Assembly (NCBI GenBank): GCA_000165345.1
Contig: CM000436.1
Location: 960,001-1,024,000, forward strand
Direction of reading: 5' to 3'
Length of the DNA stretch: 64,000 nucleotides
Part shown: positions 1 to 64,000 of the stretch, piece after piece
Layout of the letters: each line of letters opens with the position of its first letter
How positions within the stretch are numbered: the stretch's first letter is position 1
Translations under genes and position numbers: made by a program
The notes under the pieces: generated by a model
What the model saw: the letters and a program-made list of their open reading frames with translations, nothing else
Told to the model about the DNA's origin: nothing
Database searches by the model: none

Positions 1-139
1 AAATAGATAATATAAACTAATATTAATTTGGCAATTGAAAAACAAATTTGGAATATCAAACTTGAAAACAAACTTCAATACAAAAATATTGAATCTTTTG
101 ATTCGTATTGAAATTCAGTAACACAAAAAAATCAATTTT

Positions 140-988
140 TTAACTTACCTCAATTTGAGTATTTTTCTTCCATTCATCACAAACATCTATACACCACTCA
201 AAAGTGTTATCTAGTACTGGATTATATTTATCCCAAAACTTCAGCTCAGCTTTAATTCTTTTATTAGAAGATTTGGAATTGAGTCGTGAATAAATTCCAA
301 ACTTTGCTGAATCGTTCAAAATAGTTGAAGAAAGTCTTTTATTCTTACGATTAAGATGCATTTGTAATTCTTGATTCATTAATGTTAGATCAAGTATTTC
401 TCTTCTAATTTCATCCAACTTAGTTTTAGAGTCTTCGTTTAATGACGAAATTAATCCAGTTGGAGGAAGCTGATTGCATAACTTTAAAGCATTTTGAATG
501 AAGATACGTATTGCAAGTATATCGGACCATATTTTACGCTGATTTTTCACATTTTCACCTCTTTCTTTATCATATATCATTTTATCCATGATTTTAGTAT
601 TATCCACAATAGAAAAATTAGCTTCCAACTCTTTATATTTATCGACCTTTCTAGAAATAGAATCAGATAGTTGAATATTATTCTTAAAATCGGAGTATTC
701 TTCATTAATATTGTCAAATCCAGTAATATCATTAATGCTATAATCATATGCAGCCTCCTCAAATTTAGAGTTTTCATCTCTAGTAGAAATTTCTCTGTCT
801 CTCATTTCTTTAAAATCAGATAGAGATATCTTCTCTCCAGCATATTTTTTAGGCAAATTAAAATTTGCTCTGAATCTCAATCTACCGTCATTTTTACTGA
901 ATTCACTTATATCTGGGGTTTCTTCTTGGTCTATTTCTGAGCCGCTTTGGTTCTTTCTATCATAAAATTCATCATCATAAAAATCCAT
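140..988 (-). CDS. hypothetical protein, 282 aa, K/E/D/N-rich with no recognisable domain
   Basis: Uninterrupted ORF with a true ATG (complement of 986-988). It shares a roughly 500-bp divergent upstream region with the Dcc1-like gene, and that region carries GGCGCC sites. Confidence 0.45.
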   Translation of the reverse strand: MDFYDDEFYDRKNQSGSEIDQEETPDISEFSKNDGRLRFRANFNLPKKYAGEKISLSDFKEMRDREISTRDENSKFEEAAYDYSINDITGFDNINEEYSDFKNNIQLSDSISRKVDKYKELEANFSIVDNTKIMDKMIYDKERGENVKNQRKIWSDILAIRIFIQNALKLCNQLPPTGLISSLNEDSKTKLDEIRREILDLTLMNQELQMHLNRKNKRLSSTILNDSAKFGIYSRLNSKSSNKRIKAELKFWDKYNPVLDNTFEWCIDVCDEWKKNTQIEVS

Positions 989-1369
989 TTTGTTTTAGAA
1001 CCTGAATCACTAAAAGATATTTTAAGACTGCTTATTACCTGTGTATAAACTTTCAGTAGATGTCCAAATTTTATTATTACTACCTTACAAGTTATTTTAT
1101 ACTATACGTCTGAATTTACTTTTCGACAGTAATTATTGACTTTTTTTTAAGCGGACAATTTGAAAAATTTTAGATAAAAATTTGTTACCCTGTAGGCGCC
1201 AACTATCTGTTAATTCAATTTAAAGAAAAACATGAAAAAGCAATTGTGAAAATTAAGGCTACATGGTTATTATGCAGCAGAAACAACATATCATAAATTT
1301 CTTTTTAACGGCTATAAAAACATTTACTTTTTTAAATCAAACTTGCATTTTCATATTAAAAAAAAGTTA

Positions 1370-1386
1370 TTGGCGCTAAATGTGGG
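1370..1386. promoter_or_regulatory. E2F-like site TTGGCGCTAAATGTGGG upstream of the Dcc1-like gene (a second site, GGCGCCAA, lies at 1195-1202)
   Basis: Direct reading. The site is 100-300 bp upstream of the ATG at 1489. Confidence 0.5.
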
Positions 1387-1488
1387 AAAGTAATATTTAA
1401 ATATTTGGTGTGAGGTTAAAATATAATGAACAGGTGTTTATGTTGTTTTATCTAAGCAGAGTGAATCAAACTTATAATATATCCTGAA

Positions 1489-2934
1489 ATGGAGGTAGAT
1501 TTCCATACTCTATACTCAAAAGCAGCTAGTAGTTGGTCTCTTTTACAATTGGATCCAAATTGCGAGGAAAGCCTTAGAAATGGGAAACAGTTATGGTTAA
1601 AGGGCCTGAAAAACAATAGAGAGAACTGTAATGTTCCAACAGTTATTTGTACAGAAAACGAGACCTTTTATCTTAGACGTGAGAAAAGTAGTAATGTAAC
1701 GTATTTAGCTATCGAATCTGAAAATGGAGAATTAATTGAGATGCAAAACGATGAGAACTCTCCTAACAATGAAAGCTACAATGCAAATAAACTTTCAGTA
1801 GTTGGAAATTTGAACAGCATTGTAGTTATGATTAAAATTCCTGCTATTATGAATCTTTTCGAGGATTACATAGCTAGTCATAGAAATTTAACTAATAATT
1901 CACACTCCGAAATGACTTTTAAAAAGCTATTTAGCATATCTCAGATAAGTTTGATGGAGCTATATAATTTCTTATTTGATTACAGCAGCATGATGTACTG
2001 TGATATAGAAGGAAACTGGTATTCAATTAACAACGAAATTTTGTTATTTTTGTTGAGCTCGCTTTTACAAAAAGGGATGTCAATGAATAAATCTTTCAGG
2101 TATATGACTGTTAAAGATGTAAAATACTTGCTAAGAGAATCTTTTTCAGAGTTAGAATCTCTAGGGGAATCTTTGGAAAATAGCATTAATTACAACGTTT
2201 TAAAGCATGCATTGAGTTTTGACTTAACGTTAATCCAATTGATCAAACATATCATCGTTCCTGCAGATAACAATTTAGGAAATTTGGTTTTCGATGAATT
2301 TGTCGAGGAAAACATTAAAAATCTTCTATCTTCTCCTCGGATACAGGATCATGTGTCTCTAAGAAACATTGATAGCATGAGAGTTGACTTTTCATATAAG
2401 AGAATACAGGGAATTCTTGCTACATCTATTTTAAAAAAACATCAAGTTCTGAAAGCAAGAGATTATATTGAGGAATTTCAAAACATTCTTTCAAACTATA
2501 TTCCTTTAGAACTAAGTGAACTAGAATTCGAATATAATGACACAAACGCAATATCAGATTTAGATGGCGAAAAAAATATCAAGGTAGAAACTGACTTTTA
2601 CTATGGGTTCCCTTTAATCGAAAACCATCCAGATAACACGGGGATCAGGTTCGATATAATTGCGGGTCAGGCATATTACAATCATGAGGATGATGCAATT
2701 ATTTATTTGCCCAGTTCGTCCCTTCCAATTGACCCACGTAATAGGCTCTCAATTTTGTTTCGCAAAAAGAAGCATTGGCATATTTCGGAGCTTAATGCTT
2801 ACATTTCTCCAGTTCTACAGCCGAGCATTAAACTTGAAGCGTTCTGCCTTAAAAATTGCTATGTTTGTGAACAAAATATTTTTAATAAAAATTATAGACT
2901 TTTTTACAATAAAAATCTTCCTCTCATGCATTAG
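1489..2934 (+). CDS. DCC1: sister chromatid cohesion protein Dcc1-like (Ctf18-RFC subunit), 481 aa
   Basis: ATG at 1489. The C-terminal block NRLSILFRKKKHWHISELNAYI aligns with Dcc1 ERFNSLFSLREKWTEEDIAPYI. The N-terminal LLQLDPN...VICTE block also resembles Dcc1. The match is from memory of the family, not from a search. Confidence 0.5.
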   Translation: MEVDFHTLYSKAASSWSLLQLDPNCEESLRNGKQLWLKGLKNNRENCNVPTVICTENETFYLRREKSSNVTYLAIESENGELIEMQNDENSPNNESYNANKLSVVGNLNSIVVMIKIPAIMNLFEDYIASHRNLTNNSHSEMTFKKLFSISQISLMELYNFLFDYSSMMYCDIEGNWYSINNEILLFLLSSLLQKGMSMNKSFRYMTVKDVKYLLRESFSELESLGESLENSINYNVLKHALSFDLTLIQLIKHIIVPADNNLGNLVFDEFVEENIKNLLSSPRIQDHVSLRNIDSMRVDFSYKRIQGILATSILKKHQVLKARDYIEEFQNILSNYIPLELSELEFEYNDTNAISDLDGEKNIKVETDFYYGFPLIENHPDNTGIRFDIIAGQAYYNHEDDAIIYLPSSSLPIDPRNRLSILFRKKKHWHISELNAYISPVLQPSIKLEAFCLKNCYVCEQNIFNKNYRLFYNKNLPLMH

Positions 2935-3291
2935 ACATGACGTGAAGGCATGGGCGCTTCCACGATACCAGTTGACATGTGTTAAAAAGGGTTTAGGGAA
3001 TATATATAATAGAGTATTACAGCTTTCATTAATTTATAAAGAAATTTGTCATCTGAGTTTATCAAATTAGAATATAGAGAAAGTTGGATTCGAAACTTTT
3101 TATGTTCCGATCATTTTTGATGCTTGGATAAAAAGATATAAATATTGATAACTCAAAGCCAGACTTTTTTCTTCATTTTCCAACAAGTTATTCCTCACAG
3201 AATAGTTTTCATTATTGCTTTTTTATTAATATATTTAGCACAATATTACTTATTTCTACGGCTTTTGAAAGTAAAAGGAAATATCATAAAT

Positions 3292-3806
3292 ATGAAATTG
3301 ATATTATTATTAATACTGTTTTTGGTACAAATTTCTTATATTAAGGTTGGATATGGTTTGAATGTTGAAAACTCAATACATATTCAAGAAAGTTCTATCA
3401 ACTTAAAAACCTCTACCAAAGATTCATTAAAGTCTAAGGAGTCCCCGGTAACAAACTTAAATATACCTTTGGATGGAAATTCAACAGATACTAACATATT
3501 GAATGCATTGGCATCGGTTCTGCCACTTAAATCAACTTCTAACTCACCTGATGATGCAAAAGATAAGGAGGCATCGGATCTATCTTATTTTGAACCCAAA
3601 GTACTTTATACGACAATCCCTGTGATCGTCATATGTATGGTTGGTATTGCAGTGTTAGCAGAACTATTTGGAGATGGTTTCGAATCAGGAAAGTAAGTTT
3701 TAATTATTTTACACTTAATTTTTCAAATTTTAATTTTTTCTGTTTTAGGAGAAGACTATCAATGATACCAGAGTCTGTTAAAAGAAGAGGGAGAGCATCA
3801 ATATAG
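3292..3806 (+). CDS. small type-I membrane or secreted protein, predicted 2 exons (3292..3692, 3749..3806), about 152 aa
   Basis: ATG at 3292 opens a signal-peptide-like MKLILLLILFLVQISYIKVG. A C-terminal transmembrane segment IPVIVICMVGIAVLAELFG follows. GTAAGT at 3693-3698 overlaps the ORF stop. The acceptor TGTTTTAG ends at 3748. Splicing adds an in-frame 18-aa basic tail RRLSMIPESVKRRGRASI. Confidence 0.4.
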
Positions 3807-3890
3807 AATGTAGATAAAAAGTTCTACCTGTACTTTTTATTTTTCCTAAATAGTAATATAATAAATTTCTAGAATAAGATATTTTTTAAT

Positions 3891-4511
3891 CTATTGCGTG
3901 ATGAATTCTCTTAGACATTTTTTCAAATTTATATAATTTTCTTTGCCTTCTAAGATATCTCCGTATGGTGAGCATTGGAAGTAACTTAGGCATGCTTGGA
4001 TATTTCGTGTATGATAACTTTTAAGCTTCTCTATTAGGTTGAATATTTTATTTTGAACTTTTATGTCAGATTCAATGCAATCTTTCCATTCACAAAGAAA
4101 GTCTAATACAATATCGACGGAAATCCCAGAGCTTGAACCTCCAATAATGCTCGAATAAATCATTTCATTATATGTTTCAGTAAAACTTGAAAGATGAGTA
4201 TAAATTTCATCAATCCCACTTTGTATTTGACTAATTTCTTGCATTTTTTCTATTGCAAGATTTTTTGAATGATTTAATTGGTCCTGAATAGCCTCTGCAC
4301 TTCCAGAAATATAGCTTTGATTCAAGCTAAACATATTTAAACATAGGCATGACTTTTGATTTAAATATGCAGATTCTATTTTTAGTGCAGAGTATTTTTG
4401 TACTGACTTTTGGAGTTCCAACCTATATTTCGACCATACTTCGATAAGTCTCAAGAGATCAATTAAAGGGTTGTACAAAAGCCTCCTAATCTCACGACTA
4501 ATTAGGCCCAT
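3891..4511 (-). CDS. hypothetical protein, 206 aa
   Basis: ORF with a true ATG (complement of 4509-4511). No recognisable motif. Confidence 0.4.
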   Translation of the reverse strand: MGLISREIRRLLYNPLIDLLRLIEVWSKYRLELQKSVQKYSALKIESAYLNQKSCLCLNMFSLNQSYISGSAEAIQDQLNHSKNLAIEKMQEISQIQSGIDEIYTHLSSFTETYNEMIYSSIIGGSSSGISVDIVLDFLCEWKDCIESDIKVQNKIFNLIEKLKSYHTRNIQACLSYFQCSPYGDILEGKENYINLKKCLREFITQ

Positions 4512-4599
4512 TGAAGTTTATTAATCCCGAGAATAATGCTTCATCTTTTATTTTATTTGAAAAGGTAAGCTGCAAAAAGCAGGAATTTTGAAAAAATAA

Positions 4600-4617
4600 T
4601 TGGCGCCGAAACTGGGG
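4600..4617. promoter_or_regulatory. E2F-like site TTGGCGCCGAAACTGGGG upstream of UBC6
   Basis: Direct reading. Confidence 0.5.
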
Positions 4618-4752
4618 ATAAATTAGTAATTATGTATGGACCATATTTAATTATAAATACTAATATTTTATATTATTGCAAGTAAGAGAACAGTTAAAGG
4701 GATTCGAAGGTACAATTGGATTAAAGAAAGCGATTTTTCTTTGGATCCTAAG

Positions 4753-5763
4753 ATGCATCAAACAGGAGCAAGGGGAGTAGGTAGTTCTGGAATTACATCT
4801 GTTCAATGCTTGAGTAGGATTCTGCGAGAATATAGAGAAATACAGAAAGAGCCTAGCTCTTACTGGTGTGCGTTTCCAATAAATATGGATGAGCCGTATG
4901 AGTGGCATTTTACTATTAAGGGACCGGCAGGAACCGAGTTTGAAGGAGGAATGTATCATGGGAGAATCATATTGCCTCACTCGTATCCATTTTCGCCTCC
5001 ATCTTTAATGATGCTAACGGGAAATGGTCGCTTTGAAGTTGGGAAAAAAGTATGTCTTAGTGCTAGCAATTACCACCCTGAACTTTGGCAACCTGCTTGG
5101 GGGATCAGAACAATGTTAGATGCTTTGCACGCCTTCTTTCCAACGCCAGGAGAAGGAGCAATACATTCTTTAGATTGGAGTCCTGAGATTAGGAAGAAGT
5201 TGGCTAAAGATAGCGTTAATTGGCATTGTAACACTTGTCAGGAAACGAATTTGGAAGCTCTTTCTCGTCTATCTCCCGAAGATCAAGATACTGCTTCTAA
5301 AGAATCTTTAACTCATAGTGAAAATCCATTAATCCAACACATTAATAACTGTATAAATGAATCAAAAGCTGTTGAAAAGGATAAAAAAAAGAATAAAGAA
5401 ACTGAAAAAATCTCAGATAAAGATGATGAATACGACAACACTGAGAATAGCCAGAAATCAGATATATATGAATCAAGTAGTTTGGATATTACAAATAAAG
5501 ATGAATCCTCCAGCTTAAGTAATGAGGGCCAGCCAAGTTCAAGGTCCTTTTCACCAACTCAACACTTAGGGACTGTTGTAATCCCTCCAAATAGACTTCC
5601 TCCGAAGATTTCCCAGCAGAGCATTGCTTGGAGCTTTTTACTTGTAAAAAAGCCTTCAAATATTCTCGAAGGAGTGGCAACTTTAATCGATTTATTCATT
5701 GGTATTTTACTTATCACAATATTTATACTTTTTGTCAGATTATTTTCTACGTTTATCTTATAG
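4753..5763 (+). CDS. UBC6: ubiquitin-conjugating enzyme E2, UBE2J/Ubc6 type, tail-anchored
   Basis: The first ATG is at 4753 (the track start at 4741 is TTG). The motif GRFEVGKKVCLSASNYHPELWQPAWGIRTMLDALHAFF matches the non-canonical UBC fold of UBE2J around the active-site Cys. A C-terminal transmembrane segment LIDLFIGILLITIFILFVRLF is present. An E2F-like site lies about 150 bp upstream. Confidence 0.8.
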   Translation: MHQTGARGVGSSGITSVQCLSRILREYREIQKEPSSYWCAFPINMDEPYEWHFTIKGPAGTEFEGGMYHGRIILPHSYPFSPPSLMMLTGNGRFEVGKKVCLSASNYHPELWQPAWGIRTMLDALHAFFPTPGEGAIHSLDWSPEIRKKLAKDSVNWHCNTCQETNLEALSRLSPEDQDTASKESLTHSENPLIQHINNCINESKAVEKDKKKNKETEKISDKDDEYDNTENSQKSDIYESSSLDITNKDESSSLSNEGQPSSRSFSPTQHLGTVVIPPNRLPPKISQQSIAWSFLLVKKPSNILEGVATLIDLFIGILLITIFILFVRLFSTFIL

Positions 5764-6005
5764 AATAAACTACATATTATATGTACGGATAGGTTCCTAT
5801 TTATTCTAATTTGTTTTATTGCTCTTTTTAAACAAAGGTATTTTATTTTCACCTTATAGATTTACATACTTTTAGTATATTTTGGATTATTGAAATACTT
5901 GGGAATTTATTGAATAGAGATCGTCAAAATTAAAGCATGAATCAAATATCTTTGTAAAGTTAAACTGCCCTACTTTTATTAATACAGTTAAAGCTATAGT
6001 AACTG

Positions 6006-6024
6006 TTGGCGCCAAAATGTGAGG
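6006..6024. promoter_or_regulatory. E2F-like site TTGGCGCCAAAATGTGAGG
   Basis: Direct reading. The site is 50 bp upstream of the ATG at 6071. Confidence 0.5.
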
Positions 6025-6070
6025 CAAAATCTTGAAAAATAATTGAGATAATATAAATATATAGTTGAAC

Positions 6071-8161
6071 ATGTTAGAGGAAGACTATGATAAGGTTGTG
6101 CAGCTTTTTTTGGAGTGGTTTGGAATGACATATCTGGAGAATGAGGAGTTTAAAAGGTCTAACAAGGATTTAGAGATACTACAGCAAATGGTTATTCCAG
6201 CAATAAATAAGATATTCAAGAAAGTAATAGCAACTTATAGCGAACTTATAGAATTATGTACGAGTTCAGAAAAAAGTAAGAAAATTTCTCAAAAGAGAGA
6301 AGAAATGGAAAGGATCTATAGACAAAATTTCAGACTTTTAGTATTTACGACAAGGCTTTTTTTACTTTTTATTCAAGAAATGTGCGGTGGAATTGTTGAA
6401 GAAAATGAATATGGAAGAGAGCAATCGATTAAGAGCTTCCCAATAAAGGTTATTCATGAACTTTTGGGTTCTCCTGGAACAAAAGAATGTATTATATTTT
6501 TATTTGACTTGGCTTTGTTGCAAAATAATAAGCTGCTATCCGATCAATTGTTTGACTACTTGGTGGAATTCCCAAATAGTATTCAAAAAGATTGTTACTT
6601 GGTAAGAAAAAGACTGATTGAATCTACGAATCGTTCATTTAATCACCAATTATTATCAATAACTAATAATTTTGAATGTTCTAGTTACTTTACAGGATTA
6701 TCAGATAAGGAGGAATCTATTGTAGTCGTGCTTTTCAAAATTAGGAACTTGATGAGAAACCTCTGGAAGATTGATAAAAGTTACTTAGACTTAATGGTTT
6801 GGTGGCAAAAAAACTATATGGAATTTTTTAGCTCTATCAGAAACATTCAACTCTCCGAACTTTATGATCAATTGGAAAATACCAGAATTGAAGACCTCCC
6901 GATTTCAACATTTTTTGAATCTAATGAGCATTGGGAGCTATCAACTCTTTGTGGAGTGACAGGTTATGTTCTGTATATAACTTATCAGTCTATTATTGAT
7001 GGGAATGAGCAGGTTGAGGAAACAGTAACTTCATTTCACTTTGAGAATCAAGGCTACTCTGTTTCTGAGCTAGTCAAAGAAGCAATCAAATTCTCAATTA
7101 TATCTATTCTGCTTGATCCTGCAAACTACAAACCTGCTTGGATTCTTAGCCTGCTACATCTATCTCCAACTGAGCACTTCTCTCTTACATATTCTTTAAA
7201 GTTTACCAGATTAACAATCAATTTGAATCCCTCTTTCAATGATTCCTGGGTGTTATACTCACTGCTCTGGACTAGCAGTATACAACATGATGCCTGCAAT
7301 TTAATAACTTCAATTGATAATTCTGAATTATCTAGCTCTGAAGGAGTAGAAAATGAAGATTTCTTTTATGATACCTTAAGAAAACTATCTCCTATTTCAA
7401 TTACCAGTAAAATTATTTCACTTGCATCAAATAACAGTCATCTTAAGATTCCACTCAAATTTATATATATTGGTTACAACATTTCCCAGATACTAAGTGA
7501 CAGAGAAAGCAATGATGACTTATGTTATGGAGTAATTTCTGATATATTGGAGTTAAATAGGTGGCTAACTCAACAACAAAAGGATTTAAGGGAAAAAGAA
7601 GTTGAGTTTGAAAGAACACCTAGTATATCTAGTGTTAGTATTTCTCCAACAAATAAGAGCAAGAAAAATAAAGAAGTCAAAGCTTTTTATTCAGATCAGC
7701 TAGGAAGGCCTATTCCAGAATTGGAATCAAATTCTTCACCTTTAATCACTCATCCACTTTTATTTAGGCTTCAGTTACTGATTTGGAGTTTGAAACTAAA
7801 ACAATTCCTTAACCATGATGGGTTATATATATGTAGTGAGCATATAATTAATCAGCTCAACGACGCCTTCCTACTCGAAAAAAAAACATTTGAGAAAGAT
7901 ATAGATATACTAGACGAACTACATATAGATACACATGTTAGGTCTTATATAAAAATGCTAATGAACAAGTTTTCTCTCATACTAAATAATTACAAATTAC
8001 AAGAAGTTAACCCCTTAGAGACTTCAATCCATTACAATGGAATATTACAAAGTGATCATTTAAAGAATCAATTATTTTCTCAAGTAAAATCCAAGCCCTT
8101 GTTCGAAATTGATATTATTGACTGGAGAATGTTATTTTCCCCTATTCACAGCTTATATTGA
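6071..8161 (+). CDS. hypothetical protein, about 696 aa
   Basis: Long ORF. The first ATG is at 6071 (the track start is TTG). The site TTGGCGCCAAAATGTGAGG lies 50 bp upstream. Confidence 0.5.
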   Translation: MLEEDYDKVVQLFLEWFGMTYLENEEFKRSNKDLEILQQMVIPAINKIFKKVIATYSELIELCTSSEKSKKISQKREEMERIYRQNFRLLVFTTRLFLLFIQEMCGGIVEENEYGREQSIKSFPIKVIHELLGSPGTKECIIFLFDLALLQNNKLLSDQLFDYLVEFPNSIQKDCYLVRKRLIESTNRSFNHQLLSITNNFECSSYFTGLSDKEESIVVVLFKIRNLMRNLWKIDKSYLDLMVWWQKNYMEFFSSIRNIQLSELYDQLENTRIEDLPISTFFESNEHWELSTLCGVTGYVLYITYQSIIDGNEQVEETVTSFHFENQGYSVSELVKEAIKFSIISILLDPANYKPAWILSLLHLSPTEHFSLTYSLKFTRLTINLNPSFNDSWVLYSLLWTSSIQHDACNLITSIDNSELSSSEGVENEDFFYDTLRKLSPISITSKIISLASNNSHLKIPLKFIYIGYNISQILSDRESNDDLCYGVISDILELNRWLTQQQKDLREKEVEFERTPSISSVSISPTNKSKKNKEVKAFYSDQLGRPIPELESNSSPLITHPLLFRLQLLIWSLKLKQFLNHDGLYICSEHIINQLNDAFLLEKKTFEKDIDILDELHIDTHVRSYIKMLMNKFSLILNNYKLQEVNPLETSIHYNGILQSDHLKNQLFSQVKSKPLFEIDIIDWRMLFSPIHSLY

Positions 8162-8312
8162 AAAAAAGCTGTGGCTTCTAGCTGAAGCTATTATGGCGTT
8201 TTTATTAATATTAGAATTTATAAAATTAAATTTAGTAAACTTAAAACCATTTTTAAAAAAATCAACTTAAATATTGAGACAAAGCTTGAAATCAAAATTT
8301 ATTCAAAAAAGC

Positions 8313-9761
8313 TCATTCATCAATTGAAAAAAGTTCTGATCCCAAAATATTGGATGGATTGCCATGAGAATCAAAGATACACTCATTAACACTAGTGAAG
8401 TTGTTGCTCCAACCTTTATGCAGGCCAGATCTCAACATATGGAGAATACCTGTAAGATTATTTCCGTCAAATGCATTTTTGGGAAATTGTTTATATTCTT
8501 CAATAGTTGGAGAGATATAATATCTCAAGTTAATTTTTGGATACTTACATAAAACATTCTTTAATAGCTTCAATCCTCTAACTTGAGAGTGAAGAATGGA
8601 AAAACTTCTTGACAACAACTTTGTAAAAGTAATTTCTTGGCTTTCAGTGTTAGACTCTTCGTCACTAACTTTTGGTCCTGTATCTGGGAAAGTTTCAATT
8701 GCATCAATAACTACATCTTCTTGTCTTTTTGCAAGACCTAATTTGAAACAAGCTTGAATTGAATGTTCGATATTCATATTCATAACAACCCCACCATCCA
8801 TATAGTGGGATCCATTTATTAAAACAGGTGAAAATGCACCGGGTACAGATGTAGAGGCAAGCGTAGCATTAATTAAATCAGGTAGTTTTGTAGAGCTAGA
8901 ATTCCATGAAATATACTCACCATCTTCATATCTCACAGCTGATACCAACACTTCTCTTCTTTTAATTTTCAATGTACGATTATTAGCCATTTCTCGTTTC
9001 ATTTTTACATAAGTTTTGTTTTTATAAGGTTCAATTTGGTGACCAAAAGTGTCATTTAAATAGAAAAATAAGGGAGTATGATCGCAAATCGAATTTCTAA
9101 GTTTCTTTTTTGAACCAAAAAGGCCTCCTATATAGTGAGTAGCAAATTTAAGGATATTTTTCCAAATAGGAAGCGTACAATCAGAAAGATAGTCCTGTCT
9201 AATATTAGACCAAAGATTCCACAAATTTTTCACATAAGAAAATTCTTCACCAGGCTCATGGAATAATCCAGCAAGAGCTAAGATTCCTCCAATTGATACA
9301 CCCCCTATTACATCCCATCTAATAGTATTGTTGTATTTGGTGATATGCTGGCCCAATAAACCTCTTAAAACTCCTGTTTGCCAGGCTCCTCTGTTTGCTC
9401 CTCCAGAAAGCAAAAGAACATAACATTTATCTTCCTTGGATTTATAGTAAAACTCTGGAATGTTTTTTATTTGACAAATCATTTCAGAAGGAGTATTTAG
9501 ATAACTGCTTAAATTTGAATCAATAATATTTGGAGAGTAACCTTCTTTATCACTCTGAGAAGTTAATAACTTAAAGATCATGCTGTTGTTATTTTTAACG
9601 GCAATTTCCTCGAAGAGGTATTGAGCCTTTTCAATTTCTTGAGTAAAGTTACTAAAGAGTTCGCGTCTTTCATCTTCTTTTCGATTCCTAAATGTGAACG
9701 CTTCAGCTGCAACAAACTGATAAATAAAAAAAATATAAAGTATTAGATATACAGCTTTCAT
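8313..9761 (-). CDS. secreted patatin-like phospholipase (PNPLA domain), paralogue 1
   Basis: The first ATG is the complement of 9759-9761 (the track start is TTG) and opens signal peptide MKAVYLILYIFFIYQFVAAEA. The oxyanion motif SGGANRG, the nucleophile motif GVSIGG (GxSxG) and the catalytic DGG (HYMDGGVV) are all present. Confidence 0.75.
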   Translation of the reverse strand: MKAVYLILYIFFIYQFVAAEAFTFRNRKEDERRELFSNFTQEIEKAQYLFEEIAVKNNNSMIFKLLTSQSDKEGYSPNIIDSNLSSYLNTPSEMICQIKNIPEFYYKSKEDKCYVLLLSGGANRGAWQTGVLRGLLGQHITKYNNTIRWDVIGGVSIGGILALAGLFHEPGEEFSYVKNLWNLWSNIRQDYLSDCTLPIWKNILKFATHYIGGLFGSKKKLRNSICDHTPLFFYLNDTFGHQIEPYKNKTYVKMKREMANNRTLKIKRREVLVSAVRYEDGEYISWNSSSTKLPDLINATLASTSVPGAFSPVLINGSHYMDGGVVMNMNIEHSIQACFKLGLAKRQEDVVIDAIETFPDTGPKVSDEESNTESQEITFTKLLSRSFSILHSQVRGLKLLKNVLCKYPKINLRYYISPTIEEYKQFPKNAFDGNNLTGILHMLRSGLHKGWSNNFTSVNECIFDSHGNPSNILGSELFSIDE

Positions 9762-9854
9762 GTCTTGAATGGCTTGATAGAATCCAATCCTATCAAACTT
9801 GCTACTACAGTCCGTCAAATTCTTGGTTCGAAAAAAAATAACCTTCCAAGCTAA

Positions 9855-9862
9855 GGCGCGAA
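9855..9862. promoter_or_regulatory. GGCGCGAA in the shared 180-bp divergent promoter of the patatin pair
   Basis: Direct reading. Confidence 0.35.
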
Positions 9863-9942
9863 TCTAATAATGTATAATTATAGGTACCTGAACAAAAATT
9901 AAGAAATACGGGGATTAAAGAGCTTCTTTATGAAATCAAATT

Positions 9943-21440: not shown

Positions 21441-21957
21441 ATCTTCTGATACAAATTAAATGTACTATATTTACTTCTTTTAGTCTTTAGATGATATCGC
21501 ATGAAATATATTGATTTACCTTTTATTATTTTAATTTAGAATTTCTTTTCTTACCTACCCCACATGCTTTGCTTTATCTACATCTCCATTAAATTATATA
21601 TTTGAACAATTCCCGCCTTTTGTGTGCAAATAATACAAAATTTTAAACTGAAGGCGAATTAGAATTAATGAAAATAGTAGAAGAAATAATCTTTCAAAAT
21701 GGAGCATGATAATTTAAATATCTAGTGGACTACTTTTTGTTATCTTTGGATGTTTGTGCTTTTAATAATTAGTAATTTATTTGTTTTAGTCAATTAGTCG
21801 TAACTAGCTATATTAAATAAAAGGTTTTGGCGGTAAAGTATCGAATATAATAAACATTGACCTGGGAAAAAAATTAAGTAAAACCTGCTTTAAGTTGTTG
21901 TCCAACTTAAATAATATTTTAACTTAGGCGAATTAACTAGCTATATGATTTAATAAA

Positions 21958-23460
21958 ATGACATCAAATAACGAGCGTTTTCTATATTCTAGTGAATTCA
22001 AGGGGGTGATTTTTGCAGGTGGCTCTGGTAGAATGTTGGGACCACTAGCAAAGAATATTTCAAAGGCAATGATCCCAGTATGTAATAAGCCAATGATATG
22101 GTACCCTTTATCTAATTTGATACAACATAGGATTAGAGATATATGTATATTTTGCGAGGAGGAGTTTGAGAATTCTATAAGAAAATATATTTCAGAGACG
22201 TTTTCAAATGATACGATAATTAAAAGGTTTGAATTTGAAGAAACATATCAACAAAATATTAAAATTATTGGATTAAAGGAAGATGAGTCTTTATTAGAAT
22301 CAAGTGGTACTTGGAGTATTCTATCAGAATATGGAAAAGAATTTTTACGAGATTCTGACTTCTTTGTCTTAACTTGTGATGTTATTGGACCATTAGATTT
22401 ATTAGGATTAGCAAATAAGCACCGTCTTACACAAGCTGTATGTACTATCTTATTAACAGAAAGTCCTGATTTATCCAAAATTAAAGGTTCTGGAAAGCAA
22501 ACCTCTAATTCAAATAATCAAGCTCAAGCAAATCCAATTGGAGGAATTTCAGTTGATTTGCAAAAAGATAAAAATAGAAGTATCTTTGTTATAGATGAAA
22601 AAGATGAAGTAATTCTATCTATAAAAGATTTTTATTCTGCTAAGCAAGAAAATGAAGTTTCCGAATTAAGCAAGCTTCAATTGTTTTGGCATCCCAATGT
22701 ATCATTACGTACGGATTTGGTAGACTTGCATGTATATCTATTCAAATCCTCCATTTTTAAGATCCTTGAAATTGCATCTGGGTCACAAAAAATATCCACA
22801 ATTGAATACCCAGAAGATGGAATTGAGTCAATCAGACTAGAACTTTTACCATTCCTTGCGAAAAATCAACATGTACCAGGTTCTGAGCTTTGGGGCAGGT
22901 CCAAGTTTGATTGTTATCACTTTCTAGACGACGAAATAACTACATCGAACGATTCATCTGTTAAATTCACTAAAATTGACCTTCCTCCGAAAATAGAAGG
23001 TACATCAGTATCATATTTCCTCCAAAAGCTCCCTCAAAATTCTTCTAGGGTAAACACTATCATGGCTTTACATGATTGCAATTTGGCGGCAACATCTCCC
23101 GCATACTTCCCTGCATGGCTAGCTGAAGAACATGATATAGGGACAAATGTGGGGAAGGAGGTAATCATCGGTCAAAATTGTAACCTTGGAAAAAGTGTGC
23201 AGTTAAGAAGATGTGTTATTGGGTCAAATGTTGAAATAGGAGATGGCTCTAAGATTGTAAACTGCGTTATTTTAGACAATACAAAGATAGGATCCAAGTG
23301 TACAATTCAGAACTCAGTCATTGGCCAATATTCTGAGATTGGCGATTCATGCAAAATTTCCTATTCTGTAATAGAGCATTATTTTAAAGTGGATGCCAAC
23401 TCAAAATCGCAGGGAGAGATAATGGAAAAGAGAGATGAACTCTTCGAGATCAGTATTTGA
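21958..23460 (+). CDS. translation initiation factor eIF2B gamma-like (NTP-transferase plus left-handed beta-helix)
   Basis: GVIFAGGSGRMLGPL...IPVCNKPMIWYPLSNL is similar to eIF2B-gamma. C-terminal hexapeptide repeats IGSNVEIGDGSKIVNCVILDNTKIG are present. Confidence 0.55.
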   Translation: MTSNNERFLYSSEFKGVIFAGGSGRMLGPLAKNISKAMIPVCNKPMIWYPLSNLIQHRIRDICIFCEEEFENSIRKYISETFSNDTIIKRFEFEETYQQNIKIIGLKEDESLLESSGTWSILSEYGKEFLRDSDFFVLTCDVIGPLDLLGLANKHRLTQAVCTILLTESPDLSKIKGSGKQTSNSNNQAQANPIGGISVDLQKDKNRSIFVIDEKDEVILSIKDFYSAKQENEVSELSKLQLFWHPNVSLRTDLVDLHVYLFKSSIFKILEIASGSQKISTIEYPEDGIESIRLELLPFLAKNQHVPGSELWGRSKFDCYHFLDDEITTSNDSSVKFTKIDLPPKIEGTSVSYFLQKLPQNSSRVNTIMALHDCNLAATSPAYFPAWLAEEHDIGTNVGKEVIIGQNCNLGKSVQLRRCVIGSNVEIGDGSKIVNCVILDNTKIGSKCTIQNSVIGQYSEIGDSCKISYSVIEHYFKVDANSKSQGEIMEKRDELFEISI

Positions 23461-23692
23461 TTATTTAATTTCCCATTAGTTTTTTTTATATAGCAGGTTT
23501 GCTCTCTAAATATTCTATTTTCATTATTCTAGTTTTCTGATTGCTATATTTAAAACAATAATTATCTCTAAACTAGTAAAACTCATAAAAGTTTTATTAT
23601 GTTTGTATTTAGAAAGATATTATCTATTTAACCTAACTAGATAAGAAATAATAAAAATAGATTAAGGATCAGTAAACCAAGTAACTATAAAT

Positions 23693-26236
23693 CTAACAGG
23701 AAGCAACTGTTATATTGAGTAATTCCCTAAGATTCTGAATTGAATTGAATGTTGCTTCTTTGAATAAATTAGAATCAGAGCAAGACTCTGCTGAGTTCAA
23801 GACGGCCTCAAGACTTGACTTTATATTGGAAGCAACGTTAATCAACTGAAGCCTCTTTTTGTTTTGACAGCTTTGAGGGTCTACGTAGACTTGTTCGACT
23901 AAAGTTAGTTCTTCAGCCTTTTCCCTTGATCTCTTGACAGTTTCTGAAGGGAGGCCAGAAAGTTCTGCAACATCAACTCCTAAAGACTTGTCTGTGAATC
24001 CTTTTTCAACTTTGTATAAGAACTTTAGAACTCCACTTCCTTGTTTAGAAAGAGATAGTGCTTTAGATGTAGATGCCGTTACTCTTAAATTAGTTACATT
24101 TGGGGTACTAGATGCAAGCGAACTGAGCTCATGAAAATGGGTAGCAAAAAGAGTATAACATTTTTTCTCACTAACAAGATAACTTGCAATGGACCATGCG
24201 AGGCCAAATCCATCAAATGTTGATGTACCACGCCCTAGTTCATCAACTATAACCAAAGTTCGCTCCGTTGCACTCCTTAGAATTGCAGACGCCTCAATCA
24301 TTTCAGCAAAGAAGGTAGAAATTCCAAGTATTTGCGCATCAGAAGCACCAACTCTACACATTAATTGATCCATTATAGGTATCTGTGCTTCTTGAGCAGG
24401 AACAAAGCATCCTATTTGGGCCAGTAAGGAACAAATAGCAATTTGGCGAATATAAGTTGATTTTCCACCCATATTTGGGCCTGTTATGATACTCAATAAA
24501 TTCCCATGACGGTGAAGTTCAACATCATTCGCAACAAACTGGCCAGTAGTAGAAACTGTTCCTTGGGCTTCAATTAATGGGTGACGAAGTTCCTTGCAGT
24601 AAAATCGGCAATTACAATTAGTGGATCCATCCTCCGAGATTTTCATTTCAGTTGCCAAATTGCATTTCCCATTGACCATTTTAGGCCTTACAAATGGAAT
24701 CTGGGCGCATAAAGACGTCATTGAAAAGCTCAAAAGAACGTCAATTGACCCCAAAATACCTGCAAGCCGAGAAACCAAAGACCAATAAGTAGAAGCTACA
24801 GATAAAGCCTTAACAAGTACTTGTTCTTGCTCATTATTATATTCTTTTATAACTTTTTCTTCACGATCTGAAAGGTCCATTAGCTCGTTTGTCCTAAAAA
24901 TATAATCATTCTTGTTTATTCTAACCTGTTTAAATCGCTTCTTATCTTGGAAATATTCTATGTCCCTCCTAGTGACTCTAAAACAAAGACTTGTATCAGC
25001 TCCTTCTCCTCTTATAACTCTAACAGCCTCTCTAGACCCTTCATTATATCCACGTTCTCTGCAGAGATATGCATCCAAATCTTTCCTGTGGGCCTCGATT
25101 TTACGTTGTATCCTATTCTTCTCTTCTGAAAGCTTTTCAAGTTCTGGGGTAAAATATGGAATAATCAAGTAGTTACCTTTGTCCGCTTCTTCAAGATCAA
25201 TAGTCTTTTCAACTAATCGAATATAGTCTTTAAACCTGTTCAATGTTGACTCCAATGGTACAAGAATTAGGTCATATACTGACTGAACAAAACTTGGAGA
25301 AGAATCTGAGTTCTTATTTTCCTCCAATGCATCCTTTATATCAGAAAAAATATTTCCTGATTGCATTACACTATCATACAACTTGACCATATCCTCTAAA
25401 CCGAACTTTGGTTCTCTCTCAGATTTTGAGCTTTCAGAAGCCATTAAAGAAGCAAATGTCCTAAATCGGACAGCTATTTGATCTAAATCGCAAACTTTAC
25501 GCATATGAATACCATACAATTTCTGACGTAAGAAGTCATTTTTACAAAAGAATTCTACAACATCTTGGCGTGAAATGATCTGTTTCTCATCAATAAGAGG
25601 TTGTCTTAGCCATTGCTCAAGTCTTCTAGCACCAACCTTAGTTCTAGTTTTGTTCAGCAACCCAAATAAATTTGTTGATGCTTTACTACTTTCTCCCTTG
25701 CTTGGAAAGATCCTTAATGATTGAACACAGGCAGAGTCCATTCTCATGAAAGTTTTAGTTACAAGAAACTTAATTTCACACTGAGAGTTATTCTCTTTAG
25801 ACTGGACTAACTGAAAATGTCTTATTAAGTTAAGCAATGAATGTCTAATCAATTCACTTTCTAACTCCTTCCCATAACTGCTGCATGACCTCCTTAATAG
25901 AGGAGAAATTATGACTTCAAAATCTTCAACAGTAGATGATTTTGGGAACTCGATTTCTTCGCATGTCCAATTATTGTTCATATCTAGTAAATTACGTAAA
26001 CGCTTTAAGCTTAAACAATCTTTCTGAACTGAGTAAACTACATTACTTGGCTGAGTCCTTACAAGTAAAGACTCTAATTCAGAAAGTTGTTCATTATCTT
26101 CTATATTTGCTACTGAAATTAATCCACTGTTTACATCAAAAAGAGAAATCCCAAGTTTTGGTTCAGTAATTGTCTGTTTTGCAACAATTGAGCAGAAAAT
26201 TCGAGTTTTAAAATTTATATCAATTGTGTTGTTCAT
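23693..26236 (-). CDS. MSH2: DNA mismatch repair protein MutS homologue, MSH2-like, 847 aa
   Basis: ITGPNMGGKSTYIRQIAICSLLAQIGCFVPA (Walker A) and DELGRGTSTFDGFGLAWSI are both present, as is the MutS domain order. The match to MSH2 is closest around the P-loop. Confidence 0.8.
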   Translation of the reverse strand: MNNTIDINFKTRIFCSIVAKQTITEPKLGISLFDVNSGLISVANIEDNEQLSELESLLVRTQPSNVVYSVQKDCLSLKRLRNLLDMNNNWTCEEIEFPKSSTVEDFEVIISPLLRRSCSSYGKELESELIRHSLLNLIRHFQLVQSKENNSQCEIKFLVTKTFMRMDSACVQSLRIFPSKGESSKASTNLFGLLNKTRTKVGARRLEQWLRQPLIDEKQIISRQDVVEFFCKNDFLRQKLYGIHMRKVCDLDQIAVRFRTFASLMASESSKSEREPKFGLEDMVKLYDSVMQSGNIFSDIKDALEENKNSDSSPSFVQSVYDLILVPLESTLNRFKDYIRLVEKTIDLEEADKGNYLIIPYFTPELEKLSEEKNRIQRKIEAHRKDLDAYLCRERGYNEGSREAVRVIRGEGADTSLCFRVTRRDIEYFQDKKRFKQVRINKNDYIFRTNELMDLSDREEKVIKEYNNEQEQVLVKALSVASTYWSLVSRLAGILGSIDVLLSFSMTSLCAQIPFVRPKMVNGKCNLATEMKISEDGSTNCNCRFYCKELRHPLIEAQGTVSTTGQFVANDVELHRHGNLLSIITGPNMGGKSTYIRQIAICSLLAQIGCFVPAQEAQIPIMDQLMCRVGASDAQILGISTFFAEMIEASAILRSATERTLVIVDELGRGTSTFDGFGLAWSIASYLVSEKKCYTLFATHFHELSSLASSTPNVTNLRVTASTSKALSLSKQGSGVLKFLYKVEKGFTDKSLGVDVAELSGLPSETVKRSREKAEELTLVEQVYVDPQSCQNKKRLQLINVASNIKSSLEAVLNSAESCSDSNLFKEATFNSIQNLRELLNITVASC

Positions 26237-26732
26237 CCTTTATTATTAATTATTAACTTTTTACTTCAAAAAATTCCTCATCTATTGATTTTACTTTTCT
26301 TTTAATTTCCAATTACATTTCCCCACAGTTATGAGGAGCCAAATGTAAAATATGCTATTATTAAAATTATATCGAAAAAATTACTCAAGTTTTATTTAAA
26401 TGAAGAAAAATAATACTTAATTATAATTTTCTGTTTCAATGTTTATTTATCTTTGTTTTTAAAATTATTTTTCTTAAATTCAAAATGTTATTAATTTTCA
26501 ATTTATTTTCACGTTTATTTCTTGATAGTTTTTAAGTCTATTACATGCGAATGATGAACATAGGAATTTTACACGTGATTTTCATACAAAATGTTAAAAT
26601 AAGAGGAAATTATTAATTAATTCAAGAAAAGTTGGTATAAAATGTCAAACAGATAAAAAGTGGCTGAATGAAATAAACAAGGTATAGTTAGGAATTAGAT
26701 TTTGATAGACAAATTTACTATATTTTGATATA

Positions 26733-27935
26733 TTATTGTATTTCAATATTAGGCTTCCACCATATTACATTAATACAAGCTAAAAGTAATTAGCATTCAC
26801 ATATATTTAAGGTGGTTAATGAACATACCTGAAGCAAAAAAGGCCTTTTTAGGGTTGAATGCAATGCATTTCGGTTGTCCAACATGACCAGTGAGATTAA
26901 CTATATGTTTTGCAGTAGTAGTTGACCAAATAGAGATAGTGGAATCCTGTAAACCATGGATTACGTACTGGGAATCACTTGAAAATACTGGCCTAGTTTC
27001 AGATTTTATTATATGGTCTAAATATAGAATAATAAATAACAGTAATATAATGAAATAGTTAAATGAGGCCATTATCCTCAATTAAATTAAGAACTTACTT
27101 GGAGATTTATTTACAGTTTTATATTCTTGGAATAGCTCTCCTCTGAATGAACTAATGGTGAAGATTTTTCCTAAATTGGTTTTAACTAATATAAGTCTGC
27201 CATCAGGACTGAATGTAATATGATCTATGTAATTTTTCTTTCCAATATGACTTGAAAGGTTAAAGGTATCAAAAGGAGAGTATGTTTTAGAATCATACAT
27301 AGTGATAATATGATCATCAGTTGCAACAGCAAAAGTTCGTCCTTCAGGGTCAAAAGCTGAGATTGGAGTTTTATTTTTTGTGGATTGAACTGCCAATGGG
27401 GTCTCAAGCTTAAAATTATATATAGATACTTTTGAATCATTTGTTGAAACAATGAATAAATCTTTGTTGGGATGCACAGAAATCCCATTATATGGCACGA
27501 CACTAAAAAGAGTTGAATAAAATGAATTAGAAATAATGATTTCCAAACATAAAGAAATATCTTAAATAAATTAACTTACCCAGATGAAAGTTTAGTAGCC
27601 CTAATATATCTATTTTCTTGAATATCCCATAGTCTGATAGTGGCATCACCATCTGTTTTGTTTGAAGCTACAAGGCATTGCTTGTTACTATGAGCGAATT
27701 TTATTGCATCCATACTATTCTTCCTAGAGTGGTGAATCCTGAAGATATCCCCAGAAGAAATGGTGTACACTCTTAATGTGTCGCTTTCACAAATGAGTAA
27801 TGAGTCGCCATCTTCACTCCAATCCATATTTGAAATAGGCGTGATCGCATCTTTAAATACACGGCATGCTTTAAATTTGGTAATCAAATCATCATTCAAA
27901 ACAGTTCTAGATTGTTCCAACATAATGATGAACAA
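26733..27935 (-). CDS. SWD2: WDR82/Swd2 WD40 protein, 4 exons (27580..27935, 27099..27502, 26829..27017, 26733..26779), 331 aa
   Basis: Three adjacent track ORFs join through GTAAGT, GTAAGT and GTATGT donors and pyrimidine-AG acceptors. The spliced C-terminus FNPKKAFFASACINVIWWKP matches WDR82 [35 protein letters not shown] matches WDR82 PVCSFDPEGLIFAAG. Confidence 0.7.
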
Positions 27936-28020
27936 CTATTATAGTCTGAATAGTTTAAATTTAACTATTAGAAATAAAACACTCAATGTAGAAAATGTAC
28001 AGCTTTTTGACATTCGTATA

Positions 28021-28045
28021 TTTGGCGCCAAAATGTTTATTTGGG
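28021..28045. promoter_or_regulatory. E2F-like site TTTGGCGCCAAAATGTTTATTTGGG, 90 bp upstream of the WDR82 start
   Basis: Direct reading. Confidence 0.5.
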
Positions 28046-28172
28046 AAATTTAAAGGGAATAATAATTAGATTATGAAAGAGAACAAAGAATTGAAACAAA
28101 GGCTAAGGAAGAATTTTTATTAAAATATGACTTAAGAAAGTGCATTAATTAATGCATTCTCCTGAAATGAAT

Positions 28173-29031
28173 CTACTCGTCTGATATAGAATCATCTTCG
28201 CGATAATATAGTAGAGGGGCATGGTAAATATCTCTACGTATGATTTCTCCAATATCGATATCATCAGAGATATTTTCTGAAAAAAAGTCGAAAAATGATA
28301 AAACACTATTTTTGTATTCCTCTTCATTTTCTTCAGTATCAATAAATTTCTTTTCAATAATTGATCTTGGGGACTCTTTCTTCCAGTTAATTTTGGTTAC
28401 TTCGTTTACAATTTCTTGGTTATCTTTAAAGATAATATGCTTGACTAAAATATTTGGCTCCATAAATTCAGATACTGCCTCATCAAATATTAATTTAATT
28501 TTATAGGACCCTTCATTATCTAGATTATCTTCTAACTCTATATCTTTTAAATATTCAAGAATATCAAAATCCTCAGGATGCATGTTATCTTGGAAAACGG
28601 GATGTCTGGAAATAGTGTCAGCCCAAAATTTGGGTATTTTTTCAATTATAGCTTTTCTTTCATCAAAAATTGGTTTTTTCTTCTCATCAAATTGTCTCTG
28701 AATAATCATTTGCTCCTTAGCACATTCACTGTCTAGCTCCATTAATCTGGTATCAACTAATAATTTTCATTATTACTCTCAAATCAAAAGCTAGAAAACT
28801 TACCTTCTTCAAGCTTTGAAATTAATTCCTGTTTTTCATCTGAATTTGTCTTATCCCTAAGATATAATTCAAAAACAATAACAGAGTTAAAGTTACCGTA
28901 AATACTGTTCAAAACTAAAAAATTCAGCCACACTTATTACTGCATTGCAATAATAGTGTACTGAAGTAAATTTAAAATTACCCCATATTAGAAGTCTCAG
29001 CAGTTTCTAAATCTAACTTTTGCTTTTTCAT
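28173..29031 (-). CDS. SET: SET/TAF-I-type NAP-family histone chaperone, 3 exons (28982..29031, 28804..28856, 28173..28756)
   Basis: IPKFWADTISRHPVFQD matches SET IPNFWVTTFVNHP. The 53-nt middle exon with its GTAAGT donor encodes DKTNSDEKQELISKLEE(V)DTRLMELDSECAKEQ, which continues the alignment to the SET dimerisation helix. The first exon MKKQKLDLETAETSNMG is less certain. Confidence 0.6.
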
Positions 29032-29358
29032 CTTTATTATATCACAGCTTCTATAGATTAAAATATGTTGCTTTATAATTCAATCTTTAGAGTAATTATT
29101 ATAACCGCCTTCGTTTTTTTTAGTAACTTTCATATTATAGTCAAATTTTGATTAATTGCCCGCCCGATTGTGCCGCCACTTTATATGGTTTTACACGACA
29201 TGTACATGTCATTTTTGGCCTGAAGTGTGATTGAATAATAATTTTTACTAAAAACAAAAATAGATAGAAATTGAGATAATTTTTTCAAAAGTAATACATG
29301 GAATCTTGTGGGAGTATCACAGAAGAGTGTATTTGAGAATTATACGTCTAAAGAAAGA

Positions 29359-31122
29359 ATGGCTTCTCTCAATGATATTAGTAAAGGTTCACAGGGGAGC
29401 CAGTTAATAGATTTAAATGGCTCTGAGAAGAGAAATGACTATATGGACTACATGTCACATTTGCAAAGTAGTGCTGCTCAATTGAGATATGAAAATAGTG
29501 TTTTAAAGAATGATAATGCAAATTTAGTATCAAAGTTGGACAGAGCTGTGAGTAAGAGTAGAAATGGAGTAGAAATACCAGAAAATGCAACAACAGCAGA
29601 AATTGCGGAGGCATTTGAAAAGTTGAATGATGAAAACTGCAGATTAAAGAGAGAAATGGAACGTTTGATACGATCAAATACTAGATATAGGGTTGCAATG
29701 CAAAATAGAGATCCTAGCTTAATTCCCTCTGAAGAACAAGATAAAAGTTTTTTTAACTCTGATGACTCTGGAGGAAGGTTATGCCAGTGTGAATATATAC
29801 TTAATGAAATTCTAGAAGCAGTTTCTTATAAGTTAGAAACTTATGAAAAGCATATCTGGGAACATAGATTAGCTACTTTAACTAGTGAAAGAGATGAAAT
29901 TGCTGTCCAGAATATTTCACTAGTAGATAGGCTAGCTGAAATTGAAGCAATTATTAAAGTAGATCATGTTCTTGCTGAAAGATTTAATGTTCCTCTAGAA
30001 GGTTGTGATGAAAAGAATCAAATATTAACTTTACACCGTAAGTTGGGCTTTGCATTGGATGTAAACCAGCAGCTCGAAAGAAGATTAGCTTTTGAAACGC
30101 AGCTTTCAAGATCTTGGCAAAGTAATATGCATACAATTGTTAGTGAGGTAAGTTTTTCCTAAAAAGTTTGCCATTTGCTAACTTTATTGTGACCAATTTC
30201 TAATTTCCCGCCACCCCACATTGCAATTATTACATGCATTTGCAAATTATTTGCACATTTTATAGTTAAGGCAATATATGTATGAACTTGGATCTATTAT
30301 AAAACAGTCAAATGGTTGTGAGATATTTAGAACTGTAAATTCTTCAGGTAAGTTACATATATGCAAACCAAATCCTTATAAAATGAAAATTATTTAACTG
30401 AAATTCTTTTTTTTTCAGACCAAACTGGTAATAAAGGCTCTGGAAGTATTGTGGAAGCTCCTGGTTACAGAAAAGCTGATAGAGAAAGTTTAAAGTTATT
30501 AAGGCTGGCAAAACAAAGAATTGAGGCTGATACAAAGAGATTAGAAACATGTAATAAAAGAATTATAGAATTAGAAAATGAGGTTGCATCATTAAGGGTA
30601 CGTAATCATTCATATATATATAGGGAAGGAGCAATAAACCATGATGCTGCAAGCAGAGGAATCATGAACGAAATTCTACCTCCACCAAAAATTTCAGCTC
30701 AGGATTTGACTGGAGGTCTAGTCAGATCATTTTCAAAAGCTCAAAATGACAATAATCTATTTTCTGCTAATAAAGGAGTACTCAATGTTAAATTGGATAA
30801 AGTTGATGAATCTGAAGATACTGGTAATAATACTCATGTCAAACAGGAAGTACTTCAATCCGAGGTTAATAAAAATTCAAGTAGCATTTCTCAAGAAAAA
30901 AACAAAAGTTCTAATGAAATTCATGATCTTGAGGAAGGAAATAGTACTCATAGAAGTCATCATAGTAGTCATCATAGTAGCCATCATAATACTCACCGTT
31001 CTCATACTCAAAGTCATTCTTCAACTCATAGAAGCCATCAATCTGGATCGTCCAATGATCATCATGGCCCTAAATCATCAAAATCTCATTCATCATCGTC
31101 ACATTCTAAGAAAGATAGATAG
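29359..31122 (+). CDS. coiled-coil protein with His/Ser-rich C-terminus, 3 exons (29359..30147, 30266..30347, 30419..31122), about 524 aa
   Basis: Track ORF 1 ends in GAG|GTAAGT. The exon from 30266 to 30347 is 82 nt, flanked by TTTTATAG and GTAAGT, and open in only one frame. It joins in phase to ORF 2, which has no ATG of its own (the track start is GTG). The first ATG of exon 1 is at 29359. Confidence 0.5.
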
Positions 31123-31466
31123 ATTATTAATATACTAATCATCTAATGCTTGCAGTGGTTATTTTCTGATTATGGAAAATAATATGAAATAATAAATTTA
31201 TTTCATATTAAATTTCTGGTTTTGCTCTATATATTACTAATTGCTATAACTTTATTATTAACATTAATTTTTTGTTTAACTTTTGTTCTTTTCAGGTTCA
31301 ATCAGTAAAAAATAAAAATTCAGTTTTTGCTACAGGATCAGTTACTACATCATGCTCAATATCATCCACAGAAAACGGTAAGTTGAAAAACACATTTAAT
31401 ATAAAAATTTATTATTATTAATTATATTAATTCATTATCAAATTTAATATAGGTATAAGATACAGT

Positions 31467-37499
<6,033 letters not shown>

Positions 37500-37545
37500 T
37501 TTTAATTATAAATAATTGCATGCACAAGAATAAATATAAAATAAC

Positions 37546-37598
37546 TGTGTGTGCGAGAGAGAGCGCGCCAACATTGCATGTTTTTTTTTTTTTTTTTT
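37546..37598. repeat. (TG)n(GA)n-GCGCGCC element followed by T18 in a convergent 3-prime intergenic region
   Basis: tgtgtgtgcgagagagagcgcgccaacattgcatg is followed by 18 T. Confidence 0.6.
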
Positions 37599-37905
37599 GA
37601 ATGGAATTGAATTGAATTATAATATAAACTTGAACAAAAGTTATTATTTATTGAAATGAAAGAAACAATTGTAATGCAATTTTTTTCTTTCGTAATTACA
37701 GTAGGAAATATTTGATTTAATTATTATAATAGAAGAAGAAAAAAATTAGAATAGAAAATATATAGAATACCATAGTTAATAAATATATTTATTTAGTGAT
37801 TAATAAAGCCTATAAGATAAATTTAAATTAGTTATTTAATATATTAGCGAGGTTTTGAGCAGTTTATCAATATTGGTATTAATTTTAAACAATTATGTAA
37901 TGGAG

Positions 37906-40839
37906 TTACATTTTGAATTCTGAAGAGAATTTAGAATAGGTTGATCCAAATTGTAAAATAACTGATTGAATATGAGGAACAAGATCATTAATATGAACTT
38001 CTTGGGAAGAAACAGAAGTAGTTTGTTCTGTTTCTGTTTCTGATTGGTTATTATGGATGAATTTGAATTGAACAGTCTCCTTTAAAGCTTCGCTTTCTCC
38101 GATAATAATACAATAAGGAATATTATTATTGGAAGCATAGTCGAGTTGTTTTCTAAGTTTTCCATTTCCTGTAAGGGAAATTTCGCAAGAAATGTGATTA
38201 TCCCATAATAATGACGCAATTTTGAATCTATATTCAAGGAAGGAGTCACCAACATTACAAATAAGTACATCCGTGAAAGATCCTTTTGAGGAGTGATTGT
38301 GAGTTTTACAAGCCTCAAATTTTTTTTCAATTATACTCATAATACGCTCAACTCCAACAGAAAAGCCGACTGCGGGGATATTTTTCTGGGAAAACATTCC
38401 AATAAGCTGATCATATCTTCCACCTGCTGCAATACTACCAACATTTAACTCATTTGAGATTAATACGGCTTCATATATAACTCCAGTATAATAGTCTAAT
38501 CCACGAGCAAGAGAAAGATCAAAAGAAAGATAGTTAATACAGTTGTTACAACTCTTTGTATACTTGAAAAGAGTTTCCAGTTCTTCTAATGCTTTCATAA
38601 TGTTCTTATTTTCCATCATTTCTTGATTAGATTTAATTTTTTCTAAAACATCAAATGGAGTTCCTTTTAATTGAATTATTGATCCAATCTTATCAACAGT
38701 GGATTCTGATAAGCCTTTAATATTAATCATTTCATTTCTCACGCTTTCCCATGGTTCCTTATCAAGTTTGTCAATAGATGAGCAGGTTGTTTTAAATTTC
38801 TCATTGGGTACTCCTGAAATTTCAAGTATACCATCCAAGAGTTGTCTATGATTTATCTTAATCATGAATTGGCCAATCCAATTAGAAAAGGAAGATAATA
38901 CTTGAGTTGCAATCTTAATGATCTCAGAGTCAGCAACCATTGAATCATAATGACCAACAATATCCAAATCACATTGATAAAATTCTCTAAATCTTCCTCT
39001 TGCCATTTGAGGCTCATCTCTTCTGTATACTTTTCCAATTTGATATCTTTTAAGGTGGTCAAGACCAGATGTTGCAATATATCTAGCTAAAGGTACTGTA
39101 AGATCATATCTAAGTGAAAGCTGTTCTCCACCTTGATCTTTTAAGTCGTAAATCAGCTTTGAATCTTCTCCATATTTACCTAAAAGCGTATCTTTGAGTT
39201 CAAATACTGGAGTATCAATTTCTACTGCTCCATGAGCTCTATATACTTCTCTAATCATTCCAAAAACTAGATTCTTAATTGCCATCTTCTGAGGAGTAAC
39301 ATCCTGAGTTCCTTTTGGAATTTTTGGACGTCTAAGAGATTGATTTTGAGGAGTTGTAATATATTTTAATGTTGAATCAAGTTTACAGATTTGTCCATCC
39401 CGGAAAATCTCTAGTATTTTGGAATAAATATTACTTTCAACACCGTTTTTACTTGATTCAAATATTGATGAATTTAATATCAAGTTAATCATAAATTGTC
39501 TAAATTCATGGATATTCTTTGATTCATGAGAAGCTATCGAAACTTCTTTTTTACCTTTCTTTTTAGCTTTCTCAATAGTAGATAAATATTGTTGGTAATT
39601 CTTGTCAGCAAGCTTTTGAAGTGATAAAATACAAATAATTGTAAAGATTTCAATATTCTCATTAGTCAAAACCTTTAATGCATCAATCAATTCCTTAGAC
39701 TCCTCCATTGTAGATATTCTTAATATTATAGATGAGTCAAATTGTCCATTAATCATTTCACTAATTCTAGAGTTAATATGAGACAAATCTTCTATAGTTA
39801 ATGGGGTTACAGACTTTGATATCTGCTCTATATTTAAACCTTGTACTGATATTTCTGAATCTAAAGCAAATTTAGAGAAGTCATTTTCAGAGACTATTTC
39901 TTCCTTAATTGTATCTCTTAAAAATAAATCCAAAAACTCGATACTTGATTTCTTCATATAATTAAGTGAAGATATAATATTCTTAAGTGGCTCCAAAATA
40001 GGCATAATCTCAATATAATCAATCGAATTTTCAATACCTTTTGTACTTGTAGTTACATTACCACTCTTAGCATAGAATCCCTTAATACATTTGCTTAAAT
40101 TTTCTATAGAATTCTGCAAAGTACCTAGTGAACATAAAATCTCAGATAACTTCACTCCAAGACTCTTGTTCTTCCATCTATTCTCCCTTTGAATTTTTGA
40201 ATCCTCTAGAAGCCATCTAACATTCCTTGTAGTTTCAGCTAAACCACCACTAGAAATGGATGATAAGTGAGCTAAAAAGCATAATGGAAAAGACATTGCC
40301 TCCACCAGTATTGCCAAAGTACATTCTCCAAAGCTTTTTAAAGAGGAAGAAATACCCAAATAAAGAGCAAGTTGAGAAACTGTCATACTGAAACCTTTTG
40401 TAAAGGCTCTTGCATCTCTCTTTGATACTTTATGCCCTGAAATTCTTAAATATTCTCCCAGCAAATTAGTTAAAGTCAATTCATCAGTACTCAAATATTT
40501 CACCTTTACTAATGTTGAACCCTTGTTTCTCAATTGCTCTAACAGCCACATCATTAACTTCTTAGATATTCCCTTTCCGTCGATTGCTATTCCCACTGCT
40601 TTAGTTAACATTAATGCTCTTACCTCACTTAAACTCAATTCCTTACCTTCTTGAACCATCCCCATTTCATTGTCACCTGTCCAAAAATCTCCATCTTTTA
40701 ACTGTTCTAACTCTTCACTTTCTCTCAACTTTGGCTCTAACACAAACTCAGATTTATCGCTTGTAGAAATCAATGCAACATCTTCCAAAGAAATCCCACC
40801 TGATCCAATAAAAAAGCTTTCTTTTCCATTTTGTACCAT
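37906..40839 (-). CDS. HARS: histidyl-tRNA synthetase with a roughly 470-aa N-terminal extension
   Basis: Class II motif 2 is LRYDLTVPLARYIATSG...FREFYQCDLDIVG. The HisRS motif is AAGGRYDQL...GFSVGVERI. No kinase motifs are present, so this is not GCN2. Confidence 0.8.
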   Translation of the reverse strand: MVQNGKESFFIGSGGISLEDVALISTSDKSEFVLEPKLRESEELEQLKDGDFWTGDNEMGMVQEGKELSLSEVRALMLTKAVGIAIDGKGISKKLMMWLLEQLRNKGSTLVKVKYLSTDELTLTNLLGEYLRISGHKVSKRDARAFTKGFSMTVSQLALYLGISSSLKSFGECTLAILVEAMSFPLCFLAHLSSISSGGLAETTRNVRWLLEDSKIQRENRWKNKSLGVKLSEILCSLGTLQNSIENLSKCIKGFYAKSGNVTTSTKGIENSIDYIEIMPILEPLKNIISSLNYMKKSSIEFLDLFLRDTIKEEIVSENDFSKFALDSEISVQGLNIEQISKSVTPLTIEDLSHINSRISEMINGQFDSSIILRISTMEESKELIDALKVLTNENIEIFTIICILSLQKLADKNYQQYLSTIEKAKKKGKKEVSIASHESKNIHEFRQFMINLILNSSIFESSKNGVESNIYSKILEIFRDGQICKLDSTLKYITTPQNQSLRRPKIPKGTQDVTPQKMAIKNLVFGMIREVYRAHGAVEIDTPVFELKDTLLGKYGEDSKLIYDLKDQGGEQLSLRYDLTVPLARYIATSGLDHLKRYQIGKVYRRDEPQMARGRFREFYQCDLDIVGHYDSMVADSEIIKIATQVLSSFSNWIGQFMIKINHRQLLDGILEISGVPNEKFKTTCSSIDKLDKEPWESVRNEMINIKGLSESTVDKIGSIIQLKGTPFDVLEKIKSNQEMMENKNIMKALEELETLFKYTKSCNNCINYLSFDLSLARGLDYYTGVIYEAVLISNELNVGSIAAGGRYDQLIGMFSQKNIPAVGFSVGVERIMSIIEKKFEACKTHNHSSKGSFTDVLICNVGDSFLEYRFKIASLLWDNHISCEISLTGNGKLRKQLDYASNNNIPYCIIIGESEALKETVQFKFIHNNQSETETEQTTSVSSQEVHINDLVPHIQSVILQFGSTYSKFSSEFKM

Positions 40840-40961
40840 TGGGCTTATCTATTATCCAATATTCTCTAACTTTAACCTCTTTTTTCAGAAATCTTACTTT
40901 ATTTTCCTTTTTCACACTTTTTTTTCAAAAAACTTATATTTATTGCAATATTTTTGGCAAG

Positions 40962-40972
40962 TTGGCGGGAAC
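40962..40972. promoter_or_regulatory. TTGGCGGGAAC, 120 bp upstream of the HisRS start
   Basis: Direct reading. Confidence 0.45.
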
Positions 40973-41570
40973 TTTTTTTTTTTGTCTACAAGTTTTTCTT
41001 TACATAAACCGGCAATTAAATACAAAAGAAAGATAATATTATAAATACACATTTTTAATCTAGTACGAACTACAATTAAACAAGAAGGTAACGAGTTAGC
41101 CAATTAAAGTTTCTAATAAATTAATTACTGAATATTATTTTGAAAATGCTTGAATATTTCTGCACTCAGTTCTAAATATTCTTCTTAATTTATAATTGTT
41201 GTTATCCCTGATATTTTGCAGTCTGACAAGTTTACTGTAAATTTATCATTCTATTTATTTTTAAAATGGCGATGAATCTCTTTGGTATTTCTTTTTAAAT
41301 AGACTTATGATAATGTGTCTTCTGCATGTCATTTGTTTATGATTTCTTGAATGATATAAAATATGATATTCCCAAAAAAAAAACCCCTTATTGAACTTAT
41401 TGCTTAGATCTCAACTCCTTTTTAATATAACCTGTCTCTTAATATTGCATTATTGAACAAATTAAAATATAAAAAATGACATTTTATCCAGTAATTATTT
41501 AACTTTGCAAAAAATGACCCCTCACTAATTGCTGAATGATAAAGTAACTCTGTCAGTCATATTTAATAAA

Positions 41571-43922
41571 CTAATAAAATTCGGAACTTCGATTGACCAT
41601 TTCAACTGGGTTTAGTGCTCTAAATGTCTTGAGTTCATTTGATTCTACCTTACTACACGTTAATGTATTCATTATACAACCAGAGAAACCACTTCTTTTT
41701 TGAACTTTTTTTATAGGAAGAAATGGATTTGGATGGGCCTTCGTGACACCATTGTTTATAATACTATTACTTTCAATTGATTTGCTCATAGCAGTTTGCT
41801 GTTTATTTTGGAAAACTTCACAATTACTAGAGTCCTTTTCCAATAATCTAGGCGCATTATGCAACGATTCAGCATGTTGAAAATCTGTATTAGTTTCAAT
41901 ATTTGTGACACCTCCTTGGTCAAATTCCAAATATTCTGGTATATCTCTTGTTAGATCTACAACATCTCTTGCTTGATCTTGAATATCCCTTTCTATTTCT
42001 GAAAAGATTCTTCCTGCTTCATCAATTGTACTATTTATTATTTTGGAGTTATTTTTCGAAGAATTAGTCTCTCCTTTAACTTCATAATTATCTACATTAT
42101 GACTAGCATGTGATTTTGGATGCTGCAAATAGTTTTCATTATTGAATGTTCTTTTCCCGTCCATATTTGGGGTGAATTCATTGCTTTTAAAATGATTTTT
42201 CACCCCATTTTCTTCCAGAGAGGACCTCCTCCTACTCTGTGACCTTGAGCGGTCAATATAGCTGTGATTATGACCCTTTGGTGAATTAGAAGAATCGGCA
42301 GCATACCCATGGTTTAGTTCTTGAAATTCCCTAGGAGTCTGAATCTTTGGAATATCCCCAATGCTTATTGAAGAATCTGGATTTGTATTGGTTGTAAAGT
42401 TAATATGTGCTTTTGCATTTCTTCCCCCAGAAATTTCATACTCAATTGCAGGTCCTGTTGGAGTAGATATTACATTAATATCAACGCCAGGCTTGATATG
42501 CAACTCAGTTACAACATTTTGAGTATCTGGATCAGCAAAAATAGTTGCTTTAGAGTTATTACTTTCACAATCTGGAAGCATATGAAAAACTATGGTCTGT
42601 TTACCAGATGGGGTAACTACAGGAAATTTCTCTGGAGAATTCCCAGACCGGTCATTACCATGTTTATTTAATCCTAGCCTAGAGCTTGCTAAAGACCTGG
42701 ATGTCAAATTACCCATTCTTGGAGTATTCAATACTGAAGTTCTGTGTTGATTAACAGGAGAAACCAATCCTTCAGAAGTCTCAACAGGTTCCAATATTCC
42801 TATTTTTGGAGGAGGGCCTCTTCCTGTACTTTTTGTAGGAGAAAGGAGATCAGGAGAAGTAGCCCTTCTGGAACCACCTGCTGAGATTGGAAGATTATTT
42901 GTGTCATTACAATGTTCAAACTCTGATGGAACTCCTAATACAGTATTTCTATGACCTGATGAAACTGGGGTCATATTTAGTGAGGATTCCCTTAACGCTT
43001 CATTTGGATTTATTTCACCATTTCTAGCATTTCTATAGTTTGATTCGAATACTTCTCCAGGAATTTGATCAGCTTGATTTGCAGATCTTCTATCTTTAAA
43101 ATTATTAATATGTTGCATTTCTAGATTTCTATCATAATATTCAAATTGATTTCTATTAAATTGATAGCCTTTGTCAAAATTGAAATCATCCCTCACTCCT
43201 TTTTCATATTGTTGTCGCGTTGGACCTCTAATTTGGCTTCTGGACCCACGCCTGGCTTTGTTAAATTTAGGACTAAGAGTTCCATTCACTCGAGCTCCAG
43301 CAGGAGAGAATGACCTACTTCTAAATTGTTCTGGATTTGAAGACTTAATAATAGTTGAAATAGTTGGTAATTCATAATGTCTTGAGTACCTAACCAAATT
43401 TGCACCATTTTTAACTAGATTATTCCTTCTTTTTTCAGCATCCAAGTCATCATATTCTTCCTCAAAAAGAAATTCTTCCTCAATTTCTCCATCGCTCGGC
43501 TCGTATTGAGCTCTAGTATCCTGCCAAATTTCACGTATAAATCGTGCCTCATCATAACTTAATGGCAGATCTTTTGATCTTCTAGGTTGTAATTCGCCAT
43601 AAACATCCCAAGGATTACGAAATTTTGGTATCCTACTTTTATCAGTCTTTCGCACCCCTTTCTTTATATCTGGCTTATAACTTAATGAATGACGTCTTCG
43701 GTGAATCATTTCCATTGGGCAACAGCTAACTTCTTCATTAACAAAATTCTGGTTTATTTCATGGTCTATCATTTCATCCTCCTCATAGTATTGATTGTTG
43801 CTATCATAATATTCTCCTTGCTCATATTCATAATAATTATCAAAATTGCCATCATCTCGTGGAAAACCGTCATTTTGATTTCGTACAAACTGATAATCCA
43901 TATATGGATTCATCTGTTGCAT
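41571..43922 (-). CDS. hypothetical low-complexity protein, 783 aa (Y/E/N/S/R-rich)
   Basis: Long ORF with a true ATG (complement of 43920-43922). Confidence 0.45.
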   Translation of the reverse strand: MQQMNPYMDYQFVRNQNDGFPRDDGNFDNYYEYEQGEYYDSNNQYYEEDEMIDHEINQNFVNEEVSCCPMEMIHRRRHSLSYKPDIKKGVRKTDKSRIPKFRNPWDVYGELQPRRSKDLPLSYDEARFIREIWQDTRAQYEPSDGEIEEEFLFEEEYDDLDAEKRRNNLVKNGANLVRYSRHYELPTISTIIKSSNPEQFRSRSFSPAGARVNGTLSPKFNKARRGSRSQIRGPTRQQYEKGVRDDFNFDKGYQFNRNQFEYYDRNLEMQHINNFKDRRSANQADQIPGEVFESNYRNARNGEINPNEALRESSLNMTPVSSGHRNTVLGVPSEFEHCNDTNNLPISAGGSRRATSPDLLSPTKSTGRGPPPKIGILEPVETSEGLVSPVNQHRTSVLNTPRMGNLTSRSLASSRLGLNKHGNDRSGNSPEKFPVVTPSGKQTIVFHMLPDCESNNSKATIFADPDTQNVVTELHIKPGVDINVISTPTGPAIEYEISGGRNAKAHINFTTNTNPDSSISIGDIPKIQTPREFQELNHGYAADSSNSPKGHNHSYIDRSRSQSRRRSSLEENGVKNHFKSNEFTPNMDGKRTFNNENYLQHPKSHASHNVDNYEVKGETNSSKNNSKIINSTIDEAGRIFSEIERDIQDQARDVVDLTRDIPEYLEFDQGGVTNIETNTDFQHAESLHNAPRLLEKDSSNCEVFQNKQQTAMSKSIESNSIINNGVTKAHPNPFLPIKKVQKRSGFSGCIMNTLTCSKVESNELKTFRALNPVEMVNRSSEFY

Positions 43923-44751
43923 AGATTGTTTAAAAATGATTTAAGCCGCGATATTGTATTTTTAGGTCAGTGTAATAATTGACCTTAAATTTCAATCTCT
44001 CGCCTAATTACTTATTGATTTTAATCCCACTTTAAGTAGTAGTCTAATACTTCTTATTTTCTTAATATAATACTTTCCCTATTTTTACTCAAAACCCTAA
44101 TTATGTGTTATTTCACCACATATTAAATCTATCTTATTTAAATCGTTTTTTTTTTTCATTGCTAATCACACAATTTCCGGAGTGAACGGAGACATAGACG
44201 TATCACATTCGTCACATTGACTTTTGGTTATAAAAAAAGTAGTAATTGTGGAAAAAAAGAGAAAGTAGAGGTAAGCAGAGGTTATCTTTGCAAAACATAT
44301 AGGATATATTTAAACATATAAATTAGTAAAATCTCATTTTTCTTTGTATCTTTAGAGCACATCTTTTTAATTTTTTACTTTAAAGTTTTTTACATGTTAT
44401 ATGCACACGTCTATGATTAGATTTTTGTAATAGAGTATTTTATTACAAAAAATAATACATGCATAACTTTGCTTTAAATTCTCAGGCTTTAGTTTTAATA
44501 GAAAATATATTAAGAATTTTCAAATTCTTTTTTTTTTTTTTACATATTTTTTGCAAACTAACAAACTTTAGAGGTTAATTTGGTAGTTAAATTGTGCAGG
44601 CAGAATTGTTTAGCTGCAAATTAGAAAAAATATTTTATTTTGCTGTGTTAATTTTTTTAGTTTAATATTCTAGATTTTTTTCCTCGTCATACATAATCCT
44701 TATATTATCAAAAGCTGTTAGCATACATTTGTTTTTCTAATATCGGTAATC

Positions 44752-44780
44752 AACCCGCCATGAGTTTTTGGCGGGAATCG
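44752..44780. promoter_or_regulatory. inverted pair CCCGCCA-N9-TGGCGGG (TTTGGCGGGAATCG), about 135 bp upstream of the filamin-repeat gene ATG
   Basis: Direct reading. The half-sites are reverse complements of each other. Confidence 0.5.
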
Positions 44781-44910
44781 TTTGTGGATGGTCTAATATT
44801 GTGCATGTAATGCAATTTAATGGCTAGTTAATTATATAGAAAAACTAATTAGGAGTATAAGAGCAGTCAAAATACTGGCTAGACAGTAATAGCTTTCTGA
44901 ATGGGAGACT

Positions 44911-47900
44911 ATGAATCTGAATCTTGCAATTGCTAATTTGGGAGTTGAGGTAAGTTTATTTATAAGTAAAATATTCCAAGGAAAGTAATCTTGCAATTGT
45001 TTAACAAAAAAGAAAATTGTTGACATATTGCTTAAATACAAGCTTTCTTATAATATAAAGATATTTATTTATTTACTTTTTTTTTTATTAGGTTTATATT
45101 TCAAGCGTTCGAGAATTTGAGCTTCCAAACAATGATGATTATACAAATAATTCAGTAAATTGTATATGTGTATTGTGGTTGCCATATGAAGATCCATTGG
45201 AAATATTTGGGCTTCAACAAGGTATTAGGTGGGATCCAATTTTAGGAAGAAGATGTACTGGAGTAGCAGTTGCAAGGCCTTGTACAAAACCTGGAAAGTT
45301 GAAATCTCTAGAATGCGATTTTACTACATATATTCATGCACTGAATATTGCAAAAGTAAAATATGTTCATAATAAAGAAATTAATACAGTTTCAAATGAA
45401 TCAGATAGTGAAGAAATCTCTTGCTCTGAAAAATCAATTGGAAAGTGTATTGGAAATGCTAAATTTGAAAATGCCTTAAAATTTTGTGTTGAATTTCCGC
45501 ACAAGCATTACAACAATGCCCAAATTTATGATGGAAAGTATTGCATTTACAACCCTAACTTGGATGAAGTTCATCGCCTCTTATCTCCCGATGAAGATTC
45601 TAAAGAACCTATGCCAATTTTTGTTTCACTGGGGTATATCTCTGAAACTTCACAGAATTCTAGGGTATTTAGGCCAGCTTCAAAGTGGAGGAGGCCGATG
45701 AATGCAATTGGAGATGGAATATATAATTTAGAGAATTCAGATCCAATTAATTGGATTGGAACAGCAGTTATAACAAAGGAAGATTGGATTAGAAGCTATA
45801 CATCTGGGAGAGTATTTCCACTAAAGCTTCTCCCTCATTATCAATTAATGTCTTTGGTTGCAGATTATCGCAAACAAATATTGGATGAAAATAACATAAA
45901 AGAAAAGGAGACAAAGTTGTCCTTCATTAATTCATTAATGAGTGAAATTGAAAAGTTTAAAGTTGACATCTCAAATTCAAGACTAAATGGTGGTGATGCC
46001 AATGCCTCAAATGAAAAATGTGATAATAATTTTGGTACTATTCAAATACAGATTAAAACATTTGTATCATATCCAATAAGAACTGAAGGAGCATTAAAAC
46101 CTCTTGTCACTGTTTATAATCGCCAAGACCTGAAGAATCAATTTTTTTTAGCAAGTCTTTGTTGTGTAGATGTTATTCTTTTAGACGATGTTCCTGCTTG
46201 GAGCGACATTGATATATGGGATATTGCTCATTCTAAAATTCACATTTGTGTAGTATGGAAGCATGAAAGAAGGATTTTGCATCAAGGAGGAAATGCCCTT
46301 GAGTTATTTCCATATAGGTGTGTAAAAATTAATGGTCTTCCAGAAAATATTGAATTTAAAGATATGAAAACAATAAAAGAAAAAAATATAAAAATGAGAT
46401 GTTTATTCTCTGGAAGGGTATTATTAACTCCAGTTCCTGGGAGTGAGCCTGATATATATATATATATGTTATTAAATGGAAAACCATTTTCCTGTATTCG
46501 TGATCCTATTTCTATGAGAAATTTTGACCCAAGTACTTCCAATTATGATAAATATTATGATTTGGATAGGGTTGATTCAAGTGTCGAAAGTGTTATTAAG
46601 GAATTTGAGACAAGAGGAAGATTTTCTGGAACTTTAAAATGTAAAGTAAGTGTTTGGCCAGACAATTCGTGCTTTTTATCAAGAAAAGAATATTCTTACC
46701 TAAATCTTCGTCCTCAAAAAGGAATTGTATATAATATATTGCATGATTATCAAACTAAAATGCCTGATCACTATTCTGCTCCAACTTTAGGACCATATGG
46801 TGTATGGGTAGGATACTCTGTTAATGATAAAAGTGATGAGTTTATTGACTCTAAGAAATTCCAAAATCTATTTGATGAAGCAATTTATCAAATGAATTCT
46901 GCAACACATGAAGAAAAGCAAGTAATACCTATTGAAGATTATTCATATAAAAAAAATGATATTCAAAGTGATAGCGATGAAAACTTTAGTAATGATAAAT
47001 ATCTTATCGATACAAAAATCAATGCAATCGAACAATTGGATCCAGAATATATTGAAGGTGATTTGAAGAGATTTAATCAAGATATAAGATCTTTTAAGCC
47101 TTATGTACCTCACATGAGTACTTTGCTAGGATCTGGAATAAATCCAGGAGTTGCTGGAGAATGGATCACTTTTATAATTCAATCTAGAGATGAAGATGGA
47201 AATAAATCGTGTATTGGAAAGAGTAAAATTCATATTCGTTTAAGATCTGTTGGATACATCAAATATACATTTACGGCTGAACCTTATGGATTAGAATATA
47301 AAAATCCAAATAATGATGCATTAATTAATGTTGATGAAAGTGAAGTATGTAAGGTTGGTGTTGATCAAATTGATGTGCCAATAGAATGGTGTTCTGTTGA
47401 ATCTTATCATGGTGTATATAATTGTAGGATGAGATGTGAGAGATCTGGCCAATATTTATTGAGAGTTACAATGGATGGACTTCCTATTGGAGGATCTCCA
47501 TATGATGTTACTATCACTCCATCAATTCCAGAAGCAAAAGCATCTTCAACCATTGGTGAAGGAACTATTAAATGCAAGGCATGCCCAACAGTTAATTATA
47601 TGATAGATATTGAAGCTATTAAAGCATGTAAAGGTAAAGTTCCTAAGTATATTAATTCTTTTATTGTAATATTATGTGATGAGTTTGGAAATCGTATTTC
47701 TACTGGAGGACACCAATTAAAGGTTAAATGTAATTCAAAAATTGGCAAAATACATGCAATATATGATAATTGGGATGGTTCTTATGTAGTTTATTATACC
47801 ATTCATTTGGAAAAAACAATACAAAATTTTGATCAAAAAATTATAGATAAGATTAATGCAATATGTTATAAGAAAAATAATTCAAATCAGTTAAAAAGTT

Positions 47901-50900
47901 ATTCATATTCTAATCCAACTACTACTACTACTACTACAAGAGCAATCGAACAAGCATTGGGTGTAAGTACCAGGGTAACTAATTCAAAGATTGATTTTAA
48001 TAGTGAGGAGCTTGGTGGATTATTTAATACAAGAAAGTTACAACATATGACAAATTTTGAATATAATGATGAACATTTTTTGGAATCAGAAGAAGTTATT
48101 ATTACAAATATTTGTGATCTAGAAATTAGTGTTTATTTGAATAATAGGCCAATATATGGATCTCCATTTACTCCATATATAGATAATTTGGTAGAAATAC
48201 GAAATTGGTATAGAATTGTGGATTTAAATTCTTCTGATAGTACTGAAAGAAAGTTTGAAAAGTTATTAGAATCTGATGATTTTGAAGGAGCAATAAAGTT
48301 GATGAAAGAGTTAGAAAGAAAATATTTGCATGATTTTAAGGTAATATTAGAAGAATTGGAGAGAGATCCAACAGAACAAGAGCAAATTTTGGATAATGTT
48401 GGAAAGATTTCAAATGAACAAGATCAATGGACTTTGTTACAAAAGAATAAACAACGTTTAGAACAAATTATTAGAGATAATAATGATCGAGAAAATTTGA
48501 TTTTAACATTTGGAAGGTTTTTATTGAAAAGATTAGAGAGTCAAATGATAAGAAGACAAAAAGTTGATTCTGATTTATCATCATATAGAATATTAAAAGA
48601 AAATAATTTGGAACCATTATGTCATAGTTTAGAAGTTGAATATAATAAATTCCAACAACAAAGAACAAGAGAATTAATACGTTTAGTTTCATTATTAGAG
48701 ACAAATAAATTAAATTCATTAGAAGAATTAATGGAATTATATCAATTAATTGCTGATGAATTAAGATCATTAGGACGTGGAAATTTGGCTAATCAATTTG
48801 ATTTAGTTAATAGATGTTTAATAGAAGAGCAACAATTAACAAATATACGTGAAAGTTTACAAAGAAAGAGTGAAGTATTAGCAAAAATGGATGAAATGGT
48901 AACAACTAGAGAGAAAGCATTAGAAATGATTTTATCAAATTATAATCAAGCAATAAAAATGGAAGAGGATCATATTGAAGAAGAAATTGAGAAAATTAAA
49001 GTTGATATTTTAAGAAAACTAAATTTTAATCCAAGTACTGGCGTACAAACTGAGGATTCATTATCATTTACAGATACTATTATTGGACCATTAATATTGG
49101 ATCGAATTTTAGGTAATGATGAAAATCAATCAAAAAATGATTTTAATAATAATAATAATAATCATAATAATTATCATAAGAGTAATTTTAATAAATATTT
49201 TTCTATTATTGATCATAATAATAGTGATTATGCAATTCATGTTATGAAAATGTATTGGAAACCTTTAATGGAATGGGATTTAAAATGTTTTGTTAAGATA
49301 TTAAAACAATGTCCAAGAATATCTATTTGTTTGAGAGAATTATTTTCATATTTTGCAAATACAAGATGGAAGAATAATGAAACACAAATGAGTATATATG
49401 GTGATTTAATTCATAAAAGTGATAATGGTAATTATTATTCATATAAAAATAATAATTTTGGTAATAATAATGAAATAGAAGAAAGTATGAATAATAATAA
49501 TAATATTAATAATAATAATAATAATATTAATAATAATGATAATTTAACATCAATTGATAATAATAATCACAAATTTTCAAATAAAGAAAATATAAAATCA
49601 ATTAGTAAATGGACAGTAGGAACACCACTTGTTACATCAGATGATCCAAATTTAAGTATTTATAGAAAAGCAATGGGTATAACCAGAAATGGATTTAAAA
49701 GATTAATCATTTCATTAAATTTATCACCAGAATTAATTAAATCAGAAAAAACTATTGAAGGATTATTTCATAAATATAGTATGGAAAGAACAACAAGTAA
49801 TATACATTATAGTAATAAAAATGTTAGAGTAATAACACAAGAATTATGGATACCTTTATTAAGAGAATTAGCATATATTAATGCATTAGTACGTTTTGAT
49901 GTATTAAGACAATCAACTTTAGGTAGTAATGCATTATTAAGATTATATAAAAATATTAATGATTTTACAGGAAAAGTTGATTATTCAGTTTGGGAAAATA
50001 ATATATCTAGTACTAATATTGGAGAAAAATTAATGATTAATTTAGAAAGTGATGATTTTAAAGGATTAAGTCAAAATTTAATTAATTCAAAAAATAAAAT
50101 AAATGATGAACAAAATAATCAAAATAATATGAATAAAAATAAAAATAATAATAATAATAATAATAGTAATAATAATAATATAGAATTAGGAGGTAATCAT
50201 AAAAATCATGTATTACAATCAGGAGTTGCAGTAACACAAGATAATATTAAAGATTTAAATAGAGTAACTGCATTTAGACATTTTTGTGAATTACATTTAA
50301 TACCATTATATAAACAAGTTTATGGAAATGAAGATTTTACAACAATGTTAATGTTACCATTTTCTAAAATATTATCATCAGAACAAGATGAATTATTACG
50401 TGGATTAGATGCTATTGATTTAAAAGATAGTGGAGGAACATGTATTAATTCTGAAGAAATTTCTGGAGATAATTCTAATAAAGAATTAATAGAAAATAAG
50501 AAAAGATATTTATCAAGCCAATCAACACATGAAAAGGTTGAATGTAAAATTAATAATTGTTTAAAAATTGTTGTATCACAATTAAAAATGAATATAGCAT
50601 CAGCAATATTTATACAATTAGCATCAAAAAGTATGAAAGAATATGAATTTGATATAACACGTGAATTAGTAGAATTTAAAAGAATATCAAATGATGATGA
50701 TATATTAAAAAATTATTATGTAACAGAATTTGATTATATTAAACCTTTACAATTACATGAATATTTAACAAATATAGGTATGATACCTGGCCATATAAGT
50801 GGTAATGAAATGCATAACGTTGTAGAGAAAGTATTATCATCTAGAGAAGAATATTTACCAAAAGAATTACCAGTTACTTATAAATATCCAAAATCATTAT

Positions 50901-51052
50901 CATTTCCAGGATATATTGAAACTTTATCAATGTGTATAGCTAAAGGTATAGTAAATAAATTATCAGGATCATTATGGAGTGAGGGAGATATAAGAACAGA
51001 AGTTATTGAACATTTGGTATTATTTAATTTATATGATACATCAAGAATATAG
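44911..51052 (+). CDS. large protein with filamin-type Ig repeats, 2 exons (44911..44949, 45092..51052), about 1999 aa
   Basis: The track ORF starts at TTG with no in-frame ATG for 146 codons. Upstream, ATGAATCTGAATCTTGCAATTGCTAATTTGGGAGTTGAG|GTAAGT joins in frame via TTTTTTTTATTAG|GTT. Filamin-like repeat ends are YLLRVTMDGLPIGGSPYDVTITP and NNRPIYGSPFTPYID. Confidence 0.6.
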
Positions 51053-51061
51053 AAAATATTA

Positions 51062-51610
51062 TTAAAATAGAGCACCAGCTCTTTTAGCAGCATTAACAGC
51101 TGATAAAGCAATATTAGGTGTGGAAATACTAACTCCAACAGAACTTCCATTTAATATAATATTACCATGATCTTTATTTTCATCCATCATGGAATCTTGT
51201 GTAGAAATAACTCTTAATGCAGCTTTTTTACTGCTTTCTTCAATTTCACCAGCAAGAATAATTTCATCCAGAATAAAATAAGCTTTGTGGAAATTGAATA
51301 TAAGATCAAGTTCACAAACATTTCCAAAATATCGATCAAGTACTTCAACATAATGATGTATAATTTCAAGAGCAAGAAGTTCATTATCATTTTTATCAAT
51401 ACAAGCAACAAAATAAAGGCTTGCATATCTTTTAACAACAAGTGTGTGCCCTTTCCAATCGATAAAATTACATAATTTACCTTGTCTATTAATGATCATT
51501 TGCGTAACTTCTTTGATAAATCTTTTACGTTCTGATTGTTGATAAGATGAATACCATTTTTCCAATCTAGTTTTGCCTTGTCTGCTGATAAGTAGAAAGA
51601 ACCTGAACAT
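51062..51610 (-). CDS. AP1S: adaptor protein complex sigma subunit (AP-1 sigma-like) with a short C-terminal extension
   Basis: MFRFFLLISRQGKTRLEKWY...VVKRYASLYFVACI...EIIHHYVEVLDRYFGNVCELDLIFNFHKAYFILDE aligns with AP1S1. Confidence 0.75.
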   Translation of the reverse strand: MFRFFLLISRQGKTRLEKWYSSYQQSERKRFIKEVTQMIINRQGKLCNFIDWKGHTLVVKRYASLYFVACIDKNDNELLALEIIHHYVEVLDRYFGNVCELDLIFNFHKAYFILDEIILAGEIEESSKKAALRVISTQDSMMDENKDHGNIILNGSSVGVSISTPNIALSAVNAAKRAGALF

Positions 51611-52071
51611 AATTACTTTAAAAGAAAAGATACATATGTATTTATATGTATCTTTTTTTTTTTTTTTTTAAATCAAGTATGATTAATAAATAATAATTAT
51701 GAATACAAATATATTTTCAATATTGGGTATAATATTGAATTAAGATGAAGGAGAGGGGAAGAGATAAGATTGATAAATATTAAATATATATATATATATA
51801 TAAATGGATAATTAGGTTAGTCTTGGTTTATAATTAATAATATTATGTACAATATATTAATATATACGATCTTTGAGTATTCTTCTTTTTCTTTCTTTAA
51901 ATAAAATAATAATAAATTATTGAATGAATTACTTCAAGAAGTAAAATTCAATGTTGAATGATGGATGGGGGGCAAAAAAAGAAATATATAAGTCAATTGC
52001 AATTAATTAGAAAGTGGGGAAGGAAAAATAATAAATAAATTACATGGGAAAAAAAATAAATTTGAGAGAAT

Positions 52072-52084
52072 ATGGCGCCATATT
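52072..52084. promoter_or_regulatory. palindromic ATGGCGCCATATT between the divergent AP-sigma and RPS29 genes (a second site, TAGGCGGGAACATTTT, lies at 52234-52249)
   Basis: Direct reading. Confidence 0.5.
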
Positions 52085-52469
52085 TATTTATTCTTAAATC
52101 TAATTTAATATTTTTATTAAGAATATAAAACATGTTATATTTAATTAAAATTTCTTTTTTTTCCTGAGAAATGTTCAAGAATTAATAATATCGTTTATAT
52201 TATTTTAAATTAATTACACCAGTTATAGGGCTTAGGCGGGAACATTTTAAGACACGAGTTTGAGACGGAATTAGGTCAGAATGAATAATTAAGGAATAAT
52301 AAATGATAAATAAAAAAGTAGTAAGGTAATAAATATAATATACAAAGCAATAAATAAATTATTAAAAAAAAACAGGCGGTAAATTAAAGGGTGTATATTT
52401 TGAGAAAAAAAGAGCAAATGTCACAAGGGAGTTTTAATTAATTAAAACAAAACTTACATTAATTTAAGA

Positions 52470-52640
52470 ATGGGCTACAGCAAGGTTTACAATTCACATC
52501 CAAAGACTTACGGTCAAGGCAGCAGATGTTGCCGTGTCTGTTACAATCATCATGGCTTAATTAGAAAGTATTCACTGAACATTTGCAGACAATGCTTCCG
52601 TGAAAGAGCAGAAGCAATAGGATTCCACAAATATAAGTAA
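52470..52640 (+). CDS. RPS29: 40S ribosomal protein S29 (eS29), 56 aa
   Basis: [56 protein letters not shown] has the C-x2-C...C-x2-C zinc ribbon and a length typical of eS29. It is absent from the ORF track because it is under 60 aa. Confidence 0.85.
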
Positions 52641-53543
52641 ATTAGTATTTTATATTGGATTGGATTCTGAATTAGTCTTCAGATCTGTAATATTGTTGAG
52701 TCTTCGTTAAAGTACGGTTTACTGGTCTAAAATGTTTATTGCGTGGAGTCTATTGAAGGTTTTGAACAAGAATAATAAATAGGAAAGTTTGTAGAAAAGA
52801 GACTTTGACCAAAGAAACAGAGCTAATGATGATGGTATTTTGTATACAGTATATGTGAATTTGATTTAGATAAGGGTATAATCATATGATTTTACCTGTT
52901 TTTTTTATATTTATATTGGATAACTAGTATTAAAGGTTTGAAGATTTTAACATATATGTATAGATTTATCAGGACTTAGCAATTAGATTTTGATTAGGTT
53001 CCTTATTTAAGGATTATTTAATCATTTTTTAATAGGAATTTACACTTTCTTTTCTCGTTAAAGATGACAGGAGTTGTGGAAATGAGTTTTTGAAGTACTT
53101 ATTTTTGTCTTTTTATTTTGTTAAGTTTTACTTAGCAATTCTACCGGTCATAGATTAGAATTTGGATTAAATATGTGTTTTTTTAATAATACTAACTTTG
53201 TTTCCTCGTTCGTGGTTTTTTTTACAAAATTAATATTTATTTTTGATCCTAATAGACTGGAATATAACTCAAGAGAAGTGAGATTGGGTTAATTTTTTTT
53301 CCTATTTTCATCTTAACTTGTACATTATATACTGAAAAGCAATAGTAATTAATTAACAGAATGAGAGTAAAAGAATACTTTAAGCTCAATTCCAGAAATA
53401 AATATATCATAGATATTGATATATCATAAGATTAAAACAAAAGAAGTAGGTACGTTGTAAGAAGAGGAAAAAATGAATTTATGATTAATTTGTATTGTTT
53501 TCCATGTAAAATAATTACTAAATAAAATTAAATTTTGGCAAGT

Positions 53544-53559
53544 TTTGGCGCCAACTTTG
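53544..53559. promoter_or_regulatory. TTTTGGCGCCAACTTT upstream of Rpn3
   Basis: Direct reading. Confidence 0.5.
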
Positions 53560-53797
53560 AGTGTAATAAGATTATTAAATACCCCTCAAAGTAATTGCTT
53601 TTCCTTACAGCGGATTTAAAAATAAGCAAGAAATATTGTGAGCAGCTTAAGGAAGTGAGAATTAAAGATAATTAGGTACAAATAGTAGAGGGTCTTGTGT
53701 ATTCTCTTTATTCATAAGGAAAAACTTGAGAAATTGAGTTTGAGAAAATAAAAGTGAATAATAATAATCTGCGATTGGTAGGAAGGTGAGGATAAAC

Positions 53798-55423
53798 ATG
53801 GAAAAGGAGAAGAACCAAGATAATGTAGAAAAGACTCAAGAAGCTACAACAAAGCAGAATGTGGAGAATACTGTTGTAGTTGATAAGTTTGTTCTTGAGT
53901 TAATTTCTTCAATGGATTTAATAAAAAGAGGCGTTGAGTCTGCAGATCAAAGATTAATTGGGCGTGCTTTGAGATTATGTAGTTTGAGTAGAATTAGTTT
54001 AAAGAGGAAGTATGTATTAGAGGTTTTGGATAATATTGAGAAGATAATAAGTACTGAAGAATCAGAAGAAATAAATATTACAATATTGAAATCATTAAGA
54101 TCAAACTTAGATTTAGAGTTTTTAAAGAATGAGAATGATGTAGAAATGAAAGATGAATCAGACAATAATACAGAAGCAGAAATGAAGAAGACTATTAATG
54201 CAATAGAAAAAATGGATTGGAATTCAATGAAGCCCTGTTTAAAGGAATGCATTACACTTTTGGGCCTTTTAATCCTTATAAGAATGTATAGTGTTAGAGC
54301 AGAGAATTATATAGCAAAAAAGGAGAAGTCTTTAGAATTAAGAAGAAATAATTTCCAGGAATGTTTGGAATTCTCTAAGATTCTGTTTGATTATTGTAGA
54401 AGAAGTACAAGCCAAACAATGGATCAATTAATTTCAAAAGTTTTATATTTTTATTCAAGAATTCACGAAATTTGTGGAGAATTCACAAATATAAGAAATG
54501 ATGTTCTGGAGAGTTACAGAAATGCTGTATTAAATCATAATAATATGACCCAGGCAGCATGTATTAACTTGATTCTTAGAAACTATGTCTTGACTAAAAG
54601 ATATGATTTGGGATTAAAAGCATTGGAAAAGATGGTTTATCCAGAGAACCTTTCATCTGGAATACATCAAGCGAGATATCTTTATTACTCAGGGAGAATT
54701 TACTCTGCTCAACTTGAATATCAATCGGCTTTTAATAGTTTCACCCAGTCTCTTAGGAAGACTCCACAGACAAAAGGAAGAGGATCACTAAATTTTGCTC
54801 TTTCTGTTCAGAAGTTTGCAATTGTGGTTCAAATGCTCATGGGAGAAGTTCCAGATCGTTCCATTTTTAATTCAACCGATTTAAGAAAAGGACTGGTGCC
54901 ATATCTTGAGCTTGTGAAAGCAGTAAGATCTGGAGACATGAAAGAGTTTGATTTAAATCTCCAGAAGAGAGGAAAAATATATGAACGTGATGGAACACTT
55001 TCATTGATTAAAAGGCTAGCTCATAATGTCATTAGATCTGGGCTTAAGACTATATGCTCATCTTATAATCGAATATATCTGGATGATATTGCTAAATATT
55101 TTGGTTGGGACAATTCCCACGATGTTGAAGGAGTTGTGTCTAAAGCTATTTTAGATAAGGTTGTTGATGCAAAGATCAATGACGATATTAAATGCTTAGA
55201 GAGTCAACACAAGTGTGAAACTTACGGCTCAGAATCAATGCTCAATAATCTCCATTCTCGTATTGCTTTTAGTCTTCTCCTAAGAAGTAATGCTATCAAA
55301 GCTATGGAATATCCGCAGAACATGCCTATTAACAACGAAAATAATGATGATGAAGAAGCCAGGAGACTATCACAGGAAGAAATTGAGGCTGCTGTCAATA
55401 GCGTTGACGATGGAATGATTTAG
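53798..55423 (+). CDS. RPN3: 26S proteasome regulatory subunit Rpn3 (PSMD3), PCI domain
   Basis: RYLYYSGRIYSAQLEYQSAFNSFTQSLRKTPQ...FALSVQKFAIVVQMLMGEVPDRSIF aligns with PSMD3. The first ATG is at 53798 (the track start is GTG). Confidence 0.8.
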   Translation: MEKEKNQDNVEKTQEATTKQNVENTVVVDKFVLELISSMDLIKRGVESADQRLIGRALRLCSLSRISLKRKYVLEVLDNIEKIISTEESEEINITILKSLRSNLDLEFLKNENDVEMKDESDNNTEAEMKKTINAIEKMDWNSMKPCLKECITLLGLLILIRMYSVRAENYIAKKEKSLELRRNNFQECLEFSKILFDYCRRSTSQTMDQLISKVLYFYSRIHEICGEFTNIRNDVLESYRNAVLNHNNMTQAACINLILRNYVLTKRYDLGLKALEKMVYPENLSSGIHQARYLYYSGRIYSAQLEYQSAFNSFTQSLRKTPQTKGRGSLNFALSVQKFAIVVQMLMGEVPDRSIFNSTDLRKGLVPYLELVKAVRSGDMKEFDLNLQKRGKIYERDGTLSLIKRLAHNVIRSGLKTICSSYNRIYLDDIAKYFGWDNSHDVEGVVSKAILDKVVDAKINDDIKCLESQHKCETYGSESMLNNLHSRIAFSLLLRSNAIKAMEYPQNMPINNENNDDEEARRLSQEEIEAAVNSVDDGMI

Positions 55424-55730
55424 CTCCTCAAGCCGCAATTTCACTTATCCAAAATTCTTGAGGAAGCTCTTTTTAATTTCTTTTTCTTTAAAAAATATTT
55501 ATCAAACTTCTTTATTTACTTGAATAATAATATATTTCTTTGTTATTTATTATTAAATTACCTGTCCTCTTTTGCCACTATTCATCTCATTTATTTAAAT
55601 TAATTGTTTTATTTTATATTGTCCACATAAAATAATACATTAATTACTTTGCTTGCACACCGGTATAGATTTTCTGGCGTTTGCATGAAATAAATGCAAA
55701 AATAGTTACGTGGAGAGTAATGTTGCACTC

Positions 55731-55749
55731 TTGGCGGTAAATTGTGGGG
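55731..55749. promoter_or_regulatory. TTGGCGGTAAATTGTGGGG upstream of Timeless
   Basis: Direct reading. Confidence 0.45.
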
Positions 55750-56090
55750 TAGTTAAAATATGTAAAATAAAAGAGTAGTAATAAGTTGATAAAATAACGA
55801 TAAATAAGAAGAGAGGATTATGTTCCATGAAGATTGAGTAGCAATTGATTATTGATTGCTTTTAGTGTAGCTTAAGTTGTTGTTGGTAATTGTTTAAGTA
55901 AAGTTTTTTTCCCCCTTAAGGTTTTAATTATCGAAACAAATTAAAATATAATTGGAGAATTACATTACTATTTAATTAGTTGTGGATATTTCAAGATAAC
56001 TGGCTTTATTAAAAGATAAATAAGATAGTTTAACAATTTATATAGTAAAAAAAGAATAATTAATATTTGGTAAATACTAATAAAAAAAAA

Positions 56091-59000
56091 ATGGAAGAAT
56101 CGTATACTAAGGACAAAGAGTCTATAGCAAATGAGTTGCTTCACTACATTAATTCTTTAATTGAGCCTTTAGCTGACGAATCAGTTGATATTTCTAAAGT
56201 CAATCTAGACAACGTTCAAAATGAATTGAATTTTGGGGGAAGGAAAAGTATATCCAAAATTGAAAAAAGCAATGGGTCAAAACAGGCATGGGTGGTTGGC
56301 GTTGACGCTATTGATGATTTGAGAGATATAATTAAGCTCCTAAAAAGAGAGATTGAAGGAGGAGCAGATTCTGAAAGATATGCTGTAACAATGTTGTGCG
56401 AATGGAATGTTGTGAATACTAAATTGATTCCACTCTGGAATATATCAATAGATAATATAGAAATACAAAGTTTGATCATTCAAGTACTATTTTGGTTGAC
56501 AATTCCTCCAGATGAAAGCTGGAGATCTTTTCGTTCAAAGACAATGAAATGCAGAGCATATTTGAAAAATATGCAAAAAGTAAAGTTTTCATTATGCTCA
56601 ATTTCGTTTTGGCGAGAAATTGTAACACTATATAAGAAGCTTAAGGAAGTCATTCAAAGTCATGGCTTTTTGAAGGAAGATCATGAAGATCTTAGGAATA
56701 GGGAAGAACAAATAGCCTTTTTGAAGGAACAAGATAAAGAGCAGGAAGAAGAGACAACCAAAGAAGTTCATGAAAATGAATCAAGAGATTTTGCTGAGGA
56801 AAATGAAGAAGTTGATGAAAATAATAGAAATAAAATGAAGAGATTGGAAAGGCTTGAGATCATCCGTAATTTAAGAGATGAAATTATTATGATTAATGAA
56901 AGAGCTGAAAAGAGATGCAAACAATTTAAAAGTAGAATTGGAATGATTAAAGGATTGTTAATACAAACTTTAAAGATTCAAGATCAAGTAGTTACAGAGT
57001 CTTTAGCTAATTTCGGAGTAAGATCGGTACATTTGCTCTTAGTTAGTAAGTTAGTTCAAAGTGGAATACTTGAAATTGTTCAAGATGACAGTGAAAGTTT
57101 ATTGAATGATCAAAGGAACTTTTGTAGTATTGATGGCTCTGATGCTGCAGCTCCGTGGAGAATATTAGAATATATATATGGCCTAGTATGTAATATTCAG
57201 CCAATTGATTTTGTTAATGAACTTTTTGGGACTAAGAAAAAATTAACAGAAAATGAAATATTAAAAAATTCTTTGCTTGAGAAGATGAAAATGATTAAAA
57301 AAAGTAGCTCAAGTGGCTTTACTTCTAACTCATTAATGAATAGACATTCTAGATTCAATCCAGAATTGGCCAGAAGAAGGATTAAAGAAAATAATGGTGG
57401 GACCACTGGCCAGGTTGTTAATTCTAAGCGTGTTTCTTCACAAAGAGTGAGTAAATATAGGCATGATTTTGATGTTGATGAAATATTTGAATATATAGAT
57501 ATATTTATTGGAGCAATGCAATCAGCTGGAGGAAATATTCATTGTCTTGAGATGTATGGTTATCCTACAATAGAAGGAACTATAGCAAGCATTGATGGAG
57601 TTCAATCACAATGTTATGATGAAATAGTACAGACATTGGGAGAATTCTTGGAGAATTTTTTCAAATCTAAGCTTCCAATTTTAATTGAGAAGATATTTTT
57701 AATGCTTAGAAATGGAAGTGAAAAACATACATTATGGGATATTTCTAGGTTAATCAGTTTAATGACATGGGTACTTGCATATAAAAGAACTGTATTCTTT
57801 GAAGTTACAAAAAGTGAAAAAGATAAACAAGTCATTAAAGAAGAGTTAACTAGATTATTAATGGAGACAAAATATCTTTTAGATACTAAAGAAAATATGG
57901 CAATCGATTTTATTTACTCAACAATAAAACTCCATGCTAGAGAGAAGTTATTAAAGAATAAATCTCATAAAGTTGCTAGAATCGCAATACGTTGTTTGAA
58001 TGAGCAATTAAAGATAATACATCTAGTATCAAATTCTGAAGAAGAAGCAATCAGAGATTTGGGAGTATCTTTGATAGCTTTTATTATTAGGTTAGATGTA
58101 ATGAATTGCTTATCTTGGATATTGAAGCATTATACAAAGACTTCTCATCATCCAGAGTTATTCTTATATTCAATTGAAGTATCAAATCGTTTGATTAAGC
58201 TATTTAGTAAGCTTGGTGGAGAAACTTTAGTAAATACTCGAAGAAGAAGAAGGGACAAACCAACTAATATGAAAGATTTTAATGACGAGGATTATGATCA
58301 AGATGAAGAGCTTTCAGGATTTAGTGAAATCTATTATAATGAAAAAACTAAGTTAATGAGTTTAGATGAAATGATGGGTGATTATTGTGATGGAAGAATT
58401 GTTTCGAATTTAATGCTTATTGTAAATAATTATTCAACAAATCATTCAAATATTAATTGGCATACTGCAAGACTTGCAAGGAAAATTATTACAACTCGTC
58501 CTCCAGGAGAAGTATCTAAAGTGGGAGAAGATGGTCGTGAAGAACCCTTTATGCAATTATTTTGTGGCTTGTTCTTTCAATTGTCATATTTTATAACTTT
58601 TGCACAAATATTAAGTGATAAGAGTTTTCTTAATCATTCAAAAACTGACAAAGGAGCACAGGATATTATACTATTATCAAGACATGTAATACACCAATTT
58701 TGGGAAGTAGCCAAGGTGAATCAGTTTGTTTTTATGGAATTATTGTTTTCAAAAAATTCTGCAAGAGGACTTGGTTTAGCAGATCCAGAGAGACTTAAAT
58801 CCATTTTTACTGATTATGAGGAAGGGATAGATGCAGCAATTGTTAATAGAATGGAGACTACAGGAAATGATGATGTATTTGAAGCAAGAAGTTTTGTTAA
58901 GAATAAGATTAACAAGGAAAAGCAATCAGCATCAAATTGGACAAAGGAGGATGATGAAGAATTGCTTTCACTATATGCTCAGTACGAGGAAAATCCTAAA

Positions 59001-60989
59001 TGTATTTCAATTATTGCAAGTTTATTATCTGATATAAAGACTGAAAGGTCTGTAAAGAAGAGGTTGAGAGATTTGGGTAAGATATCTAATGAAGAAGATG
59101 AAGAAGACCAAGAAGAAGAGAAGAATATGAGTCAAACAAAAATTAATTCTGATTTGATATTTGGAATTATTGGATTTCATAATATTTCCTTAGAAGAAAT
59201 TAATGAAGATGAATATAGTTTTGATTCAAATATTATATTAAAGGAATTACTTGAGCTTTTAGAGGAATCTCTTACTACAAAGGAAATTTTTAGTGATGGT
59301 CAAATTGATGAAATTCCCATTGAGATTCCCTCAAGCTTACCAATTACATTATTGGATGATAAAAATTATAAGTTGATTATGTCATCTTTGGGATTAAAGG
59401 ATCCAAGAAAAGATCAAAGTTTATGGATGATTCCAAAAGAATTAACTATAGAAGAATACAAAAAGAATATTGATTTGTTTAGAGAATATATAGAAAAGGA
59501 TATATTTGAATTAGAGGAAATAGCTTATAATAATAATGATAATCACACATATAATTCAAGCAATTCTAACTCTGGAGTTGAGAATTTAAAGTATTCAATT
59601 AAGAATTTGAAGAATACAATACAAGATTTTATAGAGGATTCTGAGTTATCAGGTGAAATTTCTAATATAATTGATCATGAAATTCCTATAGAAAATGGAC
59701 TATTACATTTGATTTCAAGTGAACTAAAAGTAATTATTGGAAAAAATAATAATGTTGATAATTGGGAAAGAACTGAGTTGGATGATTTATGTTTTTGTTT
59801 ATCTCAAGAAAGATTGAATATTTTGGGGATAAGAAAGGAGTTTGATAAGATCTATGAATCATTGACTATGTCAAAGTTATTACATTTTCTTGGTTTTAAA
59901 AAGACAAGGATTTCTAATGATGTTGACTTTTTAGTTCATTTAGATAGAGGAATAAGAAAGAAAGATTCTAATATATTTGAAGGAGGTGAAGAAAATAATA
60001 AGACTAGCTTATTTGATGATGATTTGGAAGATGATTTATTAGGAAATGATAATATGAATGATTCTTCAATAAAGGGTTGGATTCTTGACTTTGAGAAGAT
60101 TAAACTTAATGAGTTTAAAGAGAGAAGTAAGATATTCCAAGAATTAGTGATTGGAATGACTGATATAAAGTTAAACATAGGAAAAGATTTGAGTAGGAAT
60201 AATACTTTTTCAAAAGAGACCATTTCTAGAATTTGTTTGGGGATTTATAATTTCAGAAGAAATACTAAGGATTTGAAGATTTTACATCAGATTGTAACTG
60301 TTTTGGATAAGTATTTGTTTAAACAAGGAGATCAAGGTAATAGTGACTATTTGGTAGATATTTATGATAATAATGATTTAATTAGTATTGATGAGTATAC
60401 TATTCAAATAATGGAATCTTTGAATTGTCAAAAAGACGAAAACAATAATTGGTCTATTAAAAGCTTTATTGAATCTTACACTTACGAAAGAATCAAAGAA
60501 TTAAGAGATTTATTACTTAAACTTATTGATCTGGAAATTGTTGAATTAAAAAGATTCACAGAGAAAGTCACAGGAAAGAAACTTAAAGTTAATAAGGAAA
60601 ATATTAGATCAATGAACCAAAGCAATAAAAAAAGGAAAGCCAAGACCTTTATAGAAAAGAATGAGTTAGAGGAAGAAGAGGATGATGATGATGATAATGA
60701 TGATGTTGATAATGATGATGATGTGAAAGGTAAATTGGTCTCTGAAAAAATTATGGATGGAATTGAAGATGGAATTGAAGATGATATTATAGATGACATC
60801 ACAGATAAAATTGATGATAGTATTAACGCGTATATTATTGATGAGAGTGATGATAAATGGAAGAAAAACTGGGAAAACCTTGAGAAAAGAATGCTTAGTG
60901 TGGAAGATGAATGTTCATTAAGTGAATTAGATGAAGATATTGGTAAGATTGATCAAATACCAGATAATTTATTTGGAGAGGATGATTAA
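56091..60989 (+). CDS. TOF1: Timeless/Tof1/Swi1 replication fork protection protein with an acidic C-terminus
   Basis: The N-terminal DDLRDIIKLLKRE...MLCEWNVVNTKLIPLW matches the Timeless N-domain. NQFVFMELLFSKNSARG matches human NQKAFVELLFWKNTAV. A D/E-rich tail is present. The first ATG is at 56091. Confidence 0.7.
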   Translation: MEESYTKDKESIANELLHYINSLIEPLADESVDISKVNLDNVQNELNFGGRKSISKIEKSNGSKQAWVVGVDAIDDLRDIIKLLKREIEGGADSERYAVTMLCEWNVVNTKLIPLWNISIDNIEIQSLIIQVLFWLTIPPDESWRSFRSKTMKCRAYLKNMQKVKFSLCSISFWREIVTLYKKLKEVIQSHGFLKEDHEDLRNREEQIAFLKEQDKEQEEETTKEVHENESRDFAEENEEVDENNRNKMKRLERLEIIRNLRDEIIMINERAEKRCKQFKSRIGMIKGLLIQTLKIQDQVVTESLANFGVRSVHLLLVSKLVQSGILEIVQDDSESLLNDQRNFCSIDGSDAAAPWRILEYIYGLVCNIQPIDFVNELFGTKKKLTENEILKNSLLEKMKMIKKSSSSGFTSNSLMNRHSRFNPELARRRIKENNGGTTGQVVNSKRVSSQRVSKYRHDFDVDEIFEYIDIFIGAMQSAGGNIHCLEMYGYPTIEGTIASIDGVQSQCYDEIVQTLGEFLENFFKSKLPILIEKIFLMLRNGSEKHTLWDISRLISLMTWVLAYKRTVFFEVTKSEKDKQVIKEELTRLLMETKYLLDTKENMAIDFIYSTIKLHAREKLLKNKSHKVARIAIRCLNEQLKIIHLVSNSEEEAIRDLGVSLIAFIIRLDVMNCLSWILKHYTKTSHHPELFLYSIEVSNRLIKLFSKLGGETLVNTRRRRRDKPTNMKDFNDEDYDQDEELSGFSEIYYNEKTKLMSLDEMMGDYCDGRIVSNLMLIVNNYSTNHSNINWHTARLARKIITTRPPGEVSKVGEDGREEPFMQLFCGLFFQLSYFITFAQILSDKSFLNHSKTDKGAQDIILLSRHVIHQFWEVAKVNQFVFMELLFSKNSARGLGLADPERLKSIFTDYEEGIDAAIVNRMETTGNDDVFEARSFVKNKINKEKQSASNWTKEDDEELLSLYAQYEENPKCISIIASLLSDIKTERSVKKRLRDLGKISNEEDEEDQEEEKNMSQTKINSDLIFGIIGFHNISLEEINEDEYSFDSNIILKELLELLEESLTTKEIFSDGQIDEIPIEIPSSLPITLLDDKNYKLIMSSLGLKDPRKDQSLWMIPKELTIEEYKKNIDLFREYIEKDIFELEEIAYNNNDNHTYNSSNSNSGVENLKYSIKNLKNTIQDFIEDSELSGEISNIIDHEIPIENGLLHLISSELKVIIGKNNNVDNWERTELDDLCFCLSQERLNILGIRKEFDKIYESLTMSKLLHFLGFKKTRISNDVDFLVHLDRGIRKKDSNIFEGGEENNKTSLFDDDLEDDLLGNDNMNDSSIKGWILDFEKIKLNEFKERSKIFQELVIGMTDIKLNIGKDLSRNNTFSKETISRICLGIYNFRRNTKDLKILHQIVTVLDKYLFKQGDQGNSDYLVDIYDNNDLISIDEYTIQIMESLNCQKDENNNWSIKSFIESYTYERIKELRDLLLKLIDLEIVELKRFTEKVTGKKLKVNKENIRSMNQSNKKRKAKTFIEKNELEEEEDDDDDNDDVDNDDDVKGKLVSEKIMDGIEDGIEDDIIDDITDKIDDSINAYIIDESDDKWKKNWENLEKRMLSVEDECSLSELDEDIGKIDQIPDNLFGEDD

Positions 60990-61049
60990 ATATGATAATT
61001 ATAGTGGACTAATGTCCAAATTAATAATAATAAAAAATATGAATTAAAG

Positions 61050-62777
61050 TTATGACAAGTTGGGGTGTTTTGGAGCATATAATTTAGATTTCTTCTTTGA
61101 GCTTGATCCAACAAATTTGATTTCTCCACTTTTTGTTTCCATAAAACCATCTGGAAGCTCCTCAATATTGTAAGTTTCAAGAGAAGCATTGGAGAATCCT
61201 TGAAATTGGTGTTTTCTTTTCTTTCCAAAAGCAGAAAGAACTCCATTATTACTTGGATTAATTTCAAGATTATCATCATAATAAGCAATAATACTTGAGT
61301 TATTGAGAGCAACAAATATTTGATTAATTTCGTGAGACCATTCAAATGTGGTAATTAACTGGTTATTTATATTAATAAGTTGTTTATGGTTTTTATTTTC
61401 AGCTGAACCAATTAATGAATTTATTTGAAATGAAACTAAAGAACTTTTAGTACGATTACTAATATTTCTATTTTTGGAGTTATTTGAAGTCATATCTTTA
61501 ATTAATGTTGAAGATGTTACGATACTTGTTCCACATTTAGAGAGAATCAGTTTTGAGTGTTCATTTCCATCACTTGGAAGATTTTTAATGGTTTTAAGAG
61601 GATTATTGGCTTTTCTGATATCCCAGATTTTGATAGATTTATCAATAACTCCTCTACTTGCTAAATAATGATCTTGATCTTGATTGTATTTAACAAAAGT
61701 GATATCAGAAATACTATTAATATTTGCATTTTTGTCAAAATGATGTGCATCTCTAATAATAATGGAAGGAGTTTCTGAATATAAATTACCACTTCTTGAG
61801 AATATTTGAATGGATCCATCAGTACAAGAAGCAGCAACCATTTCGCCTAATGAAGAAATACATAAAGAATTGGTTTGAATAGAAGAAATGTTTAGGTTTC
61901 TTTTATCTAAACATTTCATTACAAATGTACTAGGAATATATCCATCAACTCCAAATGGATCACTATTTAGATCAAAAAGACGAATAGTATTATCAATTGA
62001 GCAAGTAAAGAAACGATTATAGTTTATAGGATCCCATTTACAACTAACAATCATATGTGTATGACCAGGATTTGATTTAACAGACTTAACATATGGATCG
62101 CCTTGTACGGTACCGGTAATAAATTCGCCATTACTTTGAAATATTCTACAAATAGAATCACCACAGGCTGCAAGAAAAAGATTTCCATTTTCATTAAATT
62201 CAACTTTTTTTATGGAATGATTTTCTAATGGACAAATTACTTTATTTGGATTCATATCATTTTCATATAAATTATTGAAATCATATATTTCAATTTCTCC
62301 ATTAATCACTCCACAAATCATTCGATTACCTTTATTAGATACAGAAATGGATGTTACAGGTTTTATTTTATTATTTTCATCTATATTTTGATTTGAATCA
62401 TCTTCAGATTTTCTGAACTGAACATATTGAGCTACTGGGTATTCAATCATTGTATTTTTTATCACACTTTCCATTTGTTTCCGCAAGTTAATAATATTGG
62501 CTAAACTATTGATTCCATCTTCTTCATCGTCATTATTATTATTATTAATATTATTATCATTATCAGATTCATCTTTGGATCTTGTTTTAAGTTTTCCACG
62601 GCTTAAACTTTGCTCAATACTTTCATTAATTCTAGAATCTTTAAGATTTTGTGAATTTGATTCATCTGAAATATCTTTATTTGATTTATTATGTCGTTTT
62701 GAAATATATTTTTCATCATCTTCGCTCTGACTTGATGATGAATAGTCTACAAGGGAAATGCTTTTATTAGATTTCAT
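61050..62777 (-). CDS. WD40-repeat protein with an Asn/Asp/Ser-rich N-terminus, 575 aa
   Basis: WD-like blocks include SCKWDPINYNRFFTCSIDNTIRLFDL and IKIWDIRKANNPL. A true ATG is present. Confidence 0.6.
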   Translation of the reverse strand: MKSNKSISLVDYSSSSQSEDDEKYISKRHNKSNKDISDESNSQNLKDSRINESIEQSLSRGKLKTRSKDESDNDNNINNNNNDDEEDGINSLANIINLRKQMESVIKNTMIEYPVAQYVQFRKSEDDSNQNIDENNKIKPVTSISVSNKGNRMICGVINGEIEIYDFNNLYENDMNPNKVICPLENHSIKKVEFNENGNLFLAACGDSICRIFQSNGEFITGTVQGDPYVKSVKSNPGHTHMIVSCKWDPINYNRFFTCSIDNTIRLFDLNSDPFGVDGYIPSTFVMKCLDKRNLNISSIQTNSLCISSLGEMVAASCTDGSIQIFSRSGNLYSETPSIIIRDAHHFDKNANINSISDITFVKYNQDQDHYLASRGVIDKSIKIWDIRKANNPLKTIKNLPSDGNEHSKLILSKCGTSIVTSSTLIKDMTSNNSKNRNISNRTKSSLVSFQINSLIGSAENKNHKQLININNQLITTFEWSHEINQIFVALNNSSIIAYYDDNLEINPSNNGVLSAFGKKRKHQFQGFSNASLETYNIEELPDGFMETKSGEIKFVGSSSKKKSKLYAPKHPNLS

Positions 62778-63188
62778 ATAAATTCAATATAATTAATATT
62801 TATATAAACTTATTGATATATGTATATATATCAATGTAATTCTTACTATTTGTACTTGTATTTAGATTTTCTAATATTGTATATTGAAAGAATATTGAAT
62901 TAAAAATTATTTGTTATTAATATATTTTTTTTTTTAATTAAATTAGTTTCACTTATTCCCGGGTATAGCTAAAATATGAAAATTCTATTAATTCCCCATT
63001 ATTACCCAATAATTAATAAATTTGTAATCGAAAAAAAAAAATATATATATATATATATATACATATTTATATTTATATTTACATTCCCACAATTAATTTT
63101 AAAAAAGTTGGCAAAAAAAGTATATAACAAAATAATTAGCTCATAATACAAATATTTAAGCCATATTATTTAAATCAAATTACTTAAT

Positions 63189-63879
63189 ATGTCTGTATTA
63201 GTTACTGTTGGTACCACCAAATTTGATTTACTAATAAAACAAGTTGATAAAGTAGAATTTCTTGATCAATTTTAGAATTGGATATAATAATTTATGTATT
63301 CAATATGGGAGGTAATGTAAAATTTCAACGCCACGTGTTTTTATTATTTATTGCATGCATGCAATAACAATAAAAACACGTGTATATTACGTAATTGTTA
63401 TTTAAAAAAATAATAATTTTTTTTAGTGGGGAATATGTTCCAATACCAAGAAAAGTTAAACATAGTAAAATTTGTGATAATATTATTGGTAATAATAATG
63501 AGAAATTTCTTGAAATTAAAGCAATACCTTATATGAAAGAGATTATATATTTAAATTATGATCTTATAATAGGTCATGCAGGGGCTGGTACAATACTAAA
63601 TTCTTTAAGAAATAATGTAAGTTTTATTTATTGGATTATATTAATAATAGTCCAATTATATTAAGTTATTCAAGTTAAAAAAAAAATTATTTGAAATAAT
63701 GAAATAATTAATTTATTACTATCTTAACAATAAACTTATTTAACTTAAATACTTAGAGAAAAATGATTGTTGTAATAAACAAATCTTTAATGGATAATCA
63801 TCAAGCTGAGTTAGCAACACAACTCGATAATAATAAATATCTTATTGCTATTGATAATGTTAATGATTTAATTAACACA
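63189..63879 (+). CDS. ALG13: ALG13 (UDP-GlcNAc transferase subunit, GT28 C-terminal domain), partial. Exons 63189..63311 (apparent +1 frameshift), 63427..63616 and 63757..63879. The gene continues beyond the window.
   Basis: MSVLVTVGTTKFDLLI matches the ALG13 N-terminus. DLIIGHAGAGTILNSLRNN|KMIVVINKSLMDNHQAELATQL matches the ALG13 core across a GTAAGT intron. All donors are GTAAGT or GTAATG. Confidence 0.65.
63332..63382. repeat. 51-bp near-perfect inverted repeat CACGTGTTTTTATTATTTATTGCATGCA|TGCAATAACAATAAAAACACGTG inside ALG13 intron 1
   Basis: The arms are reverse complements with one mismatch and one indel. It is centred on TGCATGCATGCA and flanked by CACGTG. Confidence 0.85.
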
Positions 63880-64000
63880 GTAAGTTATCTTAATAATTAT
63901 TAAAAAAATCATTCTAATTTATTAAAAATATTAACAATTTTATTAATTCCTTAATTTCATATTAATTTATATAATATTTCAAACAAACATATAATTTCCA

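Follow-up and report, generated by a model that had tools for sequence, protein, structure and literature searches.

An E2F-like element common to most promoters in a Cryptosporidium parvum window and its composite with an adjoining G-box

The GC-rich element repeated upstream of genes on a stretch of Cryptosporidium parvum chromosome 8 is very probably the site (TTTSGCGCSAAA) of the Cryptosporidium E2F/DP winged-helix heterodimer, used as a general promoter-defining element, with the G-box being a separate element that joins it in composites at a minority of promoters. The window, i.e., the whole 64-kb stretch analyzed, runs from cgd8_3810 through past cgd8_4020; C. parvum proteins matched exactly 13 of the 13 ORF products looked up (including cgd8_3810, cgd8_3850, and CPCDC_8g4020), in line with the first-pass annotation, which had suggested Cryptosporidium as the taxon. 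Within this window we established the enrichment, position, conservation, and flank anatomy of the element, as well as the composite's fixed spacing and orientation; conservation was followed by site-by-site footprinting against 7 other Cryptosporidium lineages.

Results

The E2F-like core is enriched in 5' spacers. GGCGCC occurred 8 times in the window compared to 0.41 expected and GGCGGG 7 times compared to 1.22 expected, while the published Motif 3 pattern DTTGSCGCCH was matched exactly at 7 sites, giving 11 strand matches compared to 0.27 expected; none of these counts was reached in 100 shuffles. GGCGCC was also the most over-represented intergenic hexamer, 31-fold above a second-order Markov expectation, and matches to GGCG[CG][CGT] numbered 25 in intergenic and 3 in coding DNA, a density ratio of approximately 26. 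The window sites carry a [C/G]GCGC[G/C]-type core, with GGCGCG present twice and the other relaxed sites (GGCGGT, GGCGCT, and GGCGGC) one base off GGCGCC, GGCGGG, or GGCGCG; the GGCGGG sites match the published Motif 4 (TTTGGCGGGAAV) at ≤2 mismatches. At every position for which the first-pass annotation had listed a site, the sequence it gave was present.

A relaxed site was found in the 5' spacer of 23 of the 27 genes (~85%), which span all functional classes, and a strict GGCGCC or GGCGGG core in that of 18 of 27, with only 1 site in total in the seven convergent 3'-3' spacers. Because of these counts, the earlier description of the upstream element as near-universal is a fair one. The median distance to the ATG was 192 bp, and 15 of the 23 nearest sites lay 50 to 250 bp upstream. 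The split between intergenic and coding matches and that between 5' and convergent spacers place the sites in promoters rather than in coding or 3' regions. Several palindromic sites had been assigned to divergent promoters; most palindromic cores lie in tandem promoters, and only those at 1195, 4602, and 52074 are divergent. The inverted pair CCCGCCA/TGGCGGG was confirmed, with a spacer of 8 nt (44754/44770) instead of the 9 nt given before. All sites are collected in Table 1.

Core and A-tract are conserved as a unit. The site pattern requires GGCG, and position 5 is exclusively C or G. T stands at positions -1 and -2 in 22 to 23 of the 32 oriented flanks and A at the first two 3' positions in 24 to 26 of 32, against a background of 38% per base, which is the T-rich 5' and A-rich 3' flank of TTTSGCGCSAAA. 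The first two flank bases carry 0.4 to 0.6 bit in the window, and the TGT positions beyond them ≤0.24 bit. When C. parvum was compared to Cryptosporidium ubiquitum, identity was 89% in the core and 88% in the A-tract compared to 62% in the intergenic background (P < 0.001), the pattern of purifying selection on core and A-tract as a unit, whereas the TGT zone was at 61% (P = 0.61). The first-pass view that conservation of AAAATGT equals that of the core thus fails, its TGT part being at background; the AA(A) run represents the canonical, conserved E2F flank.

C. ubiquitum retains 17 of the 19 testable sites at near-identical distances, and sites persist at orthologous positions in as many as 6 other species amid diverging DNA. 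The E2F-like words TTGGCG, GGCGGT, and GGCGCT are enriched in intergenic DNA of C. muris as well, where sites are fewer and weaker than in C. parvum and where no GGCGCC was found in the spacers of L004.

These data bear on whether the GC-rich palindrome could be the target of another factor, or a structural element, that resembles an E2F site by coincidence. The element is much more widely spread than a cell-cycle regulon, the expression of many target clusters is reportedly not tracked by E2F profiles, and the spacers are 25% GC, so that any GC hexamer would be conspicuous in them. Yet the enrichment is restricted to E2F-type words, with CGCGCG-type and other GC-rich hexamers not comparably enriched in the window hexamer counts; the flanks obey the TT...AA rule of E2F sites; and asymmetric GGCGGGAA variants, equal to the canonical TTTGGCGGGAAA, are used beside the palindrome. 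Moreover, the E2F-like motif is bound by none of the tested C. parvum AP2 domains, and among apicomplexans E2F/DP is known from Cryptosporidium alone, as is the motif. Altogether, we consider a coincidental resemblance unlikely. In its structural version, this alternative would have the element exclude nucleosomes or serve as a bidirectional core promoter within highly AT-rich spacers.

A G-box adjoins the core in a composite subclass. The first-pass annotation described the sites as usually flanked by ...AAAATGTG(R)GG. However, TGTG[GA]G or NTGGGG stands at that spacing, 3 to 5 nt past the core, at 4 of 24 sites (~17%), compared to 0.10 expected (P < 5e-5), a statistic drawn from the same window as the original sighting and from only 4 sites, or 5 if the degenerate one at MutS is counted, with orthologous sites in other species being non-independent samples. 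Composites make up 4 of the 13 AA-flanked sites compared to 0.5% expected, their offsets (4, 5, 5, and 5) cluster at +4/+5, and all four are oriented toward the gene (1372, Dcc1; 4602, UBC6-like; 6008; and 55733, Timeless). All three composites with orthologous sequence are conserved, that of Timeless as far as C. muris, and identity in the TGT zone is 0.96 at composite sites vs 0.67, the background rate, at the others. The longer consensus is therefore valid at few promoters only, where the G-box (TGTGGGG) directly adjoins the core: the proposal that the flank is part of one functional element is only partly supported, in that its spacing and orientation are indeed fixed and conserved in this subclass.

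The 3' extension corresponds to the published G-box Motif 2, which is matched exactly at 55742, 21558, and 30214 and with one mismatch at 1380, 6017, 19568, and 26321 (among the extensions, 55742 is exact and 1380 and 6017 have one mismatch); at 4610 only the TGGGG part is present. The G-box also occurs, conserved in three species, without an adjacent E2F core (21558, 53 bp from the nearest one), lies on the opposite side of the core at 19569 and 30214, and at 30214 is retained in C. ubiquitum though the E2F core is lost there.

Could the full 18 to 20 bp, TTGGCGCCAAAATGTG(R)GG, be a single extended site for one protein or complex, of which the shorter sites are degenerate versions? TGT stands at +4 to +6 in 7 of 32 oriented flanks, more than the 1.4 expected (P = 4e-4), the spacing is tight, and a marginal excess of TGT remains in non-composite flanks without the G-run (4 of 28 vs 4.4%, P = 0.03). 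Against such a site, the extension is absent from 20 of 24 sites whose cores are equally conserved, the TGT zone diverges as fast as the background, and orthologues of the sites at 14257, 19579, and 28024 lose TGT. The conserved TGTGGGG that stands without an adjacent core or 5' of one, the published binding of the G-box by ApiAP2 domains, and genome-wide MEME motifs that end at 10 to 12 nt (C. parvum) argue likewise, and we regard a single extended element, rejected here on both its frequency and its conservation, as very unlikely. An example of a reader for such a site would be a Cryptosporidium E2F/DP with added 3' specificity. Finally, a chance or compositional origin, or descent from a dispersed repeat, has only the limited sample size of a single 64-kb window in its favor. 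It is refuted by the shuffles, the intergenic density, the retention of sites amid diverged DNA, and the flanks, among which no similarity was found beyond ~20 nt, and has next to no probability.

Table 1. E2F-like sites, composites, and G-boxes in the window
Position	Strand	Sequence	Context	Conservation
1195..1200	.	GGCGCC core	divergent promoter cgd8_3810 (-)/Dcc1 (+)	
1370..1386	+	composite TTGGCGCT-AAA-TGTGGG (E2F-like core, then G-box)	117 bp upstream of Dcc1	
4600..4617	+	composite TTGGCGCC-GAAAC-TGGGG	divergent promoter hyp206 (-)/UBC6-like cgd8_3850 (+); faces UBC6	flank GAAACTGGGGATAAA identical in C. ubiquitum, near-identical in SRR18693150
6006..6024	+	composite TTGGCGCC-AAAA-TGTGAGG	63 bp upstream of hyp696 (8g3860)	C. 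ubiquitum, SRR18693150; C. felis keeps TGTGAGG
9855..9860	+	GGCGCG core	divergent promoter between two patatin-like genes	GGCGCG-MATCTAWTAAT in C. ubiquitum, SRR18693150, C. felis
14255..14266	.	TTGGCGCCTAAA	280 bp upstream of Sub2/DDX39 helicase (cgd8_3900)	GTTGGCGCCTAAA in 4 species; following TGT not kept
16444..16449	-	GGCGGT (TTTTGGCGGTAAA on - strand)	221 bp upstream of MFS transporter	
19577..19588	.	TTGGCGCCAAAA; TGTGGG 5' of core at 19569	214 bp upstream of hyp244 (-)	core kept; flanks and TGTGGG not
21554..21567	-	stand-alone G-box ATGTGGGG (- strand)	nearest E2F core 53 bp away	CCTACCCCACATGC in 3 species
21612..21617	-	GGCGGG, preceded by TGCACACAAAA (CACACA-type ApiAP2 motif)	faces GTPase gene (-)	C. 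ubiquitum, SRR31860986, C. felis
21827..21838	+	TTGGCGGTAAAG	129 bp upstream of eIF2B-gamma	
26321..26346	-	degenerate variant TTTGGCTCC-TCATAAC-TGTGGGG	~98 bp upstream of MutS-like gene	
28021..28034	.	TTTGGCGCCAAAAT, 12-bp palindrome	106 bp upstream of WD40 gene (-)	C. canis keeps TTTGGCGCCAAAA, not TGT
29158..29178	-	tandem pair GCCCGCC-N6-GCCGCCA	divergent NAP (-)/hyp493 (+) promoter	both cores in C. ubiquitum and C. canis; further site at 29104 not conserved
30204..30221	-	TTTCCCGCC-ACCCCACAT; G-box 5' of E2F core (- strand)	within 118-nt hyp493 intron	G-box in C. ubiquitum and C. canis; E2F core in C. canis only
40962..40973	+	TTGGCGGGAACT	130 bp upstream of HisRS (-)	
44754..44791	.	inverted pair CCCGCCA-N8-TGGCGGG, then TTTGTGGATGG	divergent hyp783 (-)/filamin-repeat (+) promoter	pair in C. 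ubiquitum and C. canis; C. muris also has GGCGCC...TTTGTGGAT
52072..52081	.	ATGGCGCCAT, 10-bp palindrome	between AP-sigma (-) and RPS29 (+)	
52235..52240	+	GGCGGG	235 bp upstream of RPS29 gene (52470-52640)	
52375..52380	+	GGCGGT	95 bp upstream of RPS29	
53544..53555	.	TTTGGCGCCAAC	251 bp upstream of Rpn3	C. ubiquitum and C. canis share TTTTGGCGCCAA
55731..55749	+	composite TTGGCGGT-AAAT-TGTGGGG	358 bp upstream of Timeless/Tof1-like gene	4-nt spacer also in C. ubiquitum, C. canis; C. muris orthologue has GGCGGG-ATTTTA-GTGGGG upstream

Discussion

We take from the literature that E2F/DP genes are present, that the motif is associated with ATAC-seq peaks, and that AP2 domains bind the G-box. An E2F-like motif was first seen on C. 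parvum chromosome 6 (Bankier 2003), and Motifs 3 and 4 are the most over-represented C. parvum upstream motifs (Oberstaller 2013, PMC3734150), with the upstream over-representation of these E2F-like motifs extending to 161 of 200 expression clusters. Published ATAC-seq data associate the E2F-like motif with open chromatin at the 5' ends of transcripts, with E2F the dominant motif in sporozoite peaks (2025 preprint 10.1101/2025.01.17.633476). Among apicomplexans, retention of E2F/DP is known only in Cryptosporidium; the E2F genes reported for C. parvum are cgd1_1570 and cgd6_1430, along with two DP genes, while E2F partner proteins are mostly reported absent except DP1, RPD3, and LIN-53. The E2F-like identity proposed in the first-pass annotation agrees with all three lines, i.e., the published motifs, the ATAC-seq data, and the genus-level retention. 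A 2025 review notes that functional validation is lacking for most Cryptosporidium regulatory components.

Since the window element belongs to the published family of Motifs 3 and 4, it is already known: organism, core, TT/AA flanks, upstream location, and near-ubiquity are all alike, and we see no essential difference, the window being a local sample of a genome-wide pattern. The canonical animal and plant E2F/DP site likewise has a [C/G]GCGC[G/C] core set between T-rich (5') and A-rich (3') flanks and, as in the window, occurs promoter-proximally in palindromic and GGCGGGAA forms (structure in Zheng et al. 1999). It differs in reach, as the animal and plant site serves a cell-cycle/S-phase regulon via Rb and DREAM, whereas the window element precedes ~85% of the genes, whatever their functional class.

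We infer that E2F/DP occupies these sites and that there is interplay with AP2 proteins. The predicted target of the heterodimer is a TTTGGCGCCAAA-type sequence. One or two copies are present in nearly every 5' spacer, typically 60 to 450 bp from the start codon and often common to divergent gene pairs; judged by the distance to the ATG and the published ATAC-seq data, such sites would define promoters in this compact genome. The AA(A) run is part of the E2F site, and TGTG(R)GG is an unrelated, separate G-box bound by ApiAP2 domains such as that of cgd8_810, which is among those that bind Motif 2 (DTGTGGGG), or 5'-G[T/C]GGGG-3'. At a minority of promoters, the G-box abuts the A-tract at a fixed 3 to 5 nt on the gene-proximal side, where E2F/DP and a G-box-binding AP2 protein may sit side by side, cooperatively or competitively, and this arrangement would lend the generic site stage or cell-cycle specificity.

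In the metazoan CDE/CHR tandem, read by DREAM at cell-cycle gene promoters, an E2F-like CDE is followed after 4 nt by the CHR TTYGAA. The composites resemble it in pairing an E2F-type site with a second short element approximately 4 nt away at cell-cycle/replication genes (Dcc1 and Timeless), but their second element is TGTGGGG rather than TTYGAA. We therefore reject CDE/CHR membership, since TTYGAA does not follow 4 nt downstream, and take the likeness as an analogy of layout; the window flanks hold a single TTYGAA-like word near a core, TTCAAA at 21612, which is not conserved in C. ubiquitum.

TGTG(R)GG, the 3' portion of the first-pass consensus, is the apicomplexan G-box Motif 2. The published G-box is an independent motif of variable position, whereas in the window subclass it lies 3 to 5 nt 3' of the E2F core in a fixed orientation. 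What is added to the published motifs is cross-lineage footprinting of each site and this G-box partner at a fixed spacing, and the fixed-spacing E2F and G-box module is the sole possibly new element in the window.

Identity and gene content of the window

The window has a GC content of 30% and is gene-dense and nearly intron-free. Each of the 13 ORF products that were looked up matched an annotated Cryptosporidium parvum protein exactly, which confirmed the first-pass annotation's guess of Cryptosporidium and assigned the window to C. parvum chromosome 8; the 13 include cgd8_3810, Dcc1 (8g3820), the UBC6-like protein cgd8_3850, 8g3860, the Sub2/DDX39 helicase cgd8_3900, eIF2B-gamma, a MutS-like ATPase, and 8g4020. 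The remaining genes were assigned by Pfam. The Timeless-like product had no match in the local Pfam copy; its orthologues have TIMELESS/TOF1 families. A 56-aa RPS29 gene (ribosomal S14 family) was too short for the ORF listing, and its position explains three E2F-like sites in an apparent 2.2-kb spacer.

Enrichment and position of the E2F-like core

Against expectations of 0.41 and 1.22, the window had 8 copies of GGCGCC and 7 of GGCGGG, respectively, counts reached by no shuffle, and chance is a weakly supported explanation of the sites. There were 11 strand matches to the published Motif 3, DTTGSCGCCH, with 0.27 expected, and when the spacer hexamers were scanned without bias, GGCGCC came out at the top (31-fold) and CCCGCC next. 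The relaxed core GGCG[CG][CGT] had 25 intergenic versus 3 coding matches, a 26-fold contrast in density. A relaxed site was located in the 5' spacer of 23 of 27 genes and a strict core (GGCGCC or GGCGGG) in that of 18, the median core-to-ATG distance was 192 bp, and the seven convergent 3'-3' spacers contained one site in total. The first-pass annotation had proposed such an element before nearly all genes; its sequence was present at every coordinate it listed, and the enrichment and the occupied 5' spacers bear out the core of that observation.

Its reading of these putative sites as E2F agrees with published work, in which an E2F-like motif, seen on chromosome 6 already in 2003, is the most over-represented upstream motif of C. 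parvum, preceding 161 of 200 co-expression clusters (Oberstaller 2013, PMC3734150), and dominates both sporozoite ATAC-seq peaks and the stretches between cistrons of polycistronic transcripts (10.1101/2025.01.17.633476). E2F and DP genes are retained in Cryptosporidium and, as far as is known, in no other apicomplexan genus. The GGCGCC/GGCGGG phenomenon is already known, and finding this best-documented Cryptosporidium cis element again from raw sequence is a sanity check of the scan, with no new biology.

In the best-supported reading, the sites are putative E2F/DP sites with a general promoter role in a compact genome. Each 5' spacer would be served by one or two copies, which divergent gene pairs would use jointly; in two divergent spacers, the A-rich arm of each of two paired asymmetric sites faces its own gene. 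Gene-specific timing would arise from neighbors such as an abutting G-box, CACACA, GCATGCA, and others, and one CACACA motif, which is fused with the site at 21612, is conserved out to C. felis. We infer the occupancy of the sites, as we do any interplay of E2F with AP2 factors. That a non-E2F factor binds the sites, or that they form a purely structural element, is weakly supported.

Conservation of the sites across species

For cross-species footprinting, the syntenic block was taken from C. ubiquitum, C. canis, C. felis, C. ryanae, and C. muris, plus two Logan assemblies, in which the amino-acid transporter has 80% and 72% identity to its C. parvum counterpart; all compared blocks shared one gene order. 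When orthologous spacers were aligned, the E2F-like sites appeared as conserved islands, with 17 of the 19 testable C. parvum sites kept in C. ubiquitum at an almost unchanged distance from the gene. Between these two species, identity was 89% at the core (P < 2e-4 versus random positions) and 88% at the A-tract, the three bases 3' of the core (P = 4e-4), compared to 62% over all aligned spacer positions. The gain from footprinting is modest, namely that core and A-tract are under selection site by site in at least five intestinal-clade lineages. Further conserved blocks around the sites comprise the G-box, CACACA, GCATGCA, and an undescribed ATACCGG motif.

Spacers without GGCGCC at one C. 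muris locus (L004) had prompted the idea that this species has no E2F sites. It was rejected, as C. muris k-mers and a second locus revealed enrichment of TTGGCG, GGCGGT, and GGCGCT and one GGCGCC site; the E2F-like sites of C. muris are weaker and sparser, not missing. The GC content of the syntenic block is 29-30% in C. parvum, C. muris, and C. ubiquitum, 42% in C. canis, and 48-50% in the SRR31860986 assembly and C. felis; in the GC-rich species, E2F-like hexamers are frequent by chance, e.g., the cluster at 12277-12324 of the C. felis block (L002).

The extended consensus and the G-box

From the sequence alone, most sites had been proposed to carry a 3' extension, AAAATGT, as conserved as the core. 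All 32 oriented flanks went into a base-frequency matrix, with palindromic sites entered both ways so that the strand was not picked by eye. The first two 3' bases were A in 24-26 of the 32 flanks (0.4-0.6 bit) and the third was A or C, while the TGT positions carried at most 0.24 bit. In the C. ubiquitum comparison, the four bases after the A-tract, where the TGT would fall, were 61% identical (P = 0.61 versus random positions), i.e., at spacer background. The claim of equal conservation therefore fails for TGT, and flank information content together with cross-species identity rules out a single long consensus. AA(A) itself is just the A-rich arm that a canonical E2F site, TTTSGCGCSAAA, has. 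Recognition of the whole 20-mer by one protein is likewise weakly supported.

Of the 32 flanks, 7 had a TGT that starts at +4 to +6, versus 1.4 expected (P = 4e-4). At the non-composite sites 14257, 19579, and 28024 it is gone in orthologues, and the leftover excess is marginal (4 of 28, P = 0.03). The extension stands for a subclass with an abutting G-box (TGTGGGG, published Motif 2) and falls as a general property. Because the G-box behaves independently in the window, we consider the proposed consensus an average of ordinary E2F sites and an E2F/G-box subclass.

The G-box is bound by C. parvum ApiAP2 domains, including that of cgd8_810, in protein-binding microarrays. One copy is kept in three species with the nearest core 53 bp off; another, 5' of an intronic core, is retained in C. 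ubiquitum despite loss of that core, and a third likewise lies 5' of its core. The hyp493 intron, 118 nt long, contains a minus-strand cluster of promoter type, made up of an E2F core, ATGTGGGG, and ACATGCATTTGCAAAT; both C. ubiquitum and C. canis keep its G-box and GCATGCA block, and the cluster may be an internal or antisense promoter.

E2F and G-box composites

In the composites, a G-box follows the E2F core 3-5 nt away, TTGGCGGTAAATTGTGGGG being a stretch with core, spacer, and G-box. TGTG[GA]G or NTGGGG started 3-5 nt past the core at 4 sites, against 0.10 expected (P < 5e-5), and given the AA flank, the composite was present in 4 of 13 versus 0.5%. In all composites, the G-run lies on the gene-proximal side and reads in the sense direction of the gene that follows. 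Identity to C. ubiquitum over +4 to +11 was 96% at the three composites compared, those at 4602, 6008, and 55733, and 67% at other sites. The module upstream of hyp696 is still present in C. felis, that upstream of the Timeless-like gene has its 4-nt spacer unchanged in C. ubiquitum and C. canis, and the C. muris Timeless orthologue has GGCGGG-ATTTTA-GTGGGG upstream. A partner of CDE/CHR type, TTYGAA, was discarded, as it was absent or not conserved.

In Mullapudi et al. (2007), every DNA-replication gene tested was preceded by a G-rich motif and a subset also by a motif with a CGCCAA core, so the co-occurrence of both at replication genes is already published. The 2013 paper noted only that motifs differ in orientation, spacing, and number, which it considered in need of study; its supplementary tables give expression-cluster membership for the window genes, without per-gene motif positions. 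The literature searched described neither a fixed spacing or orientation of E2F and G-box nor an ACCGG motif in Cryptosporidium. An E2F and G-box module with fixed spacing and orientation, conserved throughout the genus at orthologous promoters and seen at four or five sites in one window, may be the sole new part.

We tentatively propose, with more doubt than confidence, that a discrete module of E2F core, A-rich spacer of 3-5 nt, and gene-proximal TGTGGGG predates the intestinal-gastric split, marks a gene subset, and acts through obligate side-by-side binding of E2F/DP and an ApiAP2 factor. The subset would include replication and cohesion genes (Dcc1, Timeless, and perhaps the MutS-like gene), and E2F/DP and the G-box-binding ApiAP2 would lie adjacent on the module, binding cooperatively or in mutual exclusion. 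If true, this would link the ancestral eukaryotic E2F system directly and physically to the lineage-specific ApiAP2 system. The division of labor between E2F and ApiAP2 factors is a question posed in the 2013-2025 literature, and a module that held genome-wide would give a testable handle on how gene-specific timing is obtained from a near-universal E2F site.

A looser element in the filamin-repeat gene promoter, TTTGTGGAT, is kept from C. parvum to C. muris (about 2202-2210 of locus L011), with a spacer that differs by 2 nt.

Coordinates of sequence features in the C. parvum window
Position	Feature	Context
1372	composite	upstream of Dcc1
4602	composite	upstream of UBC6-like gene
6008	composite	upstream of hyp696
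55733	composite	upstream of Timeless-like gene
26321-26346	degenerate fifth composite	upstream of MutS-like gene
44781-44791	TTTGTGGAT, TGTGG-type	3' of E2F site
21612/21829	paired asymmetric sites	divergent spacer
44754/44770	paired asymmetric sites	divergent spacer
21558	G-box ATGTGGGG	
30214	G-box	5' of intronic E2F core
19569	G-box	5' of core
30148-30265	hyp493 intron	
52074, 52235, 52375	E2F-like sites	apparent spacer holding RPS29
52470-52640	RPS29 gene	
56091-60989	Timeless-like product	
11951-11968	(T)ATACCGG(T), perfect 18-bp palindrome ATACCGGCATGCCGGTAT	amino-acid-transporter promoter
14454, 19601, 41008, 53143, 55659	(T)ATACCGG(T)	
about 15930-16070 (+)	conserved block	Sub2/DDX39-MFS transporter spacer
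40947-40961	11-mer TTTGGCAAGTT	HisRS
53531-53545	11-mer TTTGGCAAGTT	Rpn3
63332-63382	51-bp near-perfect palindrome CACGTGTTTTTATTATTTATTGCATGCATGCAATAACAATAAAAACACGTG	upstream of WD40 gene at 62777

Other conserved elements in the spacers

The (T)ATACCGG(T) motif is recurrent, and its palindromic copy is located in a 5' spacer that is one of four without an E2F site. Most copies lie 20-200 bp from E2F cores and are kept in C. ubiquitum and C. canis. C. parvum spacers had 6 copies of TACCGG (1.24 expected) and C. muris spacers 8 copies of ACCGGT (0.93 expected); the motif was not found among 25 published motifs or in the literature searched.

The block between the Sub2/DDX39 and MFS transporter genes matches its C. 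ubiquitum counterpart at 88% identity and that of the Logan species with the 72%-identical transporter at 81%, far over spacer background. It has no ORF and no Rfam match (none at E ≤ 1 over 15821-16664), and blastn found no counterpart in C. felis, C. ryanae, or C. muris; TGATGA at 15961 with CTGA downstream is in the manner of a C/D-box snoRNA. Structured RNAs or tRNAs as the source of conserved spacer blocks were rejected, the window having no tRNAs and no Rfam match at the gathering threshold.

An identical 11-mer lies directly 5' of two unrelated E2F sites, in the HisRS and Rpn3 promoters, and, since neither C. ubiquitum nor C. canis conserves it, is probably due to chance or a decayed second half-site. 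Lastly, the near-perfect palindrome upstream of the WD40 gene, in a spacer lacking an E2F site, has CACGTG at either end and the ApiAP2 motif GCATGCATGC at its center.

What the first reader, a model, noticed from the sequence alone, without database searches (positions are those of the whole stretch)
26733..27935. WDR82/Swd2 gene is split into four exons that the ORF track shows as three unrelated ORFs
The minus-strand ORFs 27576-27935, 27082-27546 and 26797-27081 each end exactly at a canonical donor (GTAAGT, GTAAGT, GTATGT). Splicing with introns 27503-27579, 27018-27098 and 26780-26828 gives a continuous 331-aa protein. Its junction-spanning residues match WDR82. The final 47-nt exon yields ...FFASACINVIWWKPNIEIQ, against human ...[17 protein letters not shown]. 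Three introns in one gene is notable in a genome where most genes here are intronless.
Basis: partly seen in the sequence, partly recalled or inferred. Interest (0 to 1): 0.55.

Follow-up and report, generated by a model that had tools for sequence, protein, structure and literature searches.

The report
Four-exon WDR82/Swd2 gene of Cryptosporidium parvum

Summary
On the minus strand, exons 27923-27580, 27502-27099, 27017-26829 and 26779-26733 are joined by three GT-AG introns of 77, 81 and 49 nt. They give a 984-nt reading frame.

- **Length:** the product is 327 aa from the first ATG.
- **Already annotated:** the window is C. parvum chromosome 8. The spliced product is identical to the deposited C. 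parvum protein CPHLJ_8g3960 / CPCDC_8g3960.
- **Introns conserved:** all three introns keep position and phase in C. hominis, C. canis, C. bovis, C. ryanae and C. serpentis. Their lengths and sequences drift.
- **Last exon:** the 47-nt exon encodes a conserved ACI/VN-L/V-IWW strand that includes a tryptophan invariant across the WDR82 family.
- **Identity:** the nearest relatives outside the genus are proteins named WDR82 or COMPASS SWD2, at 30% identity end to end.

Many older public models are wrong: the last exon is missed, splice sites are shifted, or the gene is split. No transcript data could be reached.

This is ordinary and already known, and at most a small annotation fix. Four exons is within the normal range, and the neighbouring NAP gene also has two introns.

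The parts
27580..27923 (-). Exon 1 (344 nt): ATG 27923-27921 to the second base of codon 115. Encodes residues 1-114 plus two bases of G115.
   Evidence: Identical to the N-terminal part of P0065. The TU502 fragment model XP_668046.1 (115 aa) is this exon alone.
27503..27579 (-). Intron 1: 77 nt, GTAAGT...TTTTTAG, phase 2, 18% G+C, stops in all frames.
   Evidence: Same position and phase in five other Cryptosporidium species, with lengths of 59-105 nt. Intron identity to C. parvum is 45-58% in the four distant species, against 68-78% for exon 1.
27099..27502 (-). Exon 2 (404 nt): residues 115 (third base) to 249, plus the first base of codon 250.
27018..27098 (-). Intron 2: 81 nt, GTAAGT...ATTTAG, phase 1, 21% G+C.
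   Evidence: Position and phase conserved in five species, lengths 58-89 nt. The old Iowa II model would need a GT..AA intron of 93 nt here.
26829..27017 (-). Exon 3 (189 nt): residues 250-312, plus the first base of codon 313.
26780..26828 (-). Intron 3: 49 nt, GTATGT...CTTTTAG, phase 1, 27% G+C. Left unspliced in many public models, which then end ...ASGMFINHLKYM.
   Evidence: Position and phase conserved in five species, lengths 44-85 nt. The read-through tails are unrelated between species, with product lengths of 315-330 aa.
26733..26779 (-). Exon 4 (47 nt including stop TAA 26735-26733): completes A313 and encodes CINVIWWKPNIEIQ. This is the last beta-strand of the propeller (residues 317-322 in the model).
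   Evidence: The codon alignment shows silent third-position changes over a conserved A-C-I/V-N-L/V-I-W-W in six species. W320 is invariant, and A313, C314 and P322 nearly invariant, among 25 WDR82-family sequences. Strand 317-322 is predicted, with mean pLDDT 95 for residues 311-320.

Best explanation
This is the C. parvum chromosome-8 gene for the WDR82/Swd2 orthologue, locus 8g3960 in recent annotations. It is a nuclear protein-coding gene with four exons and three short spliceosomal GT-AG introns.

**Product.** The mRNA encodes a 327-aa protein that is one seven-bladed WD40 beta-propeller and nothing else. The 47-nt last exon supplies the final beta-strand (VIWWKP). From the order of strands in the model and the usual WD40 architecture, I infer that this strand sits in the last blade next to the N-terminal strand that closes the ring. 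Skipping that splice would give a propeller with an incomplete last blade.

**Function (inferred from orthologues, not shown here).** The protein probably acts as a non-enzymatic scaffold in two settings: Set1/COMPASS H3K4 methyltransferase, and a PP1 phosphatase/termination module (yeast APT Swd2-Ref2-Glc7; human PNUTS-Tox4-WDR82-PP1).
For: **Shown**
- Splice sites, phases and an open 984-nt frame.
- 100% identity of the product to the deposited 327-aa C. parvum protein, and of the DNA to three C. parvum assemblies with the same 1191-nt gene span.
- All three introns keep position and phase (114/phase 2, 249/phase 1, about 312/phase 1) and GT-AG ends in C. hominis, canis, bovis, ryanae and serpentis, while their lengths vary.
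- In the four distant species, exons are 63-79% identical at the DNA level, introns 45-62%, and the 3' flank 53-57%.
- The exon-4 peptide is conserved with silent codon changes, while the read-through tails are not conserved.
- The nearest non-Cryptosporidium relatives are named WDR82/SWD2, at 30% identity end to end.
- The 25-sequence alignment has 38 invariant columns, including W320.
- The AlphaFold model has pLDDT 90.7 and pTM 0.89, with 27 strands including 317-322. It superposes on seven-bladed propellers at TM 0.8.
- The best natural full-length match in the PDB is S. pombe SPAC824.04. From my own knowledge this is Swd22, the WDR82 paralogue in the 3'-end processing complex.
- NAP - WD40 - MutS gene order is conserved in all the species examined.

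**Background**
- Swd2/WDR82 in the phosphatase module and the PNUTS-PP1 complex: PMC7614891.
Against: - I could reach no transcript evidence. The Logan and ENA cluster members are unspliced single-exon ORF calls.
- The evidence-based IOWA-ATCC annotation (QOY40162.1, 322 aa) leaves intron 3 unspliced. So do the C. hominis, C. meleagridis and C. tyzzeri models.
- Identity to WDR82 is only about 30%.
- The fold search cannot separate WDR82 from WDR5.
- The reverse best-hit test against the whole C. parvum proteome was not possible from one window.
- No biochemical data exist for this protein.
Confidence: 0.9

Rival explanations
1. The gene has only two introns. The 49-nt stretch is not spliced, and the protein ends ...FFASGMFINHLKYM (322 aa), as in the IOWA-ATCC, C. 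hominis, C. meleagridis and C. tyzzeri models.
For: Five deposited models use this structure. One of them comes from an annotation whose introns are described as 100% supported by RNA-seq (PMC8744675). That statement says annotated introns are real. It does not say that none are missing.
Against: - The read-through tail differs in sequence and length in every lineage: GMFINHLKYM, GMFIHHLKYI, GMFI in the C. ubiquitum model, GKL in C. ryanae, and GKFSNLFFINKIDRIYI in C. bovis.
- The spliced tail ACI/VN-L/V-IWW is conserved in six species with silent codon changes.
- The spliced tail matches the family-wide ASAC...FW.P motif, including the invariant W320.
- Intron 3 has GT-AG ends at the same phase-1 site in all six species, with lengths of 44-85 nt.
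- The spliced tail forms a confident beta-strand.
Confidence: 0.05
2. The gene model is right, but the protein is a generic or lineage-specific WD40 propeller rather than a functional WDR82/Swd2. For example, it might work with other partners or be closer to WDR5-type proteins.
For: - Identity to WDR82 is only about 30%.
- Pfam gives only generic WD40/propeller matches, and its library returned no WDR82-specific family.
- The top fold matches are WDR5.
- The reverse best hit was not tested.
Against: - The best hits outside the genus are WDR82/SWD2 proteins over 88-97% of the query length.
- WDR5 is only 18% identical.
- The alignment is collinear from N to C terminus, with 38 invariant columns and the characteristic C-terminal motif.
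- S. pombe Swd22 is the only natural protein in the PDB that aligns in one stretch over residues 13-321.
Confidence: 0.07
3. The original Iowa II model (XP_001388439.1, 316 aa), with different borders for introns 1 and 2, is the true structure.
For: It is a RefSeq record.
Against: - Reproducing that protein from this DNA needs introns of 83 nt (GT..GT or TA..TG) and 93 nt (GT..AA, AG..TA or AA..AT). None of these has GT-AG ends.
- It deletes VV116-117 and NHII250-253. The corresponding residues are present in every other species' best model.
Confidence: 0.01

Closest known systems
C. parvum gene 8g3960 (CPHLJ_8g3960 / CPCDC_8g3960; KAL5367139.1, WKS79658.1, WRK34160.1)
   Same: Identical 327-aa product, identical 1191-nt gene span, and identical DNA over the gene plus 300 nt on each side. 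This is the same gene.
   Different: Nothing. Older records for the same locus differ only in the model: XP_001388439.1 (316 aa), QOY40162.1 (322 aa), and the C. hominis TU502 fragments of 115 and 72 aa.
Animal WDR82 / yeast Swd2 (the WD40 subunit of Set1/COMPASS and of the PNUTS-PP1 / APT termination module)
   Same: A single seven-bladed WD40 propeller of about 313-330 aa. The alignment is collinear end to end at about 27-32% identity, with 38 invariant columns and a shared C-terminal ASAC..(F/W)W.P motif.
   Different: - Divergent sequence.
- A two-residue insertion after K89 and a longer loop around residues 245-262, which has lower model confidence.
- WW instead of FW in the last strand.
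- Partners and function are untested in Cryptosporidium.
- Gene structure differs. Drosophila's coding sequence is intronless and Lingula's has 8 introns. Only one Lingula intron lies within a codon of a C. parvum intron, and in the same phase.
S. pombe SPAC824.04 (PDB 9scd chain D; from my own knowledge Swd22, the WDR82 paralogue in the cleavage and polyadenylation factor)
   Same: The best natural full-length match among solved structures: residues 13-321 against 5-333, E = 3.7e-15. It is also the best natural match for the animal WDR82 P0006.
   Different: A distant relative. The paralogue-specific role cannot be transferred.
WDR5
   Same: The same seven-bladed propeller fold, TM-score about 0.8. 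WDR5 is also a COMPASS subunit.
   Different: Only 18% identity. It is not among the full-length best sequence hits, so it is a different family.

Membership tests
WDR82 / Swd2 | A single seven-bladed WD40 beta-propeller of about 310-330 aa with no other domain | tested here: met
   Only WD40/propeller Pfam matches, spanning residues 30-313. The AlphaFold model has pLDDT 90.7 with 27 strands. TM-score is 0.8 to seven-bladed propellers.
WDR82 / Swd2 | The nearest full-length sequence relatives outside the genus are WDR82/Swd2 orthologues | tested here: met
   P0006 and P0007 (313 aa) and P0008 (287 aa): 30% identity over 88-97% of the query. Residues 8-322 align with 2-309. The close relatives of P0006 are named WDR82 or COMPASS component SWD2.
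WDR82 / Swd2 | Family-conserved residues along the whole length, including the C-terminal ASAC..FW.P motif | tested here: met
   38 invariant columns among 25 sequences. W320 is invariant, and A313, C314 and P322 are at least 90% conserved.
WDR82 / Swd2 | Reciprocal best hit: no other protein of the same genome is closer to WDR82 | not tested
   Only a 64-kb window was available. The list of WDR82 hits shows only the top 120 of 1155.
WDR82 / Swd2 | Physical membership of Set1/COMPASS and/or a PP1-PNUTS (APT) complex, and binding to the phosphorylated RNA polymerase II tail | not testable with these tools
   Needs biochemistry. Background is from PMC7614891 and general knowledge.
Spliceosomal GT-AG introns | GT...AG ends with a consensus donor; removal restores one open frame | tested here: met
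   GTAAGT, GTAAGT and GTATGT donors with TAG acceptors. The frame is open over 984 nt, and each intron has stops in all frames.
Spliceosomal GT-AG introns | Position and phase conserved between species while length and sequence drift | tested here: met
   Six species share the same sites and phases. Lengths are 59-105, 58-89 and 44-85 nt. Introns are less conserved than exons.
Spliceosomal GT-AG introns | Spliced junctions seen in transcripts | not testable with these tools
   No RNA-seq or cDNA was reachable. The cluster members from read assemblies are unspliced ORF fragments, and a full-text search for cgd8_3960 found nothing.
WDR5 | Close sequence relationship to WDR5 orthologues | tested here: not met
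   18% identity in the structural alignment. In the sequence search WDR5 matches only residues 204-313.

The most novel reading that the evidence does not exclude
The 49-nt third intron might be retained in a regulated way. The parasite would then make both a complete propeller (327 aa) and a 322-aa form lacking the last strand. That could explain why evidence-based annotations left the intron unspliced. More prosaically, the terminal micro-exon is missed or mis-modelled in most deposited Cryptosporidium models: C. hominis, C. meleagridis, C. tyzzeri, C. ubiquitum, C. canis, C. serpentis and two C. parvum records.
Probability: 0.06. Interest if true: 0.3.

Novelty: already known. Interest (0 to 1): 0.1.

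Why it matters
It matters little beyond annotation hygiene. The correct four-exon model already exists in recent C. parvum records.

The practical point is that several widely used models of the same gene are wrong. This includes those of C. hominis, C. meleagridis, C. tyzzeri, C. ubiquitum, C. canis, C. serpentis and older C. parvum records. Some lack the 47-nt last exon and so truncate the final strand of the propeller. Others use non-canonical borders or split the gene.

Anyone tagging the C terminus, modelling the protein or building orthologue sets should use the 327-aa model. The case also shows that ORF-only views of Cryptosporidium break intron-bearing genes into apparently unrelated ORFs.

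Tried and rejected
- **Literature:** a full-text search for cgd8_3960 gave no hits. 'Cryptosporidium' with 'WDR82' gave nothing relevant to this gene.
- **Transcript evidence:** I looked for spliced transcripts among read-assembly members of the protein cluster. They are unspliced single-exon ORF calls.
- **Solved structures by sequence:** this PDB copy returned no human WDR82 or yeast Swd2 chain among its matches. Only S. pombe SPAC824.04 aligns full length.
- **Fold search:** the PDB search confirms a seven-bladed propeller, but WDR5 entries dominate it, so it cannot decide the family.
- **AlphaFold database:** this library was not available.
- **Splice search:** my first automatic search missed the last intron in C. 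bovis and C. ryanae, because the look-ahead ran into the stop codon. It also missed the stop-free, in-frame intron 2 of C. serpentis. A targeted search fixed both.
- **Ancient introns:** only one Lingula intron lies within one codon, and in the same phase, of C. parvum intron 1. The terminal intron differs by four codons and in phase. Drosophila's coding sequence has no introns. One or two species is too few to conclude anything.
- **Rejected models:** three unrelated ORFs or a pseudogene, and the Iowa II borders, which need non-GT-AG introns.

Full report
**What is in the sequence.** The region lies in DNA of 30% G+C. On the minus strand the ORF list shows three ORFs, 27576-27935, 27082-27546 and 26797-27081.
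- Intron 1, 27579-27503: 77 nt, GTAAGT...TAG.
- Intron 2, 27098-27018: 81 nt, GTAAGT...TAG.
- Intron 3, 26828-26780: 49 nt, GTATGT...TAG.

Their phases are 2, 1 and 1. Each has stops in all three frames. Intron G+C is 18-27%, against 26-37% in the exons. Removing them leaves a 984-nt open frame that ends at TAA 26735-26733.

- The product is 327 aa from the first ATG (27923).
- Only the first ORF ends inside its donor. ORF 2 runs 5 codons past its donor and ORF 3 runs 10 codons past.

**Identity of the locus.** A protein search found a 322-aa C. hominis protein that is 100% identical over 96% of the query. Its 90% cluster holds several competing models of the same gene:
- A 327-aa C. parvum protein, CPHLJ_8g3960 / CPCDC_8g3960 (KAL5367139.1, WKS79658.1, WRK34160.1), identical to the spliced product along its whole length.
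- 322-aa models that read through intron 3 and end ...ASGMFINHLKYM or similar: C. parvum IOWA-ATCC QOY40162.1, C. hominis, C. meleagridis and C. tyzzeri.
- A 316-aa C. ubiquitum model that also reads through intron 3 but stops earlier, at ...ASGMFI.
- A 316-aa Iowa II RefSeq model with other borders.
- C. hominis TU502 fragments of 115 and 72 aa.

The 327-aa protein is annotated in three C. parvum chromosome-8 assemblies with a gene span of 1191 nt, the same as window 26733-27923. The window is identical to all three over the gene plus 300 nt on each side.

**Are the introns real?** No transcripts were reachable, so I used comparative evidence. I fetched the orthologous loci of C. hominis, C. 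canis, C. bovis, C. ryanae and C. serpentis. In each I searched for the GT-AG introns that best restore a protein alignable to the C. parvum product.
- All six species have three introns at the same places and phases: after codon 114 phase 2, after codon 249 phase 1, and after codon 311-313 phase 1.
- Donors are GTAAGT, GTATGT or GTAGGT. Acceptors all end in AG: TAG in most cases, CAG in two, and AAG in one.
- Lengths vary freely: 59-105, 58-89 and 44-85 nt.
- Against the four distant species, exon DNA is 63-79% identical. Introns are 45-62% identical and the 3' flank 53-57%.
- The old Iowa II model can be reproduced from this DNA only with non-GT-AG introns: 83 nt GT..GT and 93 nt GT..AA.

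**The disputed last exon.** Most public models miss it, so it needs separate support.
- The spliced tail is conserved: ACINVIWWKPNIEIQ in C. parvum and C. hominis, ACINLIWWKPDIKL in C. canis, ACINLIWWRLEI in C. bovis and C. ryanae, and ACVNLIWWQPKLDIN in C. serpentis.
- The codons show silent third-position changes, for example GCT/GCA/GCC, TGT/TGC and ATA/ATC/ATT.
- The read-through tails are unrelated between species, and the retained-intron products range from 315 to 330 aa.
- In a 25-sequence alignment with WDR82 proteins, W320 is invariant. A313, C314 and P322 are at least 90% conserved.
- An AlphaFold model built from that alignment is confident (pLDDT 90.7, pTM 0.89). It places residues 317-322 in a beta-strand, and the 311-320 block has mean pLDDT 95.

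From the order of strands and the usual WD40 architecture, I infer that this strand belongs to the last blade, beside the N-terminal strand 17-23 that closes the ring. I could not inspect coordinates, so this step is inference.

**What the protein is.** Pfam gives only WD40/propeller matches. The best hits outside Cryptosporidium are P0006-P0008, at 30% identity over 88-97% of the query. The alignment to P0006 runs 8-322 against 2-309. A search with P0006 shows that its close relatives are named 'WD repeat-containing protein 82' or 'COMPASS component SWD2' in many animals. One source already uses the WDR82 name for the C. hominis protein.

Among solved structures, the only natural protein matching in one stretch over residues 13-321 is S. 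pombe SPAC824.04. From my own knowledge this is Swd22, the WDR82 paralogue of the cleavage and polyadenylation factor. It is also the best natural match of animal WDR82. The fold search returns seven-bladed propellers at TM 0.8, led by WDR5 at 18% identity. This confirms the fold but not the family.

A reverse best-hit test against the full proteome was not possible. Function is therefore inferred from orthologues: a scaffold subunit of Set1/COMPASS and of the PP1 termination module (PMC7614891).

**How notable is it?** In the RNA-seq-based reannotation of C. parvum, 10.8% of genes have introns. Intron-bearing genes have 2-10 exons, with a mean of 2.6. Introns average 99 nt and 22% G+C (PMC4637869). 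A four-exon gene with introns of 49-81 nt at 18-27% G+C is uncommon but normal.

The upstream neighbour, a NAP-family gene, also has two introns. GTAAGTT is enriched in the window, with 17 copies against 8.25 expected, and there is another cluster at 30.0-31.4 kb.

**Verdict.** The feature is an ordinary, already annotated gene. Its only residual value is as a correction to the many deposited models that miss the terminal micro-exon or use wrong borders. The remaining gap is direct transcript evidence for the 49-nt intron.

Noticed in passing
window 28173-29031 (minus strand): The upstream NAP-family gene (PF00956; NAP/SET-type) is also split. The ORF 28173-28742 is only its last exon. The ATG is at 29031, with GT-AG introns at 28981-28857 and 28803-28757. 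This gives a 228-aa product whose ...EEVDTRLMELD... matches C. ryanae ...EEVDSNLMELD.... Public models disagree, at 190, 220, 228 and 229 aa. In C. ryanae the gene is wrongly fused to the WDR82 gene (P0003, 562 aa).
   Followed up: partly
window 28023-28030 (also 6007, 19578, 52073, 53546): The palindrome TGGCGCCA, here within TTTGGCGCCAAA, lies about 100 nt upstream of the WDR82 start codon. It occurs 5 times in the window against 0.07 expected. From memory it resembles the E2F-type upstream motif reported for Cryptosporidium genes. I did not test this.
   Followed up: partly
window 29308-31500 (plus strand): GTAAGTT donors cluster at 30038, 30148, 30348 and 31378. The one at 30148 lies a few codons before the end of ORF 29308-30162, and ORF 30451-31122 follows on the same strand. 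This is probably another multi-intron gene, encoding a coiled-coil, His/Ser-rich protein. There may also be an upstream exon of the 2010-aa gene at 31467-37499; its counterpart at the C. bovis and C. ryanae loci carries only faint or weak cNMP-binding Pfam hits.
   Followed up: no
window 23693-26236 (minus strand) and loci L001-L011: Downstream lies an 847-aa MutS-family gene (MutS_III and MutS_V domains). The gene order NAP - WDR82 - MutS is conserved in C. hominis, canis, bovis, ryanae and serpentis.
   Followed up: partly
L004 (C. canis), L002 (C. serpentis), L008 (C. hominis): Deposited orthologue models look wrong. C. canis (265 aa) stops within intron 2. C. serpentis (315 aa) ends ...ASAPYY instead of ...ASACVNLIWWQPKLDIN. 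C. hominis (322 aa) retains intron 3. Conserved GT-AG junctions give models of 326, 326 and 327 aa. In C. canis, introns 1 and 2 are G+C-rich (58% and 56%), unlike in the other species.
   Followed up: partly
L012 (Lingula anatina WDR82), L013 (Drosophila): Lingula WDR82 has 8 introns. One, phase 2 after residue 108, lies within one codon of C. parvum intron 1 and in the same phase. Its last intron also leaves a micro-exon (AFWLPQMDE), but it sits 4 codons downstream of the C. parvum site and in another phase. The Drosophila coding sequence has no introns.
   Followed up: partly

What the first reader, a model, noticed from the sequence alone, without database searches (positions are those of the whole stretch)
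28173..29031. SET/NAP histone-chaperone gene with a 53-nt internal exon and a 16-codon first exon
The 189-aa track ORF has the NAP core (IPKFWADTISRHPVFQD). It begins mid-helix. Upstream on the minus strand lies a 53-nt exon (28804-28856). It has a GTAAGT donor and a pyrimidine-rich acceptor, and is open in one frame. It extends the alignment to the SET N-terminal helix: SDEKQELISKLEEVDTRLMELDSECAKEQMIIQRQFDEKKKPIF against SET [45 protein letters not shown]. A further 50-nt first exon (ATG at 29029-29031, donor GG|GTAATT, 125-nt intron) supplies the start. The predicted protein is about 228 aa.
Basis: partly seen in the sequence, partly recalled or inferred. Interest (0 to 1): 0.5.

Follow-up and report, generated by a model that had tools for sequence, protein, structure and literature searches.

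The report
Annotated Cryptosporidium SET-like histone chaperone gene
This is an ordinary three-exon gene of the parasite Cryptosporidium parvum for a small SET/NapS-type histone chaperone.

Summary
On the minus strand, exons 29031-28982 (50 nt), 28856-28804 (53 nt) and 28756-28173 (584 nt) join through GT..AG introns of 125 and 47 nt. They give a 687-nt CDS and a 228-aa protein.

The window is 100% identical to Cryptosporidium parvum IOWA II-BGF record CP141125.1. The spliced protein is residue-for-residue identical to the deposited 'Nucleosome assembly protein (NAP)' (QOY40163.1 / WRK34161.1), and the annotated gene span is the same 859 bp.

The splice-signal pattern alone is no rarer than chance: 23 such sites in the window against 24 in shuffles. 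Three other lines of evidence make the model real:
- Homology to PfNapS (E 5e-50) and human SET (E 3e-22).
- Conservation of both tiny exons, their GT/AG sites and their phases in six Cryptosporidium species, plus a partial seventh contig, while intron lengths vary freely.
- A predicted continuous 53-residue dimerisation helix that crosses the exon 2/3 junction.

A rival deposited 220-aa model uses an AG 24 nt further in. That AG is missing in C. canis and C. bovis, and the model deletes conserved helix residues.

The protein is the Cryptosporidium orthologue of Plasmodium NapS, in the SET/NRP/Vps75 branch of the NAP family, and it lacks the long acidic tail. Verdict: already known, low interest.

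The parts
28982..29031 (-). Exon 1, coding part: ATG plus 16 codons plus 2 nt (MKKQKLDLETAETSNM, then G split across the junction). Basic N-terminus, predicted disordered.
   Evidence: A 50- or 53-nt MKKQK/MKRQK exon with a GT donor in the same phase is found in six Cryptosporidium species. An MKR... start is also present in the Plasmodium and Theileria orthologues. pLDDT is below 50 for residues 1-17.
28857..28981 (-). Intron 1, 125 nt, GTAATT...TTAG, phase 2.
   Evidence: There is a stop directly after the donor in the exon-1 frame. Its length is 60-131 nt across species, not constrained to multiples of 3, and it is gap-rich in alignments.
28804..28856 (-). Exon 2, 53 nt (…DKTNSDEKQELISKLEE). 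It encodes the N-terminal start of the dimerisation helix.
   Evidence: It is 53 nt in five species and 50 nt in C. felis, so the frame is preserved, with flanking AG and GT in all. It aligns to SET residues about 20-37. The predicted helix starts at residue 20.
28757..28803 (-). Intron 2, 47 nt, GTAAGT...TTAG, phase 1.
   Evidence: Its length is 47-79 nt across species. It contains stops in the exon-2 frame.
28173..28756 (-). Exon 3, coding part (residues 35-228 plus stop TAG at 28175-28173). It holds the rest of the helix and the alpha/beta NAP 'earmuff' domain.
   Evidence: It contains the 189-aa ORF. The Pfam NAP best stretch, residues 74-198, corresponds to window 28266-28640. The model has mean pLDDT 84.3 and its top Foldseek hit is PfNapS 5x7v.
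28644..28849 (-). Coding span of the predicted long dimerisation helix (residues 20-72), interrupted by intron 2.
   Evidence: DSSP on the AF2 model gives H20-72, with block pLDDT of 86-95. It corresponds to PfNapS alpha2 residues 33-73, whose dimer contacts F33, I36, Q37 and I40 map to Cp L32, V35, D36 and L39. All four lie upstream of the 189-aa ORF's Met40.
28733..28734 (-). Alternative AG acceptor used by the rival 220-aa deposited models. The exon would then start at 28732, deleting VDTRLMEL.
   Evidence: P0003 and P0004 lack VDTRLMEL. The AG is present in C. parvum, C. meleagridis, C. felis and two Logan contigs, but it is TG in C. canis and C. bovis.
29032..29358 (.). 327-bp divergent intergenic region between this gene's ATG and the ATG of the plus-strand 524-aa neighbour. 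Presumed 5' UTRs and shared promoter (inferred).
   Evidence: Gene table of L001 mapped to the window. An in-frame stop lies 20 codons upstream of the ATG, with no intervening ATG.

Best explanation
Window 28173-29031 (minus strand) is the complete coding region of the Cryptosporidium parvum gene for a small NAP-family histone chaperone. It is the orthologue of Plasmodium falciparum NapS and belongs to the SET/TAF-Ibeta - NRP - Vps75 branch.

Two short spliceosomal introns (125 and 47 nt) are removed to join a 50-nt start exon, a 53-nt internal exon and a 584-nt main exon into a 228-aa protein. Residues 1-17 form a basic, disordered N-terminus. Residues 20-72 form one long helix. By analogy with PfNapS and SET, this helix pairs antiparallel with a second copy to make the 'headphone' dimer. 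Residues 74-220 form the alpha/beta 'earmuff' domain that binds histones.

Shown here: the exon structure, its conservation, the family assignment and the predicted fold. Inferred from characterised relatives: dimerisation, nuclear histone binding and chaperoning.
For: - Exact identity of the spliced product to deposited protein QOY40163.1 / WRK34161.1, with the same gene span in CP141125.1 and CP044415.1. The window is 100% identical to CP141125.1, whose annotation was manually curated with RNA-seq and Iso-Seq (PMC12179316).
- Both introns, their GT..AG ends and their phases are conserved in C. parvum, C. meleagridis, C. canis, C. felis, C. bovis and an unnamed Cryptosporidium contig. Exon lengths change only by 0 or 3 nt, while intron lengths range over 60-131 and 47-79 nt.
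- Pfam NAP at 61.9 bits against a cutoff of 28.6.
- phmmer against PDB: PfNapS 5x7v E 4.6e-50, SET 2e50 E 2.9e-22, NRP1 3.6e-17, Vps75 7e-12, NAP1 5e-10, PfNapL 4e-3.
- The AF2 model has mean pLDDT 84.3 and a single helix 20-72 running through the exon 2/3 junction. The top Foldseek hits are PfNapS, SET and NRP1.
- PfNapS is nuclear, apparently essential, binds core and linker histones and dimerises through alpha2 (PMC2873526).
Against: - No transcript data could be examined directly here, so splice-junction usage rests on conservation, homology and third-party annotation.
- Two other GenBank depositions (WKS79659.1, KAL5367140.1) annotate a 220-aa product with a different acceptor.
- The splice-signal pattern alone is not statistically unusual.
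- Exons 1 and 2 are only modestly more conserved at the nucleotide level than the introns.
- No biochemical work on the Cryptosporidium protein was found.
Confidence: 0.92

Rival explanations
1. The main product is the 220-aa form. Intron 2 would end at the AG 24 nt further downstream (window 28734-28733), removing VDTRLMEL, as annotated in WKS79659.1 and KAL5367140.1.
For: Two independent GenBank depositions carry this model. The AG exists in C. parvum and the frame is kept.
Against: - The AG is absent (TG) in C. canis and C. bovis.
- VDxxLMEL is conserved as protein in all species. Substitutions there are concentrated at third codon positions: 64 of 112 pairwise differences.
- The segment aligns without a gap to PfNapS and SET alpha2.
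- It contains the equivalents of PfNapS dimer contacts I36, Q37 and I40.
- It lies inside a high-confidence continuous helix.
- The Iso-Seq-curated annotation uses the upstream acceptor.
- It could still be a minor alternative 3' splice-site isoform.
Confidence: 0.05
2. Only the 189-aa single-exon ORF (28173-28742, starting at MELD) is translated, and the two upstream mini-exons are chance matches. The C. bovis model and the Logan gene calls are annotated this way.
For: - Mechanical ORF.
- Several deposited or automatic models start at this Met (P0007, P0008, P0009).
- The signal pattern alone is at chance level.
Against: - The same two mini-exons, in the same phase and with GT/AG, are present upstream in those very loci (L007, L008, L009).
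- The ORF would start at residue 40 of a helix spanning 20-72 and lose conserved dimer-contact positions.
- All non-Cryptosporidium orthologues have 30-40 further N-terminal residues that align with exons 1-2.
Confidence: 0.02
3. Exons 2 and 3 are right, but a different start is used, for example an ATG inside intron 1 as in the deposited C. canis model, or another upstream exon.
For: The C. canis model P0005 starts MSWLPPYTFSSESN from within the intron-1 equivalent.
Against: - In C. parvum, intron 1 has no ATG that is in frame and open into exon 2. The exon-2 frame upstream reads ...*VWLNFLVLNSIYGNFNSVIVFELYLR and begins with GTG after a stop.
- The MKKQK exon with its donor is conserved in all six species, including C. 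canis itself.
- It matches the MKR start of the Plasmodium and Theileria orthologues.
Confidence: 0.01

Closest known systems
Plasmodium falciparum NapS (PfNapS; PDB 3KYP, 5X7V)
   Same: - Best sequence hit (E 4.6e-50; Foldseek reports 42-44% identity over about 193 alignment columns) and best structural hit.
- Same architecture: short basic N-terminus, long alpha2 dimerisation helix, earmuff domain, and no NAP1 accessory domain.
- Dimer-contact residues are largely conserved: C46, E49, Q50, I53, Q54, K60, K61, F65, R68, I71 and I72.
   Different: - PfNapS-type proteins are 266-287 aa with a 50-70-residue Asp/Glu tail. The Cryptosporidium protein stops 9 residues after LLYY.
- The loop between beta4 and alpha7 differs (FIDTEENEEEYKNSVL).
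- No experimental data exist for the Cryptosporidium protein.
Human SET / TAF-Ibeta / I2PP2A / INHAT (PDB 2E50, 7MTO, 9I15)
   Same: - Second-best relatives (E about 3e-22, 25-27% identity; TM-score normalised to the target up to 0.83).
   Different: - SET has an ordered N-terminal helix alpha1 and a long acidic C-terminal tail.
- PP2A-inhibitor and INHAT activities are metazoan functions that were not tested here and cannot be inferred for this protein.
Arabidopsis NRP1/NRP2 and fungal Vps75 / S. pombe Ccp1
   Same: Same short-NAP fold without the accessory domain (E 4e-17 for NRP1 and 7e-12 for Vps75).
   Different: Lower similarity. Vps75 works with the Rtt109 acetyltransferase, and no such partner was looked for here.
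NAP1 proper (yeast Nap1, NAP1L1, PfNapL)
   Same: Same Pfam family PF00956 and the same headphone fold.
   Different: NAP1 proteins are longer (about 300-420 aa), with an accessory domain and a beta-hairpin NLS. Scores are much weaker: 5e-10 for yeast Nap1 and 4e-3 for PfNapL.

Membership tests
NAP family (Pfam PF00956) | Sequence match to the NAP profile above the curated gathering score | tested here: met
   61.9 bits against a cutoff of 28.6, E 7e-17. The 189-aa ORF alone scores 57.7 bits.
NAP family (Pfam PF00956) | Fold: a long N-terminal helix followed by an alpha/beta 'earmuff' domain with a 4-stranded antiparallel sheet | tested here: met
   AF2 model with mean pLDDT 84.3 and pTM 0.75. 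It has helix H20-72 and then strands E104-111, E119-125, E137-145 and E148-154. Foldseek probability is 1.00 to PfNapS, SET, NRP1, Vps75 and Nap1. This is a prediction, not a solved structure.
NAP family (Pfam PF00956) | Homodimerisation through antiparallel pairing of the long helix | not testable with these tools
   Only indirect evidence: most PfNapS alpha2 contact residues are conserved. No multimer prediction or experiment was available.
NAP family (Pfam PF00956) | Binding and chaperoning of core histones | not testable with these tools
   Inferred from PfNapS and SET (PMC2873526). No Cryptosporidium study was found.
SET/NapS/NRP/Vps75 branch (short NAPs) | Closer to SET-type than to NAP1-type proteins, and lacking the NAP1 accessory domain | tested here: met
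   Bit scores: PfNapS 174, SET 83, NRP1 66, Vps75 49, yeast Nap1 43, PfNapL 20. The 228-aa protein aligns end to end with the SET core without a large insertion. No phylogenetic tree was built.
SET/NapS/NRP/Vps75 branch (short NAPs) | Long acidic C-terminal tail (present in SET, PfNapS and NRP; typical of the branch but not strictly defining) | tested here: not met
   The tail after LLYY is REDDSISDE, 9 residues. All Cryptosporidium orthologues end at the same place, and no acidic ORF lies in the 249 bp downstream.
Spliceosomal (U2-type GT-AG) intron-containing gene | GT..AG boundaries that restore one continuous frame, at positions and phases conserved in orthologues | tested here: met
Spliceosomal (U2-type GT-AG) intron-containing gene | Junction-spanning transcripts | not testable with these tools
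   No read data were accessible. The record's annotation is stated to be RNA-seq and Iso-Seq curated.

The most novel reading that the evidence does not exclude
Cryptosporidium's only SET/NapS-type chaperone is naturally 'tail-less': 9 residues after the core, against 50-70 acidic residues in Plasmodium and SET. It may therefore handle histones with the core alone. In addition, the AG 24 nt inside exon 3 could give a minor 220-aa isoform with an 8-residue-shorter dimerisation helix, a possible regulated or dominant-negative form. Neither reading is excluded by the evidence here, and neither is supported beyond the sequence facts.
Probability: 0.1. Interest if true: 0.25.

Novelty: already known. 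Interest (0 to 1): 0.08.

Why it matters
It matters little as a discovery. The gene, its exon structure and its family are already in GenBank, and the Plasmodium orthologue is structurally and functionally characterised.

There is some practical value. The result shows the first-stage reader can reconstruct micro-exon gene models correctly from raw sequence. The cross-species comparison also flags probable 5'-end mis-annotations of this gene:
- C. canis: start placed inside intron 1.
- C. felis: exon 2 skipped.
- C. bovis: bare ORF only.
- Two C. parvum-lineage depositions: 220-aa form.

The tail-less architecture is a small lineage-specific curiosity for anyone working on apicomplexan chromatin.

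Tried and rejected
- The search for related loci on genome contigs returned nothing, because that collection holds only bacteria and archaea. Orthologous DNA was obtained instead through the look-up of encoding contigs.
- A literature search for '5X7V' found nothing. The entry was identified as PfNapS by a protein search and by the Foldseek description.
- A search for Cryptosporidium plus 'nucleosome assembly protein' found no study of this protein.
- A motif-only significance test showed the splice-signal pattern is at chance level. It was therefore rejected as evidence by itself.
- tRNA and Rfam scans of the window were empty.
- A hidden downstream exon encoding an acidic tail was considered and rejected. 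There is no D/E-rich frame in 27924-28172, and the stop position is conserved in all species.
- The 189-aa and 220-aa models and an intronic start were considered and rejected (see the rival explanations).

Full report
**What is in the sequence.**
Reading window 27800-29500 on the minus strand and splicing by script confirms each coordinate in the finding.
- The ATG is at 29031-29029.
- Exon 1 is 29031-28982, 50 nt, ending ...AATATGG|GTAATT.
- Intron 1 is 28981-28857, 125 nt, T-rich at its 3' end and ending TTAG.
- Exon 2 is 28856-28804, 53 nt, followed by GTAAGT.
- Intron 2 is 28803-28757, 47 nt, ending TTAG.
- Exon 3 is 28756-28173 and contains the mechanical 189-aa ORF listed.

The joined CDS is 687 nt and encodes 228 aa (MKKQKLDLETAETSNMGDKTNSDEKQELISKLEEVDTRLMELDSEC...). 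Both introns have stop codons in the incoming frame. An in-frame stop lies 20 codons upstream of the ATG, with no ATG in between.

**Is it more than chance?**
The signal pattern alone is not. GTAAGT preceded by an AG 40-70 nt upstream, with at least one open frame, occurs 23 times in the window against about 24 in composition-matched shuffles. The model has to stand on other evidence, and it does.

**Identity of the locus.**
A protein search with the spliced model returned a 228-aa protein, 100% identical over 100% of the query. It is named 'Nucleosome assembly protein (NAP) [Cryptosporidium parvum]' (P0001), with accessions QOY40163.1 (CPATCC_004255) and WRK34161.1.

Its gene spans 859 bp in CP141125.1 (GCA_035232765.1) and in CP044415.1 (GCA_015245375.1). 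That is the length of 28173-29031. The 12.9-kb locus from CP141125.1 is 100% identical to window 22173-35031. The window is therefore C. parvum IOWA II-BGF, with window x equal to record x + 951814, and the gene is at record positions 979987-980845 on the minus strand.

The data paper for that assembly says gene models were lifted from IOWA-ATCC, predicted with RNA-seq-trained BRAKER2, and manually curated in WebApollo with Iso-Seq tracks (PMC12179316).

**Independent comparative test.**
I fetched the orthologous loci of C. meleagridis, C. canis, C. felis, C. bovis and two unnamed Cryptosporidium contigs from sequencing runs and examined the DNA upstream of the big exon. In every species, the following elements are present in the same order and phases:
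- an MKKQK/MKRQK-initiated exon of 50 or 53 nt;
- a GT donor;
- an AG acceptor;
- a second exon of 53 nt (50 nt in C. felis);
- a GTAAGT or GTAGGT donor;
- an AG acceptor directly before (V)D-x-x-L-M-E-L/I-D.

Resplicing gives 228-233-aa proteins that align end to end. Exon lengths differ only by 0 or 3 nt. Intron 1 is 60-131 nt and intron 2 is 47-79 nt, with many non-triplet gaps. This is the signature of real coding micro-exons.

Several deposited models appear to be 5'-truncated or mis-spliced relative to this conserved structure:
- C. canis starts inside intron 1.
- C. felis skips exon 2.
- C. bovis and the automatic calls keep only the bare ORF.

**The 220-aa rival.**
Two depositions (WKS79659.1, KAL5367140.1) use an AG 24 nt inside exon 3 (window 28734-28733), which deletes VDTRLMEL. 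Five observations argue against this as the main product:
- The AG is TG in C. canis and C. bovis.
- The deleted residues are conserved, with substitutions concentrated at third codon positions: 64 of 112 pairwise differences.
- They align without a gap to PfNapS and SET.
- They include the equivalents of PfNapS dimer contacts I36, Q37 and I40.
- They lie within a confidently predicted continuous helix.

I rate it at most a minor isoform.

**What the protein is.**
Pfam NAP scores 61.9 bits against a cutoff of 28.6. Against all PDB sequences, the order of relatives is:

| Relative | PDB | E-value |
|---|---|---|
| PfNapS | 5x7v | 4.6e-50 |
| Human SET | 2e50, 9i15, 7mto | about 3e-22 |
| Arabidopsis NRP1/2 | | about 4e-17 |
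| Vps75 | | 7e-12 |
| Yeast/C. elegans Nap1 | | about 5e-10 |
| PfNapL | | 4e-3 |

The 5x7v chain was identified as Plasmodium NapS in two ways. A protein search gave 99% identity to a Laverania 'nucleosome assembly protein', and the PDB title names it.

An AlphaFold2 model built on 15 apicomplexan sequences has mean pLDDT 84.3 and pTM 0.75. It shows:
- a disordered N-terminus, residues 1-17 (exon 1);
- one helix spanning residues 20-72, which starts in exon 2 and runs through the exon 2/3 junction;
- a four-stranded alpha/beta domain.

Foldseek ranks PfNapS, SET and NRP1 first.

**How it most likely works (inferred).**
By analogy with PfNapS, the long helix should pair antiparallel to form the headphone-shaped dimer, and the earmuff domains should bind histones for nucleosome assembly and disassembly. 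PfNapS is nuclear, refractory to knockout, binds the H3-H4 tetramer, the octamer and H1, and dimerises through 23 alpha2 residues (PMC2873526). SET behaves similarly.

Most alpha2 contact residues are conserved in the Cryptosporidium protein. Four of them (L32, V35, D36, L39) are supplied only when exon 2 and the upstream acceptor are used. That gives a functional reason for the micro-exon structure.

**Differences from relatives.**
All Cryptosporidium orthologues end 9 residues after the conserved LLYY (REDDSISDE in C. parvum). Plasmodium NapS proteins carry 50-70 Asp/Glu residues, and SET has a long acidic tail. The 249 bp downstream, before the next gene, contain no acidic reading frame. 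This tail-less state is the only mildly unusual feature.

**Context.**
The gene sits between a divergently transcribed 524-aa protein with no Pfam match (window 29359-31122, plus strand) and a WD40-repeat gene (27923-26733, minus strand). A MutS-family gene lies further downstream. Synteny is kept in the other species. No tRNA or Rfam family was found in the window.

**Verdict.**
The feature is real but already known and annotated, so interest is low.

Noticed in passing
L005 2001-2720 (C. canis), L006 2001-2848 (C. felis), L007 2001-2582 (C. bovis): Deposited orthologue models disagree with the conserved three-exon structure. C. canis starts at an ATG inside intron 1, C. felis skips the 50-nt exon 2, and C. 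bovis is only the bare 193-aa ORF. Resplicing gives 228-233 aa in every species.
   Followed up: yes
window 28173-28201 (C-terminus of the protein): All Cryptosporidium NapS/SET-like proteins end 9 residues after LLYY. They lack the 50-70-residue acidic tail of the Plasmodium orthologues, and no downstream acidic exon exists.
   Followed up: partly
window 33136-33471: A purine-rich (AAG/GAG) tandem repeat with periods of 51, 57 and 150 nt lies inside the 2010-aa ORF 31467-37499 (plus strand; faint cNMP-binding hit). The protein is 2014 aa in one C. parvum assembly and 2010 aa in the other. Whether the repeat accounts for that difference was not checked.
   Followed up: no
window 29359-31122 (+): The divergent neighbour is a 524-aa protein with no Pfam hit. 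It is split into two ORF blocks (29308-30162 and 30451-31122), so it too contains an intron, and it has a His/Ser-rich C-terminus (HRSHHSSHHSSHH...). In the C. bovis locus no such gene is called between the NAP gene and the cNMP-binding gene.
   Followed up: no
window 26733-27923 (-): The WD40-repeat gene downstream is annotated as 327 aa in CP141125.1 and 322 aa in CP044415.1, with different 3' ends. It is not called at all in the C. felis record.
   Followed up: no
window 48001-52000 and 35660-35768: The lowest GC in the window (23%) coincides with AAT/TAA triplet arrays at 49490-49608 and 50114-180, inside the 1959-aa ORF 45173-51052. These probably encode Asn-rich low-complexity tracts.
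   Followed up: no

What the first reader, a model, noticed from the sequence alone, without database searches (positions are those of the whole stretch)
63256..63311. Apparent +1 frameshift in ALG13 exon 1 at a T4 homopolymer
Frame 0 from ATG 63189 reads MSVLVTVGTTKFDLLIKQVDKVEFLDQF, which is ALG13-like, then hits TAG at 63273. The +1 frame continues the ALG13 alignment (RIGYNNLCIQYG against human SLGYNRLILQIGRG). It ends at a GG|GTAATG donor whose phase (2) exactly matches the next exon (S-GEYVPIP... against human GTVVPEP). Deleting one T from caaTTTTag (63270-63273) restores a single ORF of the right length. The cause could be a sequencing or assembly indel, a recent pseudogenisation, or a site of ribosomal frameshifting or transcriptional slippage.
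Basis: partly seen in the sequence, partly recalled or inferred. Interest (0 to 1): 0.5.

Follow-up and report, generated by a model that had tools for sequence, protein, structure and literature searches.

The report
Two-base assembly error in Cryptosporidium ALG13
The broken reading frame in the first exon of the Cryptosporidium parvum ALG13 gene is real in this sequence, but it comes from two missing bases found only in this assembly, so it is almost certainly a sequencing error rather than biology.

Summary
The ORF from ATG 63189 stops at TAG 63273, and the ALG13 match continues in the +1 frame to the GT donor at 63312.

The window is Cryptosporidium parvum chromosome 8, IOWA type. DNA from seven other C. 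parvum sources (2 NCBI assemblies, 5 read-run assemblies), three C. hominis assemblies and C. ubiquitum all read CAA CTT TT(A/G) GAA TGT GGA (…DQLLECGY…), or a synonymous variant, without interruption.

The window lacks two bases: the C after 63269 and the G after 63278. The T4 run is the same length in every C. parvum and C. hominis sequence, so this is not homopolymer slippage. Deleting a T gives the wrong peptide (FRI instead of LLEC).

Those two deletions and a T→G change at 63430 are the only non-homopolymer differences private to the window across all 64 kb. They lie within 161 nt (P≈2e-5 for chance clustering).

The literature reports that the Iowa-II model of this gene (cgd8_4083) is truncated to 121 aa, against 198 aa in IOWA-ATCC. 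That is the length expected if exon 1 is unusable.

Verdict: a local base-calling or assembly error, most likely in the 2004 Iowa II reference. It is not a pseudogene and not programmed frameshifting. Interest is low.

The parts
63189..63311 (+). ALG13 exon 1 (start codon to the phase-2 donor), frame-broken in this window
   Evidence: The homologous exon in L001 (3001-3125) is 2 nt longer and open, and is part of a model that translates exactly to P0001.
63269..63270 (+). Site of the first missing base: every other sequence has a C between these two positions (CAA-C-TTTT)
   Evidence: 7 of 7 covering C. parvum loci; C. hominis x3 and C. ubiquitum also have the C.
63270..63273 (+). It has the same length in all C. 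parvum and C. hominis sequences, so it is not the lesion.
   Evidence: the other sequences read CAACTTTTAGAA or CAACTTTTGGAA, also with four Ts. C. ubiquitum has CTCTT.
63273..63275 (+). Premature TAG created in frame 0 by the first missing base
   Evidence: In the intact sequence these bases belong to the codons CTT TTA GAA.
63278..63279 (+). Site of the second missing base: every other sequence has a G between these two positions (AAT-G-TGG, Cys codon TGT)
63312..63426 (+). Intron 1 (115 nt, GTAATG...TTTTAG). It contains a 51-nt imperfect palindrome at 63332-63382.
   Evidence: model check; DNA hairpin -19.6 kcal/mol, z -6.5.
63427..63616 (+). ALG13 exon 2. ATG 63533-63535 (Met78) is where a 121-aa truncated model would start.
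   Evidence: PMC9713705 gives 121 aa for Iowa-II cgd8_4083.
63430..63430 (+). Third window-private difference: G where all other C. parvum have T (GGG vs GGT, synonymous Gly). C. hominis has C.
63617..63756 (+). Intron 2 (140 nt)
63757..63879 (+). ALG13 exon 3
63880..64000 (+). First 121 nt of intron 3. Exon 4 (52 codons plus stop) lies beyond the window end.
   Evidence: exon 4 starts at L001 3847, and window position 64000 corresponds to L001 3814.

Best explanation
The window is Cryptosporidium parvum chromosome 8, IOWA type. Most probably it is the 2004 Sanger 'Iowa II' reference assembly. The gene is the parasite's single ALG13, the soluble catalytic subunit of the ALG13/ALG14 UDP-GlcNAc transferase that adds the second GlcNAc to dolichol-PP-GlcNAc. 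In this one assembly a short stretch spanning exon 1, intron 1 and the start of exon 2 carries three local errors: a dropped C, a dropped G 10 nt later, and a T called as G 151 nt further on. The two dropped bases shift the frame by -2 (equivalent to +1) and create a TAG. The organism's real gene is intact and reads ...EFLDQLLECGYNNLCIQYG.... The break is an artefact of base calling, cloning or assembly and has no biological mechanism. Its practical effect is a missing or N-terminally truncated ALG13 gene model in annotations built on this assembly. Shown here: the lesion's exact anatomy, its absence from all other sources, and its clustering with the only other private substitution. Inferred: that it is an error rather than a private mutation, and that the window is the 2004 assembly.
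For: 1. Identity. The repaired protein is 97% identical to C. parvum ALG13 (P0001 = CPATCC_004267), with the next hits in other Cryptosporidium species. The neighbouring 575-aa and 1632-aa proteins are exactly EAK89554.1 and EAK89555.1 of 'C. parvum Iowa II'.
2. Comparison within the species. Seven independent C. parvum DNA sources all read GATCAACTTTTAGAATGTGGATAT and have T at the exon-2 site. They are GCA_031892065.1, GCA_048859185.1, and Logan assemblies of SRR5007564, DRR729237, DRR729226, DRR729238 and DRR729258. Three annotated assemblies carry the exact intact 198-aa protein.
3. Comparison between species. Three C. hominis assemblies and C. ubiquitum have the same uninterrupted 27 nt. 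All seven full-length or N-terminal Cryptosporidium ALG13 proteins keep (L/I)(L/I)xxGY at this point.
4. Clustering. Over the whole 64 kb the window is 100% identical to SRR5007564 contigs (33.8 kb compared). It differs from IOWA-ATCC only in homopolymer lengths and from GCA_031892065.1 by a few SNPs. The only non-homopolymer differences private to the window are these three, within 161 nt. Chance clustering has P~2e-5.
5. Literature. Iowa-II cgd8_4083 is modelled as 121 aa with 2 introns, against 198 aa with 3 introns in IOWA-ATCC, and the locus was not called at all in the first annotation (PMC9713705). 121 aa is exactly Met78 (63533) to the stop, which is what an annotator gets when exon 1 is unusable. 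Frameshift-type discrepancies in the 2004 assembly relative to new reads are documented for other genes (PMC12179316).
Against: No raw reads or traces of the window's own assembly could be inspected, so a real private mutation in the DNA or clone that was sequenced is not formally excluded. The attribution of the window to the 2004 Iowa II assembly is circumstantial. The variant list in PMC12179316 does not name cgd8_4083. That is expected, because the sites lie outside the truncated Iowa-II CDS, but it means no published statement of this specific error was found. Pfam scoring cannot tell the two repairs apart (78.9 vs 77.3 bits).
Confidence: 0.9

Rival explanations
1. A real, private loss-of-function allele: the parasite line (or a subpopulation or clone of it) sequenced for this assembly truly carries two 1-nt deletions in ALG13 exon 1, making it a very recent pseudogene or a segregating null allele.
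For: The sequence as given does contain the lesion. IOWA sublines are known to differ by small numbers of variants, mostly indels: 143 SNVs, of which 108 are indels, between the ATCC and BGF lines (PMC8744675).
Against: Three changes fall within 161 nt while about 64 kb of flanking sequence has no other private non-homopolymer change. The rest of the gene is identical to the intact alleles, with no further decay. The gene is single-copy and conserved with an open frame in every Cryptosporidium species examined. The N-terminal VTVGTT motif region lost by truncation is covered by the Pfam domain (profile positions 2-119 in the full protein, against only 68-142 in the 121-aa form). No other isolate shows the lesion.
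Confidence: 0.07
2. Programmed +1 ribosomal frameshifting, or transcriptional slippage, at CAA-UUU-UAG-A. The peptidyl-tRNA-Phe could re-pair from UUU to the overlapping UUU when the ribosome meets the UAG, as at prfB-type or Euplotes-type shift sites.
For: The heptamer U-UUU-AG-A does offer a perfect +1 re-pairing for tRNA-Phe next to a stop codon (sequence). The +1 frame carries the conserved downstream ALG13 residues.
Against: The site exists only in this assembly. All other C. parvum isolates, including contigs otherwise 100% identical to the window, and all other species have an ordinary open frame here. A +1 shift would give QF-RIGY, whereas the genus-wide protein is QLLECGY, so the shifted product would not reproduce the conserved sequence. 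There is no conservation, which is the defining criterion for a programmed site.
Confidence: 0.01
3. An unrecognised small intron or alternative splice pattern within exon 1 bypasses the shift.
For: Four GT...AG deletions inside 63189-63311 would formally restore an open frame.
Against: They are 13, 49, 55 and 61 nt long, against 115-153 nt for the gene's real introns. They delete part or all of the segment VLVTVGTTKFDLLIKQVDKV: the three longer ones remove the VTVGTT motif wholly or in part, and the 13-nt one removes VDKV. All of them read through a nonsense NFLINF segment. The homologous exon is continuous in the annotated model, which translates exactly to P0001. IOWA-ATCC and CpBGF carry that same protein, and their annotations used RNA evidence (PMC8744675, PMC12179316).
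Confidence: 0.01

Closest known systems
Cryptosporidium parvum ALG13 (CPATCC_004267 in IOWA-ATCC; cgd8_4083 in Iowa II), UDP-N-acetylglucosamine transferase subunit ALG13, Pfam PF04101
   Same: Same locus. The window is identical in DNA across exons 1-3 and introns 1-2 except at three positions. The intron positions and phases are the same, as are the neighbours (CPATCC_004265/004266 = EAK89555/EAK89554).
   Different: The window lacks C and G in exon 1 and has a synonymous T->G in exon 2, so the 198-aa ORF is interrupted at codon 29. The window also ends inside intron 3, so exon 4 is absent.
Documented sequence and annotation discrepancies of the 2004 C. parvum Iowa II reference (frameshift variants against new reads, PMC12179316; ALG13 121 aa vs 198 aa, PMC9713705)
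   Same: Same kind of event: small indels in the old assembly that break or truncate gene models and that newer assemblies do not show. The 121-aa model length is exactly what this lesion predicts.
   Different: Neither paper read here names the two missing bases as the cause of the truncated ALG13 model. PMC9713705 describes it only as variation between annotations.
Programmed +1 ribosomal frameshift sites (E. coli prfB CUU-UGA-C; Euplotes AAA-UAA/UAG sites). This comparison rests on my own knowledge.
   Same: A re-pairable codon (UUU within UUUU) sits immediately before an in-frame stop, with the functional protein continuing in +1.
   Different: It is not conserved in any conspecific isolate or related species, the +1 product does not match the conserved peptide, and the site is created by a deletion unique to one assembly.

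Membership tests
ALG13 / Glyco_tran_28_C (PF04101) | Significant match to the family profile above the curated cut-off | tested here: met
   78.9 bits (cut-off 22), E 5.8e-22 for the frame-repaired exons 1-3; 77.3 bits for the reference-type sequence.
ALG13 / Glyco_tran_28_C (PF04101) | Orthology to annotated ALG13 genes (best hits, conserved synteny and intron positions) | tested here: met
   97% identity to C. parvum ALG13, then 84-55% to six other Cryptosporidium hits. Same flanking genes. The exon model translates exactly to P0001 in L001.
ALG13 / Glyco_tran_28_C (PF04101) | Uninterrupted coding sequence | tested here: not met
   The window has TAG at 63273 and a net +1 shift. [quoted passage not shown]
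Assembly or base-calling error | Lesion private to one assembly and absent from independent assemblies or reads of the same strain type | tested here: met
   0 of 7 other C. parvum DNA sources carry it. This includes SRR5007564 contigs that are otherwise 100% identical to the window over 33.8 kb.
Assembly or base-calling error | Errors cluster locally (a low-quality stretch) instead of being spread like polymorphisms | tested here: met
   All three non-homopolymer private differences in 64 kb lie within 161 nt; P~2e-5.
Assembly or base-calling error | The raw traces or reads of that assembly are of low quality, low coverage or discordant at the site | not testable with these tools
   No access to the trace archive or to read pile-ups.
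Unitary or recent pseudogene | Disabling lesion reproducible in independent samples of the lineage, or shared with relatives | tested here: not met
   Absent in all other isolates and species.
Unitary or recent pseudogene | Further signs of relaxed constraint (additional lesions, elevated substitution) in the rest of the gene | tested here: not met
   The rest of exons 1-3 and both introns are identical to the intact IOWA-type alleles.
Programmed +1 ribosomal frameshift | Shift site and two-frame arrangement conserved among orthologues | tested here: not met
   All orthologues and conspecifics have a single open frame.
Programmed +1 ribosomal frameshift | Slippery codon allowing +1 re-pairing next to a stop or slow codon | tested here: met
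   CAA-UUU-UAG-A: UUU can re-pair with the overlapping UUU (sequence). This is a formal match only.

The most novel reading that the evidence does not exclude
The two deletions are real in the Iowa II parasite stock sequenced for this assembly. That would mean a C. parvum line was propagated through animals with a null ALG13, either without the canonical second step of N-glycan precursor synthesis or rescued by +1 frameshifting at UUU-UAG.
Probability: 0.04. Interest if true: 0.45.

Novelty: not a real feature. Interest (0 to 1): 0.05.

Why it matters
It has little biological importance. The practical value is curatorial. The result pinpoints the two missing bases that explain why ALG13 is absent or N-terminally truncated (121 aa, lacking the region that holds the VTVGTT motif) in annotations based on this older C. 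parvum assembly. PMC9713705 notes that ALG13 is missing from KEGG maps built on the earlier annotation, although that paper attributes the missed call to the gene's introns. Anyone inferring loss or oddity of N-glycosylation genes, or designing experiments from this sequence, should use the corrected sequence (CAACTTTTAGAATGTGG).

Tried and rejected
1. Homopolymer slip at T4: rejected, because the T run has the same length in all C. parvum and C. hominis sequences.
2. Alternative introns inside exon 1: all GT/GC...AG pairs were enumerated. Only four restore the frame, and all are implausibly short and/or delete conserved residues.
3. Using Pfam scores to decide between the 'delete T' and 'insert C+G' repairs: uninformative (78.9 vs 77.3 bits).
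4. Scan of JGI metagenome contigs with a pattern matching either version of the site: 0 hits, so it gave no information.
5. Literature search for the run and assembly accessions (SRR5007564, DRR7292xx, GCA_031892065, GCA_048859185, CP029787): nothing found, so the provenance of those isolates is unknown.
6. Search for a published statement of this specific error: cgd8_4083 is not in the variant list of PMC12179316. I briefly suspected cgd8_1270 (frameshift plus stop lost) might be this gene, but PMC9713705 identifies ALG13 as cgd8_4083, so that idea was dropped.
7. Supplementary files of PMC12179316: none are held.

Full report
**Observation.** ATG 63189 opens a frame that reads MSVLVTVGTTKFDLLIKQVDKVEFLDQF and ends at TAG 63273-63275. 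The +1 frame then reads RIGYNNLCIQYG. It runs to an AG|GTAATG donor (GT at 63312), leaving two bases of a codon. The acceptor at 63426 puts exon 2 at 63427, so the junction codon AG+T gives S, followed by GEYVPIP. Deleting one T of 63270-63273 gives an open frame across exons 1-3 (63189-63311, 63427-63616, 63757-63879). That product matches Pfam PF04101 (Glyco_tran_28_C) at 78.9 bits. The window ends inside intron 3, and the last exon is outside it.

**What the locus is.** The repaired protein is 97% identical to Cryptosporidium parvum ALG13 (P0001, 198 aa, CPATCC_004267). The next six hits are other Cryptosporidium hits at 84-55% identity. The two upstream genes in the window encode proteins exactly identical to EAK89554.1 and EAK89555.1 of 'C. 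parvum Iowa II', equal to CPATCC_004266 and CPATCC_004265. The window is therefore C. parvum chromosome 8, IOWA type. In the homologous locus L001 (GCA_031892065.1), the four exons 3001-3125, 3241-3430, 3571-3693 and 3847-4005 translate exactly to P0001.

**What the lesion really is.** Aligning the window to L001 and to a Logan assembly of run SRR5007564 (L002) shows that the window lacks two bases. One is a C after 63269 (reference CAA CTT TTA) and the other is a G after 63278 (reference GAA TGT GGA). The window also has G instead of T at 63430, a synonymous GGG for GGT. The T4 run is present at the same length in the intact sequences, so it is not the site of the change. The frame goes 0, then +2 for 'L E', then +1. 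The net shift is -2, which is equivalent to +1. The true peptide is ...DQLLECGYNNL..., not the ...DQFRIGYNNL... that deleting a T would produce.

**How general the intact form is.** Seven independent C. parvum DNA sources all carry GATCAACTTTTAGAATGTGGATAT and the T in exon 2. They are assemblies GCA_031892065.1 and GCA_048859185.1, plus Logan assemblies of SRR5007564, DRR729237, DRR729226, DRR729238 and DRR729258. Several of these differ from the window by ordinary SNPs elsewhere, so they are distinct isolates. Three annotated assemblies encode the exact 198-aa protein. Three C. hominis assemblies (CAACTTTTGGAATGTGG) and C. ubiquitum (CAACTCTTAGAATGTGG) keep the same uninterrupted 27 nt. All seven full-length or N-terminal Cryptosporidium ALG13 proteins have (L/I)(L/I)xxGY at this point.

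**Is it an error or a real private mutation?**
- I compared the whole window with other C. parvum assemblies. The window is 100% identical to SRR5007564 contigs over 21.8 kb and 12.0 kb.
- It differs from IOWA-ATCC (GCA_015245375.1) only in homopolymer lengths over 26 kb. It is 100% identical to GCA_031892065.1 over 21.8 kb.
- Differences that set the window apart from every other covering C. parvum locus are only four. One is an intergenic T-run that is one base shorter (about 44528-44541). The other three are the ALG13 changes.
- The three non-homopolymer private differences lie within 161 nt of a 64-kb window. If three differences were placed at random, the chance of such clustering is about 2e-5.
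- Two dropped bases plus one miscalled base in a short stretch, against an otherwise perfect match, is the signature of a local low-quality stretch in one assembly. It is not the signature of polymorphism.
- A 51-nt hairpin-forming palindrome lies between the error sites (63332-63382; -19.6 kcal/mol as DNA, z -6.5). It may have degraded Sanger reads here. That link is my speculation.

**Literature.**
- PMC9713705 identifies C. parvum ALG13 as cgd8_4083 / CPATCC_004267. It reports that the Iowa-II model has two introns and 121 aa while the IOWA-ATCC model has three introns and 198 aa. It also reports that the locus was not called in the earlier annotation, which is why ALG13 is missing from KEGG maps.
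- 121 aa is exactly Met78 (window 63533) to the stop, as I counted from P0001 (sequence). This is the model one obtains if exon 1 cannot be used.
- The finding fits the window being the 2004 Iowa II assembly, and it explains the annotation discrepancy. The paper itself does not attribute the discrepancy to missing bases.
- PMC12179316 and PMC8744675 document that the 2004 assembly shows frameshift-type differences from new reads in other genes, and that such artefacts mislead annotation.

**Rivals.**
- A real private null allele cannot be formally excluded without the original traces. It would require three mutations within 161 nt in a conserved single-copy gene, in a line otherwise identical over 64 kb. 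I give it about 0.07.
- Programmed +1 frameshifting is superficially attractive, because CAA-UUU-UAG-A lets tRNA-Phe re-pair in +1 next to a stop. However, the site exists only in this assembly, and the shifted product would not reproduce the conserved LLEC. I give it about 0.01.
- Alternative splicing: only four GT...AG deletions restore the frame. They are 13-61 nt long, against 115-153 nt for the real introns. They delete part or all of VLVTVGTTKFDLLIKQVDKV, and three of them remove the VTVGTT motif wholly or in part. I give it about 0.01.

**Comparison with what is known, and novelty.** The gene is an ordinary member of the ALG13 family. The frame break is best filed as a reference-assembly error of a kind already documented for this genome. 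Newer assemblies already contain the correct sequence. The only small new point is the exact cause of the truncated cgd8_4083 model. Interest is 0.05.

**What I could not do.** I could not inspect raw traces or reads of the window's own assembly. I could not confirm by direct lookup that the window is GCA_000165345.1. I could not establish the provenance of SRR5007564 or the DRR7292xx runs.

Noticed in passing
window 63332-63382 (ALG13 intron 1); L016-L018 1646-1696; L019: A 51-nt imperfect palindrome (CACGTG...TTGCATGCATGCAA...CACGTG) forms a strong DNA hairpin (-19.6 kcal/mol, z -6.5). In three C. hominis assemblies the same 51 nt are present as the exact reverse complement, so the palindrome is inverted between the two species. 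C. ubiquitum lacks it entirely (45-nt gap).
   Followed up: partly
window 41607-44514 (783-aa ORF at 41571-43922, minus strand, no Pfam hit): Seven SNPs private to assembly GCA_031892065.1 cluster in about 3 kb, six of them inside this ORF. The flanking tens of kb are identical to the window and to IOWA-ATCC. This could be a locally hypervariable or introgressed gene.
   Followed up: no
window 44528-44541: An intergenic T-run is one base shorter in the window than in all four other C. parvum loci covering it. It is the only other window-private difference, and a homopolymer-length difference is typical of assembly noise.
   Followed up: partly
window 63031-63062 and 62926: A poly-A/(TA)n microsatellite lies in the divergent promoter region between the WD40 gene and ALG13. 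Its length varies among isolates (1-5 nt differences), and there is a nearby T/A SNP in 7 of 10 loci.
   Followed up: no
window 49517-49537 and 58250-58252: In-frame repeat-length polymorphisms occur in coding sequence. A 21-nt AAT-repeat deletion in the filamin-domain gene is seen in GCA_048859185.1. A 3-nt GAA deletion in the 1632-aa TIMELESS/SANT protein is seen in DRR729237 and DRR729238.
   Followed up: no
window about 29359-31122 (L003/L004 7893-9656): Two C. parvum assemblies annotate this stretch differently. GCA_031892065.1 has two genes of 267 and 152 aa, whereas IOWA-ATCC has one gene of 524 aa. This is an unresolved gene-model (intron) disagreement.
   Followed up: no
window 30001-38000 and 48001-62000: GC skew is strongly positive (0.15 to 0.36), and AT skew is positive throughout and strongest at 30-38 kb (up to 0.30). 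The runs coincide with long plus-strand ORFs (2010 aa, 1959 aa, 1640 aa) that are purine-rich on the coding strand. GC content drops to about 23% in 34-38 kb and 48-52 kb.
   Followed up: no

Follow-up and report, generated by a model that had tools for sequence, protein, structure and literature searches.

The first intron of ALG13 contains, in Cryptosporidium parvum and in related species, a palindrome of unusual make-up: two CACGTG boxes enclose two complementary inner arms, which in turn flank a core of three TGCA units. This palindrome is real and statistically exceptional, well beyond what chance would deliver, and its architecture is conserved between species with compensatory change, as core and boxes remain while the arms between them are replaced by others that pair again. 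It is probably a small regulatory element, rather than a chance hairpin or a mobile repeat. Judged from sequence and comparison, we tentatively propose, with a probability of about 0.45, that it may serve as an intronic, promoter-proximal docking element for transcription factors which is kept as a DNA palindrome. The core motif itself is known. New are its intronic site, the co-varying palindrome around it and the conserved CACGTG ends, a combination that is undescribed in the Cryptosporidium literature we found.

If the first two exons are joined across intron 1 (Table 1), the product is 97% identical to the annotated C. parvum protein ALG13 (CPATCC_004267) and matches Pfam PF04101. The initial annotation of this DNA, which had named the gene as ALG13, called the intron and pointed to a hairpin within it, was correct in all three respects, given the protein match, the Pfam domain and the sequence at 63332-63382. 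Positions 63100-64000 of the window (the whole stretch of DNA that was analysed, 64 kb in length) are near-identical to the C. parvum assembly GCA_031892065.1, which together with the ALG13 match identifies the source as C. parvum. Two single bases are missing from exon 1 in the window, a C after 63269 and a G after 63278, while both are present in another C. parvum assembly and in all other species. Their absence causes a frameshift with an in-frame TAG at 63273-63275, which represents either an assembly error or a strain-specific pseudogene. Upstream, ALG13 faces a divergent gene that encodes a WD40-repeat protein. Within the 411-bp upstream region common to both genes, none of the four known motif families that were searched for (AP2_1, E2F, G-box and GCACAC) was detected. 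The intergenic region between WD40 gene and ALG13 also comprises an A-run and a (TA)n quasi-palindrome of low complexity (63026-63085), which is probably a simple repeat.

Table 1. Features of the ALG13 locus and of the palindrome in its first intron (positions refer to the window).
Feature	Position	Strand	Remarks
WD40-repeat gene	61050..62777	-	divergent from ALG13; 411-bp upstream region common to both
ALG13 exon 1	63189..63311	+	two single bases missing; in-frame TAG at 63273-63275
ALG13 intron 1	63312..63426	+	115 nt, GT..AG; same position in every Cryptosporidium species examined
Near-perfect palindrome, hairpin- or cruciform-capable	63332..63382		51 nt, inside ALG13 intron 1
Left CACGTG box	63332..63337		preceded by C: CCACGTG
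Left inner arm TTTTTATTATTTAT	63338..63351		14 nt; sequence varies by lineage, complementarity to right arm kept
Core (TGCA)3, TGCATGCATGCA	63352..63363		two overlapping AP2_1 sites (TGCATGCA)
Right inner arm ATAACAATAAAAA	63364..63376		13 nt; pairs with left arm except for one mismatch and one bulge
Right CACGTG box	63377..63382		sole box left in C. ubiquitum after exact palindrome deletion
ATTACGTAAT, third ACGT-core palindrome	63386..63395		10 bp, core TTACGTAA, 4 nt past the palindrome
ALG13 exon 2	63427..63616	+	joined to exon 1 across intron 1

The palindrome, reading CACGTGTTTTTATTATTTATTGCATGCA and then TGCAATAACAATAAAAACACGTG, is located about 145-195 bp downstream of the ALG13 start codon. 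Its parts follow each other in the order CACGTG, TTTTTATTATTTAT, TGCATGCATGCA, ATAACAATAAAAA and CACGTG, and the arms of the C. parvum palindrome comprise one mismatch and a one-base bulge. The earlier description as a near-perfect inverted repeat with CACGTG at both ends (63332-63337 and 63377-63382) is thus accurate, while the centre, previously called a triple-overlapping TGCATGCA, needs correction: three TGCA units give two overlapping octamers (63352-63359 and 63356-63363).

Folded as RNA, ALG13 intron 1 reaches -33.3 kcal/mol (z = -6.3) and none of 200 shuffled sequences was as good; RNA folding had been suggested as a check before, and the intron proved stable far beyond its shuffles. 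The hairpin folded as DNA gave -19.6 kcal/mol (z = -5.9). In a sliding-window fold scan over the 64 kb (60-nt windows, coarse step), the palindrome ranked as the second most stable 60-nt window, and its fold beats the minimum found in each of five block-shuffled copies of the window. The other leading stable windows start inside open reading frames and are, by eye, G+C-rich, while all other inverted repeats of comparable length in the window are (TA)n or A-run sequences of low complexity. The motifs are enriched as well: CACGTG occurs four times in the window (0.98 expected) and TGCATGCA three times (0.75 expected). Three ACGT cores per 115 nt are found in ALG13 intron 1 only within the 64 kb, whose mean is about one ACGT core per kb. 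With up to three mismatches allowed, the palindrome arm has no second match in the 64-kb window, and across the fetched Cryptosporidium loci, which amount to about 70 kb of orthologous sequence, TGCATGCATGC is confined to the ALG13 intron.

Orthologous loci were fetched via the ALG13 protein or the neighbouring WD40 gene, and each of these Cryptosporidium loci has the intron at the identical codon position. For SRR18693150, the available sequence stops 311 nt upstream of the WD40 gene, so that the intron lies outside it. The architecture of CACGTG, arm, (TGCA)3, arm and CACGTG is found in six sequences besides C. parvum: C. tyzzeri, a meleagridis-like ENA metagenome contig (L011), chipmunk genotype I, SRR31860986 and two assemblies of C. 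canis. In these six sequences the orthologous intron, which had been recommended for a conservation check, does keep the architecture. The core 12-mer is identical in six of the seven palindrome-bearing sequences and deviates by one base in chipmunk genotype I. In contrast to this invariant core, the inner arms are replaced by lineage (TTTTTATTATTTAT in the parvum group, TCAGTTT in SRR31860986, GCAAATATATATATATTTTT in C. canis). The palindromes range from 41 to 64 nt in length, and the inner arm, i.e. the spacing between box and core, from 7 to 21 nt.

The individual carriers differ in instructive detail. Compared to C. parvum, the left arm of C. tyzzeri is longer by one T, and its right arm carries a G in place of an A. 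The palindrome of L011 is 54 nt long and nearly perfect, with six T opposite six A where C. parvum has five opposite five, which corresponds to a compensatory insertion. In chipmunk genotype I the element is decaying, as its left box reads CACGTA and its core ends in G. SRR31860986 combines the arms TCAGTTT and AGAAACTTGA with a right box CACGTA. One C. canis assembly (L005) contains a perfect palindrome of 64 nt with the arm GCAAATATATATATATTTTT, while the other (L009) contains an imperfect one of 61 nt. Both differ in the length of (TA)n and T/A homopolymer runs within the arms, and this difference is either a real polymorphism or reflects the difficulty of assembling palindromes.

Other species lack the palindrome. 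C. ubiquitum has a single CACGTG that is followed by the same downstream sequence (TATATTACGTAAT), so that the deletion runs exactly from one CACGTG box to the other. The intron of C. felis has retained only a single AP2_1 consensus site (CGCATGCA). In C. xiaoi (L006) and in C. bovis/ryanae (L084, L085), only CCACGTAAATGCCAC (containing CCACGTA) is kept, at the position of the left box. Thus a CCACGT[GA] box is present without a palindrome in C. ubiquitum, C. xiaoi and C. bovis/ryanae. C. tyzzeri, chipmunk genotype I, C. ubiquitum and SRR31860986 have retained the neighbouring ATTACGTAAT with the form ATTACGT[A/C]AT, unlike L011 and C. canis; the motif could represent an additional binding site or be situated close to the branch point. 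A protein search with C. xiaoi ALG13, aimed at C. muris, C. andersoni and C. baileyi, delivered no further Cryptosporidium ALG13, and a scan of JGI metagenomes with the ALG13 protein gave 72 loci, the best with 41% identity over the full length and none from Cryptosporidium.

To polarise these changes, we built a neighbour-joining tree from the adjacent WD40 protein and rooted it with C. bovis/ryanae as outgroup. Its topology is ((((parvum, tyzzeri), chipmunk), (SRR18693150, ubiquitum)), (canis, SRR31860986)), with C. felis outside. Based on this tree, the palindrome is at least as old as the ancestor of the parvum-canis clade. C. ubiquitum branches from within the carriers, so that the missing palindrome reflects a loss there instead of an empty site. 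The CCACGT box, in turn, is common to the group of C. bovis, C. xiaoi and C. ryanae and consequently predates the palindrome. Dispersed copies and a lack of orthologous conservation were the two outcomes that the initial annotation had named as speaking against a functional element, and the results of both checks, the copy search covering the window and the fetched loci, favour a real one.

The complementarity of the arms exceeds that of composition-matched shuffles in three lineages. When the right inner arm was shuffled while boxes and core were held fixed, a hairpin as stable as the natural one resulted in 6 of 1000 trials for C. parvum, 4 of 1000 for L011, 18 of 1000 for SRR31860986 and 0 of 1000 for C. 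canis. In a structural alignment, which was made by hand with bulges and length differences padded with N and which, being fitted to the stem, yields figures that lean towards a stem, 97% of the cells form standard pairs, compared to 83% in shuffles, and 11 pairs are changed on both sides; none of 500 shuffles attained these values. Sliding the partner columns by 1-3 positions lowers the pairing to 30-59%. Changes on one side only led to three U-G cells vs. five non-pairing cells, so that no wobble bias is apparent. Independent of any alignment, the three unrelated arm sequences are each self-complementary.

The core matches the consensus of the motif AP2_1, [T/C]GCATGC[A/G] or TGCATGCA (PMC3734150), exactly and twice in overlap. 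In protein-binding microarrays, TGCATGCA is bound by the C. parvum AP2 domains cgd2_3490 and cgd1_3520, while two further AP2 domains bind AP2_1 in related form, and the motif is over-represented in C. parvum non-coding DNA (PMC3734150, PMC4117751, PMC12246861). These specificities are in-vitro microarray data (PMC4117751). In Toxoplasma, AP2XII-8 engages the same motif, which is enriched within 1 kb of transcription start sites (PMC11358496). The link between the core and ApiAP2 factors, initially drawn from the motif, thus finds support in the literature on C. parvum itself. AP2_1 is also bound by PF14_0633 (AP2-Sp/AP2-EXP) of P. falciparum, and in T. gondii the motif of AP2XII-8 is the TRP-2 motif. 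At the ALG13 locus, the AP2_1 core occupies positions +163 to +174 relative to the start codon, inside intron 1, whereas the 411-bp upstream region has no copy. From -700 to +1500 of the ALG13 start, AP2_1 occurs in the intron only, in every species having one: besides C. parvum, these are C. tyzzeri, L011, chipmunk genotype I, SRR31860986, C. canis (both assemblies) and C. felis. Intron 1 of C. ubiquitum, C. xiaoi and C. bovis/ryanae contains no AP2_1, and for C. ubiquitum this holds true for the entire range from -700 to +1500. The element is therefore similar to AP2_1 elements in its exact core match, its location in non-coding DNA near the 5' end of a gene and its position conserved across species, whereas it differs from them by being intronic and by residing in a palindrome of 41-64 nt with co-varying arms and CACGTG flanks.

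For the boxes, the hexamers CACGTG are present as had been stated, but their designation as E-box or G-box expresses a resemblance only: the motifs described for Cryptosporidium do not include CACGTG, and we found no cognate factor from Cryptosporidium or any apicomplexan in the literature. In plants, fungi and animals, palindromes with an ACGT core (G-box/E-box CACGTG, A-box TACGTA) are bound by bZIP or bHLH dimers. With two CACGTG and one TTACGTAA within 115 nt, the ALG13 intron resembles such sites, while the likeness is one of sequence and no such motif is described in the Cryptosporidium and apicomplexan literature we found. Elsewhere in the window, an 18-bp perfect palindrome (ATACCGGCATGCCGGTAT, 11951-11968) is centred on the AP2_1 core GCATGC. 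This site is intergenic, about 220 nt upstream of an open reading frame starting at 12185, and is the second AP2_1 core in an extended palindrome; a test for extended palindromy around GCATGC sites was informative for this site only.

If the ALG13 palindrome is a docking element for transcription factors, it would act as duplex DNA and offer an intragenic platform close to the promoter. Its (TGCA)3 core would be occupied by ApiAP2 proteins such as cgd2_3490 and cgd1_3520, and its flanking CACGTG boxes by a putative factor recognising ACGT cores. Jointly, the bound factors might control how strongly ALG13, or the divergent pair of WD40 gene and ALG13, is transcribed. The inner arms would carry no sequence information and could vary in length, yet they would stay complementary, either because a cruciform-capable form aids function or because the palindrome is renewed by intrastrand templated repair. 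Here we infer the binding of proteins at the locus, an effect on transcription and the reason for the complementarity of the arms. Several observations count for such a docking site: the core is invariant while the inner arms are replaced, C. felis retains AP2_1 without a palindrome, and AP2_1 is confined to the intron within -700 to +1500. The in-vitro binding of AP2_1 and its over-representation in non-coding DNA point in the same direction, as do the self-palindromic boxes together with the survival of CCACGT[GA] without a hairpin, the equal folding of both strands and the second GCATGC-centred palindrome at 11951-11968. However, a pure binding-site model leaves the complementarity of the arms unexplained, and the spacing of 7-21 nt between box and core rules out a rigid composite site. 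Furthermore, the element is dispensable, as both C. ubiquitum and C. felis have lost it, C. ubiquitum being left with no AP2_1 site near the gene, and as it is decaying in chipmunk genotype I, the site is intronic whereas AP2_1 was defined in upstream regions, and the literature knows no CACGTG factor in Cryptosporidium. Among the options offered by the initial annotation, a regulatory element is nevertheless the best supported one, although not a proven one.

Sense and antisense strand fold within about 1 kcal/mol of each other in most species, and in C. parvum the antisense strand even folds better than the sense strand (-26.3 vs. -23.0 kcal/mol). Together with the lack of a G-U excess, this equality argues for a symmetry at the DNA level and not for an RNA-specific structure; consequently, the structured RNA that had been considered for the intron is not favoured. 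Both end boxes are self-palindromic hexamers, and sites bound by dimers on duplex DNA are usually palindromic. As the CCACGT[GA] box survives without the hairpin, its constraint is independent of the stem. The symmetry, the self-palindromic boxes and the survival of box and AP2_1 site in stemless species thus favour boxes that are constrained as duplex DNA. These points also speak against the idea that a hairpin of the pre-mRNA acts in splicing, which we regard as unlikely. Two versions could be envisioned: the stem might loop out the middle of the intron and bring the 5' splice site closer to branch point and 3' splice site, or the extension GUAAUGUA:UAUAUUAC might sequester the 5' splice site and thereby tune splicing efficiency or intron retention. 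In line with this, the whole intron is highly structured (z = -6.3), its 5' splice site (63312-63319) is predicted to pair with 63383-63390, and the complementarity is conserved with compensatory changes (97% paired in the hand-fitted alignment). In addition, the introns measure 44-79 nt minus the hairpin, while hairpin-free orthologous introns measure 68-87 nt. The element also resembles yeast intron structures that bridge 5' splice site and branch point, since it forms a stable stem between the 5' splice site and the likely branch region, with conserved complementarity. Unlike the yeast stems, however, it is strand-symmetric, it has self-palindromic boxes and the next intron is longer and unstructured: ALG13 intron 2 comprises 140 nt with z = -1.2 on a stretch of 135 nt, so that intron length alone does not call for a hairpin. 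Moreover, a stem could do without an invariant tip of (TGCA)3 and without ends of self-palindromic CACGTG, CCACGT box and AP2_1 site persist in stemless species, and the pairing of the 5' splice site is not retained in C. canis. A stable small RNA, by which the excised hairpin would accumulate and fulfill a function of its own, appears very improbable to us. The hairpin is very stable indeed, and 23 intronic non-coding RNAs, suggested to help retain introns, were described in C. parvum by sRNA-seq and comparison (PMC9465071). However, the same study detected no miRNAs in C. parvum (PMC9465071), no C/D or H/ACA boxes are evident from reading the intron by eye, and the strand asymmetry expected of an RNA is missing. 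A scan of 62700-64000 against Rfam with permissive thresholds delivered nothing at gathering score and miRNA-like hairpins only, the best being two minus-strand hits, mir-3047 with 28.5 bits (threshold 53) and mir-137 with 22.8 bits (threshold 56.7); as they are sub-threshold, we rejected them as chance matches. An element that depends on its structure, either a DNA cruciform or an intron hairpin RNA, recognised at the invariant (TGCA)3 tip and the CACGTG:CACGTG base, seems rather improbable as well. The stem between tip and base would then be free in sequence and variable in length. If true, the palindrome would be a structure-specific cis-element or processing substrate of a kind undescribed in Apicomplexa, in a parasite that lacks RNAi.

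On the DNA side, the palindrome could also be functionless, perpetuating itself while slowly being lost. We think this a serious though not a likely explanation. A single inverted duplication around a pre-existing palindromic TGCATGCA in the parvum-canis ancestor would have created it and intrastrand template switching would keep it symmetric, while functional parts, if any, would be the pre-existing motifs only. Losses and decay in several lineages are in accordance with such a history, as is the C. ubiquitum deletion between CACGTG direct repeats, a classic product of hairpin slippage. Compared to the nearly perfect L011, C. parvum and C. tyzzeri have a right arm in decay, (TA)n and homopolymer runs are of unequal length in the two C. 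canis assemblies, and both strands are equivalent. In this regard the element resembles AT-rich palindromes that form cruciforms: it is perfect or nearly so, free of a spacer, precisely deleted in one lineage and polymorphic in length between assemblies. Unlike such fragile palindromes, however, it has outlasted several speciations with centre and ends conserved, which is unexpected for an unstable and neutral sequence. Core and end boxes are constant, with few one-base exceptions, despite the full turnover of the arms, and this is not what neutral drift and homogenisation would predict. Besides, the boundaries of the palindrome are equal in distant species, and complementarity is found in both branches of the clade (the parvum group on the one hand, C. 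canis and SRR31860986 on the other) despite decay at short range. The remnant of a foldback or MITE-like transposon, with CACGTG as target-site duplication, is hardly credible in our view. Inverted-repeat arms, identical end hexamers and the exact absence in C. ubiquitum would fit, and the self-complementary CACGTG at both ends can equally be seen as the outermost part of the arms or as a target-site duplication. In contrast, the MITE-like repeat family that had been proposed is unsupported, as the 64-kb window and the roughly 70 kb of orthologous loci comprise no further copy, and the C. ubiquitum state is a loss nested among carriers. Same position and same boundaries in all carriers argue for vertical descent. 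Cryptosporidium genomes are not known to carry transposable elements.

Little is understood of how Cryptosporidium regulates its genes, with a handful of motifs known and almost no validated target sites. The ALG13 intron provides a compact case of natural mutagenesis, in which AP2_1 core and CACGTG stay constant while the arms vary and nevertheless pair, and with C. ubiquitum and C. felis natural knock-outs of the palindrome are at hand. Since CRISPR editing is available in C. parvum, the locus could be employed to test whether AP2_1 acts from introns, whether CACGTG is a genuine Cryptosporidium motif and which role palindromic DNA or RNA structure plays. Even if the palindrome is merely tolerated, it still demonstrates how such sequences persist in, and are excised from, a very compact genome.

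Two further sites in the window deserve mention. At 37517-37600, known promoter motifs of C. parvum are densely clustered, with TGCATGCA, GTGTGTGC, GAGAGAGAG, GCGCGCC, TTGCATG and a T18 run. It is located between the stop codons of the convergent open reading frames 31467..37499 (+) and 37906..40839 (-), a position that suggests an unannotated small or spliced gene, or the promoter of a non-coding RNA. At 51620-51661, an AT-rich hairpin with arms of 18 nt (94% complementary) and a loop of 6 nt is immediately followed by a T18 run; it is intergenic and adjoins the start of the minus-strand open reading frame 51062..51610.
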